Source of the DNA: a virus
Lineage: Duplodnaviria; Caudoviricetes
Length of the DNA stretch: 64,000 nt
Strand: one strand, 5' to 3'
IMG/VR virus record: IMGVR_UViG_3300032280_000442
Span: 32,001-96,000 of that record
Shown here: positions 1 to 64,000 of the stretch, one piece after another
Layout of the letters: every line of letters begins with the position of its first letter
Numbering within the stretch: the stretch's first letter is position 1
Translations under genes and position numbers: made by a program
Notes under the pieces: generated by a model
What the model saw: the letters and a program-made list of their open reading frames with translations, nothing else
The model's database searches: none
Told to the model about the DNA's origin: nothing

Positions 1-90
1 GGTTGTAGTATCAATCGATGCTCCACCGGAAGTTCCATTTGAATGTGTTTCGGCTTTGTGATTTTGTTTAACTTTTACGTTCTTTTTCAT
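1..90 (-). CDS. hypothetical protein, 5' part only (runs off window)
   Basis: ATG at 90 just after the stop of 93..377; reads MKKNVKVKQNHKAETHSNGTSGG... open to the window edge. Confidence 0.55.
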   Translation of the reverse strand, partial: MKKNVKVKQNHKAETHSNGTSGGASIDTTT

Positions 91-92
91 TA

Positions 93-377
93 TTATTTAT
101 CTTTTAATTCATTTAGCGCCTTTTCCACATACTTGTCTCGTTGTTCTTGAAGATATTTAATTTTTTCCTCCATTTCATTTCTATCTTCCTTTGTAGTTTC
201 TTGAATGTAAGCTTTTTGTTCTTCATATAACTTTTGCCAATAAGCAACTCTCTCCTCCATCATTCTACCTTGATACCAAATGATTCCCACCATAAGAATA
301 ATGGTAAAGGATTGTTCTTTAAGTTTAGAAAAAAATGTGTCAGCGAATCCCGAGACAGGGTTTGTGTTTTCAGACAT
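93..377 (-). CDS. single-TM coiled-coil membrane protein, holin/lysis-accessory candidate
   Basis: hydrophobic segment SFTIILMVGIIWY followed by a charged coil; adjacent to the endolysin. Confidence 0.55.
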   Translation of the reverse strand: MSENTNPVSGFADTFFSKLKEQSFTIILMVGIIWYQGRMMEERVAYWQKLYEEQKAYIQETTKEDRNEMEEKIKYLQEQRDKYVEKALNELKDK

Positions 378-411
378 ATTGTTTAGTTTATTTATAAATA
401 CTCGTAAAAAT

Positions 412-437
412 AAAAAACCCCTCTTTTTGGAGGGGTT
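412..437. terminator. intrinsic terminator hairpin downstream of endolysin
   Basis: aaaaaacccctc-ttttt-ggaggggtt; U-tract on the minus strand. Confidence 0.7.
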
Positions 438-443
438 AATTAA

Positions 444-1265
444 TTACTTTAATAAGTTATAATATTCTTTGAAGTGTTTAATTCTATCCGGTAATCCAAT
501 AGTTCCACCATTTACTCTTTTAGTTACTGCAGTTACAGTCGCATCATCCGCACCTTTATCACAAATAGACCATAGTTTATTTGAGTCAAAGAAGAATGCT
601 GCTGATGCCAATGGATATTTTGTTGCAACTAAATCAGGATTTGACACTGTATCTTCACCAATAAATTTAGCAAAGTTTGTATAGTTTGATTTTCCTGTTA
701 ATTGGATATAACCACGACCTCTAAACTTGAAACCATCTTTTGACGATTCATCTCCATTACCCATTCTTCCACCATATACTTTTGACGCAATTTTTTCAGG
801 GTTTCTTGCGTAAGATTCCGCTAAATTACCAGGAAAGTATTTTGGGAATATCTTTTTAAGACCATCCGCAGAATAGTTAACATTTTCTGATACCGCTTTG
901 AACCCACCTGATTCGTGACCACATTGAGCCAAAAAGTGAGCTAATCTTAATGCGTTTGTAATATTAAATTTTTTTGCAGTGTCAGGAATCTGAGCAATTA
1001 CTGCCTCAGGGATATGCCCTTTTAATTTTTCTAATTTGAATGGTCCACCTGTTGGGATAACCACATCTTCTTTAATTACTTCACCCGGAAACATTTTTTT
1101 CCAAGTTCCATCACCGACAATTCCGTCAGCGGTTAATCCATTTTTGGTTTGCCATTCTTTAACCAATTTTTCAGTACCCGGTCCGAAAGTACCGTCGGCT
1201 GCCGTTCCTAATTTTGTTTGTAATTTTTTTACATCGTCACCTTTTGACCCTACTTTTAATAACAT
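444..1265 (-). CDS. modular endolysin: peptidoglycan-binding domain + glycoside hydrolase family 19
   Basis: N-terminal DGTFGPGT/DGIVGDGTW PG-binding motifs; GH19 motifs AHFLAQCGHESG, FRGRGYIQLTGKSNY, RVNGG. Confidence 0.93.
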   Translation of the reverse strand: MLLKVGSKGDDVKKLQTKLGTAADGTFGPGTEKLVKEWQTKNGLTADGIVGDGTWKKMFPGEVIKEDVVIPTGGPFKLEKLKGHIPEAVIAQIPDTAKKFNITNALRLAHFLAQCGHESGGFKAVSENVNYSADGLKKIFPKYFPGNLAESYARNPEKIASKVYGGRMGNGDESSKDGFKFRGRGYIQLTGKSNYTNFAKFIGEDTVSNPDLVATKYPLASAAFFFDSNKLWSICDKGADDATVTAVTKRVNGGTIGLPDRIKHFKEYYNLLK

Positions 1266-1302
1266 AATTTTTAATTTAATTGTTTATTTATTCATAAATA
1301 TC

Positions 1303-2973
1303 TTAATATCCGATTGAGGTTGAATTTGAATAACCGGTATTAATTAAATAATAATTTGATGACCCCCCATTTACAGGAGAGTTTATTGTTATACTTTGAA
1401 CACCCGGATATGTTGCACGTAAATCCGTTGTTGATGTGTTTATTATATTGTATTGAGCCACAGTGAACAGTCGTGTATTAGGTAATAAAGCATTCCAAGT
1501 GGGTAGTCTACCTATCCTTTTCATAAAGATGTAATATGTGTCAGATATATTAATTCTACTATCATTATTTACATCATAACGATAATAATCTAATGAGGTG
1601 AATGTTCTTGAGATTGCTTTGGTATTCGCACCATAAGCATCACTATTTTGTAATGTAGTTACCGGAGTTGGAGCATCAATAACAAAATACCATTCTGTTG
1701 CTGGATTTGACGTTTCATTAATTACATATCTACCGTTAACATCTGTATAAACAGTTTTATGTAAAACCCAAGGCGTAAAATCAACGATGTAGTCAAATTC
1801 CAATACATAGTTTAATGAACTATTATTATTTAAATCGTTCCATTTTCCACCACCAACAAATTGTGCGTAATCTTCCCCACTAGAATCATTAGGTTCCCCA
1901 CCATTCCAATTGGAATATGGATAAATACCATATCTGTATGCGTAAAGGTTATACATTCTATTAACCTCATCAGCGGTGATACCTCTATCAAATACTTGGA
2001 AATCTCCTAATCTAAACGCTCCGTAAGCACCTGAACCCATATGAGTTGTATCCGTTAATCCAATACCATAATACAACCCATTCCCACTTTGTTGTGGTGA
2101 TGTTCTAGCTGTCACCACAGAACCAAAACTCACACCATTTTTATATCCTGTTAATCTTGTTCCATCATAAGTGAACCCAACTAAATTCCAAGTGTTTAGT
2201 GTAATTGGGGTATTTAATGATACAATATTACTATTCCAAATACCAACTCTTAAAGTATTACCACCTGTAATTTCAATTTGAGAATCGTGCCAACCTGAAG
2301 TTGGCGTTCCTTGACCTAATTCAGTAACAATAACACCATTTCCTGTAGGATATATCCACATCATTAACGATGTTGTAACACCCGGAACTTTTGATGCTAA
2401 ATTCCCTGTCATCGCATATTGATTTACTCCATTAAAAGTTAAATACTTTCCTGATGTACTTGTATATGTTGGTGAATTTACTAAAGTAGCATTAACAGCC
2501 CCTTTAATATCAACTAATGAAGTCCCTGATGTATAAGACGAAACATCATAATCCGCCTGAAGTCCATTTGAAACAGGAAGTTCAGTCCATCTATATCCAC
2601 CTAAAGGTTCTGAATAAAAATAACCAGACGCTCTGTCCTGATAATATCCAAACCAACCACTTGGCCAAGTATTAAAAACGAATGTATTTTCTGCAGCATT
2701 AGACATTGTAACCAAATGTCCATTCATCGCCTCACAATTTGATTTTGCTGCCGTCCAAGTTGCAGTCCCTGTTGAACGATAATATGAGTGTCCATTATAG
2801 TTTGTTTGAGATGTAAAACCAACTAAAGTTGGTGTAGTTCTTTTATATAATTTAACAGGTACGTTTGAAGCTCCTAAACCTCCAGCATTGTAAATGTATC
2901 CTGAATATGTCATATTTTGACCACATATTAGGACTGAACTGAAAAAAAATAATATAAAAAATATTTGTTTCAT
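1303..2973 (-). CDS. secreted protein: C-type lectin domain with inserted LamG-like domain, plus dockerin
   Basis: signal peptide; CTL halves NGHSYY..W..A...C...GHLVT and NWNGGEPND..EDY....GKWND; LamG motif WNLVGFTYDG..L.GYKNG; dockerin-like DVNNDSRINISD. Confidence 0.75.
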   Translation of the reverse strand: MKQIFFILFFFSSVLICGQNMTYSGYIYNAGGLGASNVPVKLYKRTTPTLVGFTSQTNYNGHSYYRSTGTATWTAAKSNCEAMNGHLVTMSNAAENTFVFNTWPSGWFGYYQDRASGYFYSEPLGGYRWTELPVSNGLQADYDVSSYTSGTSLVDIKGAVNATLVNSPTYTSTSGKYLTFNGVNQYAMTGNLASKVPGVTTSLMMWIYPTGNGVIVTELGQGTPTSGWHDSQIEITGGNTLRVGIWNSNIVSLNTPITLNTWNLVGFTYDGTRLTGYKNGVSFGSVVTARTSPQQSGNGLYYGIGLTDTTHMGSGAYGAFRLGDFQVFDRGITADEVNRMYNLYAYRYGIYPYSNWNGGEPNDSSGEDYAQFVGGGKWNDLNNNSSLNYVLEFDYIVDFTPWVLHKTVYTDVNGRYVINETSNPATEWYFVIDAPTPVTTLQNSDAYGANTKAISRTFTSLDYYRYDVNNDSRINISDTYYIFMKRIGRLPTWNALLPNTRLFTVAQYNIINTSTTDLRATYPGVQSITINSPVNGGSSNYYLINTGYSNSTSIGY

Positions 2974-3422
2974 TAAAAATCAGATAATGCTTCTTGAATC
3001 CCTTTCTTTAATGCCGATGAAAATGCTGATTTCTCAAATGGTAAATTTTCATCCTGCAATTCAATAAACGTTGACTGAACATCTGTGTTTGAATCACCTT
3101 GTCCAAAATAATCATCACCATTAATAGTTATCTTTACTTTAACAATGGTTTTTTTTCTTTTTTTCTCAAATGGACCTAAAGATAAACCTGTAGATGGTGC
3201 GTCAATGCTTAAAATAATAACCTCAACCGGTTTACCATTTTCACATATAGAATGTTTAACTGATAATATTTCTTCAGTTATTTGTTTTACCCCCAATGTA
3301 AATCTTTTAGGGTTAATTCCTTCAATTTCTCCGTTATTCTCAACATTCGTTACAGAATAACATTTTTGAGAGTAAGATGTTGTTATGAATAACAACCCGA
3401 TAAGTAATAATAATTTTTTCAT
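2973..3422 (-). CDS. secreted protein, small CsgG/TolB_N-like fold candidate
   Basis: signal peptide; C-terminal FEKSAFSSALKK parallels FNQSTIGTSTKK in 5296..6009. Confidence 0.5.
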   Translation of the reverse strand: MKKLLLLIGLLFITTSYSQKCYSVTNVENNGEIEGINPKRFTLGVKQITEEILSVKHSICENGKPVEVIILSIDAPSTGLSLGPFEKKRKKTIVKVKITINGDDYFGQGDSNTDVQSTFIELQDENLPFEKSAFSSALKKGIQEALSDF

Positions 3423-4933
3423 AAAAATGCTTTAGCCCCTATTAGGACTTGATAGTTTAATGTTTTATCGTTTATTTGATTTACACCACTAAAACTTAAG
3501 TTTAATTTAAATTTTTTGGTTAATTTATAATCTATCGCCATAAATGGAACCGCAATATATCCTGACTGATTCCACATTCCTTCGTAAAAGAAAACATATG
3601 GTGAATATACCATAACAAACATTGTTGTCATTCCAAAATTCTTGTTAACCTTAAAAGTTCCAATAAGACCTGCTAACGTGGATAAACTTTGGAATTTTGA
3701 ATCTCCAAGATTACCCATAGTGTAATTAACACCAGCAGTACCTGTTATTTTACCAAATTGATAAGATTCCATAACAGATGTTGTATTAAAGAAATCTTTT
3801 TCAAAATTCATCATTGATGAATTTGCTATAATAGTGGTTAACTTTTTCTTTCTAAACGACATAAACAGTGTTATATTTGAATTGTTGACCGTACTTGTAA
3901 AATTAATTAACGCCCCTTTAGCAAATGTGTTTTTAGTATTAGACATAATAATACTAGCGTTAACCCTAACTTGTGTTGGGTCAACACCATCAGCACTTGA
4001 TATTGTAACAATATCTCCTGTCATCATAACACTACCTTGTTTAACCGCAGCAACTTTACTTTTAGTTCCGGAAGAACTTTGTGAGGAAGAACTTTGAGCA
4101 TCTTCTTTAGCTTGTTCTTGTTTTTCGTTTTTTTCGTTAGTATCTGCCTTGACAGCATTTGCACCACCAGCTAAATTTCCACCACCACTACCTCCTGTGG
4201 AATTATTAGTATTTGGTGTTGTGGGGTTATTAGTATTTGGTGTTACAGATGGCTGAGACGACTGACTTCCTGTTGAAGTTGGGTTATTTGTAGTTGTAGT
4301 CGTTCCTCCTTGCGGATTAGAGCTTCCTCCAACTCCTGAACTAGTGTTTTGATTTCCCCCGCTTTGCGAAGTTCCTGTATTTCCACCAGTAGTCGTTGAA
4401 TTTCCTCCGTTATTATTAGTTGTTGTTGTTCCATTAGTATTGTTATTACTTTTATCCTTATTCTCATTACTATTATTATTGTTGTCAGTAACTTTTTCAT
4501 CTGCTTGGACAATTCCTCCAATTGTTGAACCACCAACAGACGATACTGTTGAAGTTACCGTTGATGATGCAACAGAAGTAATACTCGACAGTGTTGATAA
4601 TACGCTTGTTAATACTGCAATATTGTTTGTTGCAATTGTTGCGTTTACAGTAACATTTTGTGCTAAACCAACACCACTACAAGGACCTGAAGGGTTTGCA
4701 GAATTAACTTGGTTAATCCATAGTTGGACGGCTCCGGATTGTAATTGAGCCGGTGTAAAAGTTTGGGTTTGACCCCCGTAAAATAAGGCTGTATTCCCGT
4801 TGGGATTGTCTATATAAATTTCATTTGTTTTCGATGTGCAGGGGTCTTCGTATGAATATACAAACCCCTGCCCCATTGAATAAAGTGACGAGATTAAAAA
4901 AAGAAATAGTAAAATACCTTTTTTTATCATCAT
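3419..4933 (-). CDS. secreted/outer-membrane protein with N/T/G/S-rich linker and C-terminal beta-barrel-like region
   Basis: signal peptide, long low-complexity linker, alternating-hydrophobic strands ending YQVLIGAKAFL. Confidence 0.6.
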   Translation of the reverse strand: MMIKKGILLFLFLISSLYSMGQGFVYSYEDPCTSKTNEIYIDNPNGNTALFYGGQTQTFTPAQLQSGAVQLWINQVNSANPSGPCSGVGLAQNVTVNATIATNNIAVLTSVLSTLSSITSVASSTVTSTVSSVGGSTIGGIVQADEKVTDNNNNSNENKDKSNNNTNGTTTTNNNGGNSTTTGGNTGTSQSGGNQNTSSGVGGSSNPQGGTTTTTNNPTSTGSQSSQPSVTPNTNNPTTPNTNNSTGGSGGGNLAGGANAVKADTNEKNEKQEQAKEDAQSSSSQSSSGTKSKVAAVKQGSVMMTGDIVTISSADGVDPTQVRVNASIIMSNTKNTFAKGALINFTSTVNNSNITLFMSFRKKKLTTIIANSSMMNFEKDFFNTTSVMESYQFGKITGTAGVNYTMGNLGDSKFQSLSTLAGLIGTFKVNKNFGMTTMFVMVYSPYVFFYEGMWNQSGYIAVPFMAIDYKLTKKFKLNLSFSGVNQINDKTLNYQVLIGAKAFL

Positions 4934-4937
4934 TTTT

Positions 4938-5288
4938 TTAATTGTCTAATGTTGAGGATAATGAAACACCATCTTCTTCATCAACTTTTTGAATTAACAT
5001 TTTATCTCTGTCTTCAGAATTGAACCAATAGTCAACAACTTTATTTAAGTTACCTACAAAGGCACCTAATAAAATTAATAACATTTCTTTCCAATCTTCA
5101 CCAATAGATGCCCCTAAAAAGACACCCGCATTGATACCAACAATAATTAGGGTAAATAACCCTAACACGATTGCAGTAATTCTCCAACGATTAGTTTGCA
5201 TTTCTAACAACATATTATAAAATCTGTTGTTTTGGTCTAAAACAGGTGATGGTTTACCAACACCTAAAAATTTACCTAATTTACCCAT
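4938..5288 (-). CDS. two-TM membrane protein
   Basis: two hydrophobic helices (ITAIVLGLFTLIIVGI; MLLILLGAFVG) then DYWF. Confidence 0.6.
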   Translation of the reverse strand: MGKLGKFLGVGKPSPVLDQNNRFYNMLLEMQTNRWRITAIVLGLFTLIIVGINAGVFLGASIGEDWKEMLLILLGAFVGNLNKVVDYWFNSEDRDKMLIQKVDEEDGVSLSSTLDN

Positions 5289-5295
5289 AATTTAT

Positions 5296-6009
5296 TTAAC
5301 TCTTAAAGACACCCTTTTTAATTAATTTAGTTATTACTCTTGATGATGCCGTTTCAAGAGCTTTTTTTGTTGATGTACCAATTGTTGATTGGTTAAATTT
5401 AATTTCATCAAGACCATCTAATAATGATGCGGTTTTAACTGTTGATGCTTCACCTAATCCACTACCTGTAATAATTTCTCCGGTTTGAGCATCCACAAAT
5501 CTAACTTGTAAACCTAATCTTGTTGTTTGAGTTGTTTTTGAACCATCAGTCATTTTTATTTCTTCATCTTCAGACACTGAAAAATCATAAACTTCAATGT
5601 ACACAAAGTAGTTTGCCAATATAACATTTCCTTTAACTTCAATTTTGTTACTTGAAATACCTTTATCGGACGCTTTGTCCTGTGCAATCATTTTGTTTTT
5701 AATTTCAGCCTTATCTTCAGTAAACTTAAATCTATCTGTTGATTCTAAAAACTCTAATACGATATTCGCAACCCCAAGCCCAACACGTTTGTCTTTTAAC
5801 TCAGGATACATCTCATATAGTTCTTCGTTTATACCGATTTTTAAGACCTGTATTGGAATAACAATGTCTCCGGTGTAATTACTTACCACATCAATAGATT
5901 GTTTCTTCTCAAAGTCTGCTTTATATTCCTCTGTTTTAATAGTTCCTATGGTTTGACCAACTGAGAAGAAACTAACTAATAAAGTTGTTATTAAAAATAA
6001 CTTCTTCAT
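5296..6009 (-). CDS. CsgG/curli-assembly-like (TolB_N/FlgO-like fold) secreted protein
   Basis: start moved to MKKLFLI (6009), giving a signal peptide; LESTDRF.F.E and LQVRFVDAQTGEI motifs typical of CsgG-like proteins. Confidence 0.7.
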   Translation of the reverse strand: MKKLFLITTLLVSFFSVGQTIGTIKTEEYKADFEKKQSIDVVSNYTGDIVIPIQVLKIGINEELYEMYPELKDKRVGLGVANIVLEFLESTDRFKFTEDKAEIKNKMIAQDKASDKGISSNKIEVKGNVILANYFVYIEVYDFSVSEDEEIKMTDGSKTTQTTRLGLQVRFVDAQTGEIITGSGLGEASTVKTASLLDGLDEIKFNQSTIGTSTKKALETASSRVITKLIKKGVFKS

Positions 6010-6010
6010 C

Positions 6011-6349
6011 TTACCAAGGGTCTTCTTCTTTTGGTTTAGCAGGTACCGCAACAGGTTGTGCTGCCGGAGCTTGTTTTTCTACGGTTTTTTCTTTAATAAT
6101 TGTTGTAGTTCCACCACCTTGTTGTTTTTGTTGGTTAGTATTATTATTTTCTAAATTGATAACAACAGGTGCTGCCGGAGCCGCTTGTTCTGTTTTCACA
6201 CCACCTTCTTCTTCAGAGTGACCTCCGAAAAGCTGTGTACTTAACCAAACACCTCCTCCCGCTACCACAGTAGTTAAGGTTCCGATTATTGTTTTTTTCA
6301 ACCCAGACCAACTTCCGTCTGATTCAGGTACATTTGTTTCTTCTGACAT
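6011..6349 (-). CDS. single-TM protein with Pro/Ala-rich tail
   Basis: TM IIGTLTTVVAGGGVWL; in operon with the CsgG-like gene. Confidence 0.6.
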   Translation of the reverse strand: MSEETNVPESDGSWSGLKKTIIGTLTTVVAGGGVWLSTQLFGGHSEEEGGVKTEQAAPAAPVVINLENNNTNQQKQQGGGTTTIIKEKTVEKQAPAAQPVAVPAKPKEEDPW

Positions 6350-6411
6350 TTTAATTTATTTTTATTGTTTATTTTCCTTGTAAGGCTATGGGGTCTTAAC
6401 GACCCCGTGAA

Positions 6412-8301
6412 TTATTTTTTAATTATAATTTTTGATGTAAGAGGTAAATCTTTTTTTCTTAATACCGCAACGTATTCACCACTTGGTAAATAACCTAAAT
6501 TGGCCATATAATTGTAATCTCCCTTCGGCATTGATTTATTAACAATCACCTGAAGTTCTTTACCATCTAAAGAATAGATACCTAACCAAGTACTTCCATT
6601 TTCAGTAACTCTAAATCTAACATTTACTAAATCCTCAACAGGATTTGGGTAAACCACCATAGTTTCGTTTAATTCTCCAACATTAGCAATTTTCATAATT
6701 GTAACAATTCCGTCAGTTGGTGTAATTTTAAAATCTTTCGCAGAAGGATTACCTGCGTGTTTTCTAGTTACATATAAAGGACTTACACCCCAATTACTTT
6801 GAATTTGTCTTGAAATGAATTGTAGAGTAAAAGCCAATTCATTGTCTTGTAACAATTTCGTATTTAAAGTTGGGTCATATCCTCCCCATTCAACAACATT
6901 GTTATTTGGATTCATAAATGAAACCCAACTTCCAATTTTTGATTCAAGTTTGATACCTCTAAAGTCTAATAAGTTACTATCGTAGTTCATAGCCAATTGT
7001 AATGAACCTAATTGTTGTCCGTTTGTTTTCACAGATACAGGAATTTCAACTAAGTTCTCAGTGTTTACTGATAAGTTTGGGTAATGAACTTCAATTGTGT
7101 TTAATGTGTTATCATCGTATGTTGTAGTAACATCAATGATGTGTAACGGAGCGTTAGCAGGGTTTAGAATTTCAATTGGTGTCATACGAGCCATTTGGAA
7201 TCCTGTACCGTTTGCATCACCCGGAGCCGCAACGTAGAATGTTACTGAGTTTGCAGAACCTGGTAAGATATTGAAAACTAAATCAGTTACACCCGGAATT
7301 GTTGATTGTAAAGATGATGTTGCACCGTTGATAGACGCATATTCTGAAGCTGAGAAGAATTTAACATCTTTAACCGAGTTAGGCCAAGAAGTAAATCTAC
7401 CTGATACTCTTCCAAATACACTATAAACATCAGATACAGTAATATTATTATCACCATTTGCATCAGCAGTGTAAAAATCAAATCCTGTTGGTACGTCTTG
7501 ACCTAACACGAATCTATTGATTTTTTGTGAATCAGACACAGAGATAATGTTTCCTGTCGCCAATGTTGACCCGTCAACTCTAATTCTAACATCCCAACTT
7601 GTAATATCAATTGGTAAGTTAGTAAAAGTAAAAGCTCCATCAACATTTGTTGTTGAAGTTGTTACTGTCGACCAAGTTGAAGAGGTCATTAATTTTTTCT
7701 CTAATATAACAGGGATGTTTTTAGCACCTGAGCCAGTTACGTTAGTGAATGTACCACTATAAGTGAATGTTTGTGGTAAAAATACACCACCAAAGTTTTC
7801 TAAAGTCAATGCGTAATCCATACCCGCTTGAGTTGTTGCCGTTTGAGGGAATGTTTGTACACCTGAAAAAGTCATTGGTGTTGTTGATGTTAACGAAGCA
7901 AAACCTGCAACGTGAGTTAAGTTTAACTTAACAAACGCACCGTTAGGTATCGTAAACGAAGGTAAGTTTCCAGTATATGACATTGTGATTGTCACATAAC
8001 CCGCAGTTGGGTTATCTACGAATTGTAGATACTGAGCATAAGATTCATTCAATGATGTTACGTTTGAAATACCTGAAAAGGTATTTTTGTCGTAAAACAC
8101 CCTGAATTGAGCTGCCGTAATAAGTTGTGGGGTGTTATTGTAAAAACACAGACCCACATCTGTACTACCCGCAGTCGTTGTTGCTAGTTGATAGGTTGCG
8201 TCAAGTGTCACGAACACCCCTGTCGTACTTGGGGTCGGACAAACCTGTGCGAAACCTACTAAACCAACAAACAAAAATAGTAAGGTTACTAATTTTTTCA
8301 T
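6412..8301 (-). CDS. cohesin-dockerin-cohesin protein with type IX secretion C-terminal domain
   Basis: signal peptide; cohesin-like ITAAQFRVFYD and LGSLQLAMNYDSNLL; dockerin ADANGDNNITVSD; T9SS CTD VYPNP...IYSLDGK...LPSGEY...KIIIKK. Confidence 0.8.
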   Translation of the reverse strand: MKKLVTLLFLFVGLVGFAQVCPTPSTTGVFVTLDATYQLATTTAGSTDVGLCFYNNTPQLITAAQFRVFYDKNTFSGISNVTSLNESYAQYLQFVDNPTAGYVTITMSYTGNLPSFTIPNGAFVKLNLTHVAGFASLTSTTPMTFSGVQTFPQTATTQAGMDYALTLENFGGVFLPQTFTYSGTFTNVTGSGAKNIPVILEKKLMTSSTWSTVTTSTTNVDGAFTFTNLPIDITSWDVRIRVDGSTLATGNIISVSDSQKINRFVLGQDVPTGFDFYTADANGDNNITVSDVYSVFGRVSGRFTSWPNSVKDVKFFSASEYASINGATSSLQSTIPGVTDLVFNILPGSANSVTFYVAAPGDANGTGFQMARMTPIEILNPANAPLHIIDVTTTYDDNTLNTIEVHYPNLSVNTENLVEIPVSVKTNGQQLGSLQLAMNYDSNLLDFRGIKLESKIGSWVSFMNPNNNVVEWGGYDPTLNTKLLQDNELAFTLQFISRQIQSNWGVSPLYVTRKHAGNPSAKDFKITPTDGIVTIMKIANVGELNETMVVYPNPVEDLVNVRFRVTENGSTWLGIYSLDGKELQVIVNKSMPKGDYNYMANLGYLPSGEYVAVLRKKDLPLTSKIIIKK

Positions 8302-8397
8302 TTAGGTTTTTTTTGTTTTAAATTTATTTACTCTGATGATAAATATCATAAAAAAACAATATAGAACTAATAATAAACTATTTATTTAAAAAAAATT

Positions 8398-8844
8398 ATG
8401 AAACATCTTGTATTATTATTCTTACTATTATTTAACTATAACGTTGTAGGACAAATTAACATAGATAATGTTGGTGATGGCTGGGTTAATAAAGTTAAAC
8501 AAGCGTTAACCCTAATTAAACACATTGATAATGATAAATACAACACCTTAATTGAGGTTTGTGACCACGTAACCTTTTGGAATGGGAATTTCTCAACAAC
8601 CGAAGATTCTCACACAATTATGATATCCCAAGCGGATATAATGAGGGGTTCTGTTAATAATGTAGCAGCAGTTTTAGTACACGAATCAAGACATTTGTAT
8701 TTTAGAAAACACGGAATTAAAATGAAAGAAATTGATGAGGAAACTTTGGCTTATATGTATGAGTTAGATTTTTTAAAACAAATTCCGAATGTCGAACAAT
8801 ATTTAATTGATAATGCAAAAAAAAGAATGGTTAATCCAAAATAA
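8398..8844 (+). CDS. secreted HExxH metallopeptidase-like protein
   Basis: signal peptide; LVHESRH with downstream EE. Confidence 0.55.
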   Translation: MKHLVLLFLLLFNYNVVGQINIDNVGDGWVNKVKQALTLIKHIDNDKYNTLIEVCDHVTFWNGNFSTTEDSHTIMISQADIMRGSVNNVAAVLVHESRHLYFRKHGIKMKEIDEETLAYMYELDFLKQIPNVEQYLIDNAKKRMVNPK

Positions 8845-8850
8845 AAAAGG

Positions 8851-9036
8851 TTACTTATTTAAAGTAACCTTTCTTGTGACCTTTTTGGTTTTAACCACCG
8901 GTCGTTTATATTTTATCTCAACCTCATAAGGCCCAAATTTATTTTTTGAAGTATCGTATCTCCAAATAATAGTTTCATCAGGGTCATCAAAAATTTGTTC
9001 CCACTTTTTTCCTAAATCTTTTACAACTATACCCAT
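8851..9036 (-). CDS. hypothetical protein
   Basis: start moved to MGIVVK, downstream of TATCTTTG promoter at 9054-9061. Confidence 0.5.
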   Translation of the reverse strand: MGIVVKDLGKKWEQIFDDPDETIIWRYDTSKNKFGPYEVEIKYKRPVVKTKKVTRKVTLNK

Positions 9037-9102
9037 AACATTTAAATATTTGACAAAGATATATAAAAAAATAAAAACCCCCAAATATTGAGGGTTATTT
9101 TT

Positions 9103-9960
9103 TTATTCTTCAACTGTTTCCATCAGTTTTTGATATATTTCTTGTTTTTTTTCTTTATTCATCTCGTATGCTCTCGCCAATCTTGTTAAACCAATTCCGG
9201 CACCAAAACGAGGGAAGAAATCTAAAGATAAAAAGTCTTCTAATTCTTTCTCAACTCTGTCTTTACCAAATAATTCAAACAACTTGGCAGAATAACCTCC
9301 ATTTTCAATTGTGTAAAACATTTCTTTCATCTTTTGAACATCACAACTTCTCTCAGCTGAACCAATAGTTTCTTGTCCAAACATAATAACGTCAACTTTA
9401 TTAAAAATGTTATCTTCCCCGTGTTTCATATTCCAAAATGGGTTAGTTCGGATTGGGAAGTTTTGAAGTGAAATAATGTCTCCTTTTTCATTCCACATTC
9501 TTGATTCGTGTTCATCTTCTAATATTTGAACACCACCATATTCTTCACACACATCCTCATAATTAACTTCAACCGGAGTTGTGAATCCTAAAAATTGCAA
9601 CAATTCAAGTTCTAACGCAACCAAATCTTCCATAGTTCCTTTTGATTCGAATTCAAACATTGGAAAGATTAATTCGTGGCGACCCGGGATTGGGTTTTTT
9701 TCTTCTCTGTATGATGTTGAAATACAGAATACCCCGTCCCATTCAGGATTTTTTAATAATTCATATTCCAACCACATTTGTCCGGTTTGTGGTAATGGCC
9801 AAATTTCCCCACTATATTCAAATGTTTTTACTGAATGTGGATTTTCGCAAGCAGCTAAAATAGATAATCGTGATTGAGATGGAACCTCAATAAAGTTCTT
9901 GTTAACAAAGAACGTTCTCATTTTTTGTACCAATTCGTGGTAAGTTTTTGTGTTTTTCAT
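9103..9960 (-). CDS. class II aaRS catalytic core only (AsnRS2 / archaeal-type asparagine synthetase-like)
   Basis: motif 2 SYREE...GRH..F...EFE; motif 3 GAGIGLTRL; GQETIGSAER; no anticodon-binding OB domain. Confidence 0.8.
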   Translation of the reverse strand: MKNTKTYHELVQKMRTFFVNKNFIEVPSQSRLSILAACENPHSVKTFEYSGEIWPLPQTGQMWLEYELLKNPEWDGVFCISTSYREEKNPIPGRHELIFPMFEFESKGTMEDLVALELELLQFLGFTTPVEVNYEDVCEEYGGVQILEDEHESRMWNEKGDIISLQNFPIRTNPFWNMKHGEDNIFNKVDVIMFGQETIGSAERSCDVQKMKEMFYTIENGGYSAKLFELFGKDRVEKELEDFLSLDFFPRFGAGIGLTRLARAYEMNKEKKQEIYQKLMETVEE

Positions 9961-10156
9961 TTTTGTTTTATTTATGTTTATTTATTGTTCACATATGGGC
10001 AAAAAAAATCCCTTCAATAGAGAAGGGATTTACTGTTTAAGTAATATAATTGTTCGGCGTGTATAATTCATATCGTTTCATTGGTAATAAATATATCATA
10101 TTAAGATAAAAAGTCAATATGTTTTACTTTTTAATTTATACAGATATAATTATAGT

Positions 10157-10345
10157 ATGACCGAAGAACAAAAAGCCCGAGAGTATAGTAATCTAACATA
10201 TGGTTATGATAGTATTGCTAACGAAATTGCCTCAATTAAAGGTGAAAGTATTGACCTAAACCAAGAACAAAAAGCCAAAATTAACAAACTCCAAGAACAA
10301 CAAAGGAGAATTATGGCAAGATTACAACAAATTATGAATGGATAA
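10157..10345 (+). CDS. hypothetical coiled-coil protein
   Basis: ORF followed by a terminator. Confidence 0.6.
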   Translation: MTEEQKAREYSNLTYGYDSIANEIASIKGESIDLNQEQKAKINKLQEQQRRIMARLQQIMNG

Positions 10346-10349
10346 TGAA

Positions 10350-10376
10350 TAACCCCCAATTAAGGGGGGTTTTTTA
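10350..10376. terminator. terminator between convergent genes
   Basis: aaccccc-aatta-aggggggtttttt. Confidence 0.7.
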
Positions 10377-11069
10377 TTATACAAACTCTACTTCGTTTGT
10401 TTCAGGATTCCAATCAACAGTCATTGGTTTTTGAGAATAAACATATCTTTCATCTAAAACCGCAGAATTAAAATGATGTGTGTCACCTTTTTTAACGTAA
10501 CCATATCCTGTGTGGATGTGACCAACATTATGAAGTTTAACATTTAATCTCTCTAATCTTTCTGCCAATAACTCACAACCTAAATTATCATATCTTCTAC
10601 CGTCAACGGTGTCTAATATTCCAAACGCCGGTCCGTGAGTAAGTAAGATATCAGTATCATCAGGAATTCCTTCCCATTTACCTGACAAAGTAATACCATT
10701 TTTTTGTAAATTGAATGCCCAATCGTGAAACCAAGGCTGCCAAGGACTACCGTAGATTTTAACTTCTCTTTCATCACCAACTTTGATTACTAATTCACTA
10801 TCTTGTAGATATGTAATTCCGGTGTAGAAATCTAATATTTCTTTTACCTTCTCAACATTGTCTTGGAATCCCCAATCGTGGTTTCCCGCAATGAAAACTT
10901 TGTGAGTGTAACCTTTGATATCGTTAAACCATTTACAGAACTCTCTGATTTCGTGTTCGTAACCCATAGATGATATATCACCACTATGAACTAGTAAGTC
11001 CCCACCAGGTAAATCCAATGTCACTTGTTTGTGTTTGTTGTGAGTATCCGACAAAAATGTTACTCTCAT
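10377..11069 (-). CDS. calcineurin-like metallophosphoesterase (MPPED/239FB-like)
   Basis: SDTH, HSGD, AGNHD, THGP, GHIH motifs. Confidence 0.9.
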   Translation of the reverse strand: MRVTFLSDTHNKHKQVTLDLPGGDLLVHSGDISSMGYEHEIREFCKWFNDIKGYTHKVFIAGNHDWGFQDNVEKVKEILDFYTGITYLQDSELVIKVGDEREVKIYGSPWQPWFHDWAFNLQKNGITLSGKWEGIPDDTDILLTHGPAFGILDTVDGRRYDNLGCELLAERLERLNVKLHNVGHIHTGYGYVKKGDTHHFNSAVLDERYVYSQKPMTVDWNPETNEVEFV

Positions 11070-11218
11070 TATTTCTATTTTTTTTCTTTTTCTTCTTCGT
11101 TAAAAAAATCTTCTCCTTTGTAATCCGGATGGTTTTCGTGCATATCGGCAATACCTTTAACCCATAACGCCACAACACCTAAAACTACAAAAAATATAAT
11201 TGCATAAACTCCCATATT

Positions 11219-11914
11219 CTATTTTTTAAATTTAAACACAAAATTACCCGCTGTTTTATTCCTACCATTTAAATTATTAGAAATTGAAGAATTATTTATC
11301 CCTAAACCAATTGACGCTGTTTTAGTACTATCCCATTCTCTAATAAATTTACCTTCTTTTGTAAATTGTAATATTGGTTTATACTGTTGTGGTGCGGGTT
11401 TTCCAAATCTTATAGAATGGTTTGCCTTATAAAACTCTTTCATTTTACTTACAGATTTTTCACTTCTTTTTCTTCTATCTTCATCGGTTAAACTATCCCA
11501 ATATTTTTTAACACCTTCTCGTCGTTTTTCTTTTTCTTTTTCAGAGTTTTCACCGTGAAGTTCATCATAGGTTTTGTCTTTAAAAAATTCTTGTATTTTG
11601 GTTTTACTTTCTTGACTATGACCTAATCTAAACCCATCTCCACCCTCTGTTAAATTACATAATGTTCCGGTTTTATTAATTTTTCTACCGTGAAAATTAA
11701 TTAATTCAATTTCTTTATCACAAGCATCCGTCCAACTTATATTATCAAATAAAATATCAACAATATAAGGCGTTTTTTTTATTATCTTATACCATATTTT
11801 ATTTCTACCATATGTATCAAAAGCTCTTTTGTGATTATCATCAGAATTTAACCCAATACCTATATAGAAAATTTCATTATTATCTAATCTTGTGTGTTTA
11901 TATACGTAAGCCAT
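11219..11914 (-). mobile_element. free-standing GIY-YIG-like homing endonuclease with NUMOD DNA-binding modules
   Basis: YVY...FYIG, NLTEGGDG, HSQESKTKI (NUMOD3), C-terminal NUMOD1/HTH KPILQF...EW.S...A. Confidence 0.8.
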
Positions 11915-11979
11915 TTATAGTTTTTACTATAAATAGTTTGAGAATATTGAAAGGTGGTGGTTTCATTAAAAAAGTTCGT

Positions 11980-12615
11980 TCAATCCCACCATTTTTCAAT
12001 TTCCGACTCCATAATTCTAAATAACAATTTTCTAGCTCTATCGTGATTTATGTGACCAATATTCATTGCAATTATTTGTTTATCCTCCTCACGACCTTCT
12101 CTACCAAAAACACCCTCACCATCTAATACTCTTTTGTAGATTAGTGGATATTTTTTGAAGTAATCATCAAAATTTTCTTCTAATAATCGTGATTCCCAAG
12201 AAGAATAACCCGGTTTTTCATCAATATCCTCAAACCAATGTTTTGTTTTATGATAATCTGAGTATTCTGACGAATAAAACTCATCTTGAACCAATTTCAT
12301 TAGTTTAACACACAATCTCATTCTTTTGGCGTCTAATTGTGCACGAGTGTGAAAATCTCTACGACCAATATAGTCAGCTTGAGAGGTTAATTTATGTTTC
12401 ATTATATCAAAGATGTAACTACTATCCCAATTTTGGTCTTTCCATATGATTGGAAACCAATAAATCAGGTTTTTAACCCCTTGTTTGATATATTTGTGGT
12501 AATATTTACCATCGTGATTCCACCATAGTGGTATGAATCGTAATTTTCTTATAATCCACGGACGTTTTTTAATTTTTTCCGCCCATTCGTCGAATATGTC
12601 TTTTTCTGGTTCCAT
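11980..12615 (-). CDS. conserved phage hypothetical protein
   Basis: start moved to MEPEK after promoter 12632-12639; WFPIIWKDQNWD, C-terminal WWD. Confidence 0.6.
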   Translation of the reverse strand: MEPEKDIFDEWAEKIKKRPWIIRKLRFIPLWWNHDGKYYHKYIKQGVKNLIYWFPIIWKDQNWDSSYIFDIMKHKLTSQADYIGRRDFHTRAQLDAKRMRLCVKLMKLVQDEFYSSEYSDYHKTKHWFEDIDEKPGYSSWESRLLEENFDDYFKKYPLIYKRVLDGEGVFGREGREEDKQIIAMNIGHINHDRARKLLFRIMESEIEKWWD

Positions 12616-12628
12616 TTTTAATATTTTT

Positions 12629-12841
12629 TTACAAAGATAACACTTTTTCTGTCTGAGACAAACAATTTTCATTAAAATCTCTGTTAAATGTGATTTTTAG
12701 GTCTTCAGTCATCTCAATACACCATTTATTCATAAAATTATTGAATAAGTTAACACTAACACTAATATGTTTATTTGTTTGAGAGGAAAATAATACTTTA
12801 TTTACCCAATTAAACTCTTGGTGAATTTGATATACGTCCAT
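12629..12841 (-). CDS. hypothetical protein
   Basis: stop/start coupled to the upstream ORF. Confidence 0.45.
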   Translation of the reverse strand: MDVYQIHQEFNWVNKVLFSSQTNKHISVSVNLFNNFMNKWCIEMTEDLKITFNRDFNENCLSQTEKVLSL

Positions 12842-13128
12842 TATTTAAATTTACCCATATTTTTAGACATAGACTGTATTTGTTTCATCATTTGATTCAT
12901 ATCAGGTATATTTTGAAACGGATTTGGATATCCTACATCATTAAAACCGACAGAATTTGGTGTTTTAGATGGGAATCCTTTTTTTAAGTCGGTAAATGAC
13001 GTGAATATTCTTCTACCATATTTATTCCACCATTTATAGATTAAAATTATTGTCACTACTTGGACAATTACAAAAATTGTTAAAATTACATTTAAATACA
13101 TACTTTTTTTTTTCTTTAATAATAACAA
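12841..13128 (-). CDS. membrane-anchored hypothetical protein
   Basis: N-terminal TM; real start probably MYLNV. Confidence 0.5.
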   Translation of the reverse strand: MLLLKKKKSMYLNVILTIFVIVQVVTIILIYKWWNKYGRRIFTSFTDLKKGFPSKTPNSVGFNDVGYPNPFQNIPDMNQMMKQIQSMSKNMGKFK

Positions 13129-13191
13129 ACAATTTTATCTAAATCAAATACTCAATTGAAAATACAAGTTTTTAGACCTATATTTAATAAT

Positions 13192-13461
13192 ATGAAGAAA
13201 GCATTTGAATTTTTTATCAATAATGTCTTAAGAGATGACCTCAACCTACTATTTGGTATTGATAGTACAATTGTTGTTAATTTTATTAGATATTCAACCA
13301 ATAATAAATGCTTCACGGTTGATTGTAAGTTACTTACAACCGACCCTGAATTGTGTAAAGAAACTTTTCCGGATGGGTTAAATCATTTAGTGATTGAAAG
13401 TTGGAAATATATGGGTCGTAAAGAAAATATTAACCTCACATCTTCGATTGACCTTAAATAA
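13192..13461 (+). CDS. hypothetical protein
   Basis: ATG start MKKAFE. Confidence 0.5.
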   Translation: MKKAFEFFINNVLRDDLNLLFGIDSTIVVNFIRYSTNNKCFTVDCKLLTTDPELCKETFPDGLNHLVIESWKYMGRKENINLTSSIDLK

Positions 13462-13648
13462 ATAAATGTACATCAGATTGAATTATTCCTTCTGATACAA
13501 ATTCTTCATACACGTCTTGAACGACCTCAGAAAAATTTCTTTTTGGGTCATTATTTCTAATTTTAGTTACTTCATTTGAGAATTCTTTGAATACTCCTGA
13601 AATGTGAGCAAAATAGTACATTTCCTCAACGTGTTCTTCGTTTGACAT
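13454..13648 (-). CDS. hypothetical protein
   Basis: ORF track. Confidence 0.5.
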   Translation of the reverse strand: MSNEEHVEEMYYFAHISGVFKEFSNEVTKIRNNDPKRNFSEVVQDVYEEFVSEGIIQSDVHLFI

Positions 13649-13770
13649 AATATTATAAAGGTTTTGTGGGTTAATTTCTATTTATAATTATAGTGAAATT
13701 TTGTTTTTTAATCAATAAGGTTTGATTTTTATTTTTATTTATATTATTATTATCAAAAACATTTAATTTT

Positions 13771-14199
13771 ATGAAAAAAGTAGAAACAACGAGTAAAGTA
13801 AAAGTACATTACGCAGGAAGATTAGAAGATGGGACAACTTTCGATACATCAGTAACTGAAGGTCGTGAACCACTAGAAGTTGAATTAGGTTTAGGTCAAC
13901 TTATTAAAGGATTTGAGGATGGTTTAATTGGTATGTCAGAAGGTGAGAAAAAAACTATTGAGATTTCAGTAGAAGATGCTTACGGAGAACCAAGACCTGA
14001 GTTTATTAATGAAGTTCCAAAGGCAAATGTTCCTGAAGGAATCCAAGTTGGTGAGTCATTACAAGGTATGGGACCACAAGGACCAGTTAATGTTCAAGTT
14101 ATCGCCGTTAATGAAGAAACGGTTACATTAGATGCTAATCATCCTTTAGCAGGTAAAAAACTTATTTTTGATTTAGAAGTTGTTGAAATTTCTGAATAA
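13771..14199 (+). CDS. FKBP-type peptidyl-prolyl isomerase (SlyD/FkpB-like, no His tail)
   Basis: VKVHY.GRLEDG..FD, LIKGFE, DAYG, LDANHPLAGK.L.F. Confidence 0.93.
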   Translation: MKKVETTSKVKVHYAGRLEDGTTFDTSVTEGREPLEVELGLGQLIKGFEDGLIGMSEGEKKTIEISVEDAYGEPRPEFINEVPKANVPEGIQVGESLQGMGPQGPVNVQVIAVNEETVTLDANHPLAGKKLIFDLEVVEISE

Positions 14200-14200
14200 T

Positions 14201-14228
14201 AAAAAAAGGGACTTTAAGTCCCTTTTTT
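14201..14228. terminator. bidirectional terminator
   Basis: aaaaaaagggact-tta-agtccctttttt between convergent genes. Confidence 0.8.
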
Positions 14229-14617
14229 TATTTAAACATCTTTTTTTCATTATTAGGATGTGATTTTTCGTATTTTTTAATTATAGACCCCGATTCAGAA
14301 TTAGCTTCATCTTCATTTTTACCTCCAATATCCGGACCTTTATGTCGTTTTAAAATTGTTCTCTGATATTCGTGAACCCATTCGTGAGCAAGTGTTCTTA
14401 AAATGTCTCTATTCATCCTACCTTTAGATAAAATTAACAATTCATTTTTATCATTTCGTTGACCTGTAGTCATATTACCTTCTCTTTCACCAACAAATTT
14501 AATTGTTACATTATTCTTTAAAGGTTTTATTTTTTGTAGGTATTTTATGAAGTCATTAAAGAAATCGTAATTTTCTTTTGGGACATCAGAATTAATATGT
14601 TTAATTATTACTTTCAT
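14228..14617 (-). CDS. HExxH zinc metallopeptidase-like protein
   Basis: RTLAHEWVHEYQ ... EDEAN. Confidence 0.65.
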   Translation of the reverse strand: MKVIIKHINSDVPKENYDFFNDFIKYLQKIKPLKNNVTIKFVGEREGNMTTGQRNDKNELLILSKGRMNRDILRTLAHEWVHEYQRTILKRHKGPDIGGKNEDEANSESGSIIKKYEKSHPNNEKKMFK

Positions 14618-14668
14618 ATTTATAAATATATTGAAATTTGTTAGTATTTATTATAAAAGAAATTTAAT

Positions 14669-15274
14669 ATGTCTAAAAGAATAATTATATCTGAAGAAGA
14701 AAAAAACGAAATAAAATCGTTATATAATATTAATGAACAAGGAGCTGGTGACATTCTTAAAGGGTTAGCCGATACAATTGTAAATATGATTAAAACAGGT
14801 AAGTTTGGAACTAATTCATCCGATTTAACTGATTTAGTTGATTCTGATAATCTACCAAATAAAACAACATCGGATGACGATTTTTATAAATCAATCTTAA
14901 AATGTTTAGGTGCGGAACCAACTAAGAGTAATATGTTATTTATGTATGCTTGGAGACAAGCCGAGGGAGGTAGTGCAAAAAATAACCCATTTAACACCAC
15001 AATGAAAATGGAAGGTGCCACCAATTATAATAATGTTGGTGTTAAAAATTATCAAACATCTGAAGATGGTATTGAAGCAACTTGCAAAACTCTTAAAAAT
15101 GGTAGAGACAAATATGGTTACGATAAAATTATTGATGGATTAAAAAATGATGTCGGGTTGTCTAAATTATCCGATGCTGTGGTTAATTCAAAATGGGGAA
15201 CTAAAGATTTATTATCTAGAATTACCAAAGATTATATTGCAGGAATAACCCCAAAACCTAAAGACATTGCGTAA
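14669..15274 (+). CDS. leader-bearing lysozyme-fold (muramidase/transglycosylase-like) protein
   Basis: leader MSKRIIISEEEK...INE; AWRQAEGG..NNPFNTT...VKNY....DGIEAT. Confidence 0.6.
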   Translation: MSKRIIISEEEKNEIKSLYNINEQGAGDILKGLADTIVNMIKTGKFGTNSSDLTDLVDSDNLPNKTTSDDDFYKSILKCLGAEPTKSNMLFMYAWRQAEGGSAKNNPFNTTMKMEGATNYNNVGVKNYQTSEDGIEATCKTLKNGRDKYGYDKIIDGLKNDVGLSKLSDAVVNSKWGTKDLLSRITKDYIAGITPKPKDIA

Positions 15275-15303
15275 AACAACAAAACCGACATCAGTCGGTT
15301 TTT

Positions 15304-15657
15304 TTATTGTATTATACTCAATAAGACATAACTTAACTTGTATCCCACAAACGCACCTAACGCCGACGGTATCGGGAATACAATTAATTTACCCAAGTCA
15401 GTCACATATTTTGGTCGGTTCACAATCTTACCCACAAAGAAGTAATATATTAGATATCCCAATAAAACTGCAATATCTGTCCGTGTTGCAATAAAAACAA
15501 CTAATGTGGCTCCCAAGAACCCAAAGATAAAATTATCTCTCACACCTTCCCAAATCTCTTTATTTGACGCACTTTCGTACTCCTTAACTATTTTCTTAAT
15601 TTTTACTTTATTCTTCTTAAAGTAATTATTCTCCGATTCCATATTTTGTCTTTCCAT
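15304..15657 (-). CDS. three-TM membrane protein
   Basis: three hydrophobic segments. Confidence 0.6.
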   Translation of the reverse strand: MERQNMESENNYFKKNKVKIKKIVKEYESASNKEIWEGVRDNFIFGFLGATLVVFIATRTDIAVLLGYLIYYFFVGKIVNRPKYVTDLGKLIVFPIPSALGAFVGYKLSYVLLSIIQ

Positions 15658-15814
15658 CTAATGTTTCTGCTTTAATTGTCTTCTCATTCATAAATGTTAA
15701 TTCTAATTGAGTACTGGCGATTAAATATTCTTCAACCATTTCCCAACTCATTAAATCTTTCATAAAAAACGTATGTAACGTTCTCATTATTTCAAATTCT
15801 GTTGCTTCGTTCAT
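15626..15814 (-). CDS. hypothetical protein
   Basis: overlap-coupled ORF. Confidence 0.45.
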   Translation of the reverse strand: MNEATEFEIMRTLHTFFMKDLMSWEMVEEYLIASTQLELTFMNEKTIKAETLDGKTKYGIGE

Positions 15815-16077
15815 ATTGTTTGTTTATCTTTACCTTCGTATAAGGTCGCTATGTTAATTTTTCCCTCAGTTTGCGCAAATTGTTCTAAAAAATTAAGTCG
15901 GACTTGTTTATTTAGTTCTAATAAATTCATTTCATCCAACTCTGTTGTTGTGAATTGTTCGTTTGATAATTCACATAGGTAAAAATGATGGGTCACATCA
16001 TAGGTCTTCCCTTTATAATCTAATGTGGATTGTTCCGACATTAATTTCATTTCTTTTCCGCTTAATGGACTTTTCAT
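15811..16077 (-). CDS. MqsA/YgiT-type antitoxin N-terminal-domain-like protein, lacking HTH
   Basis: MKSPLSGKEM...FYLCELSNEQFTTTELDE resembles, from memory, the N-terminus of Bacteroidota MqsA-family antitoxins. Confidence 0.6.
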   Translation of the reverse strand: MKSPLSGKEMKLMSEQSTLDYKGKTYDVTHHFYLCELSNEQFTTTELDEMNLLELNKQVRLNFLEQFAQTEGKINIATLYEGKDKQTI

Positions 16078-16079
16078 AT

Positions 16080-16265
16080 CTAATTTAATATCCAATTAAT
16101 TAACGCATTCATTTGATATTGTTCTTCTCTTATTCTGATATGATTTTGAATATTTTCAACAGTGATACCACTGTAGGTATTTGGATTTTTGACCATATCA
16201 TCTAAATCTTCGGTATGTTTCAACATTTCTTCGTATTTTTCTCTAATTTCTTTTTCTGTTTTCAT
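16080..16265 (-). CDS. hypothetical protein
   Basis: MKTEKEI...ALINWILN; coupled ORF. Confidence 0.5.
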   Translation of the reverse strand: MKTEKEIREKYEEMLKHTEDLDDMVKNPNTYSGITVENIQNHIRIREEQYQMNALINWILN

Positions 16266-16480
16266 ATTATTTGTTCTTCTTTACCATCGTTCCAAACGAT
16301 TTTACTTGTTTTACTTATTAAATCCGTAATAATTTTATAAAAAGGTGAGTCACTTCTTTTTTGGGTTACGGTTTGATTTTTATCGTCATAGATATAACTC
16401 CAAATGGAATTATAGTAAGAACCTGTTATTTTCTTTTCAACAACTCTACCTTTATCATCCACCTTTTCATTAACTATCAT
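16262..16480 (-). CDS. hypothetical protein
   Basis: coupled ORF. Confidence 0.5.
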   Translation of the reverse strand: MIVNEKVDDKGRVVEKKITGSYYNSIWSYIYDDKNQTVTQKRSDSPFYKIITDLISKTSKIVWNDGKEEQII

Positions 16481-16713
16481 AATAATATTTCAATTGTTAT
16501 ACCTGCTGGTCCTAATGATAGGTTGTAGGTGTTAAATCTGTTATCGTTTAACCATCCATACTTTTTGAAGTTAAATATGATAACATCTTTTCCTTCGTAT
16601 TGTGCGTGGATGGTATTTGTTTGGTAATCAATCGCCGGATGAGACACAAACCCATTTTTAACCGGATTTATAAACTCTTTTTCCAATTCCTGTGTCTGAA
16701 TATGAATTAACAT
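16477..16713 (-). CDS. hypothetical protein
   Basis: coupled ORF downstream of thyA-C. Confidence 0.5.
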   Translation of the reverse strand: MLIHIQTQELEKEFINPVKNGFVSHPAIDYQTNTIHAQYEGKDVIIFNFKKYGWLNDNRFNTYNLSLGPAGITIEILL

Positions 16714-16715
16714 TT

Positions 16716-17654
16716 TTAATTGCTTAAAGGTGCTTTAATTGTTGGATGTGATTCATAGTTCTCAATTTGGAATTGTGCTATTGATTGATACTCCATATCA
16801 ATTCCTGTTATTGGACAAGGAACAAATTTTAGTGTTGGTAATGGAAAAGGTTTTCTTGTATGTAAACCCGGACTGATGTTATATTTTCCAAAATACTCAG
16901 ATAATCCACCACCAAACGGCATTAATTCATCAACCGCTTTATTATAATTTTCTTCACCCATCGCTTGTTTTAACAATTCGGTTCTTTCTTGGTGAGTGTA
17001 TTTTCTTCCAATCTGTTCTTTTGCTTGTTCAATATGATTTAAGTATAAATGAACATCACCAAGATTTCCAATCAATTCTTCCGGAACCATATTAACTTCT
17101 TTTGCAATGATTTCCAATAACAATCCATAAGAAGCAATGTTGAATGGTAAACCTAAAAATGTATCTACTGAACGTTGATTCCACATTAAAGAGATTGCTC
17201 TTGCAGGTATATCATTTTCATCATATTGATTATGTGTGTAGATATTTCCAACAGGGTTATGTGTGTTATTCCATATTGTTGCTCTCTCTTCTAAACTCAA
17301 TTCTCTTGTATAAACTTGAAATCCATAATGACACGGAGGAAGAACCATATTTGGTAAATCGTGAACTGCCCAAGCATTAACCATTAATCGTCTACTATCC
17401 GGATTGGTTTTAAGGTCGTTGATTAGATTTTGAATTTGGTCTATCTTAACCCAATTAATCATTTTTATACCATCTTTGTCTTCCTCACCAATTATACCGT
17501 TACTTCCTTTCCAACTTCTCCATTGAGCCCCGTAAATTGGACCTAAGTCACCCCACTTCTTAGCAAACTCATCATCTGTTTTAATTTTATTGATGAATTC
17601 TTCTTGTGTTAATACTCTACCACTTTCGTGTAAATCTTTTTTAGTTGCTTTCAT
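16716..17654 (-). CDS. thyA: thymidylate synthase, C-terminal fragment
   Basis: DLGPIYGAQWR, NPDSRR, LPPCH (catalytic Cys), QRSVD.FLGLPFNIASY, GDVHLY.NH, IKAPLS. Confidence 0.92.
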   Translation of the reverse strand: MKATKKDLHESGRVLTQEEFINKIKTDDEFAKKWGDLGPIYGAQWRSWKGSNGIIGEEDKDGIKMINWVKIDQIQNLINDLKTNPDSRRLMVNAWAVHDLPNMVLPPCHYGFQVYTRELSLEERATIWNNTHNPVGNIYTHNQYDENDIPARAISLMWNQRSVDTFLGLPFNIASYGLLLEIIAKEVNMVPEELIGNLGDVHLYLNHIEQAKEQIGRKYTHQERTELLKQAMGEENYNKAVDELMPFGGGLSEYFGKYNISPGLHTRKPFPLPTLKFVPCPITGIDMEYQSIAQFQIENYESHPTIKAPLSN

Positions 17655-18363
17655 TTTTTATATCTTTATATTTCCATTTATAACCTAATGTAGATTTACA
17701 CCTACCTTTACAACAATTTGTTATGTTCCCACCATTATTGTAACCTAATGATTTAGCGGCGGACGCAGCACTATCAAATTCTTGTATAAAATTATCATCC
17801 AAGTCAAATTGTAATATAGGTTTTTTATTTTTTTCGTGAACTTCACCTAAGAATTTAGAATAATCGGTTTTTCTGTTTTTAATAGATTCTCTCCAACTGT
17901 TCCAATTTGTGTTTTGTTTAGTTTTTCTATCTCTTTCTTCAAAATCTACCTTACTAATTCTATCTCTTAATATTTTTTTTCTCTCTTCTTCCGTTACTTC
18001 ATCCAACCACATATTTAGGTGTCTACTTCTATTTGGATTATGAAAAACTGAATTTGAGTAATCAATAAACTTACTTGTATCCCCACCGTCACCAGCCTCT
18101 TCTCTTAAATTAGCCCATTCTTTTGATTCAACTACATTGTATAAATCACTTAATTCTATACCTTTTTTAATTAATTCATCAACACAGTTTGTTTCAAAAA
18201 CGATTTCAGTTTTAATATTATCAATAGTCAAACTATTTTTATTAATGTGTCGTTTCCAAATCTTACCACTACCTAAATAAGTAATCGGGTCTTTTGTTGT
18301 TTTACCAAGATACTTTAACCCAAAAGGGCTTGTTTTAATGTACAAATAATATTTTGTTTCCAT
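17641..18363 (-). mobile_element. GIY-YIG/Seg-like homing endonuclease with NUMOD1, inserted within thyA
   Basis: YLY....GLKYLGKT..D...YLGSG..W; WANL..E.GDGG; C-terminal KPILQFDL...EF.S...A..LG....I..CC. Confidence 0.82.
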
Positions 18364-18401
18364 ATTCTCTTTTATTATAAATATGGTGATGGGTATAAAA
18401 A

Positions 18402-18722
18402 TTACATATTTTTATCATCTTTTTTTAATTTTTCACATTCTTTTAGATACGCTTGATAAGCGTCCCCATCCCAAATATGGCAATTATTATCAACCAACCA
18501 TTTGATGTTTGTATTCCCCTGAAGAAACCAAAGAAGTTCAGTTACAATTGTTTTGAATGGCATCTTTTTGGTTGTAAGTAATGGGAATCCTTCTGACATT
18601 TTATGTCTGATTTGTCTTCCAAATACTGAGATTGTTCCCGTCCCGGTACGGTCAGATTTAGGGGTGCCGTTATCAAGAATGTCTTGAAGTAGGTCTGTGT
18701 ATGTTTTGTCTAATTTATTCAT
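18402..18722 (-). CDS. thyA: thymidylate synthase, N-terminal fragment
   Basis: [40 protein letters not shown]. Confidence 0.92.
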
Positions 18723-18755
18723 AAATCCCATATACTTTTTCTTTTTCGTTTTATT

Positions 18756-18902
18756 TTATTCAGTAGTAATTGTAGTATCATTACTATCACTTGTATTTTC
18801 TTCTTCATCTTTTAGTTCTTCAATATGTTGATACCACATCGGGTTTGGTAAACCACTATAGTAGTCCCACAATTCATCGTCGGTTGATTGCGTATTACTC
18901 AT
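18756..18902 (-). CDS. small acidic hypothetical protein (48 aa, not in ORF track)
   Basis: hand translation MSNTQSTDDELWDYYSGLPNPMWYQH...; overlaps the stop of the upstream gene. Confidence 0.45.
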   Translation of the reverse strand: MSNTQSTDDELWDYYSGLPNPMWYQHIEELKDEEENTSDSNDTTITTE

Positions 18903-19125
18903 CATCTAATTCACCTTCTAATTCAAGGTTTTGACCTTCTTCAACTTTACTATCAATGTATTCACGAAGTTCTTTCATATGTTGTAAGAACCCCAATCTT
19001 AATCTATGAAATTCCTCATCTTTGATTTCATCCCAATCACTATAACTTTCAAAACAATAATCAAAACCTTCTCCATCCATTCTGTATTGGACTGATTGCC
19101 AATTTTCTAATTCATCTTCTGTCAT
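18895..19125 (-). CDS. acidic hypothetical protein
   Basis: EGFDYCF..YS.W.EIKDE.FH. Confidence 0.55.
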   Translation of the reverse strand: MTEDELENWQSVQYRMDGEGFDYCFESYSDWDEIKDEEFHRLRLGFLQHMKELREYIDSKVEEGQNLELEGELDDE

Positions 19126-19127
19126 TA

Positions 19128-19559
19128 TTATACGATATTATTTAATTCGTTATTTTCAATCTCCTTAATTTTACCAACCATTTTCTCTAATCCGGAAAAC
19201 ATTGTCTTTCTTTTTTCCTCATACATTTGTCTCATATCTTCCTGTCTACCATCACCGATGAAAGTTTTACTAACTAAATTTTCAATAGTGTTGTGTAGTT
19301 TTTCTTTAATACTCATTGGAGAGGATTCAATTGGTACGAATATAATTTTCTCAACTTCGTACCTATCAAATTTCAAATTAAACTTAACCGACCGGGTATA
19401 TTTTTCAATAACTTCCAACTCAACATTCATATAAACTGTCGGACCTAATTTAGTCCAAAACAATTTTCCGTCTTCTTGGGGATTCGGTAACTGAACCCTG
19501 ATGTTGGTGCCAATAACGTTCTCCAACATAAAATCTATGTATTTTTTCGTTAATTCCAT
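19128..19559 (-). CDS. hypothetical protein
   Basis: ORF in operon. Confidence 0.55.
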   Translation of the reverse strand: MELTKKYIDFMLENVIGTNIRVQLPNPQEDGKLFWTKLGPTVYMNVELEVIEKYTRSVKFNLKFDRYEVEKIIFVPIESSPMSIKEKLHNTIENLVSKTFIGDGRQEDMRQMYEEKRKTMFSGLEKMVGKIKEIENNELNNIV

Positions 19560-19564
19560 TTTAA

Positions 19565-20020
19565 TTATAATTTATTCATCCACAAGTAATATTCTGTGGT
19601 ATTTGACGACCCCGTTGAGATGTCCACAAACTTGGTTCCCAATATGGTTCCATTTGTTATGTTATTCGGTAATATCGAACCACTTAAATTACCCCAAGGC
19701 GTCTCATACAAACTCAAGTTATATCCCGAACCTGTCGGTGTTAAGTGATATGTTGATTGATAACCGTTAAACTTATATGTTGATGAGGTTAAGAATACTA
19801 ATGTATCATTAGTTGACATAACAGTACCCATTGGACCAACTCGGTAATAAAATATTTTCCAAGTTTGACCAACCAAACTCTGTGTTGTAATAACACCTCC
19901 ATTACCTGGTGGTGGTGTTATAATAATTGGTCCGGTGTTATTAGTTGGACCTTCGTATGGGGGTGGAATTGTACAAGAACCTAATAATAATAATCCTAAT
20001 AATAATACTAACTTTTTCAT
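19565..20020 (-). CDS. lipoprotein, lipocalin-like beta domain candidate
   Basis: lipobox LLGSC; LVGQTWKI motif. Confidence 0.6.
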   Translation of the reverse strand: MKKLVLLLGLLLLGSCTIPPPYEGPTNNTGPIIITPPPGNGGVITTQSLVGQTWKIFYYRVGPMGTVMSTNDTLVFLTSSTYKFNGYQSTYHLTPTGSGYNLSLYETPWGNLSGSILPNNITNGTILGTKFVDISTGSSNTTEYYLWMNKL

Positions 20021-20023
20021 ATC

Positions 20024-20272
20024 TTAATTAATTAATTCGTTTATATCTATGTTGTTGTCCTCTAAAATGTCGTAAATTCTATCAAATACCTCTTGAATAC
20101 CGTCAAATTCGTCATATTCTTTTTCATCATCCTCAAATCTTCTTATCACCTTTTTTCTTAGGTTTTGAGTTATTTCAAATAATGCCGATGCCATATCCAA
20201 AGATTTAACGGCTCTCATATGAGCCATTCTGTCATCAGGGTCGTTTAAGTTATACGATAATGTTGCTTTCAT
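20024..20272 (-). CDS. hypothetical protein
   Basis: start moved to MKATLSYNL. Confidence 0.55.
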   Translation of the reverse strand: MKATLSYNLNDPDDRMAHMRAVKSLDMASALFEITQNLRKKVIRRFEDDEKEYDEFDGIQEVFDRIYDILEDNNIDINELIN

Positions 20273-20468
20273 ATTCTTTTTGTTTTTCAAATTGTTTTCT
20301 ACCAATACATTTAGTTTCTTCTTTTGTTTCCCACAGACCACCTCTTTTCTCCGGAGGTATCATATGACAATTGTGGGACTTGTCGTGTTTCATTGAATGT
20401 CCGATAATCATATCGTTAAACTGATTCCTATTAGTCCAAGGACATTCTTTACAGGATTTCTTACACAT
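20250..20468 (-). CDS. small Cys/His zinc-binding protein
   Basis: start MCKKSCKECPW; HNCHM; CIG. Confidence 0.5.
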   Translation of the reverse strand: MCKKSCKECPWTNRNQFNDMIIGHSMKHDKSHNCHMIPPEKRGGLWETKEETKCIGRKQFEKQKEYESNIIV

Positions 20469-20472
20469 ACTT

Positions 20473-20799
20473 TTAATATAAATCTTCTGAAAATAATCTT
20501 GTTGTTTCTTCTTTAATCTGACCATACTCAAAAGCTATTTTAGCCCCTTCCTCTCTGTCCACAAATCTATTTGTGTTTGTTAAGAATCCTTGTTCGTATT
20601 CACCAACACCGTCTTCGGCATTTGTAACACTTCGTAATCCGGTTAAACTACCCATAGTCCACATACATTGTCCGTGTCTATGACCTAACACCACCAACCC
20701 TCTATCACAGTTCTTCGGAAGGACTCCATCAATTACTTTTTTCAAAGGTATATCTTTATACCAAATTGCCGCACATATTATGTATTCTTTTTTATCCAT
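20473..20799 (-). CDS. conserved phage hypothetical protein
   Basis: ICAAIW, GHRH, QGFLT...RFVDR.E, LFSEDLY. Confidence 0.65.
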   Translation of the reverse strand: MDKKEYIICAAIWYKDIPLKKVIDGVLPKNCDRGLVVLGHRHGQCMWTMGSLTGLRSVTNAEDGVGEYEQGFLTNTNRFVDREEGAKIAFEYGQIKEETTRLFSEDLY

Positions 20800-21179
20800 T
20801 TGTTATCCGAGTTTAAAATATATTCACCAACAAAATCTTTTCCTCTACTCCATTCATTGGGTGCAATAAGTGATAATGTTAATTCTCCTGCAAAGTTATA
20901 TAAAAAATATGACTTTCCAACTATCGGCTCAAAAGAAATTTTAGATTCCCACACCATAATAGAAGTATTATACTCATCATACATTTTTTCTATCCTTTCT
21001 TTTATCTCTTGATGTTCCCTGTTGAAGACATCCATCATCTTTTTTGATGACTGACTTCTAAACAATGGAACATTAGGTAAGTCAAAACCTTGACCACCGG
21101 CACTTGTTGGATACGACTTTAATTTTGCGTCGTAACCGTCTTTCTCACTCCAAACAACTAAATCCGGTTTCTTCTCCAT
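20778..21179 (-). CDS. DUF2452-like protein
   Basis: YPTS, FEPIVGK.Y.LY, LSLIAP.EW. Confidence 0.65.
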   Translation of the reverse strand: MEKKPDLVVWSEKDGYDAKLKSYPTSAGGQGFDLPNVPLFRSQSSKKMMDVFNREHQEIKERIEKMYDEYNTSIMVWESKISFEPIVGKSYFLYNFAGELTLSLIAPNEWSRGKDFVGEYILNSDNKWIKKNT

Positions 21180-21413
21180 TTATTCAAATTTATCCACAAC
21201 AACCTCAATACCCGTCATCCGACTAACATCTTCACCAATACTAACACCAGCACTTTCAAACTCACCTTTAACCGTAACAAAAATTGCTGAAGTTATCTTA
21301 TTCTCAAAAAGTCCATCTTCACCAACATCATACCTTTCAAATAAAGCATAGTCCACAACCTTGAGGTCGGGATATAATGAATGTAATATTTTTTCAAATC
21401 TCTTCTGTTCCAT
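21180..21413 (-). CDS. hypothetical protein
   Basis: first gene of the leftward operon. Confidence 0.55.
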   Translation of the reverse strand: MEQKRFEKILHSLYPDLKVVDYALFERYDVGEDGLFENKITSAIFVTVKGEFESAGVSIGEDVSRMTGIEVVVDKFE

Positions 21414-21474
21414 AATACCACAAGTATAATAAAAATATTTTCAATAAAAAGTTGTTGCAATGAGATTTTTTATA

Positions 21475-21482
21475 TATCTTTG
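21475..21482 (+). promoter_or_regulatory. Bacteroidota sigma-A type -7 element
   Basis: TATCTTTG upstream of the 21513 operon. Confidence 0.6.
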
Positions 21483-21512
21483 TCCAATATTAATAATCTA
21501 AAACATTTAAAA

Positions 21513-21737
21513 ATGGGGAAACCAAGTTCAAAAGGGAAGTATGTTGTTAAAGTGGGTCTTAACGACATTTATGTATTAGCAACAAAAAAACCGGATACAA
21601 CAAAAAAACACGGATATTCAATGACTTACGATTTCCGAATCTACAAAAACGGAAAACTTGTTGAGAAAGGATTAAAATCCAAAGACGCAGCTGTAGAGAA
21701 AGCATTAACAATTGTCCCATCTAAACAAAAAGCGTAA
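21513..21737 (+). CDS. basic hypothetical protein
   Basis: start moved to MGKPSS. Confidence 0.55.
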   Translation: MGKPSSKGKYVVKVGLNDIYVLATKKPDTTKKHGYSMTYDFRIYKNGKLVEKGLKSKDAAVEKALTIVPSKQKA

Positions 21738-21964
21738 TGAGTGAAATAGAAACAAAAACCGGATTAGACGTATTGGTTGATTTGAATTTAAGTAAAGTTA
21801 AACCAAAACTAAGACGTAAAATTGTAAAACAACTTAAGAAAAAAAACCTTCAAGTTAAAATTTATGTTGACGTATATGGAGCACAAGAAGGGTTAGTTGA
21901 TGTATTCACCGATGCTGTGACAACATTAAAACCTAAAAAAAGAAAGAAAAATAAAAAAAAATAA
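21737..21964 (+). CDS. basic hypothetical protein
   Basis: TAATG coupling. Confidence 0.5.
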   Translation: MSEIETKTGLDVLVDLNLSKVKPKLRRKIVKQLKKKNLQVKIYVDVYGAQEGLVDVFTDAVTTLKPKKRKKNKKK

Positions 21965-21965
21965 T

Positions 21966-22700
21966 ATGAATTACGGAAAAGAGTTTCAAAAATTCGCAAT
22001 AGGTGATAGAGGTATCTCAGGACTTAACTTGGATTACTACCAAAAACACATCGAGAGTGTAACTCCATACATTTTGGAAGAAAGAGAGATGAGAGCAACT
22101 CAACTTGATATTTTCTCCCGACTTATGATGGACCGAATTATTTGGGTTTCCGGACCGGTTGAGAGTCAGATGGCATCTATCATCCAAGCTCAACTTATCT
22201 TCTTGGAAACCACCGATAAAAAAGATATCAGTATGTATCTTGACACTCCGGGAGGTTCGGTATTAAGCGGACTTGGAATCAGAGATACAATGAACTACAT
22301 CAAACCGGATGTTGCAACATTGAATGTTGGGATGTGTGCGTCAATGGGTTCAGTATTAGTATCTTCGGGAGCAAAAGGAAAAAGAAGTTCATTAATCTTT
22401 TCAAAAATTATGACACATATGGTGTCTCACGGAACTCAAGGAAATGTTCAAGACACTCGTATCAATCAATTAGAAGCTGAGAAGTATAACTATATGTTAT
22501 TCAAAATCTTGGCAGAGAATTGTGGAAAAACATTTGACGAAATGTATGAGTCGTCAAGAAATGACAAATGGTTCAACTCAGATGAGGCAAAAACATTTGG
22601 TTTAATTGATAACATCGTTGGATTAGAGACAAACAAATCTATGACAGAGATGATGGTTGGGTTTGATGAGTTCTACTCTAAAGAAATATTAAAACGATAA
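21966..22700 (+). CDS. clpP: ATP-dependent Clp protease proteolytic subunit
   Basis: DIFSRLMMDRII, IQAQLIFLE, TPGGSV, GMCASMG (Ser), IMTH (His), RNDKW (Asp). Confidence 0.93.
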   Translation: MNYGKEFQKFAIGDRGISGLNLDYYQKHIESVTPYILEEREMRATQLDIFSRLMMDRIIWVSGPVESQMASIIQAQLIFLETTDKKDISMYLDTPGGSVLSGLGIRDTMNYIKPDVATLNVGMCASMGSVLVSSGAKGKRSSLIFSKIMTHMVSHGTQGNVQDTRINQLEAEKYNYMLFKILAENCGKTFDEMYESSRNDKWFNSDEAKTFGLIDNIVGLETNKSMTEMMVGFDEFYSKEILKR

Positions 22701-22704
22701 TACA

Positions 22705-23229
22705 ATGGCAAACACGATGACAACTTATGTTAAGGTCGGAAGTCTTAACGAAGAAACTCACAAAAAGTTTGTTGAGTTATTTGAAAAATCAGGTGACCAA
22801 GTAAGTCATTTCAACACATTATATGAAACTGATTTAGAAGACATTGAAAGAGAATGGATGTTAGAAAATGTTGGAGCAAAATGGATTCTGATTGAGTGTG
22901 ATGATTTAGAATATCACGACACAATGGAGTTGGTTCTTGAAACCGCTTGGACAGTTCCAACGGAATATCTTCAAAAGATTGTTGAGTTTATTGGTGGTGA
23001 TGTTGTGGTATATGGAACATACGAAGACGAGTCATACGACCCAATCGGAGCATTCGTATACGCGGTGGACTACGATGATATTGAAGATTACGAAGAAGTT
23101 GAACACGATAGAATCTTTGAGGACGATGATTATTTGGAAGAGATGTACGATGGATTATACGAACTTCGTGATTCTCTATATGAAGGTTATCGTGAAGTTA
23201 TGGACGAAAGAAGTATTGAAGAAGATTAA
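22705..23229 (+). CDS. highly acidic protein, YubB/DUF1281 ferredoxin-like fold candidate
   Basis: REW..ENVGAKW ... ETAWTVP ... YEDE; very D/E-rich. Confidence 0.5.
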   Translation: MANTMTTYVKVGSLNEETHKKFVELFEKSGDQVSHFNTLYETDLEDIEREWMLENVGAKWILIECDDLEYHDTMELVLETAWTVPTEYLQKIVEFIGGDVVVYGTYEDESYDPIGAFVYAVDYDDIEDYEEVEHDRIFEDDDYLEEMYDGLYELRDSLYEGYREVMDERSIEED

Positions 23230-23248
23230 ACCATTATAAAAAACAAAT

Positions 23249-23590
23249 ATGAAATCACATTTTAGAAAAACGGAGTATTACACCTCCCACAACGCCAACG
23301 CTCCGGTGGAGTTAGACAGCGAAAAATTCCCTGACTTCAAGGGTGAAACTGAAGAAGAGTTCTTACAATATGTTTATGACAATTTAGACGGATGGGTTGA
23401 CGGAGAAGGAGAACCATCATTTGACGAAGAAACACAAGACGCTTTGTATGAATTACAACACGGGACAATGGAAGAATATTGGGGTTCTTATCAAAACTAT
23501 TTTGAGGGAGACCTTCAAATTGGTGAACCAACACCTAAAGACAATTACAAAAACGGAAATTTTAAAACCATAGATTCAATCTCAATCTAA
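23249..23590 (+). CDS. acidic hypothetical protein
   Basis: ORF in operon. Confidence 0.55.
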   Translation: MKSHFRKTEYYTSHNANAPVELDSEKFPDFKGETEEEFLQYVYDNLDGWVDGEGEPSFDEETQDALYELQHGTMEEYWGSYQNYFEGDLQIGEPTPKDNYKNGNFKTIDSISI

Positions 23591-23674
23591 TGAAAAAACT
23601 ATTAAATTGGTTATTTGGTTACTTACCATCTAACACATCGGAAAACATTTTAATGTAAAAAAATAAACTAAACT

Positions 23675-23968
23675 ATGAAAAAAATACTTTTAATTATCGC
23701 ATTGTCATTATCGACACAAATTTTTTCACAATCAACACCGGTAGATAAACTTCCGGAACCAATGGAATATGGTCAAAAAATTTACTATACAAAAGAGGGT
23801 AACCTTATTGTTGAAACAAAAAAGAATTTAAGTCAAGAAGACATCGAGACCGTAAAAAAATATGTTAAAACATATTACGTAAAATATGATTGGTCATCCC
23901 CTGAGATATTTGATAAGTCATTTTTCTCAAAAAAAGAAATACTACGTTTTTATAAAATTAAAAAATAA
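23675..23968 (+). CDS. secreted hypothetical protein
   Basis: signal peptide MKKILLIIALSLSTQIFSQ. Confidence 0.55.
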   Translation: MKKILLIIALSLSTQIFSQSTPVDKLPEPMEYGQKIYYTKEGNLIVETKKNLSQEDIETVKKYVKTYYVKYDWSSPEIFDKSFFSKKEILRFYKIKK

Positions 23969-23981
23969 AAAAAACCCTCAA

Positions 23982-25100
23982 CTATTGTTGGGGGTTTTTG
24001 TCTTTTATTAGGGAATATAATTTACTTAATTTTTTTGTCATCTTAAGACAAATATTTCTTGTTTGATTAATCTCGTATCTAAAGAATCTTTCATAGTCAC
24101 CACCAAATCTTGTAATTTTACTAAGATATTTATCGTAGTATCTTTCTTTAGCCCCTTTAAAACCAAATAATTCTTCCATAAAGTTATCCACCAAAAACTC
24201 TTTCATATTTCCGGCTTTCCATTGCAATAATGTTTTGAAGAATTGTAATAATGTTAAATCAACCATATCATCATCAGATATGTTCTCTGGGTAATCAATA
24301 TTATTATCGTCGAATGTTTGTTTAATTTGAGGAATGATTAACTTTAAATCTTCTCTTAATTTTTCATAACTTAAGTTAGCCCCTTTTTTATAATTCTCAT
24401 AAACTTTATGATTCGTTATAAATTTGTAAAAATCCTTTTTTGTAATCCCACTCTCTTCCAATGCCGCATACAACTCAGTCGCCCTAACCAAGTTTTCAGT
24501 TGTGTGAGCAAAATACATATAACTCAATAATTCATTCAATGGTGGTATATTACCAAATCTTCTCTGAGAACCAATTTTATAATCAACTCTTTTGTGTGTT
24601 TTAACTATTGGGTCAACAGATTCATCATAAGCGTGTTTTAATTCGTGAGCCAAACTTGAAACCATTAGAGTTCTTTCTTTCTTAAACTCATCAATCACCT
24701 CTTGAGTTGTTACATCTTTATCAATCGCAAAACTAATTGATAATTCAACTTTATTCATATTTTGGTTTACCTCATAATTGAACTTAGCATTCATCTTAAC
24801 TTTACCGTGATGAGTCATCGCGTGCAATAAAATTCTAGGTAATTCCCCGTCCGGATTAGTATAATCATTTATGTCATCAACACTAAACGACACCTTAATT
24901 GTCTTAAACTTATAATCATTAATTTGGAAGTCACCCTTTAATGTAATTTTCTTTTTTATAAAAGAATTGATATTATCATTAGGGTTTAGACTTGATATGA
25001 TTTTGTCATATAGTTCTTGGGCAACTTCAACGATGTTAGTTGGGACACCAACCGCTTCGTTTAATTTTGTATATTGAGATTCTTTAATTTTAATTTTCAT
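23982..25100 (-). CDS. leader-bearing HExxH metallopeptidase-like protein
   Basis: leader MKIKIKESQY..LNE; LAHELKHAY; TATTTAT-N4-ATG. Confidence 0.65.
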   Translation of the reverse strand: MKIKIKESQYTKLNEAVGVPTNIVEVAQELYDKIISSLNPNDNINSFIKKKITLKGDFQINDYKFKTIKVSFSVDDINDYTNPDGELPRILLHAMTHHGKVKMNAKFNYEVNQNMNKVELSISFAIDKDVTTQEVIDEFKKERTLMVSSLAHELKHAYDESVDPIVKTHKRVDYKIGSQRRFGNIPPLNELLSYMYFAHTTENLVRATELYAALEESGITKKDFYKFITNHKVYENYKKGANLSYEKLREDLKLIIPQIKQTFDDNNIDYPENISDDDMVDLTLLQFFKTLLQWKAGNMKEFLVDNFMEELFGFKGAKERYYDKYLSKITRFGGDYERFFRYEINQTRNICLKMTKKLSKLYSLIKDKNPQQ

Positions 25101-25104
25101 ATTG

Positions 25105-25111
25105 ATAAATA
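25105..25111 (-). promoter_or_regulatory. phage TATTTAT promoter-like motif, 4 nt before ATG (representative copy)
   Basis: same motif and spacing at 14622, 26782, 31651, 33949, 34869, 37361, 37760, 39927, 42054, 48477, 52518, 55078, 58442 (minus) and 62283 (plus). Confidence 0.75.
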
Positions 25112-25152
25112 TCTGTGGAAATAAAAAACCCTCCGGAAAAGAGGGTTATATT

Positions 25153-25368
25153 TCATCGTCTTCCGCCACTACGACGGGGTCCTTGCGGATATCCACCATA
25201 ATTTGGTAGGACATAATATGGACGAGGTTGATAATAGTAAAATTGTGGTCTATAAGTTTCGTATCTAACGACAGGTAATGGTTGAGTATAAAATTGGTAA
25301 TGAACCGGTTGGAACCCATTACAAGCAGTTAATAAAAATAAGCTAAGAACTAATAATAATTTATTCAT
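25153..25368 (-). CDS. small Tyr/Pro-rich lipoprotein
   Basis: lipobox LLTAC. Confidence 0.5.
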   Translation of the reverse strand: MNKLLLVLSLFLLTACNGFQPVHYQFYTQPLPVVRYETYRPQFYYYQPRPYYVLPNYGGYPQGPRRSGGRR

Positions 25369-25609
25369 AATAAATAATTTAATTATTAAAGCTAGAATAA
25401 TAAAGCTCTAGTTTTTATAAATATCTCAATTTTTTAAAAATCTCTGGTGACCATATAATAAATTATGAGAGGATATAACAATGTGGTTCCAATAAGGTCT
25501 TCAAGAGTAATATCTTGACCTGAAAGACACATTACAATCGTAAAAAGTAATGTGAATATTAGTCCAATTTTAATGTAAAGAATAAGATATATCATATATT
25601 TATAAGTAT

Positions 25610-25954
25610 ATGAGAACAAAAGAAATAGAACAATCATTAAAGATGTTTTCCAAATTTTTATCTTCAGATGAAGGTAAAAGGGTTGCGCATATTTTCTCAG
25701 ATGACATAGAATTTAGATTAGGACCACGTCAACATTTGAATCCTGAAAGTATTGAGAAAAAAAAGGGAAATTATTGGATTATGGTGGACATAATCTATAA
25801 TAAATCATCTCAGGTTATGATTAATTGGAAAAATGTTCCAAATCACCAAGATATGAGAAAAGAATTGAGACAATGGTTACCATTCTTTGGGTTTTCCAAC
25901 AATGTTGATATTATGATAGTCCACACTAAAAAAGAAGATGATTTTCCATTATAA
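25610..25954 (+). CDS. hypothetical protein
   Basis: TATTTAT motif upstream. Confidence 0.55.
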   Translation: MRTKEIEQSLKMFSKFLSSDEGKRVAHIFSDDIEFRLGPRQHLNPESIEKKKGNYWIMVDIIYNKSSQVMINWKNVPNHQDMRKELRQWLPFFGFSNNVDIMIVHTKKEDDFPL

Positions 25955-26020
25955 ACCAAAAAAACACCTGAAATAGGTGTCATTTTCCACTAAAAGTGGT
26001 ATATTAGTCATTATTTTCCA

Positions 26021-26413
26021 TTAATTTCCTACAGTCTTAACCGGTACGTGGAATTTATCCCAAAACCAATCAATAAATGGTTGTTTCCATTTATCACCAA
26101 AATAACCATTTAATGTTGTATAAACAGTATCATCGTAAATAACCAATTGTGGTGATTTAGTTATAGCATCCTTACGAAGTTCCTCACCCCATTGTTCACC
26201 TTCATCACTAGTCCAATAATCTTCACCATACCATCTGAATACGGTATTATCACCTTCTTCGTAATCTCCTTCATAAAATTCAATTGCGTAGTCCACTTCA
26301 TTACCAAAATCATCAATACCTGGCGTCCAACCAATGTTATTGGTGTCGTAGGTATCGTTCAGGTAGTCAATTACCGCTTGATTTAATTTACTCTCAGTTA
26401 TTATTATTTTCAT
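26021..26413 (-). CDS. leader-bearing protein, W(F/V)xx(K/T)(F/Y) paralog family
   Basis: MKIIITESKL; FIDWFWDKFHVPV. Confidence 0.7.
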   Translation of the reverse strand: MKIIITESKLNQAVIDYLNDTYDTNNIGWTPGIDDFGNEVDYAIEFYEGDYEEGDNTVFRWYGEDYWTSDEGEQWGEELRKDAITKSPQLVIYDDTVYTTLNGYFGDKWKQPFIDWFWDKFHVPVKTVGN

Positions 26414-26414
26414 A

Positions 26415-26777
26415 TTATCTAATTCCGTGTTTTACACTATCCGCATCTTGTTTATAAGTTTCATTAAACCATTTTAATAGTGGTTCATCAAAATTACCAA
26501 AATAACTTGACAATTCCTGAGACAATTTCCAATCCACATATAATCTAACTCCGGGATATGCCGGTCTTGTGTTGCCACCTTTCTCCCAAAAAACCGGACC
26601 ACCACTAACAACGTGAAATAATACGTCATTAGTTTTTGGGTCAAAATATTTATAACCGTGACCAAAAGACATACTTTTAGTCGGTCGTCTTTTTAACCTA
26701 CCCATCTCAGGAAACTTACCCTCGATAAAAGTTTGGATAATATTTTTTCGTTGTTCTTCGGTTATTATAATTTTCAT
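26415..26777 (-). CDS. leader-bearing protein, same paralog family
   Basis: start moved to MKIIITEEQ with TATTTAT-N4; LLKWFNETY. Confidence 0.7.
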   Translation of the reverse strand: MKIIITEEQRKNIIQTFIEGKFPEMGRLKRRPTKSMSFGHGYKYFDPKTNDVLFHVVSGGPVFWEKGGNTRPAYPGVRLYVDWKLSQELSSYFGNFDEPLLKWFNETYKQDADSVKHGIR

Positions 26778-26790
26778 ATCAATAAATATC

Positions 26791-27285
26791 TCACAACAAG
26801 ATATTATCAATAACTTTCCCGATTTCCTTATACACCGGACAATTACAGTGGGGGTCACCTTTACCAATTGGAGGTTCAATTATTGTCCCACCCAAGTCTT
26901 CATATAGTTTGTAGTATTTCTTAACCTTACCATAACCGGTTCGTTTAAGACCACCCCAACCCCAAGAACCCTGAATCACATAAATTTTGGCATTTGGAAA
27001 TGTAATCCATAATGTTTTAAATAATTTTTCAATTCCTTTATCCACATATAGGTCGTTGGTTCCAATACACAGAAAAACATTTTGGACATTGGTCAAAACT
27101 TTATGTCTCTGAACCATTTTTGTAAGGACTGGGACATCAATCCCACCTTTCCATAGTCCAACAACCCTCTCCACTTTTTTTGAGTTCCTATCAACATACG
27201 GAGTTTGGGAATCTCCGATAATAATGTTGTTGGGAATTTGTGAATACCCAACCAAACAAAACAATAAACAAATAATAAATTTCAT
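26791..27285 (-). CDS. secreted SGNH/GDSL hydrolase
   Basis: signal peptide; IIGDS, IGTND, D.H. Confidence 0.7.
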   Translation of the reverse strand: MKFIICLLFCLVGYSQIPNNIIIGDSQTPYVDRNSKKVERVVGLWKGGIDVPVLTKMVQRHKVLTNVQNVFLCIGTNDLYVDKGIEKLFKTLWITFPNAKIYVIQGSWGWGGLKRTGYGKVKKYYKLYEDLGGTIIEPPIGKGDPHCNCPVYKEIGKVIDNILL

Positions 27286-27329
27286 ATTCTCATTAAATTA
27301 AAAAACCCCCGTTTAAATGGGGGTTAGAA

Positions 27330-27539
27330 TTATTTAGACGAAACTAAATAATATGTGGTTCCTTCACGTTTAATATACACGTCTCTTGGATTGTCAACGG
27401 TCGGATGGGTGTTCCAAGTTTCTGTTAAACCTATCTCACCATCCATTGGTTTCATAACACATTTTTTGTCCACGAACTTAATAGTTCTTGTTATTTTAGA
27501 TTCTTCCATAGGTAAGTATAAATAAAAATTATTCATCAA
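27330..27539 (-). CDS. hypothetical protein
   Basis: ORF followed by a terminator; start possibly MEESK. Confidence 0.45.
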   Translation of the reverse strand: MMNNFYLYLPMEESKITRTIKFVDKKCVMKPMDGEIGLTETWNTHPTVDNPRDVYIKREGTTYYLVSSK

Positions 27540-27547
27540 TCAATAAT

Positions 27548-27844
27548 CTATGGTAATATTTTAGTGATTGTTCTGGAACCATTTTTATCCAAATACTTTA
27601 TCACGCAGTTATCCTCATTGAGAATGGAACAATATCCAAATAAAGAAGTAACAAAATCTTCAATCACCATACTCTCACAACCGGGAATGGTGAGCATATA
27701 TTTGTAGGACATATTATCGACATAAGCACCCTTAACATTTTTGAGAATGATTTCAAAATACTTTTTTTGGTTATACCGGACGAGCACCTTTAACTCGGGA
27801 TATAACTCCTTCAAAACTTTTCTGATGATAATCAACTTCTTCAT
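27548..27844 (-). CDS. hypothetical protein
   Basis: K.L..LYP.LKV shared with 21180..21413. Confidence 0.5.
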   Translation of the reverse strand: MKKLIIIRKVLKELYPELKVLVRYNQKKYFEIILKNVKGAYVDNMSYKYMLTIPGCESMVIEDFVTSLFGYCSILNEDNCVIKYLDKNGSRTITKILP

Positions 27845-27864
27845 TTAAAAAATATAAAGAATAA

Positions 27865-27896
27865 TTTGATAATAAGAAACCATTGTCTTATTTTTG
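27865..27896 (+). promoter_or_regulatory. Bacteroidota-type promoter TTTG-N20-TAnnTTTG, 4 nt before ATG
   Basis: tttg 27865-27868; tatttttg 27889-27896; ATG 27901. Confidence 0.7.
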
Positions 27897-27900
27897 TGCT

Positions 27901-29934
27901 ATGGAAAAAGTTATACATAAATTAATTAATGAATTTACCGAAGGGGTGGACACCTATACCCATAATGGTTCCACTTGGTTAATCTTCACCGAATCAAAAC
28001 AATGGGTAATTGAACTAACCGATTCTAAAACTTTGTGGTATAACTACAATTTTTTTAAAAGTGTTTTTTCTTATACCTCAATGGATGTTGTGGATAATCA
28101 ACAATACATCACCAAATGGGTGGAAGATAATGTTATAAATAAAGTTAAAGACACCATTTTGGAAAAAAACATTACGGAAGGTGAAGTTGAAGAAATTATT
28201 GAAAATGGGGTAAAATATACTTCGGTACTAACACATATTGATTTTGGTGAACTTGATGACACCATTCAAAATGGGATAAAAGAAACTCGTTCGGAAATAA
28301 ACATTACTGAAGGTGAAGTTGATGACATCATCCAAGATGGAGTGAAAGAAACATCCAGCAATGTAATGATGTTCCAATCAATGAAGGTTGAAGACACAAT
28401 TCAAAATGGTGTGAAAGAAATTTACGATTATAAAGGTCATAGATGGGATGTTAAAGATGTTATTCAAGATGGGGTGAGAGATATTTCCCCAATGACACAA
28501 TATACTGATTGGCAAGTTGAAGAAATAATTGAAAATGGGGTAAAAGAAATAAACCACATTAAAAATAATGTGAGAGAAACAAAACAATTTGAAGAACATC
28601 TTGCCGACACAATAGATGCTGTGATTAATGAAGGTGTGATTGAAACCAGTCATAGAAGCTTATTGAAAAGAGGAGAAATTGAAGATATCATTGATGGTGG
28701 GGTGAAGAAAACTCTTAACACTGAGTATATGCCTAATGTAATGGTTGAAGACACCATTCAAAATGGGGTGAAACACACCCAAGAAAGGATAGTCATAAAG
28801 AAATCAATAGTTGATGACGCAATTGAAAAGGGTGTGAAACATACCGAATATGGTGATTGGTTAGATGGTGATGAAAGGTTAGATGATATTGTTGAAAATG
28901 GTGTGAAGAAAACATCTTTGAAACGTGGTACTCGTCCATTTATGGTTAAAGATACCATTAAAAATGGTGTAAAGGAAACCAATCCCGTTGATGTTATGAA
29001 GTTTTTTGATAATAAAATGGAAGACGCATTACAAAATGGTGTAAAGGAAACAAAACAAAAAAACAATGCTCTTCTGATTTTAGACACTAGCGGTAGAGAA
29101 CTTATTTTAGAATCACATCTTGTCGTTAGAGATGGTGTGAAGGAAACCAATTACGACACAGATAACTATACAGATGATGTTAAAGAGGTGATAAGAGAAG
29201 GTGTGAAAGAAACCTCTCATCGTCAATACCTTAAAACCTATGATGTTAAGGATACCATTCAAGATGGAACTGAACACGACCGTTGGATTTTGGATGGATG
29301 TGACGACCCTGTTGATGTGGTTCTTGATAATGGTGTGAAAATAACTACACCCTTACTAGCTCGTGAATATACAGGAGACATTGATGAGGTTCTCGGAAAT
29401 GGTGTGAGAACTTCTCACCCACGTCAGTATGTAGGCGGAGATATAGTTGATAAGGTGATTGATAAGGGTATAATAGAAACCCACGATGATGTATATCACC
29501 ACAAAGGAAGAATTGATGGTGTGATTAAAAATGGTGTGAAAGAAACACACAGAGAAATATGTGAATACAAAGAAACCATTGATTATATTATTCAAACCGG
29601 AATTAAAGAAACAAAGACACCCGGCGATGGTGACATTTTATCAACCGTAGAATGGATGAAAGAAAATAACTCAACTAGTTACCCAAAAATGATTGATGAT
29701 GTTATTGAGAATGGTGTTAAGGAAATAAAAACACCTAACAAGGATGGTGATATTCAATCAACATTAGAATGGATGTATAAAAATAATTACCAAGATGATT
29801 ATAATGGTTCCAAAATGATTAATAATGTTATTGAGAATGGTGAAAAGATAAATGGAACTTACGCTGGCGGTCAACGTCAAAGTGAAAAATGTAAATCCGT
29901 TGTTGAATATGGAACAAAAAACCCCACCGATTAA
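27901..29934 (+). CDS. repeat protein: N-terminal paralog-family domain + about 24 '(V/I)xDxIxNGVKET' units with variable inserts
   Basis: repeats counted by hand in the translation; start moved to MEKVI. Confidence 0.8.
   Translation: MEKVIHKLINEFTEGVDTYTHNGSTWLIFTESKQWVIELTDSKTLWYNYNFFKSVFSYTSMDVVDNQQYITKWVEDNVINKVKDTILEKNITEGEVEEIIENGVKYTSVLTHIDFGELDDTIQNGIKETRSEINITEGEVDDIIQDGVKETSSNVMMFQSMKVEDTIQNGVKEIYDYKGHRWDVKDVIQDGVRDISPMTQYTDWQVEEIIENGVKEINHIKNNVRETKQFEEHLADTIDAVINEGVIETSHRSLLKRGEIEDIIDGGVKKTLNTEYMPNVMVEDTIQNGVKHTQERIVIKKSIVDDAIEKGVKHTEYGDWLDGDERLDDIVENGVKKTSLKRGTRPFMVKDTIKNGVKETNPVDVMKFFDNKMEDALQNGVKETKQKNNALLILDTSGRELILESHLVVRDGVKETNYDTDNYTDDVKEVIREGVKETSHRQYLKTYDVKDTIQDGTEHDRWILDGCDDPVDVVLDNGVKITTPLLAREYTGDIDEVLGNGVRTSHPRQYVGGDIVDKVIDKGIIETHDDVYHHKGRIDGVIKNGVKETHREICEYKETIDYIIQTGIKETKTPGDGDILSTVEWMKENNSTSYPKMIDDVIENGVKEIKTPNKDGDIQSTLEWMYKNNYQDDYNGSKMINNVIENGEKINGTYAGGQRQSEKCKSVVEYGTKNPTD
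28180..29925 (+). repeat. degenerate coding tandem repeat, about 66-nt period
   Basis: recurring gat/gaa-acc-att-caa-aat-ggt-gtg-aaa-gaa-ac cores separated by unique sequence. Confidence 0.75.
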
Positions 29935-29948
29935 AGTGGGGTTATTTT

Positions 29949-30065
29949 TTACAATTCAGATTTTAATCTTGAAAGGATTTCGTTGTTTTTATTCATTATT
30001 TTTAACTTCTTAACAACATTTACTCTGTTTTTTTTAGGTTTCCCTATTTTTTTTGATTTAGACAT
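29949..30065 (-). CDS. small basic peptide (38 aa, not in ORF track)
   Basis: hand translation MSKSKKIGKPKKNRVNVVKKLKIMNKNNEILSRLKSEL. Confidence 0.5.
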   Translation of the reverse strand: MSKSKKIGKPKKNRVNVVKKLKIMNKNNEILSRLKSEL

Positions 30066-30091
30066 AATAATGATTTATTTATAAGTATCCT

Positions 30092-30712
30092 TTACCAAGT
30101 TTTATGTATCCATTTTTTAACAATATCATTAGATGTATTAATTATCTTAGCAATTTCTTTAGTAATCATTCCTTCACCCCTTAATTTAATCATTAAATCA
30201 TATTGTTCTTTAGTTAATGACCTTCTAGTCATTGCTCTTTTTGATATTTGTTCTTCAGACCATTTAACCCACGGCTTTTTTTTACCTATATGAGATTTAG
30301 ACATTTTATCTTTTGTTTCATCACTATGAATTCTACCCACATTAAACCCGTTTGGTTTTTTAATACCTTTTAATTTTTCACTACGTTTAAAGTTAGATTC
30401 TTTAGACATTATTATTCCATTATTACCGTCACCACCTAATGTTGCGTTATACCCATTGTGATATGAATCGTATAATTGTATATATTCTATCTCTTTTTTT
30501 AATACAATTTCTTTACTATCTACTTCACATAATGTAGTAACATTCCAAGAATCAACACCATATTTTCGTATTGCATTATAAAATTTACGATTATCTCTAA
30601 TTTTTATTGCATCAGATTTATGCTCGTTCCAACGAAAATCCACAGATTTACTTGTCCAACCAATATAACATTTGTTGTTATTAATATTTTCTATTTTATA
30701 AATAAACGCCAT
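30092..30712 (-). mobile_element. GIY-YIG homing endonuclease with NUMOD3 and HTH
   Basis: FIYKI.N..NNKCYIG.T....RW.EH; GYN.T.GG; HSDETKDKMSKSH. Confidence 0.85.
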
Positions 30713-30717
30713 AATTA

Positions 30718-31074
30718 CTACCACGCCCTACAGCTCCAGTATCGTGCGGAATCTTTTGGTCCTGGATTTTCACAATGATGTCTTGCTCTAAAAGATTTAC
30801 GATGAGATGGACTATTTTTTTTAATTCTCATATTAGGGTCACCAAAATTAACCTTAACAACATTTCCTTTTCCGTTTTTAACATATACCGAGCGTTTTTT
30901 TGGCCCACCAGGAGTTAGAAATGGTTTATTGAGGGTTACTTTACGTCCCTGATATTCAGCTTCAGTCAATAAGTCACCAACAACAAAGTTGGTCTCCTCA
31001 ACTGAACCATAAAAACTATCATCCAAGTTGTTGAATAGTTTGTTGTATTGTGATTCTGTAATTATTAATTTCAT
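30718..31074 (-). CDS. leader-bearing basic protein (DUF6321-like)
   Basis: MKLIITESQY; LLTE|AEYQGRKV.LNKP...RKSFRARH.C...ARYWSC. Confidence 0.7.
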   Translation of the reverse strand: MKLIITESQYNKLFNNLDDSFYGSVEETNFVVGDLLTEAEYQGRKVTLNKPFLTPGGPKKRSVYVKNGKGNVVKVNFGDPNMRIKKNSPSHRKSFRARHHCENPGPKDSARYWSCRAW

Positions 31075-31646
31075 TTTTTTTCGTAATGTGTCATTGTTGG
31101 TTTATTTCCGGTTCCCACTTTTGGGTCTTTCTTTTCAGCTCTTCTCTTTTGTTGTGTCATCGCTTTCTTCTCATTTTTATCATATGAGGAAGCAACCTTT
31201 GGAGTTTCAGATGAAACCTTTTTTGATGGACGACATTTTGGGTATGACTTTCCATCAGCATCTTTTCTTCCACAAGGTGGATGTTTCCCGTCAACTTTTT
31301 TACTTACATCAACCCACTTCTCCTTAAACCATCTTTTCAAATCTTCATTAACATTTTCGTTTTTTGGTTTAATTCCTTTCTTCTTCATATTGATGGCAAT
31401 CGCAGCCTGTTGAGCCGGACTTGACGCTTCGTTAGTTTCCTTTTTCTTTTTTCTCCAACCACCACCTTTTGATTTATATCGTTTGGCAGCAGCTCCATTA
31501 CAATAAGCACTTGGACATACTTTATATCTTGACCTCGCCCAAGCCAAACATTGTGACCATAACGACGGGTTGGTAGGTTTGTTTTCCCCTTCAGTTATTA
31601 AACCTTCCAATATAGTTTCTTGTCTTTCTGTTATAATAAGTTTCAT
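31071..31646 (-). CDS. leader-bearing multi-module basic protein (DUF5872-like modules)
   Basis: MKLIITERQ; KPTNPSLW...PSAY...YKSKGGGW; EDL.RWFKEKWVD...PPCGR...YPKCRP. Confidence 0.7.
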   Translation of the reverse strand: MKLIITERQETILEGLITEGENKPTNPSLWSQCLAWARSRYKVCPSAYCNGAAAKRYKSKGGGWRKKKKETNEASSPAQQAAIAINMKKKGIKPKNENVNEDLKRWFKEKWVDVSKKVDGKHPPCGRKDADGKSYPKCRPSKKVSSETPKVASSYDKNEKKAMTQQKRRAEKKDPKVGTGNKPTMTHYEKK

Positions 31647-31700
31647 ATAAATAAATATCCCCCAACTTCAAAATAGAAACTGGGGGATTAACTTTATTTA

Positions 31701-31961
31701 TTACAGAACACTTCTAACGGGTAAATCATACTTACTCTCAAACCACTCACCTAACAATTCTCTAAATTCAGTTCGTCCAACACAAAAAATATGTTGAACC
31801 TCTTCTTGTAAACCCGCATTAAAAAAAACAATTTCAGCATCAACAGAATATCCAAACGAATCACATCCCTTAATAGGTTTAATCCAACCCGGGTCTTTTT
31901 CATCCGGAATTAGTTCTCCGTAACAAAATGTGTCAAAGTATTTGAATACCAAATTTTTCAT
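31701..31961 (-). CDS. W(F/V) paralog-family protein without leader
   Basis: start MKNLV after TATCTTTG-N4; LGEWFESKYDLPV. Confidence 0.65.
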   Translation of the reverse strand: MKNLVFKYFDTFCYGELIPDEKDPGWIKPIKGCDSFGYSVDAEIVFFNAGLQEEVQHIFCVGRTEFRELLGEWFESKYDLPVRSVL

Positions 31962-32007
31962 TTGACAAAGATACAAATAAAAAACCCACTATCAAAGTGG
32001 GTTTAAA

Positions 32008-32478
32008 TTATATTTCTTCTCCGAAGATATCATCCGTCCAATTCTGAGGAACAAGAATGATTATATATCCTTGTCTAACTTCAATTGATGATTCCGGTAC
32101 TATTCCTTCAAGTTGTTCCATTATCTCAGGTTTATCCTTGAAAACAACTCTCAACTTACCATCGGGAGCGGTGTCAACAACCTTATGGTTAAACCCGTCC
32201 ATAACTTCCTTGAATCTGTCAAGTCCAACTTTTTCAAACTCTTCCTGTTCATCATCAGAATCAATATCTAAGTCTCCACCTAAAAATCTTTCAGGGACAT
32301 TACTCTCCCCACCACTTTTTAGATATTCAATTTCTTCATCAGTCATACCCTCAAGACCAACCTCGTTATATAAATCTAAAATAATATCGTAGTAGTCCAT
32401 ATCGAACTGTTCATTCATAATTCTCATTACAATATTTCTTAAATCAGATTCTGTTAATTTTATAATTTTCTTTTTCAT
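32008..32478 (-). CDS. leader-bearing acidic protein
   Basis: MKKKIIKLTESDL...IMNE. Confidence 0.7.
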   Translation of the reverse strand: MKKKIIKLTESDLRNIVMRIMNEQFDMDYYDIILDLYNEVGLEGMTDEEIEYLKSGGESNVPERFLGGDLDIDSDDEQEEFEKVGLDRFKEVMDGFNHKVVDTAPDGKLRVVFKDKPEIMEQLEGIVPESSIEVRQGYIIILVPQNWTDDIFGEEI

Positions 32479-32512
32479 TTTAATTGTTTAATATAAATAT
32501 GTGGTTATTCTG

Positions 32513-32833
32513 TTACTGACATTGTTTATCGTAAAAATTCCTAAGATAATATCCAAAATTATGTACCATAAAATTATATAAATCATCTTTAGTTTTATTA
32601 TCGACATCTTCACTAGTACTTTGATAAAAATCATCAATAAGGTCTTGAACCATCATATCACAAATATCACTAATGAAATTACCTACACTATCGTATTCAC
32701 AAGCATTATTATTTTCTAAAATTGAAAATTCCAAATGGTTTTTAATTACATTATAATCATATCTTCTACGAAATGCAATTGGTATATTCTCCATCAATAA
32801 ATCTTCCTGTCTCTCAGTAATTATTATTTTCAT
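32513..32833 (-). CDS. leader-bearing protein
   Basis: MKIIITERQ..LLME. Confidence 0.7.
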   Translation of the reverse strand: MKIIITERQEDLLMENIPIAFRRRYDYNVIKNHLEFSILENNNACEYDSVGNFISDICDMMVQDLIDDFYQSTSEDVDNKTKDDLYNFMVHNFGYYLRNFYDKQCQ

Positions 32834-32840
32834 TTAGACG

Positions 32841-33161
32841 TTATAAATAAATTTTAGTTATATAAATTTTCGCATTAGGAATCCATTGCTCAATACTATA
32901 TTCAATCATTGGTAAAATTATTTCAAAATCTTCTCTATCTGTATTTAAATAAAGATTAACATTAACACTAATACCATCAGTTATTTTTATTTCATCAACA
33001 ACAATCTTTTCAACGGAACCAACCTCATTAATTTCATCCATTTCACCCAAACCCCACTCTTCATCAGCCTCTTGACGTAAGTTATTTAACTCATCATCAA
33101 GAATTTCTTGTACTAAAGTTTTTATTTGTCCAACTTTACTTTCTGTAATTATTATTTTCAT
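32841..33161 (-). CDS. leader-bearing acidic protein
   Basis: MKIIITESK. Confidence 0.7.
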   Translation of the reverse strand: MKIIITESKVGQIKTLVQEILDDELNNLRQEADEEWGLGEMDEINEVGSVEKIVVDEIKITDGISVNVNLYLNTDREDFEIILPMIEYSIEQWIPNAKIYITKIYL

Positions 33162-33523
33162 TCTTCAACCAATTTATTAATTATTTCACTTAAACTAATT
33201 CCCAACATATCAATATTAAGCATCGACAAGAAATCATAATAGTCAATTTCATAACCGGTACTTGTATCCACAATAAACCAAATTTGTTTTTCTTGTTTCT
33301 GAACCAAATAGTTATGTCCGTGAATATTTGAGAATAAGTACATCGGACCATAGTTATTTTGATAATGATTAAAAACATCTTTTCTATCACCAAATACATT
33401 ATGTTTTTCTGAACCGGTTAAATTCTCCCAACTTGTAATCATCTCAACACGATGGGTCAAATCATACCCAACATATTTGTTGATTAAGTTTTTAAATTTA
33501 TTTTCGGAAATTATTATTTTCAT
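33158..33523 (-). CDS. leader-bearing protein
   Basis: MKIIISENK. Confidence 0.7.
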   Translation of the reverse strand: MKIIISENKFKNLINKYVGYDLTHRVEMITSWENLTGSEKHNVFGDRKDVFNHYQNNYGPMYLFSNIHGHNYLVQKQEKQIWFIVDTSTGYEIDYYDFLSMLNIDMLGISLSEIINKLVEE

Positions 33524-33524
33524 A

Positions 33525-33944
33525 TTAACTACCTGTATTTAATCCGGGACAACGACCACCTTTACAAGGAGATTTAGGACCATTATCACTACCCCAAAAA
33601 GTTCTTTCCCCTTTTGGTTCAGGAGCTTCAGCAGCATTCTTCTTTGTTAAATCATCAAACTCTTTATACCATTGGTCAAAAGTTTGTCCTTTTTTCTTAC
33701 CTTCAGAATTATCATAAGATTTTTTCCAAACAATTTTATTTCTTTCTTTCTTTAAAGAATCTTTAACAGCAAACGCTTTAGCCCTTTCTTGACGTAGAGC
33801 CTCTGCCTTTTCTTTATTAAGTTCAATTTGTTTTAACCTTTGTTGTTGAGGTGTTAGAATAGTAGTCGTATTCCCACTTGATACCGGAGGTGTTGGTTGT
33901 TCAACCAAATTGTAATACTGAGATTCTGTGATTCTTATTTTCAT
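33525..33944 (-). CDS. leader-bearing protein
   Basis: MKIRITESQY..LVE; TATTTAT-N4. Confidence 0.7.
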   Translation of the reverse strand: MKIRITESQYYNLVEQPTPPVSSGNTTTILTPQQQRLKQIELNKEKAEALRQERAKAFAVKDSLKKERNKIVWKKSYDNSEGKKKGQTFDQWYKEFDDLTKKNAAEAPEPKGERTFWGSDNGPKSPCKGGRCPGLNTGS

Positions 33945-33956
33945 ATTAATAAATAT

Positions 33957-34025
33957 CCCCCAACTCCGAAATAAAAGGGGGCGGGGGGATTTGAAAACGA
34001 CCGGAGGGAGTTCGGGTCCGGAAAG
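33957..34025 (+). repeat. dispersed G-rich repeat family R1, copy 1
   Basis: cccccaactccgaaataaaagggggcggggggatttgaaaacgaccggagggagttcggg; further copies at 37383 and 37768. Confidence 0.85.
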
Positions 34026-34094
34026 ACATAAAAAAAATTCACTGGATTATTTACTAGGTTAAAAATAATTACTATCTTTACAAAAAAAATAAAG

Positions 34095-34541
34095 ATGGAA
34101 AAAATTATAAAATTGTTAGAAGAACATAGACAAGAGTTCTTAAATGTGGTGGATAATTTCTATGATGAAAAATACCCAACAAAAAAACCAAAAACCCTAT
34201 GTACATTTAAAGTTGCGGGAAAACATTACGATAGTGACGTATTCACAAAAAATTATAGGTCGTTCTTATCGGATTTGACCTCATCGATGGGTCCCAAAGC
34301 ATTTAAAAAAGTTTTGGGGAGATATGTGGAATTCGACCCAAAAGATTTTCCTAAATCAGTTTTAGAAAGAGGACAATACGAACAAATCAATGACGCATTC
34401 TACTTATCCACATATTCCTCAACAGAAACAAAAATAAGTCACATTGTAGATTTATGTGAATTCTTAGATATTCCATTAGAATTAGAATATCCAAAAACTT
34501 ACTACACCGACATCGCAAGACAATTAGGTATTATACAATAA
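34095..34541 (+). CDS. hypothetical protein
   Basis: ORF with promoter-like tatctttac upstream and terminator downstream. Confidence 0.6.
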   Translation: MEKIIKLLEEHRQEFLNVVDNFYDEKYPTKKPKTLCTFKVAGKHYDSDVFTKNYRSFLSDLTSSMGPKAFKKVLGRYVEFDPKDFPKSVLERGQYEQINDAFYLSTYSSTETKISHIVDLCEFLDIPLELEYPKTYYTDIARQLGIIQ

Positions 34542-34576
34542 AAAACAAACCCCTTCTTTTCAGAGGGGGTTTTAAT

Positions 34577-34864
34577 TTATTTTTTGCGGATAAAAGTGAA
34601 AGACCCTTTTCCGTCAGTTCTTTTATAAGTTTTTCCTGATGGGTCGGAACTTAAATCTTTAACTCCTTCAATGTTACGTTCAGATGTGTTATTTAAGTTA
34701 GTAATAATTATCTTATCACCATTTACTCTATCAATTTTAAGAGATTGGTTTTGAGATTTTAATCCGTTGGTTACCATATTTCCAATGAAGACATTTCCTG
34801 AACCAATCATAAGACCTTGTTCTGAAATTAAATCATATTGTGATTCTGTTATAATAATTTTCAT
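34577..34864 (-). CDS. leader-bearing protein
   Basis: start moved to MKIIITESQY..ISE with TATTTAT-N4. Confidence 0.7.
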   Translation of the reverse strand: MKIIITESQYDLISEQGLMIGSGNVFIGNMVTNGLKSQNQSLKIDRVNGDKIIITNLNNTSERNIEGVKDLSSDPSGKTYKRTDGKGSFTFIRKK

Positions 34865-34895
34865 ATTAATAAATATACACCAATCCAAAAAAAAA

Positions 34896-35333
34896 TTACA
34901 CCTTACCAAACATATCAAAGAACTTATCCTTGTTTGTTCTTTCGGGGGGAAAGATAAATGACTGAACGTGAAAGGATACAAATTCCATCTCACTACCATA
35001 GGTCATTTTAAAATAATCCCCAATCTCCTTACCGTATTCATTCTTACTTTTCTTCATTCCATTATGATTATCAAAATATAAATCAATACCAACCAAATAC
35101 TTGTATACCGGGTCAAAAGTCATTGGGTTATAAACAGTCTGTTCTCTATACCCAACCGAAACAATATTCAAAATCTCGGGACACATCTTTACAACAACAT
35201 CCTTGAATGTTGAAGGAATAACAATTTCCTTATTATCAGGAAATTCATTGAAGGTAGGTTCCGGTGTGGCAATCCGAGACGGAACACCAACATAGGGTCC
35301 ATCATAAAATAAAATATTATCTTCGTTTTCCAT
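34896..35333 (-). CDS. hypothetical protein
   Basis: start moved to MENEDN. Confidence 0.55.
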   Translation of the reverse strand: MENEDNILFYDGPYVGVPSRIATPEPTFNEFPDNKEIVIPSTFKDVVVKMCPEILNIVSVGYREQTVYNPMTFDPVYKYLVGIDLYFDNHNGMKKSKNEYGKEIGDYFKMTYGSEMEFVSFHVQSFIFPPERTNKDKFFDMFGKV

Positions 35334-35340
35334 ACTATCT

Positions 35341-35766
35341 CTATAATTGAATTGGTAATAATCTTTCAGGTAGATATTGTTCAGGACAAACAATGGTTAT
35401 ACTATCAATGTAACCCGGATAATCCAATAAGTAACTCATATCCACCTCATAGGTTTCCCTATAGTTCAACACAATATACGGAGTGGTAACCTTATTGTCA
35501 ATTTTGATTCGAACCTTTTCAAAATCAAATTGCATAAAACGATATTCTCCATTAACTTCACCCATCAGTTTTACAACCGTTGAGGTTTCACTCTCGGAAC
35601 TCACCGAACCGGCAATCAAAAAGAACGAACCCGATGTGTGAGTCTCCGTCACATCCTTATTGACCAACTGTCTCAAATAAATTCTATCACTATGATAATC
35701 TTTATATTCCCTTGGCTGACATCCAACCATCAACAACACAGCAAATAATAACAATAACTTTTTCAT
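35341..35766 (-). CDS. lipoprotein
   Basis: lipobox LMVGC; SGSFFL; promoter TATCTTTG at 35784-35791. Confidence 0.65.
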   Translation of the reverse strand: MKKLLLLFAVLLMVGCQPREYKDYHSDRIYLRQLVNKDVTETHTSGSFFLIAGSVSSESETSTVVKLMGEVNGEYRFMQFDFEKVRIKIDNKVTTPYIVLNYRETYEVDMSYLLDYPGYIDSITIVCPEQYLPERLLPIQL

Positions 35767-35793
35767 CTTAATATATTTTTAAACAAAGATACA

Positions 35794-35823
35794 AATAAAA
35801 AACCCCACAATCAAGTGGGGGTT
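35794..35823 (-). repeat. terminator/promoter composite repeat
   Basis: aaataaaaaaccccacaatcaagtggggtt, near-identical at 36193-36221 and similar at 31975-32004. Confidence 0.75.
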
Positions 35824-35830
35824 AATTTTT

Positions 35831-36133
35831 TTACTCAGCAGAATCAAATAGCTGATTCCATCTCTTACCTTCTTCGTATGGATTACTAACATACTTGTTA
35901 AGTTCCACCATCGCCTCACTTACATTCGTAAATGGAATCTCCTTACATCCTACTCTAACAACACACCCCACACTCAAGAAACGAAGTTCAATAGTGTACT
36001 CTCTTAAGATTTGTTGTTTGTTCGGAATGTACTCTTTAGTTAATTCCCCTCCGTTACCTGTTGGTCTTGATTCAGACATCATTGGTCTGTCCCCAATTTC
36101 TCTCGGTCTTTCTGTTACGTCTTCTCCGTACAT
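35831..36133 (-). CDS. hypothetical protein
   Basis: start moved to MYGED; GCVVRVGCK. Confidence 0.55.
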   Translation of the reverse strand: MYGEDVTERPREIGDRPMMSESRPTGNGGELTKEYIPNKQQILREYTIELRFLSVGCVVRVGCKEIPFTNVSEAMVELNKYVSNPYEEGKRWNQLFDSAE

Positions 36134-36225
36134 AATATTTTTGATTAATAATTTATAATACCCAAACATAGACATTTGACTTTTAATAGTCAAATAAAAA
36201 ACCCCACAATCAAGTGGGGTTAATA

Positions 36226-37356
36226 TTATTTTATTTTTTTACTAATAGTCAGGATTCTATCTGTTGGTGAATAAACTGGTGGTTCAGGACTTTCCCAATA
36301 TCTACGACCCTGTATTATTTTATAATTACGGTATATTGGTCCATTTGATATTAAGATATAATCTGACTTATACGACAATTTAGGTGGTCTATTCCTATGT
36401 GAAAATGGAATATAATATTTACCATCTAAAGTATAGATTCCATTATTTTTAGCATTTACCGGTTGAAAAATTATTTTTTTCCCTTCATTCTCAACCACAA
36501 TTATTTCAGAATAATCGGTTTTTGTTGACGGACAAAAATTTTGAACAACTCTTGAATTAGGTAAGAATTTTTGAATATACGGTTCATAATTACTTTTAGA
36601 CATAAAAGTTGGTTTATAACTAATATTTTTAAGTAAAGTATTTAAAAATTCACCTTTAAATAACATTTCTCTTTTATCGTACACCCATTGAACAAAATCG
36701 TTATGTTCAAAAGTTTTCATTTGTTTAATATACGATTTAATAATTAAACTTATTGGGTCGTTTTCAAATATAACATAATTAAGTTTTGACCAACTAACAC
36801 CATTTTCATTAATAGAATTTGGTAGTGGATAAATATTTAAAAATCCTTCGGTTTTATCACAATATTTTGAATCATAAACACCATAATTATCACCATAGAT
36901 TTCTTTTAATGATTTTTCAATAACATTACGAAGGTCTTTACAGTAATTGTTATCACAATAACCTTTGTTAGACCTATAAACTTTTGAACGTTCATAAAAT
37001 AATCGTTCAGTTTCTTTCTCAGATAACTTACCAATATGTCGTTCAAACTTTTCATCAAAATTAATATTATATTTTCTTCTAATATCTGATAAATTCATAT
37101 AAAAATTTGAATTACCTGATTTTTGAACCAAATCTGCATCAAATATATATTCCTTCCCTGTTGTAATATCTGTGAATATAAACATTTCAGTTTCCGGATT
37201 TTTTTCAAATCGTCCCGTTGACTTAAATTGGACCATATAAATTCCAAACTGAGGTAATAAATGAGGTTCACTAAACCCATTAAAATCAATACTCTGAGTT
37301 TGTTCCTCAATCTCCTTTAATATTCTATACTGTTCTTCTGTTATAATAATTTTCAT
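36226..37356 (-). CDS. leader-bearing large hypothetical protein
   Basis: MKIIITEEQY.ILKE; TATTTAT-N4. Confidence 0.7.
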   Translation of the reverse strand: MKIIITEEQYRILKEIEEQTQSIDFNGFSEPHLLPQFGIYMVQFKSTGRFEKNPETEMFIFTDITTGKEYIFDADLVQKSGNSNFYMNLSDIRRKYNINFDEKFERHIGKLSEKETERLFYERSKVYRSNKGYCDNNYCKDLRNVIEKSLKEIYGDNYGVYDSKYCDKTEGFLNIYPLPNSINENGVSWSKLNYVIFENDPISLIIKSYIKQMKTFEHNDFVQWVYDKREMLFKGEFLNTLLKNISYKPTFMSKSNYEPYIQKFLPNSRVVQNFCPSTKTDYSEIIVVENEGKKIIFQPVNAKNNGIYTLDGKYYIPFSHRNRPPKLSYKSDYILISNGPIYRNYKIIQGRRYWESPEPPVYSPTDRILTISKKIK

Positions 37357-37382
37357 ATATATAAATATACACCAACATCAAA

Positions 37383-37436
37383 AAAAGGGGGCGGGGGGAT
37401 TTGAGAACGACCGAAGGGAGTCCGGACGGGGAAAGG
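37383..37436 (+). repeat. repeat family R1, copy 2
   Basis: aaaagggggcggggggatttgagaacgaccgaagggagtccggacggggaaagg. Confidence 0.8.
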
Positions 37437-37437
37437 T

Positions 37438-37755
37438 TTAATTTAAGTCTCTTACAAACAAATTCATATATGGTGAATTAGGTTCACCAAATTTATTGGC
37501 AACATATTCTTTACAGATATAAATCAAAGCTTCTTCATACATCCCAAACATACTTTTAGCCGTTTTAAAATCACTAATGTCAAATCTTATTGCTTCACTT
37601 TCCGTATTATATTCAAAAGCAATACGACCATCATCATTCATATATTCATACAGAACGTGGGGTGACATCATAGTAACCGGTCGTCGGGTGCGTTTCTTAT
37701 AACCCTTATAGGTCATATCAAAATATTTAAAGATGAGTTCTTTCTTTCTGTTCAT
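37438..37755 (-). CDS. hypothetical protein, divergent W(F/V) family member
   Basis: LIFKYFD as in 31701; TATTTAT-N4. Confidence 0.6.
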   Translation of the reverse strand: MNRKKELIFKYFDMTYKGYKKRTRRPVTMMSPHVLYEYMNDDGRIAFEYNTESEAIRFDISDFKTAKSMFGMYEEALIYICKEYVANKFGEPNSPYMNLFVRDLN

Positions 37756-37767
37756 ACAAATAAATAT

Positions 37768-37829
37768 CCCCCAACTCCGAAATAAAAGGGGGAGGGGGGA
37801 TTGAGGACCGACCGGAGGGAGTTCGGGTT
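37768..37829 (+). repeat. repeat family R1, copy 3
   Basis: cccccaactccgaaataaaagggggaggggggattgaggaccgaccggagggagttcggg. Confidence 0.8.
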
Positions 37830-38718
37830 ATGTGAGGTTTGTCAACAATATACAAATCACCGGACAACTATAACTCTTTTCGCCGGTAGACTTATGGTCA
37901 TACACATAATCCACAACGCGGGGGTCATCAAAATTAATATCCCCAACAATCCCCTCAATACCATCCAACTCATACTTCCCATCAATATCAACAACAAACA
38001 ATCTCGGAACATTAGAAAACCGGGACTCATCACCATACATCATAAGATATCTACATACCTCATACGGATTCTCAATGGCAACATCCCTCCAATCATCACC
38101 GTACTCTTTCTTAAATTGGTTGGTAACACTTCTCGATACCTTTTGGTCAAACCCAATTCCATTTATATAGAAATCAATTCCCCCCCTATGAGAAAACGTG
38201 GGGATGACATCAATACTACTGTTGAATATCAAATACTCTATATAGTCATTCCTCAATGTGTTGAAGATTTTCAAATAAGTAAATTTCTCAATGTCATTCT
38301 TTACCTTATCCAATGAACTCTCAAATTTATCAACATCCCCAACAGAGGGGTATACCACATTCTTTACAAGATAGTCATCAAAGTTATTGGATACAAATGG
38401 AAAGTTGTAATCACCATAGGAATACTTATCCCTATAATACTTGAATAGTTCCTTAGCTCCCTGTCCCCTCTTATACTTGTCACTCAAGACAAACATATTT
38501 CTCAATACATCCCGACATACCTCATATTCCCAATGACTTACAATGTAATCAGTTACATCCCCAATCTTTGAAAGGTCCAAAACCTCAACTCCCTTACGAT
38601 TATTCTTAACGGGAAGATTCCACTCACCCTTCATATTCCATAGGAATAACTCCTGAGTGGTTTTCCCCCCAAGAATCAACTTAACCTGTTCTCTGTTTAT
38701 TTCGTATTTTATATTCAT
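37828..38718 (-). CDS. PD-(D/E)xK restriction-endonuclease-like protein
   Basis: E...F.....VIPT.....GIDFYI.G..FDQKVS; start MNIKY after TATCTTTG-N4. Confidence 0.55.
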   Translation of the reverse strand: MNIKYEINREQVKLILGGKTTQELFLWNMKGEWNLPVKNNRKGVEVLDLSKIGDVTDYIVSHWEYEVCRDVLRNMFVLSDKYKRGQGAKELFKYYRDKYSYGDYNFPFVSNNFDDYLVKNVVYPSVGDVDKFESSLDKVKNDIEKFTYLKIFNTLRNDYIEYLIFNSSIDVIPTFSHRGGIDFYINGIGFDQKVSRSVTNQFKKEYGDDWRDVAIENPYEVCRYLMMYGDESRFSNVPRLFVVDIDGKYELDGIEGIVGDINFDDPRVVDYVYDHKSTGEKSYSCPVICILLTNLT

Positions 38719-38746
38719 AGAACAAAGATAATACATTCCCCCGAAT

Positions 38747-38777
38747 TTCCCAAAAATTTTTCCAGAAATTTTTTTTC
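38747..38777. repeat. phased A/T-tract repeat (second copy 39193-39222)
   Basis: tttcccaaaaatttttt..agaaattttt occurs twice. Confidence 0.7.
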
Positions 38778-38843
38778 ACTATTTGACCCCCATATATATT
38801 AACCGGATATAAAAAAACCCCTCCGTTGAAGAGGGGGTCTTAA

Positions 38844-39143
38844 TTATAATGTTTCGATATACCACCGAATGTCCGGTCTTTGTTTTTTAAGTAACCTAAT
38901 CGTCTTCTCACATTCTTTCCTGTTGTCAAATACCTCAGGAAATTCACCATCACCCATTCTCCTTCTAAATTCCTTAGTATTTGGTACGGCAGAGAATCCA
39001 CCGTCACCCGTATAAATAAACATACCCTTTCCTCTTAAATGGTCAGCATCACCATAAATAACATACCCCGATTCAGATTCCATCAATACTCTCCTAATCA
39101 AATTAGTTAAATCCGATTCCGTTAATCTTATAACTTTTTTCAT
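38844..39143 (-). CDS. leader-bearing protein
   Basis: MKKVIRLTESDL...VLME. Confidence 0.7.
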   Translation of the reverse strand: MKKVIRLTESDLTNLIRRVLMESESGYVIYGDADHLRGKGMFIYTGDGGFSAVPNTKEFRRRMGDGEFPEVFDNRKECEKTIRLLKKQRPDIRWYIETL

Positions 39144-39239
39144 AATATACATTTATAAATAAATATATACACCCCATATATTGGGGGATTTTTTTCCCAA
39201 AAATTTTTTATAGAAATTTTTTCATCCATACTTTGTTTA

Positions 39240-39385
39240 AGGGATTATCCCCCTATATAGGAGAAAAAAGGGGGAAGGAGGGGAGGGGGGATACCCCCAC
39301 CGGTAGAGAGGGAGGGGTGTAGGGGGGAGATATGGGGGGTGGTGGAATAAAAAACCCCCCTGTAAAAGATAGGAGGGGAGGGTGT
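39240..39385 (+). other. purine/G-tract-rich non-coding segment
   Basis: about 10 runs of GGG or longer in 145 nt. Confidence 0.75.
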
Positions 39386-39451
39386 ATATTTGTTATATCC
39401 AAATAAAGTTATCAACCTGACAGGGTGACATATGTTAATAACTTCTGATAA

Positions 39452-39922
39452 CTATCTCATTAAGTATCCGTTCACCTTTAGTTGTACAGGATAGACATAG
39501 ACTTGATTATTAAATGATGATTCAGATTCGTAGTATAGTTTATATTGTTCGGGTAGGTATTCGTATACGGTCCCAAGTAGTTGTACCACATCTTGTTGTA
39601 GTTTATATCCGGGATGGTCATTGTAATCCCCATAGTCATATTCTCTATCGAACTTAAGGTAGGAGAACAATGTATATATCTTTTCGTATTTGGGGTTCTC
39701 CTCTACATATTGTTTCCAATAGGGATTAACCGGAACATCTGTATATTCAGATAGTTTGTTGAGGTCTATTATTAAATCAATGTAGTGAGTTGATACATAT
39801 TGGTCCGTTGTATCATCCATATATCCAATAACAAATGGGTATGTCTTATTGAGTCCTTTGACTGCCATCTCAATACCCTTTCTTTTGATTGGGGTTATAT
39901 CCTTTGGTGTTGTTTCTTTCAT
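39452..39922 (-). CDS. hypothetical protein
   Basis: TATTTAT-N4-ATG. Confidence 0.65.
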   Translation of the reverse strand: MKETTPKDITPIKRKGIEMAVKGLNKTYPFVIGYMDDTTDQYVSTHYIDLIIDLNKLSEYTDVPVNPYWKQYVEENPKYEKIYTLFSYLKFDREYDYGDYNDHPGYKLQQDVVQLLGTVYEYLPEQYKLYYESESSFNNQVYVYPVQLKVNGYLMR

Positions 39923-40253
39923 ACTAATAAATATATTGAAATAATGTTTGGTAGAGGTAAATTTATTTACCCGCCCGTTAGGAAGTCTAATTTATTATTC
40001 TTATCTTTGTATCACTGAATTGGTATAGAGCCCAACAGGGGGCGCGACGATGGGGTTGGAAGAGTAGACTCCACAGCGCTTTATATTTTTTTAATATAAA
40101 TCCCCCATCTTTACTGAGAATATAATAATTGACCCTACGTGGTTTTGAAAATTATTAGTAAAGAATCCCCCATTTATTTGAGAATGTCATAATTTATTTA
40201 TATATTTGTACTTTGACGGTGTTCATCACCGGTAACTATTGATATCTTAAACT

Positions 40254-40454
40254 ATGGAAGACTTTAAATCCGGATTTAATCCATTCTCATCTGAGAACAT
40301 AACTACGTTCCTAATTATATCTGTTATAATGGGGACACTACTTATATTGGTATTTGTAACTGAGAAGTTTATTATCCCCCGACTTAACCAAGAGAGTGGG
40401 TTTGTTAAGTTTTGGAAGAAACATATGATTAGTGTTAACCCCTTTGAGAAATAA
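40254..40454 (+). CDS. small membrane protein
   Basis: single TM; TATATTTG promoter near 40201. Confidence 0.5.
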   Translation: MEDFKSGFNPFSSENITTFLIISVIMGTLLILVFVTEKFIIPRLNQESGFVKFWKKHMISVNPFEK

Positions 40455-40707
40455 ACTCCTCCACATAGTGTAGGGAATGGTTTCGTATCTCCATATTTAA
40501 ATCCTTATAATCCCCCTCATTCAGTGGGGACTCTTCATTAATTACAGTTATGACCTTCCACATATCACATTTGATAAGTTGAAGGACATCCTGCTTGATT
40601 CTCTTCCCCATCCTCTGATAGGAATATACACATTCTCCTATACCATAATCTACGATATAGGTCTCACCTGACATACTGACAGTGGGGTTAAATGATTTTA
40701 GGTACAT
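40435..40707 (-). CDS. hypothetical protein
   Basis: ORF track; TATTTAT upstream. Confidence 0.45.
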   Translation of the reverse strand: MYLKSFNPTVSMSGETYIVDYGIGECVYSYQRMGKRIKQDVLQLIKCDMWKVITVINEESPLNEGDYKDLNMEIRNHSLHYVEEFISQRG

Positions 40708-41391
40708 AATTGTTCATAACTTTTTATAAATATAGTTATCAACAATCCACTTGTACACACTGTCAGGGGGAAATGTTAATAACTTTTTCTGTTAAAATTC
40801 TTGATTTTGACAAAATGTCAGTCACGTTCGTCGATGGGGATAATCCCTTTACCACTATTTCCCCCCACTTATGATACAGGATTTACCACTTTTTACCACC
40901 ATTTATATCTCCCAGCATAGTGAGAAGTCAATTTTTCCCCTCTGTAGGTACTCTCAGGACCAATTATTTTGGTATATACGTTTCCCAGTAAAAAATGTAA
41001 GTAATGGTATAGTAGGCGTGGGAACCGTTAGGTGTTAGGAAGATTACTTCAACGACCACTTTAGTGGGGTTTAATTGACCCCTAATGAACGAACTCAATC
41101 ATCTATATATGGGACACCATAGAGACACAAAACACCATTAAAAGTTATGTTTCGTATCAGTGTAGTCAGTTTAAAACTCACAAGAATGATACAAAAGATA
41201 ACTTATTAAAACATCCCGTTAAAGTTCAAAATATGGGAATGTTCATTGCAAATGAAAATACGACTACAAATGAACACCATACCGGATAACTAATCGTGTC
41301 TCTCATAAGTCCCACTCTGTACGGGGGGACAGAATGTCCCCAATATAAATGGGGGGAAATATTCGTATTTATCCGTATATATACGAATGAG

Positions 41392-41459
41392 AAAATAGTA
41401 AAGGATGAAACTATGAGTGAATTCCGGAACGGAGTGTAGGACTATGAACGAATAGTTTT
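41392..41459 (+). repeat. hairpin repeat family R2, copy 1 (copy 2 at 44124-44190)
   Basis: aaaatagt.aaggatgaaactatgagtgaattccgga[ac/gt]gga[gt/ac]gtaggactatgaacgaat.gttt. Confidence 0.85.
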
Positions 41460-41464
41460 ATCGT

Positions 41465-42049
41465 TTAGTATTTTTGTGTAATATATTGTGATATAAACTC
41501 TTTGATTACATCCCATTTTTCATCAGGTAATTCACTATACACAAAATAATCCCCGTGTAAATCTTCATCAACCAAACTAATTAGTTTATCTAAATATTTT
41601 TGTTTTGTTTCATAATATTCGGGATGTAAGTGTTTGATAAATTTGTTAATGGATTTATCTATTAGGTACGTTCTCCGTCTTATGTCATTTAAGTTCATTA
41701 AGAACGATGACTCTTCCCTTAATATTCTTCTTATGGATTCTTGTAAGTTCATATTTGTAAGTTCATCATACTTTTTAATTATTCTTTCCCCGAATATTTC
41801 TTGTATAAACTTATATAAACCTTCTTCCGGTATAGGTGAATCTTCCACCCACCCATCGGTTAATTGCACAAGTATTTCCTCAGTAATTGAACTCACAACA
41901 ATAACCATAAATTTATTCGATGACATATTGGCATAATGTTTGAAGTTCCTTGATTGATTATTTAATTTTTGGTTAAAAATACTCTCAAGTTCATCAATAC
42001 TATATCTTCTTAAGATATATCTCTTTATGTTATTCTTTTGTAAGTTCAT
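41465..42049 (-). CDS. fusion of two leader-bearing units
   Basis: MNLQKNNIKRYILRR plus an internal in-frame MNLQESIRRILREE at 41752. Confidence 0.65.
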   Translation of the reverse strand: MNLQKNNIKRYILRRYSIDELESIFNQKLNNQSRNFKHYANMSSNKFMVIVVSSITEEILVQLTDGWVEDSPIPEEGLYKFIQEIFGERIIKKYDELTNMNLQESIRRILREESSFLMNLNDIRRRTYLIDKSINKFIKHLHPEYYETKQKYLDKLISLVDEDLHGDYFVYSELPDEKWDVIKEFISQYITQKY

Positions 42050-42094
42050 ACTAATAAATATAAAAAAAGGGAGAATGTTACTTCCCCCTTTTTA

Positions 42095-42718
42095 TTATTT
42101 TCTTATGAATAAATTATCTCTTCTTACTTTCTTCATAGTAGATAGTGAATCTCCTTCTGTATCTCTGTATCCTAATGTAAGAACAACTGTGGACTTTAAT
42201 CCTAATTCTCTTAATCCTAATACCTCATCTACTTTATTAGGTAAGAATCCCTCCATTGGAGTAGAGTCTACTTCTTCGAGTGCTGAAGCAACTAATGAGA
42301 AACCTAATCCTATATACGCTTGTTTCTGTGCCCATATTGTTTTTTGTTCTTCATCCATATTAGATATTGTACCAATCATCATTCCTTTGAAATCCTCTAA
42401 TACATCTACAGGGATATTTCTTTTGGTAGCGATATCATTAATATAATTCTCCACCGCCCATTCGGTAATCTCGTCCCACACCGCGAATACCAATACAGCT
42501 GATGAATCCTTTAATTGAGTTTGCCCGTAACAAGCCGGTACTAACTTCTCTTTTAACTCTTGGTCCTCCACCACGATTACTTGGTAAGGTGTTAGTCCAT
42601 ATGAACTCGGAGCCAATCTTGTTGCCTCTAAAATTCTTTCTAATTTATCTTCCGGGATTTTCTCCCCATTCATTTTCTTGGTGGCATATCTCCACTCTAA
42701 CGATTCTAATAATTTCAT
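42095..42718 (-). CDS. nitroreductase family protein (NfsB-like)
   Basis: WRYATKK, LAPSSYGL.P, DSTPMEGF, LGYR. Confidence 0.92.
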   Translation of the reverse strand: MKLLESLEWRYATKKMNGEKIPEDKLERILEATRLAPSSYGLTPYQVIVVEDQELKEKLVPACYGQTQLKDSSAVLVFAVWDEITEWAVENYINDIATKRNIPVDVLEDFKGMMIGTISNMDEEQKTIWAQKQAYIGLGFSLVASALEEVDSTPMEGFLPNKVDEVLGLRELGLKSTVVLTLGYRDTEGDSLSTMKKVRRDNLFIRK

Positions 42719-42722
42719 AGTG

Positions 42723-42914
42723 TTATTTGTTTTTTGTTAGTTTTATTATATTTGTTTGAACATCTATGTTTTCTATATTCCATTTACCCTTTGGTAAAGG
42801 AAAATAAATTTCATCCCAATTACTACTATCGTTTGTGTCAGCAATTAATTTATTGCTAGTAGATATTCCCACATTCATATACCCTTTTGGTATTTTAATT
42901 ATTAATTCTTTCAT
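42723..42914 (-). CDS. hypothetical protein
   Basis: ORF upstream of nitroreductase. Confidence 0.5.
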   Translation of the reverse strand: MKELIIKIPKGYMNVGISTSNKLIADTNDSSNWDEIYFPLPKGKWNIENIDVQTNIIKLTKNK

Positions 42915-42952
42915 AGTATTATTGTTTGTAGTAATATAATAAATTTCCCCAC

Positions 42953-43273
42953 TTAATCAATAGGGAATTCTAATACCTTAGTAACCTCTTTGTCCCACCC
43001 TCTTAACTTATAACCTTTTTGTAAGTTATTAATCATAGTAATGGCTTTGTTTTCAGTATCAAACATAAGTGGATATGTTTCACAATCCCCATTATAACAT
43101 TGGATATCTGTTATATTATCCCATAGTTTCCACCATAGGAACTTTGTTTGACATTGTATGGTATAATGTTCTTTATTTATCTCCCCCTTTTCGTAGTGTG
43201 TATGTTTAACTACTCTATATATTTTTTTCATAACGTTAAATATATAAATGTTTATCTTCATAATCAACCCCAC
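42953..43273 (-). CDS. hypothetical protein
   Basis: YTIQ...KFLWW..W; real start probably MKKIY. Confidence 0.5.
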   Translation of the reverse strand: MGLIMKINIYIFNVMKKIYRVVKHTHYEKGEINKEHYTIQCQTKFLWWKLWDNITDIQCYNGDCETYPLMFDTENKAITMINNLQKGYKLRGWDKEVTKVLEFPID

Positions 43274-43316
43274 CTTTAATAAAAATGTTTTATCTTTGTT
43301 AGATATTTATATTGGT

Positions 43317-43751
43317 ATGAAAATAGTAATCACCGAAAATAAAATGTATAACCTTCTTAATAAATCCCTCGAACATTTGTTTGACGGGTTTAATGATGTC
43401 GATTATACTTGGGCCGACTTTAACTGTGGTTGGGGTGTATGTTGTGATATATATGCCGTTGGTTTTACACTTCCCGGTAGTGAACACGATGACTACCTAT
43501 TTAAACTAATTGATAGTGAGAACTATGATAATAACGGTGACTATGGTGAAGAACTTACCGGCGAGTTACCTGAGATATGTATGGAACATCCCGATATTAC
43601 CAACCCCCAATTTGATACCATTATCTTTTATGAACTATTTGTGGAAGAACTTGAGAATTACTTAGGACCAATACGTAATTGGGGTACTGAGTTGTTAGGT
43701 CTGTTAAACACTAAGTTCGGTATGAATGCTAAGAAAATAATATTCATATGA
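43317..43751 (+). CDS. leader-bearing acidic Cys-containing protein
   Basis: start moved to MKIVITENK; TATTTAT 6 nt upstream. Confidence 0.7.
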   Translation: MKIVITENKMYNLLNKSLEHLFDGFNDVDYTWADFNCGWGVCCDIYAVGFTLPGSEHDDYLFKLIDSENYDNNGDYGEELTGELPEICMEHPDITNPQFDTIIFYELFVEELENYLGPIRNWGTELLGLLNTKFGMNAKKIIFI

Positions 43752-44071
43752 GAATAATAATTACAGAGAATAAAAGAAACAAAGCCATAACCAAATGGTT
43801 AGATGAGAACTACGGTGACTTAGAAAAGTATTCTGCTCCGGGTAGTTTTAGATACATCGTCTACAGAGATAATAATGGTGGGAATGTTTTTAATTTTAAT
43901 CGTAACACCGGTATAGTTACAATAGTTAATGAAATTTTGTATCAAGATTTAAAACATATGTTTGGTCTTAACGGATATGAATTAAATGATATCTTTATTC
44001 CTTGGATTATGGAAAGATATAATGTACACGCTGAGAAAGTTCAATACGCCGAGTTTACCCACCTGTTTTAA
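43748..44071 (+). CDS. leader-bearing W(F/V) family protein
   Basis: MRIIITENKR; MFGL...FIPWIMERY. Confidence 0.7.
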   Translation: MRIIITENKRNKAITKWLDENYGDLEKYSAPGSFRYIVYRDNNGGNVFNFNRNTGIVTIVNEILYQDLKHMFGLNGYELNDIFIPWIMERYNVHAEKVQYAEFTHLF

Positions 44072-44123
44072 CCATATATTACACATTTCGGTAATATTCG
44101 TGATTATTACACATTTTGGTAAT

Positions 44124-44190
44124 AAAATAGTGAAGGATGAAACTATGAGTGAATTCCGGAGTGGAACGTAGGACTATGAACGAATGGTTT
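44124..44190 (+). repeat. hairpin repeat family R2, copy 2
   Basis: near-identical to 41392-41459. Confidence 0.85.
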
Positions 44191-44668
44191 AATCGTTGAC
44201 TATTTTACTTAACATTAAATGAAAAATCTTATCCACTATACTATGACTTAAATTTTCATATTTTATGTTAAAACTACCAAGATAAAAGTCATCATAATCA
44301 TAATCATAACCACTTATTTCTTTAGTATATCTTTCTACGACAATATATTCAGGTCTATAATATTCTATTAGTTGTTTTTCCTCGTAAGTTTCATCATACA
44401 CTATTGAACCTCCCCACGAAAATCCGGGACCACCAACCTCAACATCGTCATACTCTTCACAAAGTTTTGTTACAATATCTTTAATGAATTGAATCTTTTC
44501 TTCTTTGGTGAATTCATAATCCCCCATCATTTGTTTGAGTTTGTTATATCCCCCAAAATAACGAATGGTATCATATATACCCATATCGTTAATTAAGTTA
44601 GCAACTTTGTTCTCTTTGATAACCCCCATCATTTGGTGGATTCTATGTATGTTCTCTTGTAAGTTCAT
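44189..44668 (-). CDS. MNLQE-leader protein
   Basis: MNLQENIHRIHQMMGVIKE. Confidence 0.7.
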   Translation of the reverse strand: MNLQENIHRIHQMMGVIKENKVANLINDMGIYDTIRYFGGYNKLKQMMGDYEFTKEEKIQFIKDIVTKLCEEYDDVEVGGPGFSWGGSIVYDETYEEKQLIEYYRPEYIVVERYTKEISGYDYDYDDFYLGSFNIKYENLSHSIVDKIFHLMLSKIVND

Positions 44669-45132
44669 ATTGAATAAAATATATCATCCGGTCTGTTACT
44701 TTTAGTTGTTTTAATTCCGTTATTTAATAAAATTATTTTAACAAAACTCCCGCAATTCACAGCTCTTTTATTTTTAATATTACAAACAATTTCATTTGGA
44801 ACTTCAACTACCTTAGGTAATTTAACTTCATCGTAAAGACCTTGTTCTTTCGCATCCAATTTTGATTTTGACATATTAAATAATTCTTCAGTATCTTCAA
44901 ATCTATATTTAATTGGTGGTAAAGGTTTTACTCCGTCTTTAGTATATCTATGACCACTCATATCTTTCATAGTCCCATCTGTAAGAACAAATCCTATATG
45001 GTCATAATCCCAACCTTTTGGACAATATGGTGATTTCATAACAAATAAAGTATCAGATAAATCCTTATCTTTACTTTCTTTAATAATCCCCATCATTGAT
45101 TGGATTCTATGTATGTTCTCTTGTAAGTTCAT
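44665..45132 (-). CDS. MNLQE-leader permuted papain/NlpC-P60-like protein
   Basis: YDHIGFV (His) before NCGSFV (Cys). Confidence 0.55.
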   Translation of the reverse strand: MNLQENIHRIQSMMGIIKESKDKDLSDTLFVMKSPYCPKGWDYDHIGFVLTDGTMKDMSGHRYTKDGVKPLPPIKYRFEDTEELFNMSKSKLDAKEQGLYDEVKLPKVVEVPNEIVCNIKNKRAVNCGSFVKIILLNNGIKTTKSNRPDDIFYSI

Positions 45133-45133
45133 A

Positions 45134-45541
45134 TTAATTAATATGTTTGAATACTTTTCTAATGTGTTTCGGTAATGAATTTATTGGTATTACCTTTGCT
45201 TTGATTGTTTCTAATCCTTGTCTTGCAGCTTTCTGAGCTCTGTGGTGTCCGTCTATAATTGTTATGAATTTACCATCATCGTTAACAAAGATTAGTATTG
45301 GGTATTGTAAATCAGCACTTTCTATCTTTCTAACCTCATCTTCATCCCCATCCCACGATAGTAAATGTGGCTTTAATTCTTCTACTGAGATATTTTTTAC
45401 CGGAATGTTTTCTGTAGCATTTAATAAATCCATAAGGGTGATTTTATCCCCCTCATTATTTTGCCAAGATGTGTCGTGTAATCCTTCATTGATTACCCCC
45501 ATCATCTGTTTAATTCTATGTATGTTTTCTTGTAAGTTCAT
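45134..45541 (-). CDS. MNLQE-leader ParB/Srx N-terminal domain protein
   Basis: ADLQYPIL...IIDGHHR..KA. Confidence 0.75.
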   Translation of the reverse strand: MNLQENIHRIKQMMGVINEGLHDTSWQNNEGDKITLMDLLNATENIPVKNISVEELKPHLLSWDGDEDEVRKIESADLQYPILIFVNDDGKFITIIDGHHRAQKAARQGLETIKAKVIPINSLPKHIRKVFKHIN

Positions 45542-45542
45542 A

Positions 45543-45956
45543 TTAATAACTTTCTCCTGTCCCTTTATAAATTAGTTTAATACAATCCGATGGTATAGTG
45601 TTGAAAGTTACAATATGTTTTTGGTAGTCACCATCATCAAAATGTCTATCTTTATACCACTCAACCTCCGCACATTCCGTATCTATAATCCAAATGTCAT
45701 CATCATAGGTTGAATCAAACATATCTTCTTTTGTTACAGAATCTGTTGCGAATATGGCTTCTTTACAAGGAGTATCACCGCCAACAAATTGTCTATAACA
45801 ATCACCAACTGATGTTTGTAATCCCATTTGTTTTATGTCTTTCCTCCACATAGGATTTGATTTGTGAGCAACATATTTTCCCGGTTCGTATTTCATACCC
45901 GATGGAGAATATATCTCTTCATTCACAATTCGTATTATGGTGTTAATTAATTTCAT
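45543..45956 (-). CDS. leader-bearing ADP-ribosyltransferase/Tpt1-fold candidate
   Basis: HKS......I...GL, AIFAT, IW.ID, IP..CI. Confidence 0.5.
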   Translation of the reverse strand: MKLINTIIRIVNEEIYSPSGMKYEPGKYVAHKSNPMWRKDIKQMGLQTSVGDCYRQFVGGDTPCKEAIFATDSVTKEDMFDSTYDDDIWIIDTECAEVEWYKDRHFDDGDYQKHIVTFNTIPSDCIKLIYKGTGESY

Positions 45957-45959
45957 ATC

Positions 45960-46697
45960 TTAGTGATTTAATAATATCTCAACCAACTCCTCAATTATTT
46001 GTACCGGTAAACTTTCATACTTAGCATAATAGTCCCTTAAATGACTACTAAACTCAGTTTCATATATACTAATGTCTACACTTGTTCGACCTAACCATTC
46101 TATTTGATGTTCCTCCCCATCTTCATCACTATAATGAAGTGGGTCTTCATTTATCTCGTGTAAACCAACACCACTACCATCATCACTTAATTCTCTAACT
46201 TTCTCTTTGATAAAATTAACCTTATCAATAACTTTTAAGTATGGCTCAATTTTATAGTAATTCCCAAAATACTTAATGGCGTCAGAAACACCCAAAGTTT
46301 TAATCATATCAGAAATACTATTATCTTTATCCTCTTTTATAATATCATCACAACTCTTTACGTGTTTGGTAAACATCTCTAATTTCTGTCCGGTGTAGTT
46401 ATATATTAAATCCCACGCTTCATTCATTAAATCATCAAACATACGTCTTACTGATTGTGTCGCTGGCCAATTATCACTCCCATACCCACCAATTAAATAA
46501 AAATCAACCCTGTAGTTATTGTAGGGATATTCCTGATGCGGTAGTTTGGTTCTATTGTCAGGATGTTTAACCTCAACCTTACAAACAACGTCTTTGTGGT
46601 CTTTAACAAACCCATCTAATAATGTTTGAATTACCGAAGTTAAATCTTTTTTAGATTCTTCTACTAATATACTCTTTATGGTTCCTATTAATTTCAT
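45960..46697 (-). CDS. leader-bearing two-domain protein
   Basis: MKLIGTIKSILVEE; second domain after DDIIKE resembles 44189..44668. Confidence 0.65.
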   Translation of the reverse strand: MKLIGTIKSILVEESKKDLTSVIQTLLDGFVKDHKDVVCKVEVKHPDNRTKLPHQEYPYNNYRVDFYLIGGYGSDNWPATQSVRRMFDDLMNEAWDLIYNYTGQKLEMFTKHVKSCDDIIKEDKDNSISDMIKTLGVSDAIKYFGNYYKIEPYLKVIDKVNFIKEKVRELSDDGSGVGLHEINEDPLHYSDEDGEEHQIEWLGRTSVDISIYETEFSSHLRDYYAKYESLPVQIIEELVEILLNH

Positions 46698-47470
46698 TAC
46701 TTATCTTCAGGTAATTTAGTATCTTTGATAAATTTCTTGTGTGAATCCTTATACGATTTTTGGGTTTCATCGTTCACATCTTTGGTGTATTGCCAATTCC
46801 AATACAAGTCATTGTTTGGTTTGAATCCATAAAACTTATGAACATCTTTCTGTATTTCAGTTACATTCTCACCGTTCCAATTCTGTCCAACACAAATGAA
46901 TCCGGTCTCAATATCTTTAACAAGATTTGATTCACCCAATGTTGTATGTCTGTTCTCAATCCAAGTCAATCTCTCAATTAAGTTTTGGTAGAACATATTG
47001 GTTTGTCCCCATCTTATGGAACTAAAGAATATAACTGCGTCAGATTCAAATAACTCTTTGGATATCTTCCATAACTCATCCTTTGGATTGTTATAACTTG
47101 CCCAACATCTATGGTCTCCGGATGGATTCTTTTTCTTATCTTTGAGCATTGCTTTAAGTAACCCACAACTGTTACCGTCTTTTCTTGATACATTTCCTTC
47201 ACAAGGAACGATATTAAGTTCAGAGACATCAATAAGTACTGAAGTATCTTTTAACTCATCGTTAAGATACATTGCAATCATCTTTGATTTTGGTATGTCA
47301 AGGTTTTTTTCATCCCAATTATATCTATTGGAACAACTTAAGATTAGAACCTTTTTCTTTTCTTTAAGAATATCTAATGTTTTCTTAATTGATTTCCACG
47401 CATCTGATTGGACCATCTCTTCCGAAATCATCATTTCTCTTATTCTTTGTATATTTTCTTGTAAGTTCAT
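46697..47470 (-). CDS. MNLQE-leader flavodoxin-like (NADPH-dependent FMN reductase family) protein
   Basis: VLILSCSNR, IVPCEGNVS, ESDAVIFFSSIRWG, Q.LIERL. Confidence 0.7.
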   Translation of the reverse strand: MNLQENIQRIREMMISEEMVQSDAWKSIKKTLDILKEKKKVLILSCSNRYNWDEKNLDIPKSKMIAMYLNDELKDTSVLIDVSELNIVPCEGNVSRKDGNSCGLLKAMLKDKKKNPSGDHRCWASYNNPKDELWKISKELFESDAVIFFSSIRWGQTNMFYQNLIERLTWIENRHTTLGESNLVKDIETGFICVGQNWNGENVTEIQKDVHKFYGFKPNNDLYWNWQYTKDVNDETQKSYKDSHKKFIKDTKLPEDK

Positions 47471-48069
47471 TATTTTGTTTTTTTAACACAATTAGGGTAT
47501 TTCTTACCAAACATTGTCTTCATACCTTTTTGAGTATATCCCGCCCAACATTTTTCCGTAAGTTCCTCCTCCTTCATTTCATTTTTTTTATGTTTACCAT
47601 CACAATGAGCTTTCTGACTAAATCCTTTTGGGTTATTACAGTTAATAGATTTTTTGTACTTTTCTGACCACTTTTCCGTAAACTCACCTTCTTTCATTTC
47701 TTGAGTTTTCTTTTTTGATTCTTCTTTTTTAGATTCAATATACTCAAATGCAGTTCTTAATCTTTTTTTAACTTCAGGGTCTTTTGCTCTTTCTAACGCA
47801 ACTCTCAATCTTTGATGTATAAGATTAATGATTTGTGATTGTCTGGCGTGTGATTTTGATTTGAAACTTTCTTTATTCAAAGTATCAACAATATCTTGTT
47901 TTGTTTTAAACTTAACGGAAACCGTATCATTTGGATTTTCATCGGTATATAACCTTCTATCCGAACCTTCAGGTTTTTTACCAGTCCCAACCTTTAGGTC
48001 ACTCTCATTAATCACTCTTTTAACTAATGAAATAAGTTCTGATTCTGTTAGTCTTATTATTTTTTTCAT
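47470..48069 (-). CDS. leader-bearing multi-module basic protein
   Basis: MKKIIRLTESEL..VINE; modules GKKP.GS.RRLYTDENP, KWSEKYKKSINCNNPKGFSQKAHC, KCW.GY..KG.K......PNCVK. Confidence 0.7.
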   Translation of the reverse strand: MKKIIRLTESELISLVKRVINESDLKVGTGKKPEGSDRRLYTDENPNDTVSVKFKTKQDIVDTLNKESFKSKSHARQSQIINLIHQRLRVALERAKDPEVKKRLRTAFEYIESKKEESKKKTQEMKEGEFTEKWSEKYKKSINCNNPKGFSQKAHCDGKHKKNEMKEEELTEKCWAGYTQKGMKTMFGKKYPNCVKKTK

Positions 48070-48070
48070 A

Positions 48071-48472
48071 TTACCTATTATATGGTCTAAACCTTGCTGG
48101 GTTTGCTTTTATTGCCGACTTTGGAAATCTTAATCCAACTCCCTGTTGTCTTGCATTTTTTAATGTTCTTGCGTATTCTGTTAATTCTTCACTATCAATA
48201 TTATCAATAGATTTTACTAATTTATGACATTTATCAGATACACCACCCTTTTCGTGGTCGGTTATGGATATTTTTACTTTATCATAATTTATTTCAATGT
48301 CCGGATGATGGTTTTGTGTTTCAGCAATTTTCGCAATTTTATTAACAAAATCAATAGCATCATTAAAATCTTTGAATTTGAAAGTTCTTTCTAATTTTTT
48401 ATTAGAATTAACCCAATTTTTTGATTCAAACATCATTTCTTTAATCCTTTGTATATCTTCTTGTAAGTTCAT
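48071..48472 (-). CDS. MNLQE-leader pterin-4-alpha-carbinolamine dehydratase
   Basis: LERTFKFKDF..A..FVNKIA..AE..NHHPDI.I.Y..V.I...DHE.GGVS. Confidence 0.85.
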   Translation of the reverse strand: MNLQEDIQRIKEMMFESKNWVNSNKKLERTFKFKDFNDAIDFVNKIAKIAETQNHHPDIEINYDKVKISITDHEKGGVSDKCHKLVKSIDNIDSEELTEYARTLKNARQQGVGLRFPKSAIKANPARFRPYNR

Positions 48473-48488
48473 AACTATAAATATATTG

Positions 48489-48520
48489 TTTGGTGGAATA
48501 GTTTTAATTTTGTATCTTTG
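48489..48520 (+). promoter_or_regulatory. Bacteroidota-type promoter TTTG-N20-TATCTTTG
   Basis: tttg 48489-48492; tatctttg 48513-48520; back-to-back with TATTTAT at 48477-48483. Confidence 0.75.
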
Positions 48521-48538
48521 CTTTCTAAATAATACACA

Positions 48539-48916
48539 ATGGAAGTAACTGACAACATCGTAGCAATTAATTTACCTAAAATTAAAAAGTATATTAGAAA
48601 ACATCCTGTAACCGGAATGGTTGAAAGAGAAGAATGGTTTCAGTTTAATTATAGAGTAACCGGAGTTAAATATGAAGAGAGTAAATGGTCTTGGAATAGA
48701 GTTTTGTATGTAAATGTTGAAGTGTCAGATAAATATTGGATATTTAATTCTAACTTAAAAAAATCCGAATGGCGTTATCGTAAATATATGTGGTCATCAG
48801 TAAGAAGAAACCAATATATTAGAGGTTATGTGAGAGACGAAGTTAAACAATTTTTTGATATCTTCTCAATTCCTTGCAGAGTAGAAATTAAAACAATTAA
48901 AATGAAACAGGAATAA
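48539..48916 (+). CDS. hypothetical protein
   Basis: downstream of host-type promoter. Confidence 0.6.
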   Translation: MEVTDNIVAINLPKIKKYIRKHPVTGMVEREEWFQFNYRVTGVKYEESKWSWNRVLYVNVEVSDKYWIFNSNLKKSEWRYRKYMWSSVRRNQYIRGYVRDEVKQFFDIFSIPCRVEIKTIKMKQE

Positions 48917-48933
48917 TTTAATATGTTTGAACT

Positions 48934-49230
48934 ATGAAAACAATAAAATTAACGAAGAAGGAATATAATAAATTAATTAAATCCGTAGTAGAGAAAACCG
49001 CTCAGGACATTCTAGCTATGATTGGTGAATCCACCACAATTATCTATAAAGATAAACCTATGGAAGTTGTTAAAACACCAATCAACGTTCCGAACTCTCC
49101 ACTTAAACCTATGGATAAGAAACAAGAGATGATTGAGTCGTTGGAATATCTTAAGAAAAAATCTGTAAAATCTAAACAGGATAAAATATCAATTGAGATG
49201 TTGGAAGCCGTGTTAAGAAATATGAAGTAA
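48934..49230 (+). CDS. hypothetical protein
   Basis: ORF track. Confidence 0.55.
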   Translation: MKTIKLTKKEYNKLIKSVVEKTAQDILAMIGESTTIIYKDKPMEVVKTPINVPNSPLKPMDKKQEMIESLEYLKKKSVKSKQDKISIEMLEAVLRNMK

Positions 49231-49371
49231 TTACCTTTTGTGGTAGGATAGACCCCATAAATTGGGGTTTATCTTGTGGTGATTGATAATATATTTCATT
49301 CCCCATTCACTACGCATTGTGTAGTGTTGTGCAAACAGAATATAATAAAAAATGTCCGTTATTACGGACAT

Positions 49372-49701
49372 TTAATCATAATCACCAATTAAATTAACTT
49401 CTTCAGGTTCTATTCTTAATCTATCTTTAAACCACCAACTAATAATACTCTCAAGTTCTTCATCACTAAATGAGAACAATCTTAGTGGTTCCCACATACC
49501 TTTATTAACTTCCAATAAATCATATTTTTCTGACCACCACATCAAAATGTTATCACTTTCATCTCTGAATATTATTTGTTGATTACTAAATACAGAATCT
49601 TTATTTAAATCAATATACTCACGAGTTAATTTACTCAAGATATCGTCTAATATCTTGTAGGATAATTGGTATCTTTTATTTTCTGTTATTAATATTTTCA
49701 T
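49372..49701 (-). CDS. leader-bearing W(F/V) family protein
   Basis: MKILITENKR; ISWWFKDRL. Confidence 0.7.
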   Translation of the reverse strand: MKILITENKRYQLSYKILDDILSKLTREYIDLNKDSVFSNQQIIFRDESDNILMWWSEKYDLLEVNKGMWEPLRLFSFSDEELESIISWWFKDRLRIEPEEVNLIGDYD

Positions 49702-50027
49702 AACTCATTATCTATCCACAGCTCAGAATATCTCACTATTTTATCAGTTAATTCCTCATAACATATCCCTATCATTTCCTCAAATTCTTCTTTAGATGAA
49801 ACAAAAGTTCTTAAACTCATAAAGTAATCCGGATATATAATTAATTGACCATTACTTGGTCTATATAACAATCCTGTAACCGCATTATCATCATATACCT
49901 CATCATAGTAGATATAAATAATACTTGTACCACCACCCATTCTTGTTGGAGTTAATTTATTAAACAGGGTTTTAAACTCTGTTCTAAATAACATATCTCT
50001 TTTATTTTCTGTGATTACAATTCTCAT
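49698..50027 (-). CDS. leader-bearing protein, divergent family member
   Basis: MRIVITENKR. Confidence 0.7.
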   Translation of the reverse strand: MRIVITENKRDMLFRTEFKTLFNKLTPTRMGGGTSIIYIYYDEVYDDNAVTGLLYRPSNGQLIIYPDYFMSLRTFVSSKEEFEEMIGICYEELTDKIVRYSELWIDNEL

Positions 50028-50029
50028 AC

Positions 50030-50329
50030 TTACATCATTTTATATTCAATACCCCAATGTGAACCTGACATATCAATATCTAAACCAAACATACGATTAA
50101 CATCAGCTCTAATTTCTCTTAATGTACGTGTTGGACTATTCTGCATCTCACCACCTTTAAACCCAACATTAATGATGTTTCTATTTATTGTTCTTCGCTC
50201 ACTTTTATCACCACTTGCTAAATAAACATCCTTTGTTGTAAATGTTACATTTTTAACTACATCATAACCATTGAGGATATAGTCCTCAATTAACTTATTA
50301 TACTTACTTTCTGTTATTAATACTTTCAT
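50030..50329 (-). CDS. leader-bearing protein
   Basis: MKVLITESKY. Confidence 0.7.
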   Translation of the reverse strand: MKVLITESKYNKLIEDYILNGYDVVKNVTFTTKDVYLASGDKSERRTINRNIINVGFKGGEMQNSPTRTLREIRADVNRMFGLDIDMSGSHWGIEYKMM

Positions 50330-50721
50330 TATATGTAATCTGTTGTAAATTGAGTAACTTCTAATCCGGTATTATCTTCAAACCATTTTTTGAATATTGG
50401 TTTCCATATGTCACCAAAAGTAGAATCTAATCTTTTAGCGACAACAGGATAAACAGATAGTAAAGGACATTTATAATTGTGTAGATAACCGTAACCTGCA
50501 AAAAATTCATCTTCCGGACCAGCGTTTGCATTACATCCATAATAAATGTAAGATTCTTGGTCATCAACAAAGAAAACAATATCACCCCACTTATCAACCT
50601 CATCTTGATAACCAATATCTGATTTACTATTACCTTTCCACCCATAATCAGGATAATATAAATCATCCAAATAATCGATAACGACTTTCTCTAATCTACT
50701 CTCAGTTATTACTACTTTCAT
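50329..50721 (-). CDS. leader-bearing W(F/V) family protein
   Basis: MKVVITESRL; FGDIWKPIFKKWFEDNTGLEV, close to 26021..26413. Confidence 0.7.
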   Translation of the reverse strand: MKVVITESRLEKVVIDYLDDLYYPDYGWKGNSKSDIGYQDEVDKWGDIVFFVDDQESYIYYGCNANAGPEDEFFAGYGYLHNYKCPLLSVYPVVAKRLDSTFGDIWKPIFKKWFEDNTGLEVTQFTTDYI

Positions 50722-51323
50722 TAGTTTCCTATTCCGTTATTTCGTGAGTTATAAACACTTCTGTATTTACTTTTTAGTTCATTATCAGGTAACTTTTCTA
50801 AATCATTTCTTTTATGTAATGTTTGGTTATCTAAATAATCAATCATTTCATCTCTACTTATATTATCAACGTCAATCATCTGATAACATTTACGCCAATT
50901 GTCAAAAGTTAGTGTTTCATCAATTTCTAATTCAGGATGACCCGTTTCTTGACCAAACTTGGTTGTGTATTTATCATCATACCATTCGGTAATTATATTA
51001 AGTATAAACGCCTTTCTAACCTGTAATATTTTAGCTAAAAACTCAACTTCTTTCTCATCAACATATAAATCACCAGCAAAAAACTTTTCTTCATCACTAT
51101 CCTCATCATTAAAAAAATATTTTGCCTCCATAACAATATTGTTACCTTTACACCACTCTTCACTATAATTTCCATAATTATCTTCAGGTGGTGGGATGAC
51201 TCTTTTTGAATCGGAGATTAAACTCTCCATATGTTTAATAATAACACGTTCTAAGTTCGGATTAGATTTTTGAAATTTCTTTTGAACTTCCTCTCGTAAT
51301 ATCTTTTTAATTAATTCTTTCAT
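50721..51323 (-). CDS. MKELIKK-leader protein
   Basis: MKELIKKILREE. Confidence 0.7.
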   Translation of the reverse strand: MKELIKKILREEVQKKFQKSNPNLERVIIKHMESLISDSKRVIPPPEDNYGNYSEEWCKGNNIVMEAKYFFNDEDSDEEKFFAGDLYVDEKEVEFLAKILQVRKAFILNIITEWYDDKYTTKFGQETGHPELEIDETLTFDNWRKCYQMIDVDNISRDEMIDYLDNQTLHKRNDLEKLPDNELKSKYRSVYNSRNNGIGN

Positions 51324-51670
51324 TATTTACCACTCTTAATTATTAATTCACCAAGAACTTCAATTAACCCAACCAATTTTTGGAACTGTTCCTGTCCCAT
51401 ATTAACATCTTCGGATAAACCACATAGTTTATCAAGGTGTTCTTTAAATTCGACTTTAGATTCTTTGATATCAAACTTTCCTTCGGAAGCTTTCTTGTAG
51501 TAAGGTAATTTTACAACAAAATGGTAATATGTTAACATTGACGCACCACCTTTTTCTTTTGCATTCTCAGTAATCTTTGATGCACCATCAAATCTTTTTT
51601 GAGCAAACTCTTCAAACTTAGTTTGTTTTTCCTCTTCTTCTCTTAACAATTTTTTAATTAACTCTTTCAT
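51323..51670 (-). CDS. MKELIKK-leader protein
   Basis: MKELIKKLLREE. Confidence 0.7.
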   Translation of the reverse strand: MKELIKKLLREEEEKQTKFEEFAQKRFDGASKITENAKEKGGASMLTYYHFVVKLPYYKKASEGKFDIKESKVEFKEHLDKLCGLSEDVNMGQEQFQKLVGLIEVLGELIIKSGK

Positions 51671-52182
51671 ATCATAAATTCACCTAATTTTATTTTTTCA
51701 ATTATCTGTTTAAATATTTGTTGTCTATATTTTTTTCCCAACGTATTTCTTTGTGTTAAAAACCCATAACCAAACCCGGAATCCCCTGACATCCCAACAA
51801 CTTTCCAACTAATAGGTAACCCATATGTATTACTAAGTTTAAATAAACGAGCATTAAAAGAATATCGTAAACTATTTTTATTACCAAACGAAAATTTCCC
51901 TAATTCTTTTTCTTTAGAATTCACATCTTTTAAATTTAATAGTTGAACTAATAAATCATCTAAAATCAGATTGTTACCATCGTTAGCAAATCTAACTAAT
52001 TGAATTCCCTCATTTTCCGCATATTTTTTAAGGTCACCACCATACATTATATTAACATAATTTTTCATCCCACCAACAAAATTAGCCGCTTGACCAATCC
52101 CAACAGAATTACTTAAATCTCGTAACTTTTGTTGATTTGAAGTCAATTCTTCTCTCAATACTTTTTTTATTAACTCTTTCAT
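51667..52182 (-). CDS. MKELIKK-leader protein
   Basis: MKELIKKVLREE. Confidence 0.7.
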   Translation of the reverse strand: MKELIKKVLREELTSNQQKLRDLSNSVGIGQAANFVGGMKNYVNIMYGGDLKKYAENEGIQLVRFANDGNNLILDDLLVQLLNLKDVNSKEKELGKFSFGNKNSLRYSFNARLFKLSNTYGLPISWKVVGMSGDSGFGYGFLTQRNTLGKKYRQQIFKQIIEKIKLGEFMI

Positions 52183-52183
52183 C

Positions 52184-52513
52184 TTAATTTAACACTTCTT
52201 TATTTACGTGTTGAACAATCTTAACCGGTAACTCAAAAAATTCTGAGAACCACTCACCAACAACATCTTTAACTTGTTTTGGTGTATAACTTAACATTTT
52301 AATCGGACGAATAACATCTTCACAGATATATAACGATTCCGCACCACTACCATAAATCATAACAACACCTTCACCATTACGATATTCAATACGCATCTTT
52401 TCCCCCATTGAATCAGTGTAATAATTTACATCCTCATACATACCGGAGAACTCATCGGTCAATAACTGTTTGGCTAATCTGTCTCGTTTATCTTCCTTAA
52501 TCACAATCTTCAT
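52184..52513 (-). CDS. leader-bearing W(F/V) family protein
   Basis: start moved to MKIVIKEDKR with TATTTAT-N4; VGEWFSEFFELPV. Confidence 0.7.
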   Translation of the reverse strand: MKIVIKEDKRDRLAKQLLTDEFSGMYEDVNYYTDSMGEKMRIEYRNGEGVVMIYGSGAESLYICEDVIRPIKMLSYTPKQVKDVVGEWFSEFFELPVKIVQHVNKEVLN

Positions 52514-52547
52514 AATAATAAATATCTTATAAATTAAAAACCCCCAA

Positions 52548-53066
52548 TTAATCTTGGGGGTCATCTAAATATTCGTCTTCATACTTTCTAATCGAAACAG
52601 GTTTATCATATTCACCAATGGTTTCTAATTTATTTTTTAACACATCAATCTCCTTTTGAGTATATACCGGAGCAAAAGATGGTCTTAAATGGAATGGGAC
52701 ATTATCTCTATCCTCCCACTTTTTTAGTTCTTGTTCCGTAGATTTAATCAAATCCATTAAACTTTTGGATTCTTTCCATTTATCATAATCCTCAACAGAT
52801 TTAATATAATTAACCTCACCATAGTTACTAATCTTAGCATCCGGATTGGTTGTATATACATCCACGATACCATCGTAACCATCGTACTCAATACACAAAT
52901 CATTAACAGAAAGTTCGTTGGTTAATACATTCTTCCATCTATTACCGTACGACCTAATTTCACAAATATAAATGAATCCATCATTCATATCGTGTAAGTA
53001 ATGACCTATGCTGTTTTGAAGTTCTCTTAATTCTTCTACCGAGTATTTTGTAAAATCCATTTCCAT
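52548..53066 (-). CDS. hypothetical protein
   Basis: TACTTTTG-N4-ATG. Confidence 0.6.
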   Translation of the reverse strand: MEMDFTKYSVEELRELQNSIGHYLHDMNDGFIYICEIRSYGNRWKNVLTNELSVNDLCIEYDGYDGIVDVYTTNPDAKISNYGEVNYIKSVEDYDKWKESKSLMDLIKSTEQELKKWEDRDNVPFHLRPSFAPVYTQKEIDVLKNKLETIGEYDKPVSIRKYEDEYLDDPQD

Positions 53067-53117
53067 TTGACAAAAGTAAGCATAAAAAAAGGAAGTAACA
53101 AATACCTCCTTAATTTT

Positions 53118-54698
53118 TTATTTCTTTTTTTGTATAGCCTCATTCAGTGTCTTGAGAACCTTATTGACCGATTCTTGGACTGCATTAGGTTGGGGTAAAT
53201 TATTCACAGCACAATATTGAGCAACCGGTAATTGAATATTAACATTAAATATTCTACTTAACGCTGATTCAAGTTTAGTAATACCTCCGGTATCACAACC
53301 ATATACTTTAAGTACTTTTTCAATAAATCTTTGAGGGTCTTTTCTTATATTTTGAATAATAGCAGGATTAATATTTTGACCCCTCTTACCAAATAGTCCT
53401 TTAATACCACCTTCTCTACCTACATCAGAAGTTTTTGATTTTAAAACAAATAATTCTTTACGTTTAATATCACCGTAATGTTTTAATTTTTTAATTAATA
53501 ATTCATCATCATCGGTTCTTCTAGGTCTTTCAGATAAAGTATACAAATCCCTTTTAATCGCCTCATTAATTTTTTCTAATTTTAATATTGGGTCTATTGT
53601 TATTTTTCTATTATTATTGTCTCTCAAAACAATTTGTTCAAAATGATAACTTACTTCACCATTTAAATATTTTCTAAAGATATTAGCAACGTGAGTTTCT
53701 TCACCATTAACTGTTTTCCAAATTCTTAACGACAATGTTGGTTCATTAATAAAATTTGTTGGTATTGCAGTTTTTTCTGAATCATATTTATGTCGATTTG
53801 CTTTAACATATTGAGGAAATTGAATCTTAATCATTATAGGATTAATCCCTCCTAAATTTTTAACAATAATAGCATTTTTATTAAAACCAAAATTTTTAAC
53901 ATTAGACACCATATGGTTAATTATATCGTTTTTGGTATATTGATAAACAAGTATTTCATTAAGAGTTGCATAATTTGAAAACATAAAATAATCTATTGGA
54001 CCAAAAGTATTAACTCTATTTAATAATTCTGACACAAAATCATAACCTATATTATTTTCTTTAAAAGCGTCATCAGTTAATAACATATTAAACACTTTAT
54101 TTATATTACCTCCACTGATAGTTGTAATATTATTCTGTAATAATATTTCCCTAACACCTGTTTGGTCTTCTTTAAATTGAGCTTGAGCTCCTTGAACAAC
54201 ACCTCCTAAAGTTTGACTCTTATTTCGGTCAAATTTTTCAGCAAACTTAATTGAAATACTATCATTACCAATTACCGCCTCAGTTGCCGGGTCTTTTACT
54301 TCAACATCAACATCACTTTTATTAGCAGTTCCTTCGGCATTCACCACAGTACCACCAAAAATACCACCAATTAACCCTTCAAAACTTTTACCTCTACTAG
54401 TAACTGAATCCGGAGATTCAATAACATCCATATACCATTGAACAAATCTTTGTTGGGATTCAACTTTATTTACCACTTTTTTATCAACACCCGGCAATTT
54501 TATAGTAGCCGCTTGACCTACCTGAAGAAAATCAATATTATAACTCTTCAAAGCCAATTTCATCGCCTCACAAGTTGCTGTTGGAGAAGTATTAAATGGA
54601 GCTATTTTAGAAATAGCTAATGAATAATCTGATTCAATGTCTTCAGACAACATTAACCTACTATATTGTGATTCACTTATGTGTATATTAAATTTCAT
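53118..54698 (-). CDS. leader-bearing large protein, PD-(D/E)xK-like N-terminal region
   Basis: MKFNIHISESQY..LSE; RGKSFEGLI...G.....D.....SISIKF. Confidence 0.55.
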   Translation of the reverse strand: MKFNIHISESQYSRLMLSEDIESDYSLAISKIAPFNTSPTATCEAMKLALKSYNIDFLQVGQAATIKLPGVDKKVVNKVESQQRFVQWYMDVIESPDSVTSRGKSFEGLIGGIFGGTVVNAEGTANKSDVDVEVKDPATEAVIGNDSISIKFAEKFDRNKSQTLGGVVQGAQAQFKEDQTGVREILLQNNITTISGGNINKVFNMLLTDDAFKENNIGYDFVSELLNRVNTFGPIDYFMFSNYATLNEILVYQYTKNDIINHMVSNVKNFGFNKNAIIVKNLGGINPIMIKIQFPQYVKANRHKYDSEKTAIPTNFINEPTLSLRIWKTVNGEETHVANIFRKYLNGEVSYHFEQIVLRDNNNRKITIDPILKLEKINEAIKRDLYTLSERPRRTDDDELLIKKLKHYGDIKRKELFVLKSKTSDVGREGGIKGLFGKRGQNINPAIIQNIRKDPQRFIEKVLKVYGCDTGGITKLESALSRIFNVNIQLPVAQYCAVNNLPQPNAVQESVNKVLKTLNEAIQKKK

Positions 54699-54701
54699 TA
54701 T

Positions 54702-55073
54702 TTATTTTTTATTAAATTGTTCATTGTTCATATATTTTATGGTTTGTACTTCCCCATAATTTCTTTTTTTAAATCTATCAGTATACACGTTAAAAACTCG
54801 TTTAATGATATCATCTTTAATTAAATCATAAAACTTATGTGAACCAACAAATTTACTAATCAAATCATAAAACTTCTCATCATTTACCACCGCTAAATTA
54901 ATATCAGGGTAATATCTTGAAATAATATTTTGTCGGGTTCCAGGTGTAAGAAATTCTATATAACGTGTTTCTATACTTCTTGATTGAAAAGAATCATACT
55001 TGTCAACATCAAGACCATCAAAGACAATATCTTTCAATAAATTTAATCTATCCTCACTAATCTTAATTTCCAT
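54702..55073 (-). CDS. leader-bearing protein
   Basis: MEIKISEDRL; TATTTAT-N4. Confidence 0.65.
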   Translation of the reverse strand: MEIKISEDRLNLLKDIVFDGLDVDKYDSFQSRSIETRYIEFLTPGTRQNIISRYYPDINLAVVNDEKFYDLISKFVGSHKFYDLIKDDIIKRVFNVYTDRFKKRNYGEVQTIKYMNNEQFNKK

Positions 55074-55401
55074 ATCTATAAATATAACATAAGGGCAAAA
55101 GTTACCCCCGTCTTTTGAACGAGGGTGATAATTACTTTCCTTTTTTCTTAATTAGTTCTTTAACAAATTCTTGAAGTTCAAATAATTCAGGGTCAGTTTC
55201 TAAAATATAACGAGATTTCATATCATTATAGTTCTCTCGGATATCTGATATACACCATCCGAAGAACTCAAATAATAATTTAACTTTTATTTTTAGTTTT
55301 TTTAATCTCATCTTTTATTATATCAATGATTACAATTACACACATTATTCCAACAATAGTCATCATAAAGTATCCAGGTCCAACAGGGTCTTGAAGTTCC
55401 A

Positions 55402-55569
55402 TTAGTCCTCTTTAACTTTTTTAACTCTTTTTTTATATACCCTTTTCTTCTTCACCGGTGGTTTAATAACCACCTCCTCTTGGACAATTGGTTTAGTTTT
55501 TTTCTTTACTAAATAAAGAACAAGTGACACAAATATCACAAGGATTGCGGCAGGTGCAAAGAATTTCAT
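55402..55569 (-). CDS. small membrane-anchored basic peptide (55 aa, not in ORF track)
   Basis: hand translation MKFFAPAAILVIFVSLVLYLVKKKTK... Confidence 0.45.
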   Translation of the reverse strand: MKFFAPAAILVIFVSLVLYLVKKKTKPIVQEEVVIKPPVKKKRVYKKRVKKVKED

Positions 55570-55584
55570 TTTTGTTGGGATTAT

Positions 55585-55902
55585 TTATAGATTAGGGAAG
55601 ATTAATACATCTTCATCGGATAAATAGTCGTCTATTTTGCTTTGTTTTCTATTTTGAAAGATTTTCCCAATTTTTTTGATATTTTTACATTCTTCTTCAG
55701 AATATTCGTGAGTAATCTTATAAATAAGACCATCTTCACTAATATTTAACACAATTCCATTCTCATTTCTAATGTGAGGAACTTCATATGAAATCCCATT
55801 TTTACTGTCTACACAAATGGTGTTAAACACTTCACTAACAACACCTCTATTAATCCCACCATACTTTGTGAATTGAACGTACTTATCACCTTCTTTAAAC
55901 AT
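55585..55902 (-). CDS. hypothetical protein
   Basis: ORF track. Confidence 0.55.
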   Translation of the reverse strand: MFKEGDKYVQFTKYGGINRGVVSEVFNTICVDSKNGISYEVPHIRNENGIVLNISEDGLIYKITHEYSEEECKNIKKIGKIFQNRKQSKIDDYLSDEDVLIFPNL

Positions 55903-56029
55903 CTTTTTTTTCTTTTAATCGTCTAACAACATTTTTAAATAACTCAAACATTAAAAACAACCAAGACCCAATCCCTAAAACAACAAATATTGAAATTAAA
56001 ATATAACCCCACATACAAATAATAGTTTT

Positions 56030-56542
56030 TTAATTTATAATTGTTTCAATAATAGATGTTAAAATAATACCAACAACCACCCCAATTACAAATCCAGTAA
56101 TAAAAGTATTTGGTTTAGTTGGTTCCGGAATAACCTCAACAGGTGTTGGTTTGTTGTATTTTTTTCGGTAATATGGTTTTTTCTTTCTAACCGGTTTATC
56201 CTCAACCGAACCCAATACAGATTCTTTACGGATTACAGGTGTTGTCTTAATAACTTTTTTAGAGTCAACTCCTTCGTTTAATTTCACTCTGTATTCAGGT
56301 GATATACTTGGTATAACTCTTTTTTCTTTGTTGAATAATTCTTCTTCAACGCGTTCGCTTAATTTTCTTGAACTCATTTCTTTTGTTTTTTTGATTAATG
56401 TTAATGGTGGTGAAGGAATGAACTTACTTCCACCTTTGGATGGTTTTAAGAAACTCCAATAGTTCTTTTGGAAGTTAACTAATTGTTCCCGGTATTCATC
56501 CATAGACTGACCGGGATATGGGACAGGTAATAACTTACCCAT
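56030..56542 (-). CDS. C-terminally membrane-anchored protein
   Basis: C-terminal TM. Confidence 0.55.
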   Translation of the reverse strand: MGKLLPVPYPGQSMDEYREQLVNFQKNYWSFLKPSKGGSKFIPSPPLTLIKKTKEMSSRKLSERVEEELFNKEKRVIPSISPEYRVKLNEGVDSKKVIKTTPVIRKESVLGSVEDKPVRKKKPYYRKKYNKPTPVEVIPEPTKPNTFITGFVIGVVVGIILTSIIETIIN

Positions 56543-56688
56543 TAATGTTTTGATTTACTTGCTCCGATTACAAGAAAAAAAAGTGACGGTATAGCAAATA
56601 CCGCACTAACAGAGAACATTAAAATTATACAACCTAAAGATAAAAAGTCGTATTTATTCTTTACTACAAAGTTTATTAAATTATCCAT
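56542..56688 (-). CDS. small membrane protein
   Basis: start MDNLI after TATCTTTG-N4. Confidence 0.5.
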   Translation of the reverse strand: MDNLINFVVKNKYDFLSLGCIILMFSVSAVFAIPSLFFLVIGASKSKH

Positions 56689-56741
56689 ACCACAAAGATA
56701 AATAAAAAACCCCAAGAATTCAACTCTTGAGGTTACTTTTT

Positions 56742-56921
56742 TTAACATTTACAAATTCCATCACCACCTTTAGATGGATTACAGACACATTCTTTCTTTT
56801 CTTTACTAGTAATCAGTGTATATCCGGGAAATAAAGTCATCAATGATTTAATCTCATCAACTTTTCCGGCACTATTGGTAATTGTAATGGTTTTGTTTTC
56901 GGTATTAATTTTATATTCCAT
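56742..56921 (-). CDS. small protein with C-terminal CxC...CxC motif (59 aa, not in ORF track)
   Basis: hand translation ending ECVCNPSKGGDGICKC. Confidence 0.5.
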   Translation of the reverse strand: MEYKINTENKTITITNSAGKVDEIKSLMTLFPGYTLITSKEKKECVCNPSKGGDGICKC

Positions 56922-57007
56922 AATGATTCATAATTAATGCACCCACAATTACTATTATATAAATCACAATAAATATTATTGACGGTAAATTAGATTCTTT
57001 TTTCATT

Positions 57008-57727
57008 TTATTTTTTATGAAACTCAATTATGTCCCACTTTCCTTTATTTGTTTCCACTAGTGCGGTACAATTTTCACACCAATCTCCACTATTCATATA
57101 ATTATCTTTTAACTCCGGTTGATGAATGTGTCCACATACGGCAACATCACATCCTTTTTTGTAAGTTAATAGTATTGCGTTATGTTCAAAATCATTTATA
57201 AAGTTAACGGCTTTCTTAACACCACTTTTAATATCTTTGGAGATGGAATAATAAGGTAACCCTCTCATCTCACGATATTTGTTGTAAACTCTATTCATCC
57301 ATAATGCTAAGTCATAACCTATTGAACCGATGTGAGCTAAAAATTTTGCTTTGGTAATGAATACATCTAACACATCTCCGTGAAACACATACATCTTACG
57401 ACCATCTATGGATGTGAAGGTATAATCCTCCGTGATTGTTAAATTGGATAATTGGAATGGGATGAAATATTTTAGGAACTCATCGTGATTTCCTCTGAGC
57501 CAAATAACATTCACACCCTTCTCGCTCATCTTCATTATCTTTCTTAATACTTTGGTATGACTTTCCTTCCATTTCCCCCCTCTTTTAAGAGCCCAACCAT
57601 CAACGATATCCCCATTCAAAATTAAGGTCTCTGTGGTGTTTTTTTCAAGGAATTCTATAACATCGTTGGCTCTACTCGATTTTGAACCCAAGTGAATGTC
57701 AGATAGAATTATTGTTTTGTATTTCAT
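57008..57727 (-). CDS. LpxH/YbbF-like UDP-2,3-diacylglucosamine hydrolase-family metallophosphoesterase
   Basis: SDIHLG, LNGDIVDGW, RGNHD, FHGD, CGHIH, NSGDW. Confidence 0.88.
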   Translation of the reverse strand: MKYKTIILSDIHLGSKSSRANDVIEFLEKNTTETLILNGDIVDGWALKRGGKWKESHTKVLRKIMKMSEKGVNVIWLRGNHDEFLKYFIPFQLSNLTITEDYTFTSIDGRKMYVFHGDVLDVFITKAKFLAHIGSIGYDLALWMNRVYNKYREMRGLPYYSISKDIKSGVKKAVNFINDFEHNAILLTYKKGCDVAVCGHIHQPELKDNYMNSGDWCENCTALVETNKGKWDIIEFHKK

Positions 57728-58437
57728 TATGTCCAGTAATTATGTTCCTTTGTAAAGAACTCATCGTTGTTTCTATTAAACCAAGATTTAATCATCATCT
57801 TAACTACATAGAATAAACCTTTGTTCTTGAATCGTCTTGATGTAGTATAAACAATTTTGTTTGCCACATAAAACTTATTTGGTTTTATCTTTGAACTTAA
57901 ATGATAATCCTCAGCAAACTTATCATCCGGATTAAATCCCCCCAATGAATTGAATACCTCTAAATTAAATAACATAAATCCTCCGACCGCAAATGGTGTG
58001 GAAAATTTGGTTAGATATTGGATAACATCAAATGATTGATACACATAATTGTATTGACCATCGTCAGTTCTCATTTTAGTTGTGGATAAATGATAATCAT
58101 TTTTTTTCATTATCTCAACCATATCCTTTAACAAATTAAAATCATTAAGATATATGTCGGCATCCAAGAATAAAACATAAGGTGTCTTTATCTTCTTTGT
58201 TCCGTTGTTTCTGGCCTCAGCAGGAAAACCTCCTTTAACAATCTTTACATTAATATTATTATGAAATGAACTAAGAATACATTTTTGTGTATATCCATCA
58301 TCTGTTGAAGAATCGGCAACCATTACATTTACACCTTTAATACTAGTTTGCAAGTTTATTAACTCCAAAGTTTTCTTTATGGTTAATCCTTCGTTTTTGC
58401 AGGGCATTACTATTGTTAAATCTTTACTTAAACTCAT
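57727..58437 (-). CDS. glycosyltransferase family 2
   Basis: IVMPCKNE, DSSTD, ARNNG, LFLDAD, GGF...AED, TSRRF. Confidence 0.88.
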   Translation of the reverse strand: MSLSKDLTIVMPCKNEGLTIKKTLELINLQTSIKGVNVMVADSSTDDGYTQKCILSSFHNNINVKIVKGGFPAEARNNGTKKIKTPYVLFLDADIYLNDFNLLKDMVEIMKKNDYHLSTTKMRTDDGQYNYVYQSFDVIQYLTKFSTPFAVGGFMLFNLEVFNSLGGFNPDDKFAEDYHLSSKIKPNKFYVANKIVYTTSRRFKNKGLFYVVKMMIKSWFNRNNDEFFTKEHNYWT

Positions 58438-58496
58438 ACCTATAAATATACCGGAATTAAATTATTGGTATGGATATTTATTGTTAAATATTAATT

Positions 58497-59087
58497 ATGA
58501 AAAACCTTTTATTAGTTTTACTAACTTTACTATCATTATCTTCTTTTTCTCAAAAAAAATTAAGAGATAGTATCTACATCAAAACCGACATATTTGAAAT
58601 CGTTTATTCGGAAGTGTTGGAACAACCTAAATTTGTTAAATACATCGTTAAATGTCCAAATGGAACAGCATCAAGAACCGGTATGGATTTTTATACTTGT
58701 GACTCAATTAAAACATCCGACAATAAGGATTATGAAAAAAATATGTGGGACAAAGGTCATATGAGCCCTGGCGCTGACTTTAGTTGTGATAAACAAACTC
58801 TATACAAAACATTTACTTACTTAAATTGTTCACTACAACAAGAAAACCTTAACAGAACAACTTGGAGATTACTTGAAGTAAGAGAACGTGAACTAGCAAA
58901 AACAAACAAAGTTGTCACAGTTGAAATTAGATGTATCTTCGGACCAAAATCAATTACACTTCCATCCGGAGCAACCGTTCCAACCGCTTACAGAAAAACA
59001 ATTAAGTATGATAAAGTAACTGAAGTATATTACTTCAAAAATGAAAAACCATTATCAACCGACTTCACCAAATATAAAGTAAAATAA
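58497..59087 (+). CDS. secreted DNA/RNA non-specific endonuclease (NucA/Serratia family)
   Basis: signal peptide; DKGHM.P, TF.Y.N...Q...LNR..W..LE. Confidence 0.85.
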   Translation: MKNLLLVLLTLLSLSSFSQKKLRDSIYIKTDIFEIVYSEVLEQPKFVKYIVKCPNGTASRTGMDFYTCDSIKTSDNKDYEKNMWDKGHMSPGADFSCDKQTLYKTFTYLNCSLQQENLNRTTWRLLEVRERELAKTNKVVTVEIRCIFGPKSITLPSGATVPTAYRKTIKYDKVTEVYYFKNEKPLSTDFTKYKVK

Positions 59088-59118
59088 AAAAACCCTCCGA
59101 TGTGGAGGGTTTTGTTTT
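59085..59118. terminator. bidirectional terminator
   Basis: aaaaaaaccctcc-gatgt-ggagggtttt. Confidence 0.8.
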
Positions 59119-59125
59119 TATAATC

Positions 59126-59371
59126 CTAATTTTTATCTTTTTTATTTTCTTCGTCTTTATACGTAAAAACGCCTTTCATATTCTTCAAGAACATAGCGAT
59201 GTTATCACCAAAATAGAATATCGGGCCAACAGTTATTAACGCCAACAATAAAAATCCAACATAGAACCACAACGTATCAGATAAATTCATTAAGTAAAAT
59301 GAAAAATCAACCAACTCAATCCAAATAAAGATTCCAATAATAATACCTATAAATTTTAATAAGTTTTTCAT
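59126..59371 (-). CDS. two-TM membrane protein
   Basis: two hydrophobic helices. Confidence 0.6.
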   Translation of the reverse strand: MKNLLKFIGIIIGIFIWIELVDFSFYLMNLSDTLWFYVGFLLLALITVGPIFYFGDNIAMFLKNMKGVFTYKDEENKKDKN

Positions 59372-59372
59372 A

Positions 59373-59588
59373 TTATCTCTGAATTAACATATTTGTATTT
59401 GCCATTGGAACCCTTAACACCGGAACTACTCCTCCGTTTTCCCCTGATTTTTGCATTACCTCGTAATACCCATTCTCAACTTTTACTGTTGGAACATTAT
59501 CAAATGTTTCTAAAAGCACCCCTGATTCTCTTGAACCTGACAACAATTGAACTTTCTTTGTTGTACTATTAAACGTTAATGTTTGCAT
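59373..59588 (-). CDS. hypothetical protein
   Basis: ORF in operon. Confidence 0.6.
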   Translation of the reverse strand: MQTLTFNSTTKKVQLLSGSRESGVLLETFDNVPTVKVENGYYEVMQKSGENGGVVPVLRVPMANTNMLIQR

Positions 59589-59594
59589 AATTTG

Positions 59595-60458
59595 TTATTT
59601 TAATTTTAATTTTTTTAATAATTTATTTAATTTACTTACCCATTCTTTATCAACTTTTGGTCTTTCAATTACTCTTGATTCTATAGAATCACTCATTTGT
59701 TGCCCACCACCAATATATTGTTTCATTCGTTCTTGTTTTTTATAATCAAAAACATAATCATCTCTTAATTGAAGAAACTCTCTAACTTGCCCTACACTAT
59801 CTCTATAAGAATATGGGTCGTGATGTAAAGAAATTTTTTGTGTAACCCTATTATATATTGGGTTTTTAAAAACCCACTCTTTCATTTGTTGGATTCTTGG
59901 ATGCGTATCTAGCAATGTTTGAATAGATGTAAATCTACCATTACCCTCAACCATAGTTATATATTCATATAACAAATCCAAATAAGTAAATCTAAAAGTT
60001 TCATATGGTGTGACGATAAGAATATTGAAATTAAACTTAGTTGTCAAGTCATACCATCTTAAAACTTCATCAGTTGATTCTAAAATAGACCCAATAAGAA
60101 TCCCCACATCGGTGTATCTTTCTCTTATTCTATAAACCAAACAATAATTACCCCAACCCCAATACTTTGTAAAATACACCTCCAACAACATTGTATATTT
60201 ACGAATGTGTTCCCCCAATTCCATATCAAGAACCTCATTAATAACTTTTGTTATCTTATCTTGGTCCTCACGGAAATTACGATTCCAGTCGGGATTGACC
60301 AAATGTCCTCTCCCGGCTAAATCTATACCACTATGTAATACGTCTGATACCATAGGGCAAATATAGACATTTTTTTTGAATCCGTCATATTTATAATAAA
60401 AATCTTTTATGAAAAGCCCATACGAAAATCTATCCGATAAAGTTTTATTCAGATTCAT
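59595..60458 (-). CDS. hypothetical protein, start uncertain
   Basis: long ORF; annotated 5' end overlaps the divergent gene 60409. Confidence 0.5.
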   Translation of the reverse strand: MNLNKTLSDRFSYGLFIKDFYYKYDGFKKNVYICPMVSDVLHSGIDLAGRGHLVNPDWNRNFREDQDKITKVINEVLDMELGEHIRKYTMLLEVYFTKYWGWGNYCLVYRIRERYTDVGILIGSILESTDEVLRWYDLTTKFNFNILIVTPYETFRFTYLDLLYEYITMVEGNGRFTSIQTLLDTHPRIQQMKEWVFKNPIYNRVTQKISLHHDPYSYRDSVGQVREFLQLRDDYVFDYKKQERMKQYIGGGQQMSDSIESRVIERPKVDKEWVSKLNKLLKKLKLK

Positions 60459-60900
60459 TAAAATGTTAATGGAAGAAGTTGATTTTAGTGAGTTAGAAAC
60501 ATCTCAAGATTCTGAGTTAAGTGATGCGATAGATTCTATTAAATCTTATTTTCCAGTTCAAAGTGATGACTACACCATTGATTCGGATTATATATATAAT
60601 CTTTGGAAATTGAATTTTGAATCGTTTGACGAAGAAACACTAACCACACCTCTTTATAGACCAGTATATAAACAAGTAACATTTGATTGGGCTGTTTGGG
60701 AAACTCAATGGGTTAAATTAACTTATCAACACGAAATTGAAACTTACGGGTCAGATAAAGATGATATGCTTAATTATGTTTACGGAATGAGAAATGATGG
60801 TAATCTCAATTGGTATGATGGTAAAGAAATTAATAGTGAGATTACCGAATCAGAAACAACTGACGAGGATATTAATGATAATAGTTTTACAATTCTTTAA
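60409..60900 (+). CDS. acidic hypothetical protein
   Basis: ORF in rightward operon. Confidence 0.6.
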   Translation: MKSPYENLSDKVLFRFIKMLMEEVDFSELETSQDSELSDAIDSIKSYFPVQSDDYTIDSDYIYNLWKLNFESFDEETLTTPLYRPVYKQVTFDWAVWETQWVKLTYQHEIETYGSDKDDMLNYVYGMRNDGNLNWYDGKEINSEITESETTDEDINDNSFTIL

Positions 60901-60905
60901 ATATT

Positions 60906-61721
60906 ATGGAAAAACATAAATTACTTTCATTAGTTAAGAAAACGGCAACCTACTTTGATGACTACTCATCACCTAACTCCGTATACCAATCTTTATGGAA
61001 TGATAAACATTTCAAACCATTATTAGATAAAATGTCACCTGAAGATGTTATTTTTTATAGTTTCTTAGTCCCTATTAACAATAAGGAACAAGACATTGAC
61101 GAATCTTACGACAGAATTGAAGCAAATATGTTTGCAGTTGAATTAATTGAAATTTACAATACCGAACCTGAGGTTGATTGTCCTAATTGTCATAACGGTC
61201 AGGAACCTTGTGACAATTGTGATGGAACAGGTGAAACAGAATGTAGTCGTTGTGATAGTTCCGGTGAAGAGGATTGTGACTATTGCGATGGTTCAGGTGT
61301 TTATGAAGATGGTGAAGAATGTGATATGTGTGAAGGTGATGGAAAACAAACTTGTGGTTTATGTAATGGTAGTGGTTACGAATCTTGTCAATATTGTGGC
61401 GGAGATGGTGAAGTAAATTGTTATAGTTGTGATTCAACAGGAAATATATATAGTGATGAACAAGTTGAGATTCAAAACTTAGATTACATATCTTGGAGTG
61501 GTCGTTGGAAAGATTATTTCTTCAAAGCAAAACCTGACGAACAATTAGATGAAGAAGACACTAAAAACTTTGGGTTCAACTCTCAAACAATATTGTTAGG
61601 TATGTCTGAGGAAATTAGTGAAGAGTATTTAGGATATGAAAATGGTGACGTATTATTATATGTAACTAAAGACACAAAAGATTTAAATTTAAAGAAAACA
61701 AACGAGAGAATTTTACCTTAA
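60906..61721 (+). CDS. DnaJ-type CxxCxGxG zinc-finger repeat protein (no J domain)
   Basis: eight CxxC(x)xxG motifs; no HPD motif. Confidence 0.75.
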   Translation: MEKHKLLSLVKKTATYFDDYSSPNSVYQSLWNDKHFKPLLDKMSPEDVIFYSFLVPINNKEQDIDESYDRIEANMFAVELIEIYNTEPEVDCPNCHNGQEPCDNCDGTGETECSRCDSSGEEDCDYCDGSGVYEDGEECDMCEGDGKQTCGLCNGSGYESCQYCGGDGEVNCYSCDSTGNIYSDEQVEIQNLDYISWSGRWKDYFFKAKPDEQLDEEDTKNFGFNSQTILLGMSEEISEEYLGYENGDVLLYVTKDTKDLNLKKTNERILP

Positions 61722-62251
61722 TCCTCATAATTACGATAATTATCCAAATGTTGTGAGATTGCTTCATAAACGTTAGGTAAGTAAAATCTTCTTATCCACA
61801 TACTGTATGAGGCAAGATTATCAAACTCCTTATCCCATTTAATGAATGTATACTGATTATCGCCTAAATCACTTTCACTTAGTAAAATTGGATTACCTTC
61901 TGAATCCACCGCTTCATATAATTCGGTATCCACAGGAATACCATTATTCGCATCCCAAAATGGTGTTGCCATACTAGATGTTGATTCCTCATTATAAATC
62001 TCACCACTCCAATCACATTCCCAATTAACCACACCACTAAAACCATCATAACTTAATAGACAATTTTTATACTTCATAGGGAATAATTTTTCCCTAAATA
62101 AATAACTAAGAATATTATTTGCCATTTCAAAATCTATTTGACAATCACTTTTTTGTATTAACTCTATAGTAGTTAAACCCAACATTGATTTTGTTTCATC
62201 AAACCCCTCTTTATCTATTAACTTTTGTAATGCGATTTCTAACTTTGCCAT
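61718..62251 (-). CDS. hypothetical protein
   Basis: ATPFWD motif; TATTTAT upstream. Confidence 0.6.
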   Translation of the reverse strand: MAKLEIALQKLIDKEGFDETKSMLGLTTIELIQKSDCQIDFEMANNILSYLFREKLFPMKYKNCLLSYDGFSGVVNWECDWSGEIYNEESTSSMATPFWDANNGIPVDTELYEAVDSEGNPILLSESDLGDNQYTFIKWDKEFDNLASYSMWIRRFYLPNVYEAISQHLDNYRNYED

Positions 62252-62293
62252 ATTATTTATTCACTATTTATATAAATATACATATTTATTATT

Positions 62294-62953
62294 ATGAACA
62301 AAGATAAATTATTACGATTATTCCTTAAAGACGTTAACCCACCGGTTAATGTTAATGGATTAATATTACACGCCCAACTTAAATCGGATGACTATATTGA
62401 ATGGGAAATTGAAAACCCTAATGATTTATCCTATAGTAATTTTGTTGTTGATGGACACCTTGAGGAAATGCTATATAATTTTATGGTAATGACCGGAACC
62501 AAAGACAACCCAATGTGGGGTTCAGATATTTACGCAAAATATTGTAGAGTGGGAAATGTAAGATACTTTTACATTAATCAAGAATTAAGAGATGAAATTA
62601 ATGCTAAATGTAATAATTTCACATCTATTAAGTTAGTAGATGGTGAAGAACTTAATTCAGAATGTTATATTATGAATTGGGACATTGGTTACGAAGATGA
62701 CGAAATGTTTAATTTTTACTTATCATTAGAATTAACCAACCCAAAAATTGATGGTGTTGATGTTGATGACGATACACTTCACGAATTTATTGAGAATTTT
62801 GTTTATAATGAGACCGCCCAAGAACAAGAGTTAGACGCTATTTGGGACATTGTCACATTAGTAATTGACAATAAAAATATGTATGATAGCACTTATATGT
62901 TTTCAAACGCAGTTATTGGATACTTTGACCAATTTGGGAATGGTTTGACTTAA
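62294..62953 (+). CDS. acidic hypothetical protein
   Basis: TATTTAT-N4-ATG. Confidence 0.65.
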   Translation: MNKDKLLRLFLKDVNPPVNVNGLILHAQLKSDDYIEWEIENPNDLSYSNFVVDGHLEEMLYNFMVMTGTKDNPMWGSDIYAKYCRVGNVRYFYINQELRDEINAKCNNFTSIKLVDGEELNSECYIMNWDIGYEDDEMFNFYLSLELTNPKIDGVDVDDDTLHEFIENFVYNETAQEQELDAIWDIVTLVIDNKNMYDSTYMFSNAVIGYFDQFGNGLT

Positions 62954-63318
62954 TACGAAAAATCAACATCAAGACAAACATTTGGAAACCACATTTCAAT
63001 CTCATCAAGGATTGAATCTTTAATGTCATCCTCTACCCAACTTGGCAAATCTGAAACATATTTCAAATAATCCCAATCACCCTCAAAACCAACCTTTATT
63101 TCAATTGGTTCAAGATATATGGTTCCACTATATTTACACCTTTGATATTTTTCGGTCTCCCAAAGAGCAACTTTACCAATTGTATAAATTACAGACCAAT
63201 CAGCATATTCATCATCGGCAGATGAATACGGCATACTATATTGACCTTCCTTAGTTATAACCTCATCAAATAATTTGATAATGTTTTTTTTAATTGATTC
63301 TATTTTTCTATCTTCCAT
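62950..63318 (-). CDS. hypothetical protein
   Basis: TAATG coupling with the upstream ORF. Confidence 0.6.
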   Translation of the reverse strand: MEDRKIESIKKNIIKLFDEVITKEGQYSMPYSSADDEYADWSVIYTIGKVALWETEKYQRCKYSGTIYLEPIEIKVGFEGDWDYLKYVSDLPSWVEDDIKDSILDEIEMWFPNVCLDVDFSY

Positions 63319-64000
63319 TATACATAGTCAGGAAAAAATTCATTTATATATTTGTCAACTAAACTATAATCAGGGTAATCCGGAATTCTAAAATCAAGCC
63401 AAGGTTCATCACCATTGTCCATAAACGTATTCATCATATTTAACCAAGTAGTTACATAATCAAGGTTATTGGCATAATACCCCCAATTACCACTATCCGC
63501 AACATATTTGCTAATAGAATTAAAAACCTCACCCGGATTAAATTTTAACGAATAATGTTCAACGAGTTTTTCAGGATTATAACTTGAAGGAATTGAGACC
63601 CACTTAGCACTTTTCATATCAAAGAATGTTTCTAACTCATTTTCAACAGCTCGATATATTTCGGTTTCATACGCACTATTATAAGCATTTGAGTGAATAC
63701 CATATAAGTCACCCGATAAATCCCCTAAATAATCATTATCAATTAAATACATAAACGATTCCTCATTCCCAATTATATCACCAACATTCTCAGGCGTTAA
63801 ATAAAAAATACCATCTTCAGAATAATTGTTAAATAAATCAGGTGTCTCATCATCAATCTCAATTTTCCAATTGGTTAATACATCTAATATATGTTTTTTT
63901 AACAATTCAATATTTGCAGGATTTAATTCTTCAATAACATCTCTATATACATCATCGGTTGTGTTACCCCATCTATCCCACACATCATCTTCACCTAACA
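63318..64000 (-). CDS. acidic hypothetical protein, 3' part (5' end beyond window)
   Basis: frame stays open to the window edge. Confidence 0.6.
   Translation of the reverse strand, partial: LGEDDVWDRWGNTTDDVYRDVIEELNPANIELLKKHILDVLTNWKIEIDDETPDLFNNYSEDGIFYLTPENVGDIIGNEESFMYLIDNDYLGDLSGDLYGIHSNAYNSAYETEIYRAVENELETFFDMKSAKWVSIPSSYNPEKLVEHYSLKFNPGEVFNSISKYVADSGNWGYYANNLDYVTTWLNMMNTFMDNGDEPWLDFRIPDYPDYSLVDKYINEFFPDYV

Follow-up and report, generated by a model that had tools for sequence, protein, structure and literature searches.

Interchangeable N-terminal leaders on unrelated genes of a T4-like lake phage: candidate capsid-targeting propeptides

What do the first residues of a protein do when they are shared by dozens of genes that have little else in common? 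The window analysed here is a 64,000-nt stretch of a complete lake phage genome (308,574 bp; 393 crude ORF calls), in which a first-pass annotation had noticed about 33 unrelated genes sharing three types of N-terminal leader, and had read the leaders as portable address tags that load enzymes into the head for co-injection with the DNA. In regex scans of the whole genome the number of leader genes comes to about 52, or 13% of its ORFs, and 35 of these lie at 14.7-55.1 kb of the window (Table 1); the shared leaders are real and more numerous than first counted. They fall into at least seven classes rather than three (A, 27 genes; A2, 6; B, 6; C, 4; C2, 3; D, 4; E, 2), with B and C grading together through hybrids (MNLQESIRRILREE); the class D pattern is ..I-S-E-E-E-K-x-x-I-L/K. 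The ORFs at all 36 starts listed earlier are ATG-initiated and 95-526 aa long, 31 of them on the minus strand and 3 (14669, 43317 and 43748) on the plus strand. Their N-termini are as first described, including divergent copies at 54698, 55073, 25100 and 42049, except that 14669 belongs to class D instead of A and 41752 is not a separate gene.

Table 1. Leader genes and one related feature, in window coordinates; a slash marks the end of a leader.
Feature	Position	Strand	Remarks
Class D leader gene, MSKRIIISEEEK at 14669, MSKRIIISEEEKNEIKSLYN..	14669..15274	+	201 aa; ATATTTAT upstream
Phage ClpP, outside the leader system	21966..22700	+	Operon with host-type TAnnTTTG motif
Divergent class A leader gene, MKIKIKESQYTKLNE/A	23982..25100	-	372 aa; HELKH motif; opens its operon, downstream of a terminator and ATATTTAT
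Two class A leader genes, MKIIITESKL.. and MKIIITEEQR..	26021..26777	-	130 and 120 aa
Two class A leader genes, MKLIITESQY.. and MKLIITERQE..	30718..31646	-	DUF5872 C-terminal module in second
Five leader genes in a run, four A and one A2 (MKKKIIKLTESDL)	32008..33944	-	
Class A leader gene, MKIIITESQYDLISE/Q	34577..34864	-	95 aa
Class A leader gene	36226..37356	-	376 aa
Class A2 leader gene, MKKVIRLTESDLTNLIRRVLME/S	38844..39143	-	99 aa
ORF with two leaders, the first a degenerate B at residue 1	41465..42049	-	194 aa; in-frame ATG 41752 (residue 100) starts an intact B/C hybrid, MNLQESIRRILREE; fused two-leader form also in relative P0091
Two class A leader genes, MKIVITENKM.. and MRIIITENKR..	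43317..44071	+	
Operon of eight leader genes	44189..48472	-	Single ATATTTAT at 48484
Gene 1, B-PCD	48071-48472	-	
Gene 2, A2	47470-48069	-	
Gene 3, B-FMN-reductase-like	46697-47470	-	
Gene 4, C2	45960-46697	-	
Gene 5, C2-ART/Tpt1-like	45543-45956	-	
Gene 6, B-ParB-like	45134-45541	-	
Gene 7, B	44665-45132	-	
Gene 8, B	44189-44668	-	
Operon of eight leader genes	49372..52513	-	ATATTTAT at 52525; in transcription order A (52184-52513), three C (MKELIKK.LREE), four A
Two divergent class A leader genes, MEIKISEDRL.. and MKFNIHISESQY..	53118..55073	-	123 and 526 aa

The leader count in this genome is far beyond chance, on two grounds: reversed patterns gave no match in five genomes where the real ones gave 5-20 (A) and 1-6 (B), and among 185,579 cellular genomes the exact B pattern has no match and the A pattern four. 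The leaders are virus-specific and limited to one clade of T4-like phages with genomes of ~300 kb; a cultured relative, Flavobacterium phage immuto, has leader sets of its own. Globally, the B leader stands at the head of at least 458 protein clusters, and B-leader proteins form at least 47 BLAST-unrelated cargo families among the matches listed.

The claim that the downstream domains are unrelated is borne out by these families and by the folds that follow the leaders. A PCD cargo is confirmed by Pfam (8.2e-24) and an ART-like cargo by fold (Tpt1/KptA, Foldseek E 8.6e-5); the flavodoxin-like (FMN-reductase) and ParB-N assignments stand as leads only, and the proposed HExxH peptidase (23982-25100), its HELKH motif being plain to see, has no peptidase match in Pfam. 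It is extremely improbable that the leaders are instead ancestry remnants of one large paralogous family. True paralogues do exist within class A, with similarity running 20-30 residues beyond the leader (MKxIITESRLxxxxIxYLxD..), but common ancestry is contradicted by the diversity of B cargo, by the unrelated PCD, ART and FMN reductase folds, and by the occurrence of different leaders on one orthologous cargo, both ParB-like and ART-like.

Those leader swaps also locate the end of the leader. The ParB-like cargo (GLHDTSW..) follows ..MMGVINE/ (B), ..LVKRVINE/ (A2) or ..KTIRLQKE/ (A-like), and the leaders ahead of the ART-like cargo are of C2, C, B or hybrid type or, in a sister clade (343-373 kb), MKHIELFEKF.. 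or MRYIKLYESF..HLVE/, which are similar to T4 IPI MKTFKEF. In relative L077 a B leader precedes the cargo seen at 32841-33161, and the orthologue of 36226..37356 in relative L055 has a C-like leader, MRQIIKKILKEE. In leader-class swaps the cargo is joined exactly after a hydrophobic-x-Glu tripeptide, and such natural exchanges show directly that the leaders are interchangeable and portable, as had been proposed. The tripeptide is invariant in every class: I5-T6-E7 in A; L7-T8-E9 and I20-x-E22 in A2; L3-Q4-E5 plus a junction tripeptide in B; L9-R10-E11 in C; and I7-S8-E9 in D. Of 134 B-type proteins, 108 have an [ILVM]-x-E whose Glu falls at residues 15-20, as against 17.6% of non-leader N-termini and 11-13% of internal windows. 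The earlier remark that many leaders end in [ILV]-x-E therefore holds in sharper form, the motif closing leaders in silico exactly where orthologous cargo exchange them. Some leaders reach 19-24 aa and have two hydrophobic-x-Glu sites; conservation past the first site in A and B implies that not every such tripeptide is a maturation site. In AlphaFold models leaders are coil or a detached low-confidence helix (pLDDT 50-60) beside well-folded domains, a picture compatible with capsid targeting.

The leaders are kept as peptide, not as DNA: synonymous codons vary freely (L3, TTA 52 and CTA 46; R9, AGA 52 and AGG 46), serine switches between TCA and AGT with the amino acid kept, and the DNA upstream is unconserved. 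These observations bear on the idea that the shared N-termini serve expression or mobility, as a cassette boundary or as a translation initiation context for leaderless or SD-less mRNAs, with the peptide as by-product. Many first-in-operon leader genes have the promoter-like motif ATATTTAT 4-6 nt before the ATG, implying leaderless or nearly leaderless mRNAs; chimeric and duplicated junctions (L042) attest to recombination at leaders, and some codon positions are skewed (N2, AAC 85%; I7, ATA 97%). We nevertheless hold this idea to be very unlikely, given the selection on the peptide, since leaders are equally conserved on promoterless internal operon genes, the leaderless geometry is found in non-leader genes too, and recombination would account for the spread of leaders but not for their maintenance.

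The head genes supply a candidate reader of the motif. A T4-type prohead protease, which the first-pass annotation had named as a check on its proposal, is encoded at genome positions 271066-271791 (Peptidase_S77, PF03420, 83.9 bits), adjoining a gp23-like major capsid protein (MCP) gene (219.7 bits) in a module with the T4 order of portal, two small core-position genes, protease, acidic scaffold and MCP. In a by-eye line-up, the MCP (..ASFLINE/ATGEG) matches T4 gp23 (..GSFLTE/AEIGG; sequence from NC_000866), and the HMMER alignment covers the region just downstream; FLINE/A is the predicted MCP maturation site, counterpart of T4 FLTE/A. T4 propeptides share the form (IPII and IPIII, MKTYQEFIAE/A; IPI, ..STITE/A; Alt, MELITE..; gp24, MAKINELLRE/S). 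All eight records from the clade with a completeness of 90% or more have the protease; since this is a single clade, the co-occurrence of leaders and protease is confounded by phylogeny.

The best explanation, to which we give a probability of about 0.6, is that the leaders are clade-specific capsid-targeting propeptides, as on T4 internal proteins and Alt. The protease, the motif placed exactly at the joint and the leader swaps speak for the loading proposed at first pass; docking of leader proteins to the core, their cleavage, packaging and co-injection are steps that we infer. A leader would be a 7-24-residue N-terminal peptide, with a short hydrophobic stretch and/or amphipathic helix and a hydrophobic-x-Glu end, through which a protein made late docks on the scaffolding core as the prohead assembles. 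The prohead protease would then cut after the Glu, leaving mature cargo free inside the head to exit with the DNA at the next infection. A tag that is self-contained and has a fixed joint can be gained by any gene through recombination, which may have produced the ~50 tagged genes per genome and the hundreds of cargo families in the clade; most likely these ~50 genes are a large, fast-changing capsid-loaded set injected with the DNA. An ART-fold cargo, like T4 Alt, lends some support by analogy. Counting against capsid loading, ~50 cargo species of up to 526 aa are far beyond T4, and a few injected copies of housekeeping-type cargo (PCD, FMN-reductase-like, DUF2237) would seem of little apparent use.

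That metabolic look of several cargo would suit tags for docking at, or recognition by, some other late-phase site or partner (tail or baseplate lumen, membrane site, chaperone or an undiscovered modifying enzyme), the Glu being the uncut end of a binding helix. Clearly, the leaders behave as portable modules of an address-like kind; one protein (genome positions 123016-124311) carries leader-like motifs at internal positions and at its C-terminus, which fits a docking motif or polyprotein and not a strictly N-terminal signal; and the physical tie between leader and head is itself inferred. Still, we judge such tags unlikely: the hydrophobic-x-Glu is kept at the joint at variable spacing (GLNE, GVINE, GLLTE), which recalls a protease motif (P3/P1) more than the end of a helix; the predicted MCP maturation site bears the same motif; and the T4 CTS is a known precedent of exactly such anatomy. 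As for a modifying enzyme, the complete genome encodes no radical-SAM enzyme.

Promoter-like motifs place the leader genes with structural genes. ATATTTAT is the nearest such motif upstream of 48 of the 52 leader genes and is found ahead of the genes for tail sheath, scaffold, protease and core as well; relative to the host-type TAnnTTTG it stands at 44:1 among leader genes, as against 170:84 among the remaining genes (Fisher p = 2.9e-6). The timing of ATATTTAT is read solely from the genes downstream of it, and this motif, ahead of ~80 genes, may not be confined to late genes but mark middle ones too; the apparent late-type use that leader genes share with structural genes would suit capsid targeting. 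It sits poorly with degradation or stability tags of an N-degron-like kind, read by phage ClpP with a host unfoldase and limiting or timing the lifespan of late proteins, because the ClpP operon has the host-type (early) motif. The ClpP is bona fide (PF00574, 4.8e-52), and class A leaders (Met, a basic residue, three hydrophobic residues) superficially resemble N-motif 2 of E. coli ClpX, reportedly described by Flynn and colleagues in 2003. The phage genome encodes no ClpX, however; at least four very different leaders swap on one cargo, which is unlikely for a single degron, and the B leader, 14 residues long and almost invariant, greatly exceeds known degrons in specificity, all of which makes such tags highly improbable.

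If the capsid-targeting reading is true, the system is a greatly expanded variant of the T4 internal-protein system, where prohead protease gp21 cuts the CTS off IPI, IPII, IPIII and Alt (Mullaney & Black 1996; PMC3012670, PMC9026906, PMC5694885) and where, across T-even phages, the CTS is the sole common part of diverse internal proteins (PMC3012670; PMC9026906). Both have a short N-terminal peptide with an (L/I)-x-E end on otherwise unrelated proteins, homologous S77 proteases, gp23-like MCPs and the same head gene order, an ART-fold cargo (Alt in T4), and diverse, quickly turning-over cargo whose genes are scattered outside the head module. The IP loci of T-even phages are said to be polymorphic, reportedly the subject of work by Repoila and colleagues in 1994. 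T4, however, has 4-5 tagged genes and essentially one CTS plus Alt, against ~50 genes per genome, hundreds of cargo families and at least seven interchangeable classes here. The leaders are also unrelated to MKTYQEFIAE: the sequence similarity of A, B and C to the T4 CTS is limited to MKLIITE ~ Alt MELITE, and MKTFKEF of IPI is resembled only by sister-clade MKHIKLFE.F and MKTIKTFESF. Longer leaders (up to 19-24 aa) with two hydrophobic-x-Glu sites and housekeeping-type enzymes among the cargo further set the present system apart.

In the jumbo phages phiKZ, 201phi2-1 and SPN3US (Thomas et al. 2010, 2012; Ali et al. 2017, PMC5694885), head and ejection proteins are cut after Glu by a protease homologous to gp21. 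These phages hold tens of different proteins in the head, with N-terminal propeptides thought to target the prohead, and in SPN3US the first 15 aa are identical between the paralogues gp53 and gp54. Their propeptides differ in being mostly long (>100 aa) and not common to unrelated proteins, the motif is (A/S/G)-x-E, just ~8-19 proteins are processed, and an interchangeable leader library is not described there.

Outside virions, enzymes are loaded into shells by short portable terminal peptides, the cargo-loading peptides of encapsulins (whose shell has the HK97 fold) and the encapsulation peptides of microcompartments. Often an amphipathic helix and then a linker, and serving diverse enzymes, these are like the leaders in design, but they lack sequence similarity to them, are usually uncleaved and, in encapsulins, mostly C-terminal, and their shells are not virions and do not inject. 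Polymorphic toxin and effector systems couple a conserved N-terminal trafficking module to swappable C-terminal effector domains; theirs are whole-domain modules tied to secretion systems, against a 7-24-residue viral peptide here, and no immunity genes are evident in the leader system. The likeness lies in a constant delivery module with recombining, unrelated payloads, and in tandem arrays of alternative cargo genes.

Every one of the 36 starts named by the first-pass annotation is an ATG-initiated ORF with the N-terminus that it described. The short leaders at these N-termini, carried by otherwise unrelated ORFs, had been sorted into three types; A, B and C are indeed seen, with A2 and C2 set apart as classes and the further classes D and E added (see table), and B and C intergrade via MNLQESIRRILREE hybrids. 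The start at 14669, taken as type A, does bear a leader, which belongs to class D, and the leader at 41752 is internal, in frame inside ORF 41465-42049. This ORF (minus strand) holds two leader-bearing modules, the second leader lying intact at residue 100; it is kept in a relative (protein P0091) and may be a natural polyprotein. A crude gene call over the whole genome gives about 52 leader ORFs among 393. The window holds 35 of them between 14.7 and 55.1 kb, and the remainder are dispersed (e.g. G000 3304, 18238, 101160, 109108, 201300 and 287929-291326, G000 denoting the complete record).

The record is complete (308,574 bp, direct terminal repeats, G+C 31.5%). Judged by sequence, its head genes are of the T4 type, in the order portal, 239-aa gene, 156-aa gene, protease, acidic 528-aa protein and major capsid protein (MCP), with the 239-aa and 156-aa genes in the gp67/gp68 position. 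The gp21-like protease, for which the first-pass annotation proposed to search, is present, and an S77 protease occurs in all eight records of at least 90% completeness from the clade, by which we mean the T4-like phages of about 300 kb that bear A or B leaders. One clade record (G067; IMG/VR, 268,739 bp, 100% complete) has two separate Peptidase_S77 matches, of 103 and 83 bits.

Head-module features and leader classes of the phage
Feature	Coordinates	Strand	Match, consensus or basis
Peptidase_S77 prohead protease	G000 271066-271791		PF03420 83.9 bits, E 1.6e-24, match at 271207-271635
gp23-like MCP	G000 267233-269056		PF07068 219.7 bits; T4 gp23 matched in PDB
Portal	G000 273313-275193		
Acidic 528-aa scaffold-like protein	G000 269088-270674	-	Position and composition only
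Leader class A			M-K-[IY]-[IL]-I-T-E-[SN]-[QK]
Leader class A2			MKKIIRLTESDLxRIVKRVIxE
Leader class B			MNLQENI[QH]RI[KR]xMMG..
Leader class C			MKELIKKxLREE
Leader class C2			MKLIxTIxxIVxEE
Leader class D (includes 14669)			..IISEEEKxRILxxH
Leader class E			..IxNIKYLxGYKxGxVISEQ

By MCP the nearest cultured relatives are the Flavobacterium phages vB_FspM_immuto (41% identity), and by general description alone the phage is like a freshwater Bacteroidetes phage clade of about 290-331 kb (Chen et al. 2022, PMC9723584). A 629-aa protein (window 6412-8301, minus strand) has a signal peptide and a C-terminus, ..VVYPNPVEDLVNVRF.., that resembles a T9SS sorting domain of Bacteroidetes, in keeping with a host of the Flavobacteriia type. 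In the cultured T4-like phage immuto (MW353176; host Flavobacterium sp. LMO8) three different leader families recur at N-termini, MKKSQLRQIIKE.., MENFDLKKFLVENKLT.. and MKKQILSEQFKRMQKLAGIITES.., at three groups of positions (81481, 102250, 102836, 113144 and 123311; 1803, 103762, 117587 and 118588; 25470 and 111631); a 73-aa gene that lies between portal and protease belongs to one of them. Immuto could thus serve as an experimental model.

The annotation had noted that many leaders end in [ILV]-x-E. A hydrophobic-x-Glu tripeptide is in fact invariant in every class: I5-T6-E7 in A (98% I, 98% E), L7-T8-E9 and I20-x-E22 in A2, L3-Q4-E5 in B, L9-R10-E11 in C and I7-S8-E9 in D. The conserved block of B ends G-[LIV]-x(0-2)-E, and the hydrophobic residue stands two before the Glu at any spacing (GLNE, GVINE, GLLTE). 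Such a motif ends at residues 15-20, at the joint to the cargo (the protein that follows the leader), in 108 of 134 B proteins, versus 17.6% of non-leader N-termini and 11-13% of internal windows.

The same form recurs at a predicted cleavage site of the MCP, where ..ASFLINE|ATGEG was aligned by eye with ..GSFLTE|AEIGG of T4 gp23; the HMMER alignment of the two covers the segment immediately after FLINE|A. The T4 propeptides read from NC_000866 too have this form (IPII/III MKTYQEFIAE|A, IPI ..STITE|A, Alt MELITE..), as do gp24 (MAKINELLRE|S) and gp22 (MLKEQLIAE|A); cleavage positions are given in part after the reviews PMC9026906 and PMC5694885. With the capsid targeting sequence (CTS) system of the T4 internal proteins the phage further shares the S77 protease, a gp23-like MCP with a predicted cleavable N-terminal segment, a putative scaffold core gene beside the protease, and the use of one short peptide on unrelated proteins. 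The peptides themselves differ: leaders A, A2, B, C and D are unlike those of the T4 internal proteins (MKTYQEFIAE, MKTFKEF..), the sole likeness being Alt MELITE to MKLIITE, whereas leaders of a sister clade (MKHIKLFE.F, MKTIKTFESF) resemble IPI MKTFKEF... The mechanism does not require identity with the T4 CTS, since each phage has its own docking partner. In T4 itself an Asp in the P1 position prevents processing and leaves targeting intact. Among head-module proteins the only suggestive leader likeness, which we treat as a lead, is at residues 37-48 of the scaffold-like protein, where IKDLVKESLSEQ, the third-best internal match genome-wide, resembles the class C leader and also the A2 tail (..VKRVLxEQ); it is conceivable that the leaders imitate a helix through which the scaffold self-associates.

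The best available reading, to which we give a probability of about 0.6, is that the leaders are capsid-targeting propeptides that load their cargo into the head. The virion-cargo interpretation of the annotation thus stands, though unproven, on the presence of the protease and the motif at the joint. New are the size of the system, the multiplicity of interchangeable leader classes, swapping at the exact joint and the link to a promoter motif; the literature searched, of limited coverage, contained no account of this clade's leaders.

Orthologous cargo bears differing leaders, and a Glu is invariably the last residue before the joint. The ParB-like cargo GLHDTSW.. (window 45134-45541) stands behind ..MMGVINE (B), MKKIIRLTESELILLVKRVINE (A2, locus L031) and MNIIISESQYNKLFEYKTIRLQKE (A-like, locus L044); the FMN-reductase-like cargo has B or E leaders; two cargoes of class A here are elsewhere found behind B (window 32841-33161) and behind MRQIIKKILKEE (36226-37356); and the cargo of 45543-45956 follows C2, C, B and hybrid leaders. 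In the sister clade (343-373 kb), which also has an S77-like protease domain, this last cargo is preceded by MKHIELFEKFISE..HLVQ or MRYIKLYESF..HLVE, and unrelated neighbour genes start MKHIKLFEAF, MKHIKLFEEH and MKTIKTFESF. A chimeric gene in locus L042 (1743-2342, plus strand) encodes a B leader, the first nine ParB-like residues, a PCD C-terminal tail, ..EEQTE and then the full ParB-like cargo; this duplicated joint with its piece of PCD 3' end indicates that recombination acts at leader-cargo joints. Cargo tails are shuffled too, since a conserved C-terminal Cys-containing module, E(L/F)TEKCWxGYTQKGMKTMFGKxYPNCVKKTK, is common to otherwise differing leader proteins (47470-48069 on the minus strand, L031, L044 and protein P0109); this module is similar to the DUF5872 region of 31071-31646.

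Descent of the leader proteins from one paralogous family is contradicted by such swaps on a single cargo and by the diversity of cargo. Of 1.84 billion representatives searched with a 30-column B-leader profile, 458 clusters at 50% identity were matched, with the leader at residue 1 in nearly all. In a sample, at least 91 distinct B-leader proteins fell into at least 47 BLAST-unrelated cargo families. Degenerate DNA patterns found the B leader at more than 118 and the A leader at more than 120 IMG/VR loci, versus 0 and 4 loci in 185,579 cellular genomes; three of these four sit on MAG contigs of 3-4 kb. CheckV completeness of the leader-bearing viral contigs rises with length as expected of genomes of about 300 kb. 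The A pattern is found at 5-16 starts and the B pattern at 1-4 in each of four complete relatives, versus 19 and 6 in the present genome, and reversed-pattern controls on these genomes give none. Megablast of 20 kb of the window against GenBank phages gave no match, tblastn of short leaders and two large leader proteins against annotated GenBank phages gave no homologues, and a related-locus search for protein P0381 gave no match.

The leaders are conserved as peptides. Over 99 distinct contexts of the B leader, Leu3 is TTA in 52 and CTA in 46, Glu5 GAA in 59 and GAG in 40, and Arg9 AGA in 52 and AGG in 46; at Gly15 GGG, GGA and GGT are all used, and leader Ser codons TCA and AGT interchange in the window. 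This free synonymous change, together with upstream bases (30 nt 5' of B leaders) that are merely A+T-rich, contradicts a DNA- or translation-level signal; leaders of operon-internal genes are conserved to the same degree. Sec/Tat or lipoprotein signal peptides (hydrophobic h-region of at least 10 residues after a basic n-region) were rejected, since the leaders carry charges and are amphipathic (MNLQENIQRIKEMMG, MKELIKKILREE); genuine signal peptides of the same genome (MKKLLLLFAVLL..) group apart. A RiPP-like recognition tag for radical-SAM/SPASM enzymes was likewise rejected: the complete genome yields no PF04055 match at E <= 0.01, and 14 of 14 control genomes do yield one.

Two promoter-like motifs are enriched 5' of genes: [AT]TATTTAT (hereafter ATATTTAT), present in 75 of 173 upstream gaps where 4.4 would be expected, and TAnnTTTG, the established consensus of the Bacteroidetes sigma-A -7 element. 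Of the 52 leader genes, 44 have ATATTTAT alone as their nearest upstream motif, 4 have both, 1 has TAnnTTTG and 3 have neither; for non-leader genes the ratio of ATATTTAT to TAnnTTTG is 170:84 (leader versus other, Fisher p = 2.9e-6). Restricted to genes with a motif of their own, the ratios are 19:0 and 57:37 (p = 3e-4), and interspersed non-leader genes (e.g. window 52548-53066 and 31701-31961) have TAnnTTTG. Since ATATTTAT precedes the tail sheath (PF17482/PF04984), scaffold, protease and 239-aa core-position genes, we infer that it is a late motif; searches of 10 putative late proteins with PHROGs and Pfam gave no useful information, so the label comes from the sheath, scaffold, protease and core genes only. 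In many first-in-operon genes ATATTTAT lies just 4-6 nt 5' of the ATG (e.g. 25101-25112, 33945-33956, 48473-48484 and 52514-52525), which implies leaderless or nearly leaderless mRNAs, and often directly 3' of a G+C-rich terminator hairpin; a distance of 13-20 nt, with the intervening bases A-rich, makes up a second class and is found upstream of most structural genes.

The phage encodes a ClpP, and the leaders might accordingly be N-terminal degrons for ClpXP, a weak alternative given that the ClpP gene stands behind an early-type motif, that very dissimilar leaders are interchangeable and that no phage ClpX is found (TIGR00382 best 13.3 bits), which leaves host ClpX as a possible partner.

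Pfam on 30 leader proteins matched PCD and DUF5872 only, and phmmer of three cargo proteins against PDB gave none. The PCD cargo proposed by the annotation is thus borne out, its match beginning at residue 9 and so overlapping the leader, while the flavodoxin-like and ParB-N cargoes stand as leads, FMN-reductase-like and ParB-N respectively. For the proposed ART-like cargo, C2 protein 45543-45956, an AlphaFold model (64 sequences, mean pLDDT 85.2) has the leader as a detached helix (residues 3-12, pLDDT about 50) before a domain of pLDDT >90. That domain matches the RNA 2'-phosphotransferase Tpt1/KptA (Foldseek E 8.6e-5, probability 1.00), with ADP-ribosylating toxins as weaker matches; it is thus an ART-superfamily enzyme, as T4 Alt is. 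The class A protein 50329-50721 (49 sequences, mean pLDDT 79.7) is coil at residues 1-6, with mean pLDDT 60 over residues 1-10 and a confident helix from Glu7; Foldseek on this 130-aa model gave no significant match.

The housekeeping type of some cargo would also suit docking tags for another late destination, an alternative that we consider less probable. In its favour, the 431-aa protein of locus L150, outside the window (G000 123016-124311, minus strand), has an A2-like motif, SYRLTESEMIRLIEKIVKD, inside at residue 197 and a B/E-like motif, EEFERIKSLMGYNQKTQ, at its extreme C-terminus; the pattern would also suit a polyprotein processed in the head, and in T4 Alt both ends carry propeptides (PMC9026906). 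It is a speculative and rather unlikely extension of the capsid-targeting reading that the classes form a non-redundant, multi-channel code setting the virion location, dose or ejection order of about 50 cargo enzymes. Were it so, 13% of the genes would make up a programmable, fast-recombining arsenal of effectors for injection, the largest virion-delivered effector repertoire known in any phage, and leader-like motifs within longer proteins or at their ends would be the sign of polyproteins that are divided into modules inside the head.

If the tags simply load the head, these abundant phages of freshwater Bacteroidetes deliver dozens of enzymes into the host on infection, among them an ART/Tpt1-like enzyme, kinases, nuclease-like proteins and many proteins of unknown fold. 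Hundreds of families of candidate host-takeover or anti-defence effectors would then be recognisable by a 10-20-residue tag, and the view of T4-like internal proteins as a handful of small basic proteins would need revision. The system would also be a natural proof of plug-and-play capsid targeting with several orthogonal tags, and a source of fresh tags for engineered phage protein delivery beyond E. coli.

Elsewhere in the window, the thymidylate synthase gene (16716-18731, minus strand) is in two ORFs, 18402-18731 and 16716-17654, separated by a 240-aa GIY-YIG-like endonuclease ORF (17641-18363) with its own upstream ATATTTAT; Rfam on the window gave nothing at gathering score, including no intron at this split gene. 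A 683-aa protein (27883-29934, plus strand) consists of about 20 tandem repeats of about 33 residues with the core (D/E)x(I/V)IxNGVKET, and its gene has the host-type TAnnTTTG motif upstream.

Follow-up and report, generated by a model that had tools for sequence, protein, structure and literature searches.

Three open reading frames follow one another on the minus strand of the window, by which we mean the whole 64,000-nt stretch of DNA that was analysed: the N-terminal part of a thymidylate synthase (TS) gene (thyA-N), a free-standing homing endonuclease gene and the C-terminal part of the TS gene (thyA-C). Table 1 lists them together with the other features of the locus. The source is a lake phage of 308 kb. 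A prior sequence-only reading had described TS as split into two ORFs around an endonuclease, and the ORFs, the gap upstream of the endonuclease and the overlap downstream of it bear this out. The probable true start of thyA-N is its second ATG, at 18722, the start used by relatives, giving 106 aa; thyA-N of relatives is 105-109 aa long and has the same tail. thyA-N ends at a TAA (18404-18402). The endonuclease ORF does not share the frame of thyA-N; it is bounded by a start and a stop of its own, with no in-frame fusion, and its 3′ end has 14 nt in common with the 5′ end of thyA-C.

Table 1. Features of the split thyA locus, in positions of the window.
Feature	Position	Strand	Description	Basis
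thyA-N	18731..18402	-	109 aa from first ATG	ORF list and PF00303
Spacer	18401-18364	-	38 nt, thyA-N stop to endonuclease ORF	
Endonuclease ORF	18363..17641	-	240 aa; free-standing homing endonuclease gene	
thyA-C	17654..16716	-	312 aa, own ATG	ORF list and PF00303
Mobile cassette (apparent co-conversion tract)	17532..18491	-	~960 nt	Identity profile and best DNA matches
Spacer RNA hairpin	18360..18386	-	8-bp stem CCAUAUUU/GAAUAUGG	dG -6.1 kcal/mol, z -2.5
Promoter-like, gene-start-associated motif	18376..18384	-	ATATTTATA, contains TATTTAT; 12 nt before endonuclease ATG	
Predicted long-range stem	17628..17701	-	10-bp stem GUGUAAAUCU/AGAUUUACAC	dG -12.8, z -3.7, 0/200 shuffles

Between them the two halves account for a whole TS. 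In Pfam, positions 1-90 of PF00303 match thyA-N (E 5e-33) and positions 75-235, together with the C-terminus (to 265), match thyA-C (E 6e-58); the ThyA family profile and the catalytic motifs are present across both halves. thyA-N carries DRTGTGT and ELLWFL and closes with a C-terminal helix and then the stop, and thyA-C carries DLGPIYG, DSRR, PPCH, QRSVD, GLPFNIASY and GDVHLY and has HPTIKAPLSN at its C-terminus. The Asn in GLPFN suggests dUMP as the substrate. The break falls between HIWDGD and DLGPIYG, and the two halves share one frame, 1077 nt apart, with many stops between. Comparison with endonuclease-free alleles, which had been proposed from the sequence, was informative: the uninterrupted ThyA of Flavobacterium phage immuto is 423 aa, against 109+312 (421 aa) here, with a linker of equal length. 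Therefore, no coding sequence is missing or extra. Mapped onto a model of an uninterrupted allele, the break coincides with the end of helix 85-101 and lies in the loop that leads to helices 114-131; in the best solved relatives, the TS of E. faecalis and L. casei, the aligned position is the small-domain insert. By alignment and by this model, the break sits in a variable surface loop of the TS small domain, in agreement with its earlier assignment to a variable-insert region.

Within this locus, both halves and the endonuclease are, on their substitution ratios, under purifying selection. Among split alleles, dN/dS is ~0.09-0.15 for thyA-N, for which dS is saturated, and ~0.25-0.44, around 0.29 as a single figure, for thyA-C, the range being inflated by the variable inserts. 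The endonuclease is intact in the 8 homologues compared (59-86% identity), with a median dN/dS of 0.14. These data bear on whether the insertion killed thyA, leaving a pseudogene whose halves decay whilst host TS is used. Nucleotide-metabolism genes can be lost by phages, so that such an outcome would have a parallel. However, both halves are open with all TS motifs kept, their dN/dS is well below 1 among alleles with near-saturated synonymous sites, and ~100 distinct clusters at 90% identity retain the split, the thyA-N stop having a fixed position in them. The start of thyA-C is likewise conserved among split loci, as ATG or, in L030 and L034, GTG. Moreover, there is no ThyX in the phage genome to act as a back-up. 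We therefore regard a decaying pseudogene as very unlikely, and the earlier description of both halves as intact in their motifs stands, with purifying selection acting in many diverged split alleles.

The middle ORF had been called a homing endonuclease from its sequence, and profile and fold comparisons agree. A putative GIY-YIG-type catalytic domain at the N-terminus is followed by a helical linker, which is poorly predicted, and by a DNA-binding domain of the NUMOD1/I-HmuI kind at the C-terminus. The C-terminal module matches NUMOD1 (E 7e-8) and I-HmuI_NUMOD-like (E 2e-6) in Pfam/domain profiles, and the fold model matches the DNA-binding domain of I-HmuI (1u3e) with Z 7.9 and 28% identity. 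Residues 3-86 of the model match the catalytic domain of I-TevI (1mk0) with Z 7.1 and an rmsd of 2.7 Å over 81 residues, and also the GIY-YIG domains of UvrC and Slx1, in an AF2 model of moderate quality (pLDDT 67) and at a Z of ~7, the range where unrelated folds can match. The alignment shows a YLY..YLG motif and invariant H39, E82 and N85; by eye, the canonical catalytic Arg is not evident in it. The Pfam GIY-YIG model did not match the N-terminal domain, and when the endonuclease alignment was searched as a profile against PDB sequences, the matches were all spurious. From the model and the domain profiles, the middle ORF is a protein of homing-endonuclease type, with a predicted GIY-YIG (I-TevI-like) fold joined to a NUMOD1/I-HmuI-like domain. 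In the phage collection no cultured phage carries the cassette, and the best match to the endonuclease there has 28% identity.

Removal of the insert by splicing would require either a cryptic self-splicing intron overlapping the endonuclease ORF or an intein or split intein, as in a 'fractured gene' (PMC2677866). There is some precedent for the former, as at another thyA site T4 td and the relatives L026, L028 and L070 contain an I-TevI-like ORF flanked by 140-200 nt of non-coding sequence, and in the td-site arrangement of these three the second exon has no start codon. At the present locus the sequence outside ORFs amounts to 38 nt only, and a group I intron was rejected, given this short upstream stretch, the 14-nt overlap downstream, the conserved stop and start that border the insert and an empty Rfam scan. 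The search for intron models that the sequence-only reading had suggested found none in an E-value scan of the locus, where Intron_gpI was unmatched up to E 10; scans of the same kind on L047 and L026 also found nothing. At the gathering threshold, Rfam found no intron in 13 related loci, probable td-site introns among them. Rfam is thus not fully sensitive and its silence alone would be weak evidence; therefore the T4 td intron was added as a positive control, and was recovered at E 2.5e-8. An intein was rejected because stops precede the endonuclease, which is read in another frame, and the halves match PF00303 only in Pfam, with no Hint domain. Their tails, ~14 aa of native TS sequence, are too short for a split intein. 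Moreover, endonuclease-free split alleles have a 4-nt overlap and thus nothing to splice. We consider splicing, by RNA or protein, extremely improbable, and the original reading was right to exclude both intron and intein. Two translational routes were also rejected. Bypass, as in T4 gene 60, would have to span a gap of 750 nt. A -1 frameshift fusing the halves in endonuclease-free ATGA alleles finds no canonical slippery heptamer in the zero frame of the A-run, and is irrelevant to the present locus, given the 750 nt that lie between the halves.

Of 80 related IMG/VR loci, 17 have the same split and ~60 are continuous. An ORF is inserted between the halves in 13 of the 80; 12 of these ORFs are homologues of the present endonuclease and one, a 323-aa ORF in L067, is unrelated to it but occupies the same site. 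The remaining four loci have the split without an endonuclease, as a bare ATGA stop/start overlap. The arrangement varies further: L045 is non-overlapping and resembles a simple intergenic insertion, and in L011 the endonuclease is frameshifted and thyA-N is intact, whilst thyA-C still matches with no long ATG-initiated ORF called there. Among the best 120 short TS clusters at 90% identity, ~104 (96 + 8) terminate at the present break.

Identity profiles show how the split may have entered this lineage. Nucleotide identity to split alleles rises from 0.53-0.78 to 0.8-0.95 at gene coordinate ~241 and falls again at ~1200. The block so delimited contains the last ~90 nt of thyA-N with its TAA, the spacer, the endonuclease gene, and the ATG and first ~120 nt of thyA-C. 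Inside the block the best DNA matches are all split alleles (84-87%), and outside it they are all uninterrupted alleles (86-93%), which would mean that a mobile cassette brought the split into the lineage. Split alleles are not monophyletic once the linker is masked. Furthermore, dS for the endonuclease (0.6-0.8) is lower than that of thyA (1 or more). Taken together, the block and the lower endonuclease dS are consistent with the footprint of homing with co-conversion. Related thyA genes are mosaic in general, and thus ordinary recombination could contribute to the block pattern.

These observations also bear on the order of events. thyA could have been two genes already, for example through a frameshift that left an ATGA junction, with free-standing endonuclease genes settling in the gap later. 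The four endonuclease-free split loci, the unrelated ORF of L067 and the near-plain intergenic layout of L045 are what such a history would leave, and the same course was suggested for gene 43 in the Aeromonas phages 25 and 44RR (review PMC2988022). However, in the present lineage the backbone is nearest to uninterrupted alleles and the stop and start both lie within the imported block; the split therefore appears to have arrived here with the cassette. The endonuclease-free split alleles share the flanking peptides of the cassette, which deletion of the endonuclease fits equally well. We consider an older split with a later squatter unlikely, and note that it concerns ultimate origin and is compatible with how the locus works now.

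The spacer carries a compact set of candidate signals. A TATTTAT had been pointed out in the gap, and is found at 18383-18377 within the promoter-like motif ATATTTATA. This motif occurs 15 times in the window against 5.0 expected, a count reached by 0/100 shuffles; 14/15 copies lie outside same-strand ORFs and 11/15 are 3-19 nt before an ORF ATG. It is conserved in all cassette-bearing loci and also precedes the HNH gene of L020. Here it overlaps the 5′ arm and loop of the spacer hairpin, the 3′ arm of which contains the endonuclease AUG (18363-18361). The hairpin is weak (~-6 kcal/mol). It is retained in L008 despite a 9-nt loop insert and in L045 with a different stem sequence, and a hairpin precedes the unrelated ORF of L067 (dG -19.1, z -6.5). 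No formal covariation was counted for the spacer hairpin, as RNAalifold/MAFFT misregister that of L045. At the other end of the endonuclease gene, the predicted long-range stem brackets the endonuclease stop and the thyA-C AUG, the latter lying in a 54-nt A-rich interior region. Eight bp of this stem are kept in 7/9 loci; each arm lies within coding sequence, and the 9 loci show no counted compensatory change. On this folding prediction, the stem may present the thyA-C start codon.

We propose, with a probability of roughly 0.77, that a free-standing GIY-YIG/NUMOD1 endonuclease cassette divides an L. casei-type TS gene into two independently translated ORFs, the halves of which reassemble with no splicing. 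Sequence patterns suggest that the endonuclease would cut uninterrupted thyA alleles of co-infecting relatives, whereupon recombinational repair would copy the endonuclease gene and short flanks into the cut allele, such that every homing event would turn a continuous thyA into a split one. thyA-N would be translated as far as its own stop. The small hairpin would hold the endonuclease AUG in transcripts that read through, and the promoter-like ATATTTATA inside that hairpin could yield a later transcript without the 5′ arm, as in T4 I-TevI. Translation of thyA-C would begin at its own AUG, in the A-rich stretch. ThyA-N (106-109 aa) and ThyA-C (312 aa) would then associate non-covalently via the two small-domain helices bordering the break and so form an (N.C)2 counterpart of the usual TS homodimer, with neither RNA nor protein splicing. 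From the sequence, we infer that an active TS is assembled from two chains.

In related phages, endonuclease cassettes also occupy two further TS loops, one following WRNWNG and the other immediately ahead of the catalytic PPCH. The new protein ends at these loops appear as second copies of the two small-domain helices that border the present break: N-tails of the form DDxLYEDYLKK followed by a stop, and C-heads of the form M..(L/F)(T/S)KEEFLxKLKTD..FN..(Y/F)G. These cassettes share with the present one the promoter-like spacer motif and a start of the overlap type, and differ in their endonucleases (HNH or GIY-YIG). The resemblance between the N-tails (LYEDYLKK vs AYQAYLKE) was judged by eye, and BLASTP of the 25-aa N-tail from the second site against thyA-N gave no alignment. 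We tentatively suggest, at slightly less than even odds, that a pair of portable 'reassembly tails' originated at the present break. In that event, a selfish cassette would have acquired a self-associating piece of the host enzyme and carried it as a built-in repair kit, enabling it to cut the enzyme at new places.

TS is among the best-studied enzymes and is the classic host of the T4 td intron. A literature search for a natural two-chain or split TS found no description of one. The relatives provide hundreds of diverged natural variants of one split, with an endonuclease, with a decayed one or with none, as well as uninterrupted sister alleles. Thus, the tolerance of an essential enzyme to fission, the extent of flank drag, and the rise and persistence of 'genes in pieces' become directly testable. 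The implication is that an essential enzyme may survive division in two in many wild phages without RNA or protein splicing, activity here being predicted. There is also a consequence for annotation, as in metagenomes each of these thyA halves is listed as a short "thymidylate synthase" gene of its own.

Several known systems resemble this locus in part. 'Fractured genes', where an endonuclease gene stands on its own between split inteins (Dassa et al. 2009, PMC2677866), share the order of host N-part, endonuclease gene and host C-part and likewise come from environmental phage-like DNA. In contrast, the TS locus has no intein halves; its tails are native TS sequence, with no Hint domain. T4 td with I-TevI shares the TS host gene and, by prediction, the architecture of a GIY-YIG catalytic domain, linker and helix-turn-helix-type DNA-binding domain, and the late-only translation of I-TevI (PMC2988022) is paralleled by the predicted occlusion of the endonuclease start codon in a hairpin holding a promoter-like element. 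Unlike td, there is no ribozyme; stop and start codons rather than splice sites border the insert, which lies in a small-domain loop instead of the RSVD/GLPFN region, and the product would stay as two chains. For the DNA polymerase gene 43, the account in PMC2988022 (citing Petrov et al. 2010) gives the order 43A/seg43/43B in Aeromonas phage 25 and an endonuclease-free split gene in phage 44RR. As far as that account goes, relatives with and without an endonuclease are there too split at one site, and whether the endonuclease made the split or settled later is left undecided. The endonuclease-free TS form differs from the gene 43 arrangement so described in being a bare ATGA overlap and not intercistronic untranslated sequence, and the co-conversion-like block at the TS locus points, beyond what is given there, to the split travelling with the cassette.

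The closest counterpart is the 'genes-in-pieces' arrangement nrdA-a/mobE/nrdA-b of phage Aeh1 (Friedrich et al. 2007, as cited in PMC2988022), where the split nrdA gives an active enzyme (PMC2988022; Crona et al., PMC3045599); the precedent had been correctly named in the first reading. As in Aeh1, a free-standing endonuclease gene, with neither intron nor intein, breaks an essential gene for nucleotide metabolism in a large T4-related phage into two ORFs, short terminal tails lie at the break, and reassembly from separate chains is expected. Unlike Aeh1, the host gene encodes TS and not RNR, the endonuclease is of predicted GIY-YIG/NUMOD1 rather than HNH type, and the break lies in a variable surface loop instead of a functionally critical region. 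The tails consist nearly entirely of native TS helices and not of sequence that the insertion created. Moreover, many diverged wild phages have the TS split, some with the endonuclease and some lacking it, activity of the split enzyme being a prediction. By its gene organisation, the endonuclease-split TS is of the genes-in-pieces kind represented by Aeh1 nrdA/mobE.

The thymidylate synthase (TS) gene of this phage is carried as two open reading frames, thyA-N and thyA-C, for the N- and C-terminal parts of the enzyme, with a third ORF between them in a frame different from that of the halves (Table). These coordinates agree in every detail with the layout proposed in the sequence-only reading, namely a 38-nt gap on one side of the endonuclease and an overlap on the other, and the TATTTAT noted in the gap is present at 18383-18377. 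The first 14 nt of thyA-C, from its ATG on, overlap the 3′ end of the middle ORF. In relatives thyA-N starts at the second ATG (18722), giving 106 aa. Pfam searches show that thyA-N covers positions 1-90 of the TS profile (E 5e-33) and thyA-C positions 75-235 as well as the C-terminus (E 6e-58); the two share one frame and are 1077 nt apart with many stops intervening. The window comes from a virus genome record of 308,574 bp that has terminal repeats, and among named phages Flavobacterium phage vB_FspM_immuto is the closest to it. The thyA of that phage is one continuous gene for 423 aa, compared with 109 + 312 in the window, with an equal-length, non-conserved linker at the break.

Features of the split TS locus in the window, and related IMG/VR loci with cassettes at other TS sites
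Feature	Position	Strand	Detail
thyA-N	18731..18402	minus	109 aa from first ATG
thyA-N stop (TAA)	18404-18402	minus	followed by 38-nt spacer
Middle (endonuclease) ORF	18363..17641	minus	240 aa
thyA-C	17654..16716	minus	312 aa
Site 2 cassettes			L088, L094, L135
Site 3 cassettes			L020, L069, L092, L115

The middle ORF had been taken for a homing endonuclease, and domain and fold comparisons agree with this. Its C-terminal 60 residues contain NUMOD1 (Pfam, E 7e-8) and I-HmuI NUMOD-like domains, and the N-terminal part has no Pfam match. An AlphaFold model with eight homologues as input (pLDDT 67) is well predicted at residues 1-77 and 180-235 and poorly in the linker. In structure comparison, residues 3-86 align with the catalytic domain of I-TevI (1mk0; Z 7.1, rmsd 2.7 Å, 81/97 residues) and, more weakly, with the GIY-YIG domains of UvrC and Slx1. 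Residues 166-236 align with the region of I-HmuI that binds DNA (Z 7.9, 28% identity). The sequence contains YLY..YLG, and H39, E82 and N85 are invariant in the homologue alignment; GIY-YIG sequence models gave no match, and the catalytic Arg typical of the family is hard to make out. Our reading of the model is that this gene probably encodes a GIY-YIG/NUMOD endonuclease of I-TevI/Seg architecture. A second free-standing endonuclease-like ORF (window 11219-11914, minus strand, 231 aa), adjoining a metallophosphoesterase gene, combines an N-terminal YVYKH..FYIGIG with a C-terminus of the I-HmuI NUMOD-like type; its identity to the endonuclease in thyA is 28%.

The split is recurrent. A thyA-N search of a 5.8-billion-protein collection, limited to proteins of 59-191 aa, returned 5407 matches. 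In the top 120 clusters (90% identity) of short TS proteins, 96 stop within a few residues of the window's thyA-N end and have similar tails, 8 have the endonuclease-free tail ..NNINKNKKE and 10 stop at another break; several are located on contigs of 200-390 kb. Twelve of 80 IMG/VR loci contain thyA-N, a homologous endonuclease and thyA-C (one endonuclease frameshifted, one only 59% identical), in one (L067) an unrelated ORF of 323 aa occupies the endonuclease's position, four are split without an endonuclease and about 60 have a continuous thyA. The cassette was found in none of the cultured phages in the phage collection.

Only 38 nt between the halves are non-ORF sequence. An Rfam scan of window 15500-20000 found no intron family at E up to 10, and a like scan of the T4 td gene recovered Intron_gpI at E 2.5e-8 despite the I-TevI gene within. 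The sensitivity of Rfam is incomplete, a probable td-site intron having been missed in L026, L028 and L070, and the comparative arguments are stronger than this negative. Every locus with the cassette keeps the thyA-N stop and the thyA-C start (GTG in two loci, ATG in the rest), and in four loci both ORFs occur without an endonuclease and meet in nothing more than an ATGA overlap of stop and start, so that there is nothing there to splice. An intein is ruled out by the frame, the stops, tails of ~14 aa and the absence of a Hint domain. The proposed lack of intron and intein is thus upheld. Three pieces make up thyA in L026 (2205-4421), L028 and L070: one split is an endonuclease-free ATGA junction at the window's break position (site 1), and at the T4 td intron position lies an I-TevI-like GIY-YIG ORF with non-coding flanks of 140-200 nt, the last exon lacking a start codon. 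Given the start-less exon, this insert is probably a group I intron undetected by Rfam. At the junction ..AAAAAAGAATGAAAG.. of endonuclease-free split alleles (L021:4310-4335, L026:2520-2545) the C-frame is -1 relative to the N-frame, beside an A6 run; occasional frameshifting could conceivably yield a fused chain in such alleles.

Compared with six other split alleles, the window has a nucleotide identity of 0.53-0.78 in the gene's first 240 nt; between gene coordinates of about 241 and about 1200 (window 18491 to 17532) the value rises to 0.8-0.95, and beyond that it drops to 0.4-0.7. BLASTN of four gene segments against all fetched loci gave, within the block, eight best matches that were all split alleles (84-87%). 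Outside it every best match was an uninterrupted allele: the 5′ part matched L013/L016 and L017 (90-92%), the middle segment L038 and L071 (88-93%), and the 3′ part L013/L016, L075 and L025 (85-87%). In a TS tree made with the linker masked, the split alleles are scattered, and a protein-level sliding comparison agrees; dS is lower in the endonuclease (0.6-0.8) than in flanking thyA (1 or more). This is the pattern that homing would be expected to leave if flanks of ~90 and ~120 nt were co-converted, and we read the cassette as mobile and as the vehicle of the split in this lineage. General mosaicism, which is evident in these thyA genes, may contribute to the pattern. Under homing, each transfer of the cassette would convert a continuous thyA into a split one, since TAA and ATG both lie within the block.

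The break had also been assigned to a variable-insert region of TS, and structural comparison agrees. The best solved relatives are the E. faecalis and L. casei enzymes, long forms with a small-domain insert, and the break aligns within that insert. In a model of the uninterrupted allele L009 (pTM 0.79) it falls at the end of helix 85-101, in loop 102-113, where confidence dips, ahead of helices 114-123 and 125-131. From this position in alignment and model, the thyA-N tail and thyA-C head (..LTQEEFINKIKTDDEFAKKWG..) are predicted to be native TS helices, and little besides a few residues next to the stop and start appears to be new. KKD is present on either side of the break and AAAAAAGAT is repeated in the DNA; we infer that this repeat may mark the original insertion point.

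Pairwise Nei-Gojobori estimates on eight split alleles gave dN/dS of ~0.09-0.15 for thyA-N, with dS often saturated, a median of 0.29 for thyA-C, a value inflated by variable inserts, and a median of 0.14 for the endonuclease. The window's halves contain every TS motif, as had been read from the sequence, and no ThyX was found in the genome. In L011 the endonuclease is frameshifted and thyA-N intact; thyA-C matches over its first 224 residues, with no long ATG-initiated ORF called there. Taken together, the low dN/dS, the motifs, the lack of ThyX and the L011 pattern argue for, short of proof, a working two-chain enzyme rather than a pseudogene.

The 38-nt spacer is strongly conserved and is predicted to form an 8-bp hairpin with the endonuclease AUG in its 3′ arm (dG -6.1, z -2.5). 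A hairpin is kept in L008 despite a 9-nt loop insertion, L045 has one with a different stem sequence, and in L067 a much stronger one (dG -19, z -6.5) stands before the unrelated ORF; in all of them TATTTAT lies in the 5′ arm or loop. No covariation was countable among the compared loci. Hairpin and motif, as predicted signals, resemble the T4 I-TevI arrangement, where a hairpin keeps early transcripts that read through from being translated and a late promoter within it yields an open message (PMC2988022). The window contains 15 copies of ATATTTATA against 5.0 expected, 14 of the 15 outside same-strand ORFs and 11 of the 15 located 3-19 nt before an ORF ATG. Copies lie at 14621, 37360, 48476, 55077 and 58441, among other positions. 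Five end exactly 3 nt before an ORF ATG and a sixth 5 nt before one; the transcripts of those genes may have a very short leader or none, or the motif may act in translation initiation. A second predicted structure, a 10-bp long-range stem, brackets the endonuclease stop and thyA-C AUG (dG -12.8, z -3.7); it is conserved, but located in coding sequence.

Relatives carry endonuclease cassettes at two further TS positions, site 2 after ..YGxGWRNWNG and site 3 directly before PPCH. At both, the N-fragment ends ..DDxLY(E/Q)DYLK.. and a stop, and the C-fragment opens with M..(L/F)(T/S)KEEFLxKLKTD..FN..(Y/F)G before TS sequence. These heads are homologous to the window's thyA-C head (BLASTP E 2e-8 and 9e-7), and the cassettes share with the window's a TATTTAT(A/T)ATAAAAG spacer motif and an ..AACTAA/ATG overlap-type start; their endonucleases differ, being HNH or canonical GIY-YIG. 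A DNA pattern for KEEFL(E/Q)KL(K/R)TD matches 35 IMG/VR loci (L166-L200), all at N-termini of thyA C-fragments at sites 2/3. In our reading, the new protein ends would be second copies of the small-domain helices flanking the window's break, and this break would be the native site of those helices, cassettes with copies having later colonised other loops. In the site-3 cassette at L047:4628-4962 the HNH gene is almost wholly deleted and the N-tail continues straight into the endonuclease's last residues (..KNFKNWNYEN); the endonuclease here seems to be at a decayed stage of its life cycle, with the split kept. The L196 ORF containing 6301-6333 encodes a divergent TS-family protein (..ALHPCHHEIQF.., ..SMRSSD..) with a KEEFLEKLKTD head; apparently the cassette has spread to a distant paralogue.

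The closest parallel to the site 2/3 tails is found in NrdA of phage Aeh1, whose tails are essential for assembly (PMC3045599). Full-text literature searches found no report of a TS split by a free-standing endonuclease. The sequence-only interpretation of the locus is supported, and a functional two-chain TS is its probable outcome. Genes in pieces are known from nrdA/mobE, gene 39-60/mobA and gene 43/seg (PMC2988022, PMC3045599), and fractured genes with split inteins are also known (PMC2677866). The window's split TS is real and a new case of genes in pieces, one that offers an unusually rich natural comparative series.

Follow-up and report, generated by a model that had tools for sequence, protein, structure and literature searches.

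The 3' part of a gene of a lake jumbo phage is probably a CRISPR-type array that has been kept readable as protein, through capture of DNA, selection, and exchange of units. The gene, here called the array gene (27901..29934, plus strand), encodes 677 aa without an internal stop and consists of a head domain and a translated repeat-insert array. It lies in the window, as we call the whole analyzed stretch of 64,000 nt, which belongs to a complete phage record of 308,574 bases with terminal repeats. The source phage also contains a bS21 gene (G000:C1:272389-272547), the score of which was over the cut-off. By its bS21 gene and by its genome size of 308,574 bases, it corresponds to the bS21-encoding freshwater phages of Bacteroidota, which have genomes of up to about 330 kb (PMC9723584).

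Architecture of the array gene

A promoter motif, TTTG-N20-TAnnTTTG, is located 5 nt before the ATG of the array gene (27865..27896, plus strand). We take this motif to be the Bacteroidota-type consensus used by the host polymerase; it occurs 11 times in the 64-kb window versus 2.8 times expected. The promoter suggests that the transcript may be early and leaderless. The head domain belongs to a W(F/V) paralog family and extends over 73 residues up to a Trp codon (27901..28119, plus strand). It is followed by 25 repeats of 36 nt, which encode 12-aa cores, and 24 in-frame inserts (28120..29925, plus strand). This count is from a profile scan, which gave 0.2 false cores for each shuffled protein. 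A motif scan detected 23 clear cores; the two additional cores of the profile scan are the one fused to the head at 28120 and a weak terminal one at 29890. A unit consists of a 36-nt repeat and an insert, usually of 30 nt, and the modal DNA period of the array is 66 nt. Fourteen inserts have a length of 30 nt, three of 33 nt, two of 36 nt, one of 27 nt, two of 60 nt, one of 78 nt, and one of 90 nt; all 24 lengths are multiples of three. Thus, an initial annotation of this DNA was right in describing about 24 constant 12-aa cores in an in-frame, repeat-spacer-like array, preceded by a W(F/V)-family head and a host-type promoter. The subfamily of the array gene is present as a single copy in the source genome.

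The repeats were compared to the active repeat, the consensus of the sister arrays described below. Mismatches number mostly 6-12 in the 5' half of the array and 10-18 in the 3' half, so that 24 of the 25 copies, with 6-18 mismatches, are not near-identical. The first repeat (28120..28155, plus strand), which is fused to the head, where it makes up the second half of the final helix, has 11 mismatches and is therefore probably no longer an insertion site. The tenth repeat (28744..28779, plus strand) is identical to the active consensus when one degenerate position is ignored, which ties the array gene to the acquiring sister arrays. Two long, related inserts of 78 and 90 nt (29614..29817, plus strand) represent the commonest insert family, which was found in 104 of 137 full-length proteins, nearly always near the C-terminus. 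Units 1 and 3 and units 22 and 23 are the only related insert pairs inside the gene.

As seen in the sequence, an 8-bp GC-rich hairpin lies across the stop codon and precedes a T run (29920..29949, plus strand). It is terminator-like and faces a gene for a GIY-YIG/NUMOD3 homing endonuclease (30092-30724, minus strand), which is convergent on the array gene; the position of this neighbor is not conserved in related loci. A larger region of the window (23982-37356) contains many short genes with a common MK(I/Y)II(T)E-type leader, several of them with a W(F/V) motif at the end, which together form a large paralog set. The window also contains a gene for a phage-encoded ClpP protease (21966-22700, plus strand). 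Outside the window, repeats with a period of 72-75 nt were found (G000:C1:224500-228700), which presumably resemble DUF285/BspA-type surface-protein repeats.

The initial annotation had recognized no family for the encoded protein, and none emerged from Pfam, PHROG, NCBIfam, Rfam, or ESM Atlas. Searches with Foldseek and VIA-align gave no meaningful match, the models of the repeats being of low confidence, and the best structural neighbor of the ESM model was DUF4097 (TM 0.32). AlphaFold reached a pLDDT of 35 with the single sequence. With 66 homologs, it predicted the head confidently (pLDDT 76-96 for residues 1-80) as a helix, four strands, and two helices; the repeats were given as low-confidence helices and not as a solenoid. 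At this confidence, the prediction does not argue against the solenoid scaffold proposed in the initial annotation. The cores are amphipathic with an invariant Gly, and no signal peptide was seen in the sequence. Together with the early promoter and the selected 10-aa peptides (see below), these properties fit an early cytoplasmic protein that could plausibly bind host proteins multivalently or serve as a decoy for them, a role we propose tentatively.

Sister arrays have near-identical repeats and grow at one end

A DNA pattern built from the core retrieved 77 viral loci, among which several clades have near-identical repeats. Between near-consensus repeats, 94 of 96 inserts are exactly 30 nt long, giving the fixed repeat and spacer lengths (36 + 30 nt) of a class 2 CRISPR array. 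These 30-nt inserts have no positional consensus, and their GC content is 40% versus the 33% expected for phage DNA. The arrays are polarized: 51 of 59 have cores that degenerate toward the 3' end (p 1e-9), and the share of singleton inserts declines in this direction from 49% to 30%. The rare Gly codon GGG is found in 81% of the cores of the 5' third, in 30% of those of the 3' third, and in 13% of cases genome-wide. These frequencies indicate that the Gly codon of fresh repeats drifts back to genome usage in old repeats. Acquisition at one end with decay at the far end is also reflected in the host matches of one sister array (L012), which are best at units 1 and 2.

A second W(F/V)-family gene with an in-frame 36 + 30 array is located outside the window (G000:C1:4084-4575, corresponding to L285:1085-1576; minus strand). 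It has four repeats and three inserts, and its peptide core differs from that of the array gene. Relatives of this array have 3-8 copies of the repeat (repeat B), which are near-identical, while their inserts are wholly different, and fresh B arrays of close relatives have no inserts in common. In close relatives, arrays of this second type continue to acquire inserts.

Some inserts of fresh arrays match host chromosomes

Several contigs carry two array-bearing paralogs, often in tandem, one of them fresher (L009, L012, L081, L083, L099, L102/L110, L111, and L116). In the upstream paralog of L012, insert 2 matched the MAG of a freshwater Flavobacteriales bacterium at 29/30 positions, antisense to a GH92 gene, and for insert 1 this MAG has a 28/30 match, located upstream of a rhodanese gene. 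Inserts 6 (25/30; rpoC, antisense) and 7 (26/30) of this paralog matched other species of the genus of this MAG. A 25-base probe of insert 2 also matched a non-array site in two metagenome contigs. Inserts of B arrays matched two genomes of one genus, G542 (29/30; sense, S9 peptidase) and G544 (28/30; antisense, ribosomal protein S1). This is a second matched genus within the host family of the L012 matches. The phage with the match to G542 covers 61% of the source genome at 79% identity. Four inserts of sister arrays thus match foreign DNA at 28-29/30, as spacers do. A control with 401 random Bacteroidota genomes yielded a best E-value of 1e-4. The host matches begin and stop at repeat edges and are mostly out of frame or antisense, showing that the inserted peptides are new sequence. 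No PAM was visible in the six protospacers.

For the inserts of the array gene itself, no source was found in its own genome, in 191 genomes of the host order, in G542 and G569, or in viral contigs. The inserts of a fresh array (L061) had no source among INPHARED phages, 125 host-family genomes, and all species genomes, and no insert source was found for L009, L291, and the source genome's own B array. When all inserts were compared to three phage genomes, only scattered single matches outside of arrays were detected. A 24/25 match of one AT-rich insert to the source genome was discounted; it overlaps the phage promoter motif. Some inserts of the array gene are also present in fresh sister arrays, one of them at 32/33 nt. 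Since repeat and units are shared with the sister arrays, we infer a host origin for the inserts of the array gene as well.

The repeat is a DNA-level element

By column conservation, repeat B is 36 nt long and has its start shifted upstream by one base relative to the codon frame, an edge confirmed by two host matches. The repeats of the array gene (repeat A) and of the second array are identical at 24/36 positions at offset 0 and are read in different frames. Moreover, the Cas13b repeat of Flavobacterium columnare matches repeat A at 23/36 and repeat B at 22/36 in exact register. The maximum among 602,713 random phage 36-mers was 22/36, and back-translation nulls gave p values of 0, 0.003, and 0.006. 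Twenty-two VI-B-like repeats were fetched with a pattern derived in part from repeat A; the unbiased comparisons are that to repeat B, which was found without any VI-B pattern, and that to the published F. columnare array. Taken together, the identity of A and B in different frames and the likeness to the Cas13b repeat beyond chance argue for an element at the DNA level. The 3' third of the phage repeats differs from VI-B repeats, and for this reason VI-B repeats score only p about 1e-3 with a whole-repeat weight matrix. No bacterial array carrying the phage repeat itself was found, and no non-coding VI-B-like array was detected in viral contigs or three phage genomes. A bacterial VI-B-like array in an Ancylomarina MAG (L038:621-1909) has 19 repeats with up to 7 differing positions, which is unusually variable for CRISPR.

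These data bear on whether the protein could be an ordinary repeat protein, in which the last helix of the head was duplicated and the loops were diversified solely by mutation and unequal crossover. The two cores agree with the terminal helix-turn-strand motif that is native to the W(F/V) paralogs and start at its conserved Trp, and exchange between units is real (see below). A paralog beside the second array (G000:C1:3304-3636, minus strand) has no array and ends in a single copy, 26/36 to repeat B, which is possibly an ancestral or a collapsed site. However, such a process accounts neither for the DNA-level identity of repeats whose reading frames differ nor for repeat-bounded matches to host chromosomes at 28-29/30. 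It is already contradicted for the sister arrays, and for the array gene we regard it as most improbable. The fit of the cores to the native helix is compatible with two origins of the array: a bacterial array may have been captured, or the gene end may have converged on an integrase site.

Inserts and cores are under selection as protein

All 490 of 490 distinct inserts keep the frame. For comparison, only 87 of 189 real VI-B spacers would keep the frame without a stop. Between nearest insert pairs, the coding frame gave a pN/pS of 0.31 (0.26-0.37) and the mirror frame one of 0.49, while the values of the other four frames were about 1 or higher. Variation in the cores falls at wobble positions. 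Frame maintenance and the low pN/pS show that the protein is under selection. An early stop would spare the head and cut off the older units; none survives, which argues that the tail of the array protein is needed.

The tail could instead be a tolerated, functionless by-product of erroneous integration by host Cas1-Cas2 at the repeat-like end of a gene. The lack of common inserts in fresh B arrays of close relatives would agree with this, as would the poorly predicted repeat region, which may be disordered. Yet the frame is kept in every insert over up to 29 units although a stop in the first insert would leave the head intact, pN/pS is 0.31, and some units are kept in more than 100 of 137 proteins. 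We therefore give this explanation very little weight.

Another explanation is that the array acts as RNA, its antisense strand providing mimics of Cas13b-like crRNA or guides that target host transcripts, with the open frame being secondary. The reverse strand resembles the Cas13b repeat, and phage arrays without cas genes but with host genes as targets have been described (PMC7162821). In the array gene, however, 24 of 25 cores have 6-18 mismatches, mostly at wobble positions, and the inserts drift synonymously in the coding frame. No Rfam match was obtained; the consensus palindrome of the core shows no covariation, and its function as a hairpin was dismissed. In addition, guides derived from at least three of the six matched inserts would have the sense of the host mRNA. 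A function as RNA is thus highly unlikely, and we return to the array as a selected protein.

Units are lost and exchanged within a shared pool

Homologs of the array protein are abundant: the searches gave 483 proteins, 36 phage loci, and, at 50% identity, at least 411 clusters. The inserts of 137 full-length proteins form at least 256 families, including 103 singletons (Chao1, about 380). Unit number and order vary among relatives, as the initial annotation had anticipated: homologs have 5-31 units, and unit order is 94% concordant versus 62% in shuffles, while 157 of 529 family pairs were found in both orders. The inserts had further been described as almost all unique and as hypervariable. 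They are nearly unique within the gene, but each of the 24 is also present in homologs, and 22 occur in at least 11 of the 137 proteins. Instead of varying in place, they are heritable and under purifying selection.

The closest homolog has 13 of 22 families in common with the array gene. Even with a head identity of 95% or more, proteins have only 40% of their unit families in common, and the linkage between insert and core switches within the core. From this sharing, the linkage switches, and the pairs in both orders, it follows that loss, duplication, and exchange of units take place via the repeats and are superimposed on an order common to the arrays. Variant sharing between adjacent repeats shows only a mild excess (803 versus 696), and one insert was present in both paralogs of a single contig. 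Diversification by unit exchange, an idea of the initial annotation, is thus supported in part: loss and exchange do occur, but exchange merely re-sorts the units, and new ones arise by capture of host DNA, as seen in the sister arrays.

Which integrase extends the arrays

We propose that a host type II-C Cas1-Cas2 acts in trans on the phage arrays; its substrate would be host DNA that breaks in the course of infection. There is a precedent in F. columnare, where a VI-B array with 36-nt repeats is filled in trans by II-C Cas1-Cas2, mostly with 30-nt spacers, and about half of the new spacers are host-derived (PMC8092290). In agreement with such an enzyme, host II-C spacers are 30 nt long in 27 of 32 cases. 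The genus matched by B inserts has cas1 in three of three genomes (G542, G543, and G544), and a cas9-cas1-cas2 locus is present in G542, where the spacers are 30 nt long.

The main competitor is that capture and protein use are as proposed here but the integrase is encoded by the phage and is unrecognizable as, or unrelated to, Cas1. Under this explanation, the system would be a heritable random-peptide library, in which peptides are selected, matured, and traded, and of which the array gene is a mature product. Several observations favor it. The newest units of the phage arrays are at the 5' end, which is opposite to the VI-B array, where in this repeat orientation leader and newest spacers are at the 3' end (PMC8092290), in accordance with the L042 layout. 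The II-C repeats of the host family measure 46-47 nt rather than 36 nt and have a modest fit to the phage repeats, in both orientations. Twenty incomplete MAGs of the genus that supplied the two newest L012 inserts showed no cas1. No Cas13b was found in 125 host-family genomes, although the search controls also gave no signal; the missing PAM and the spread of the system over at least 411 clusters at 50% identity point in the same direction.

On the other hand, CRISPR loci are often missing from MAGs. The complete source genome had zero matches to cas1, cas4, reverse transcriptase (RVT_1), and tyrosine integrase (PF00589), none of 26 phage contigs had cas1, and no candidate enzyme travels with the array gene. 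The insert length of 30 nt is that of host II-C spacers, and II-C integrases extend 36-nt VI-B arrays even where their own repeat is longer (PMC8092290). We therefore rank the host enzyme first and an unrecognized phage enzyme second, the latter being rather unlikely.

A model for capture, selection, and aging

In our model, an integrase duplicates the 36-nt repeat at the end of the head-coding part and adds a 30-nt piece of host DNA, so that the newest unit is beside the head. Sister arrays display this step, and for the array gene it is presumed. Only inserts that are in frame and free of stops persist and then, like the cores, evolve under purifying selection on the protein, as the substitution data show. 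Old units are lost, duplicated, and traded by crossovers inside the repeats, as the homolog comparison shows, leaving each phage with its own subset of a common pool in roughly chronological order. The amphipathic 12-aa helices may space the 10-aa peptides, and the widely kept units may be the useful ones.

The array gene probably represents the aged state of such an array, in which capture has stopped and units persist as selected, exchangeable cassettes. This view is based on its decayed first repeat, on the 6-18 mismatches in 24 of 25 repeats, and on the fact that all its units are old members of the pool.

If the model is correct, a CRISPR-type memory is used as protein instead of guide RNA. 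It would also provide a natural route from random DNA to selected peptides that can be traced in time along one gene, with fresh, host-matching inserts at the head end and conserved, lengthened modules at the far end. With such dated units, the birth of peptides de novo would become measurable. Fresh arrays would identify the hosts of uncultured lake jumbo phages. The odd polarity and the hosts without visible cas1 would suggest either that II-C Cas1-Cas2 is flexible in a way not yet recognized or that a new enzyme records the DNA.

Comparison with known systems

Diversity-generating retroelements drive protein diversification enzymatically, by means of a reverse transcriptase, a template repeat, and adenine changes. 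Integrons add whole-gene cassettes in a polarized manner by a tyrosine integrase. The phage arrays share enzyme-driven diversification with both and polarized unit addition with integrons. Unlike a diversity-generating retroelement, the complete genome has no RVT_1 match, and the array is a single copy with no template repeat. In contrast to an integron, there is no PF00589 match, the core palindrome is without the covariation of attC hairpins, and the units are peptides smaller than a gene.

TALEs and the LRR proteins of Flavobacterium and Dictyostelium likewise consist of tandem units with local variation and variable number and order (PMC10392669). What varies in the phage arrays, however, are 10-aa inserts derived from foreign DNA, and no family is matched. 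The survey of such hypervariable repeats discarded translated CRISPR ORFs as artifacts in its genome-scale pipeline (PMC10392669). In the full-text literature searched, which includes a minority of subscription papers, there is no description of a translated, protein-selected CRISPR-type array. By this literature, in-frame capture of host DNA would be a new way of generating protein sequence.

Like the cas-less CRISPR arrays of huge phages, the arrays described here are phage-borne, have no acquisition genes, and contain some spacers that match host chromosomes; those arrays, however, are non-coding and thought to act as RNA (PMC7162821), whereas the present array is selected as protein. The closest parallel is the F. 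columnare VI-B array, with its 36-nt repeat, mostly 30-nt spacers, many of them host-derived, and no cas1 of its own (PMC8092290). It differs from the phage array, which is located inside an ORF and translated, has repeats that decay as codons, retains no 29- or 31-nt spacers, and carries its newest units at the opposite end. Moreover, the neighbors of the array gene are small phage genes and the GIY-YIG gene, with no adjoining ORF of Cas13b size. Thus, the array grows like a Cas1-less CRISPR array, yet it is not a member of type VI-B: it has no effector, its polarity is opposite, and it is translated.
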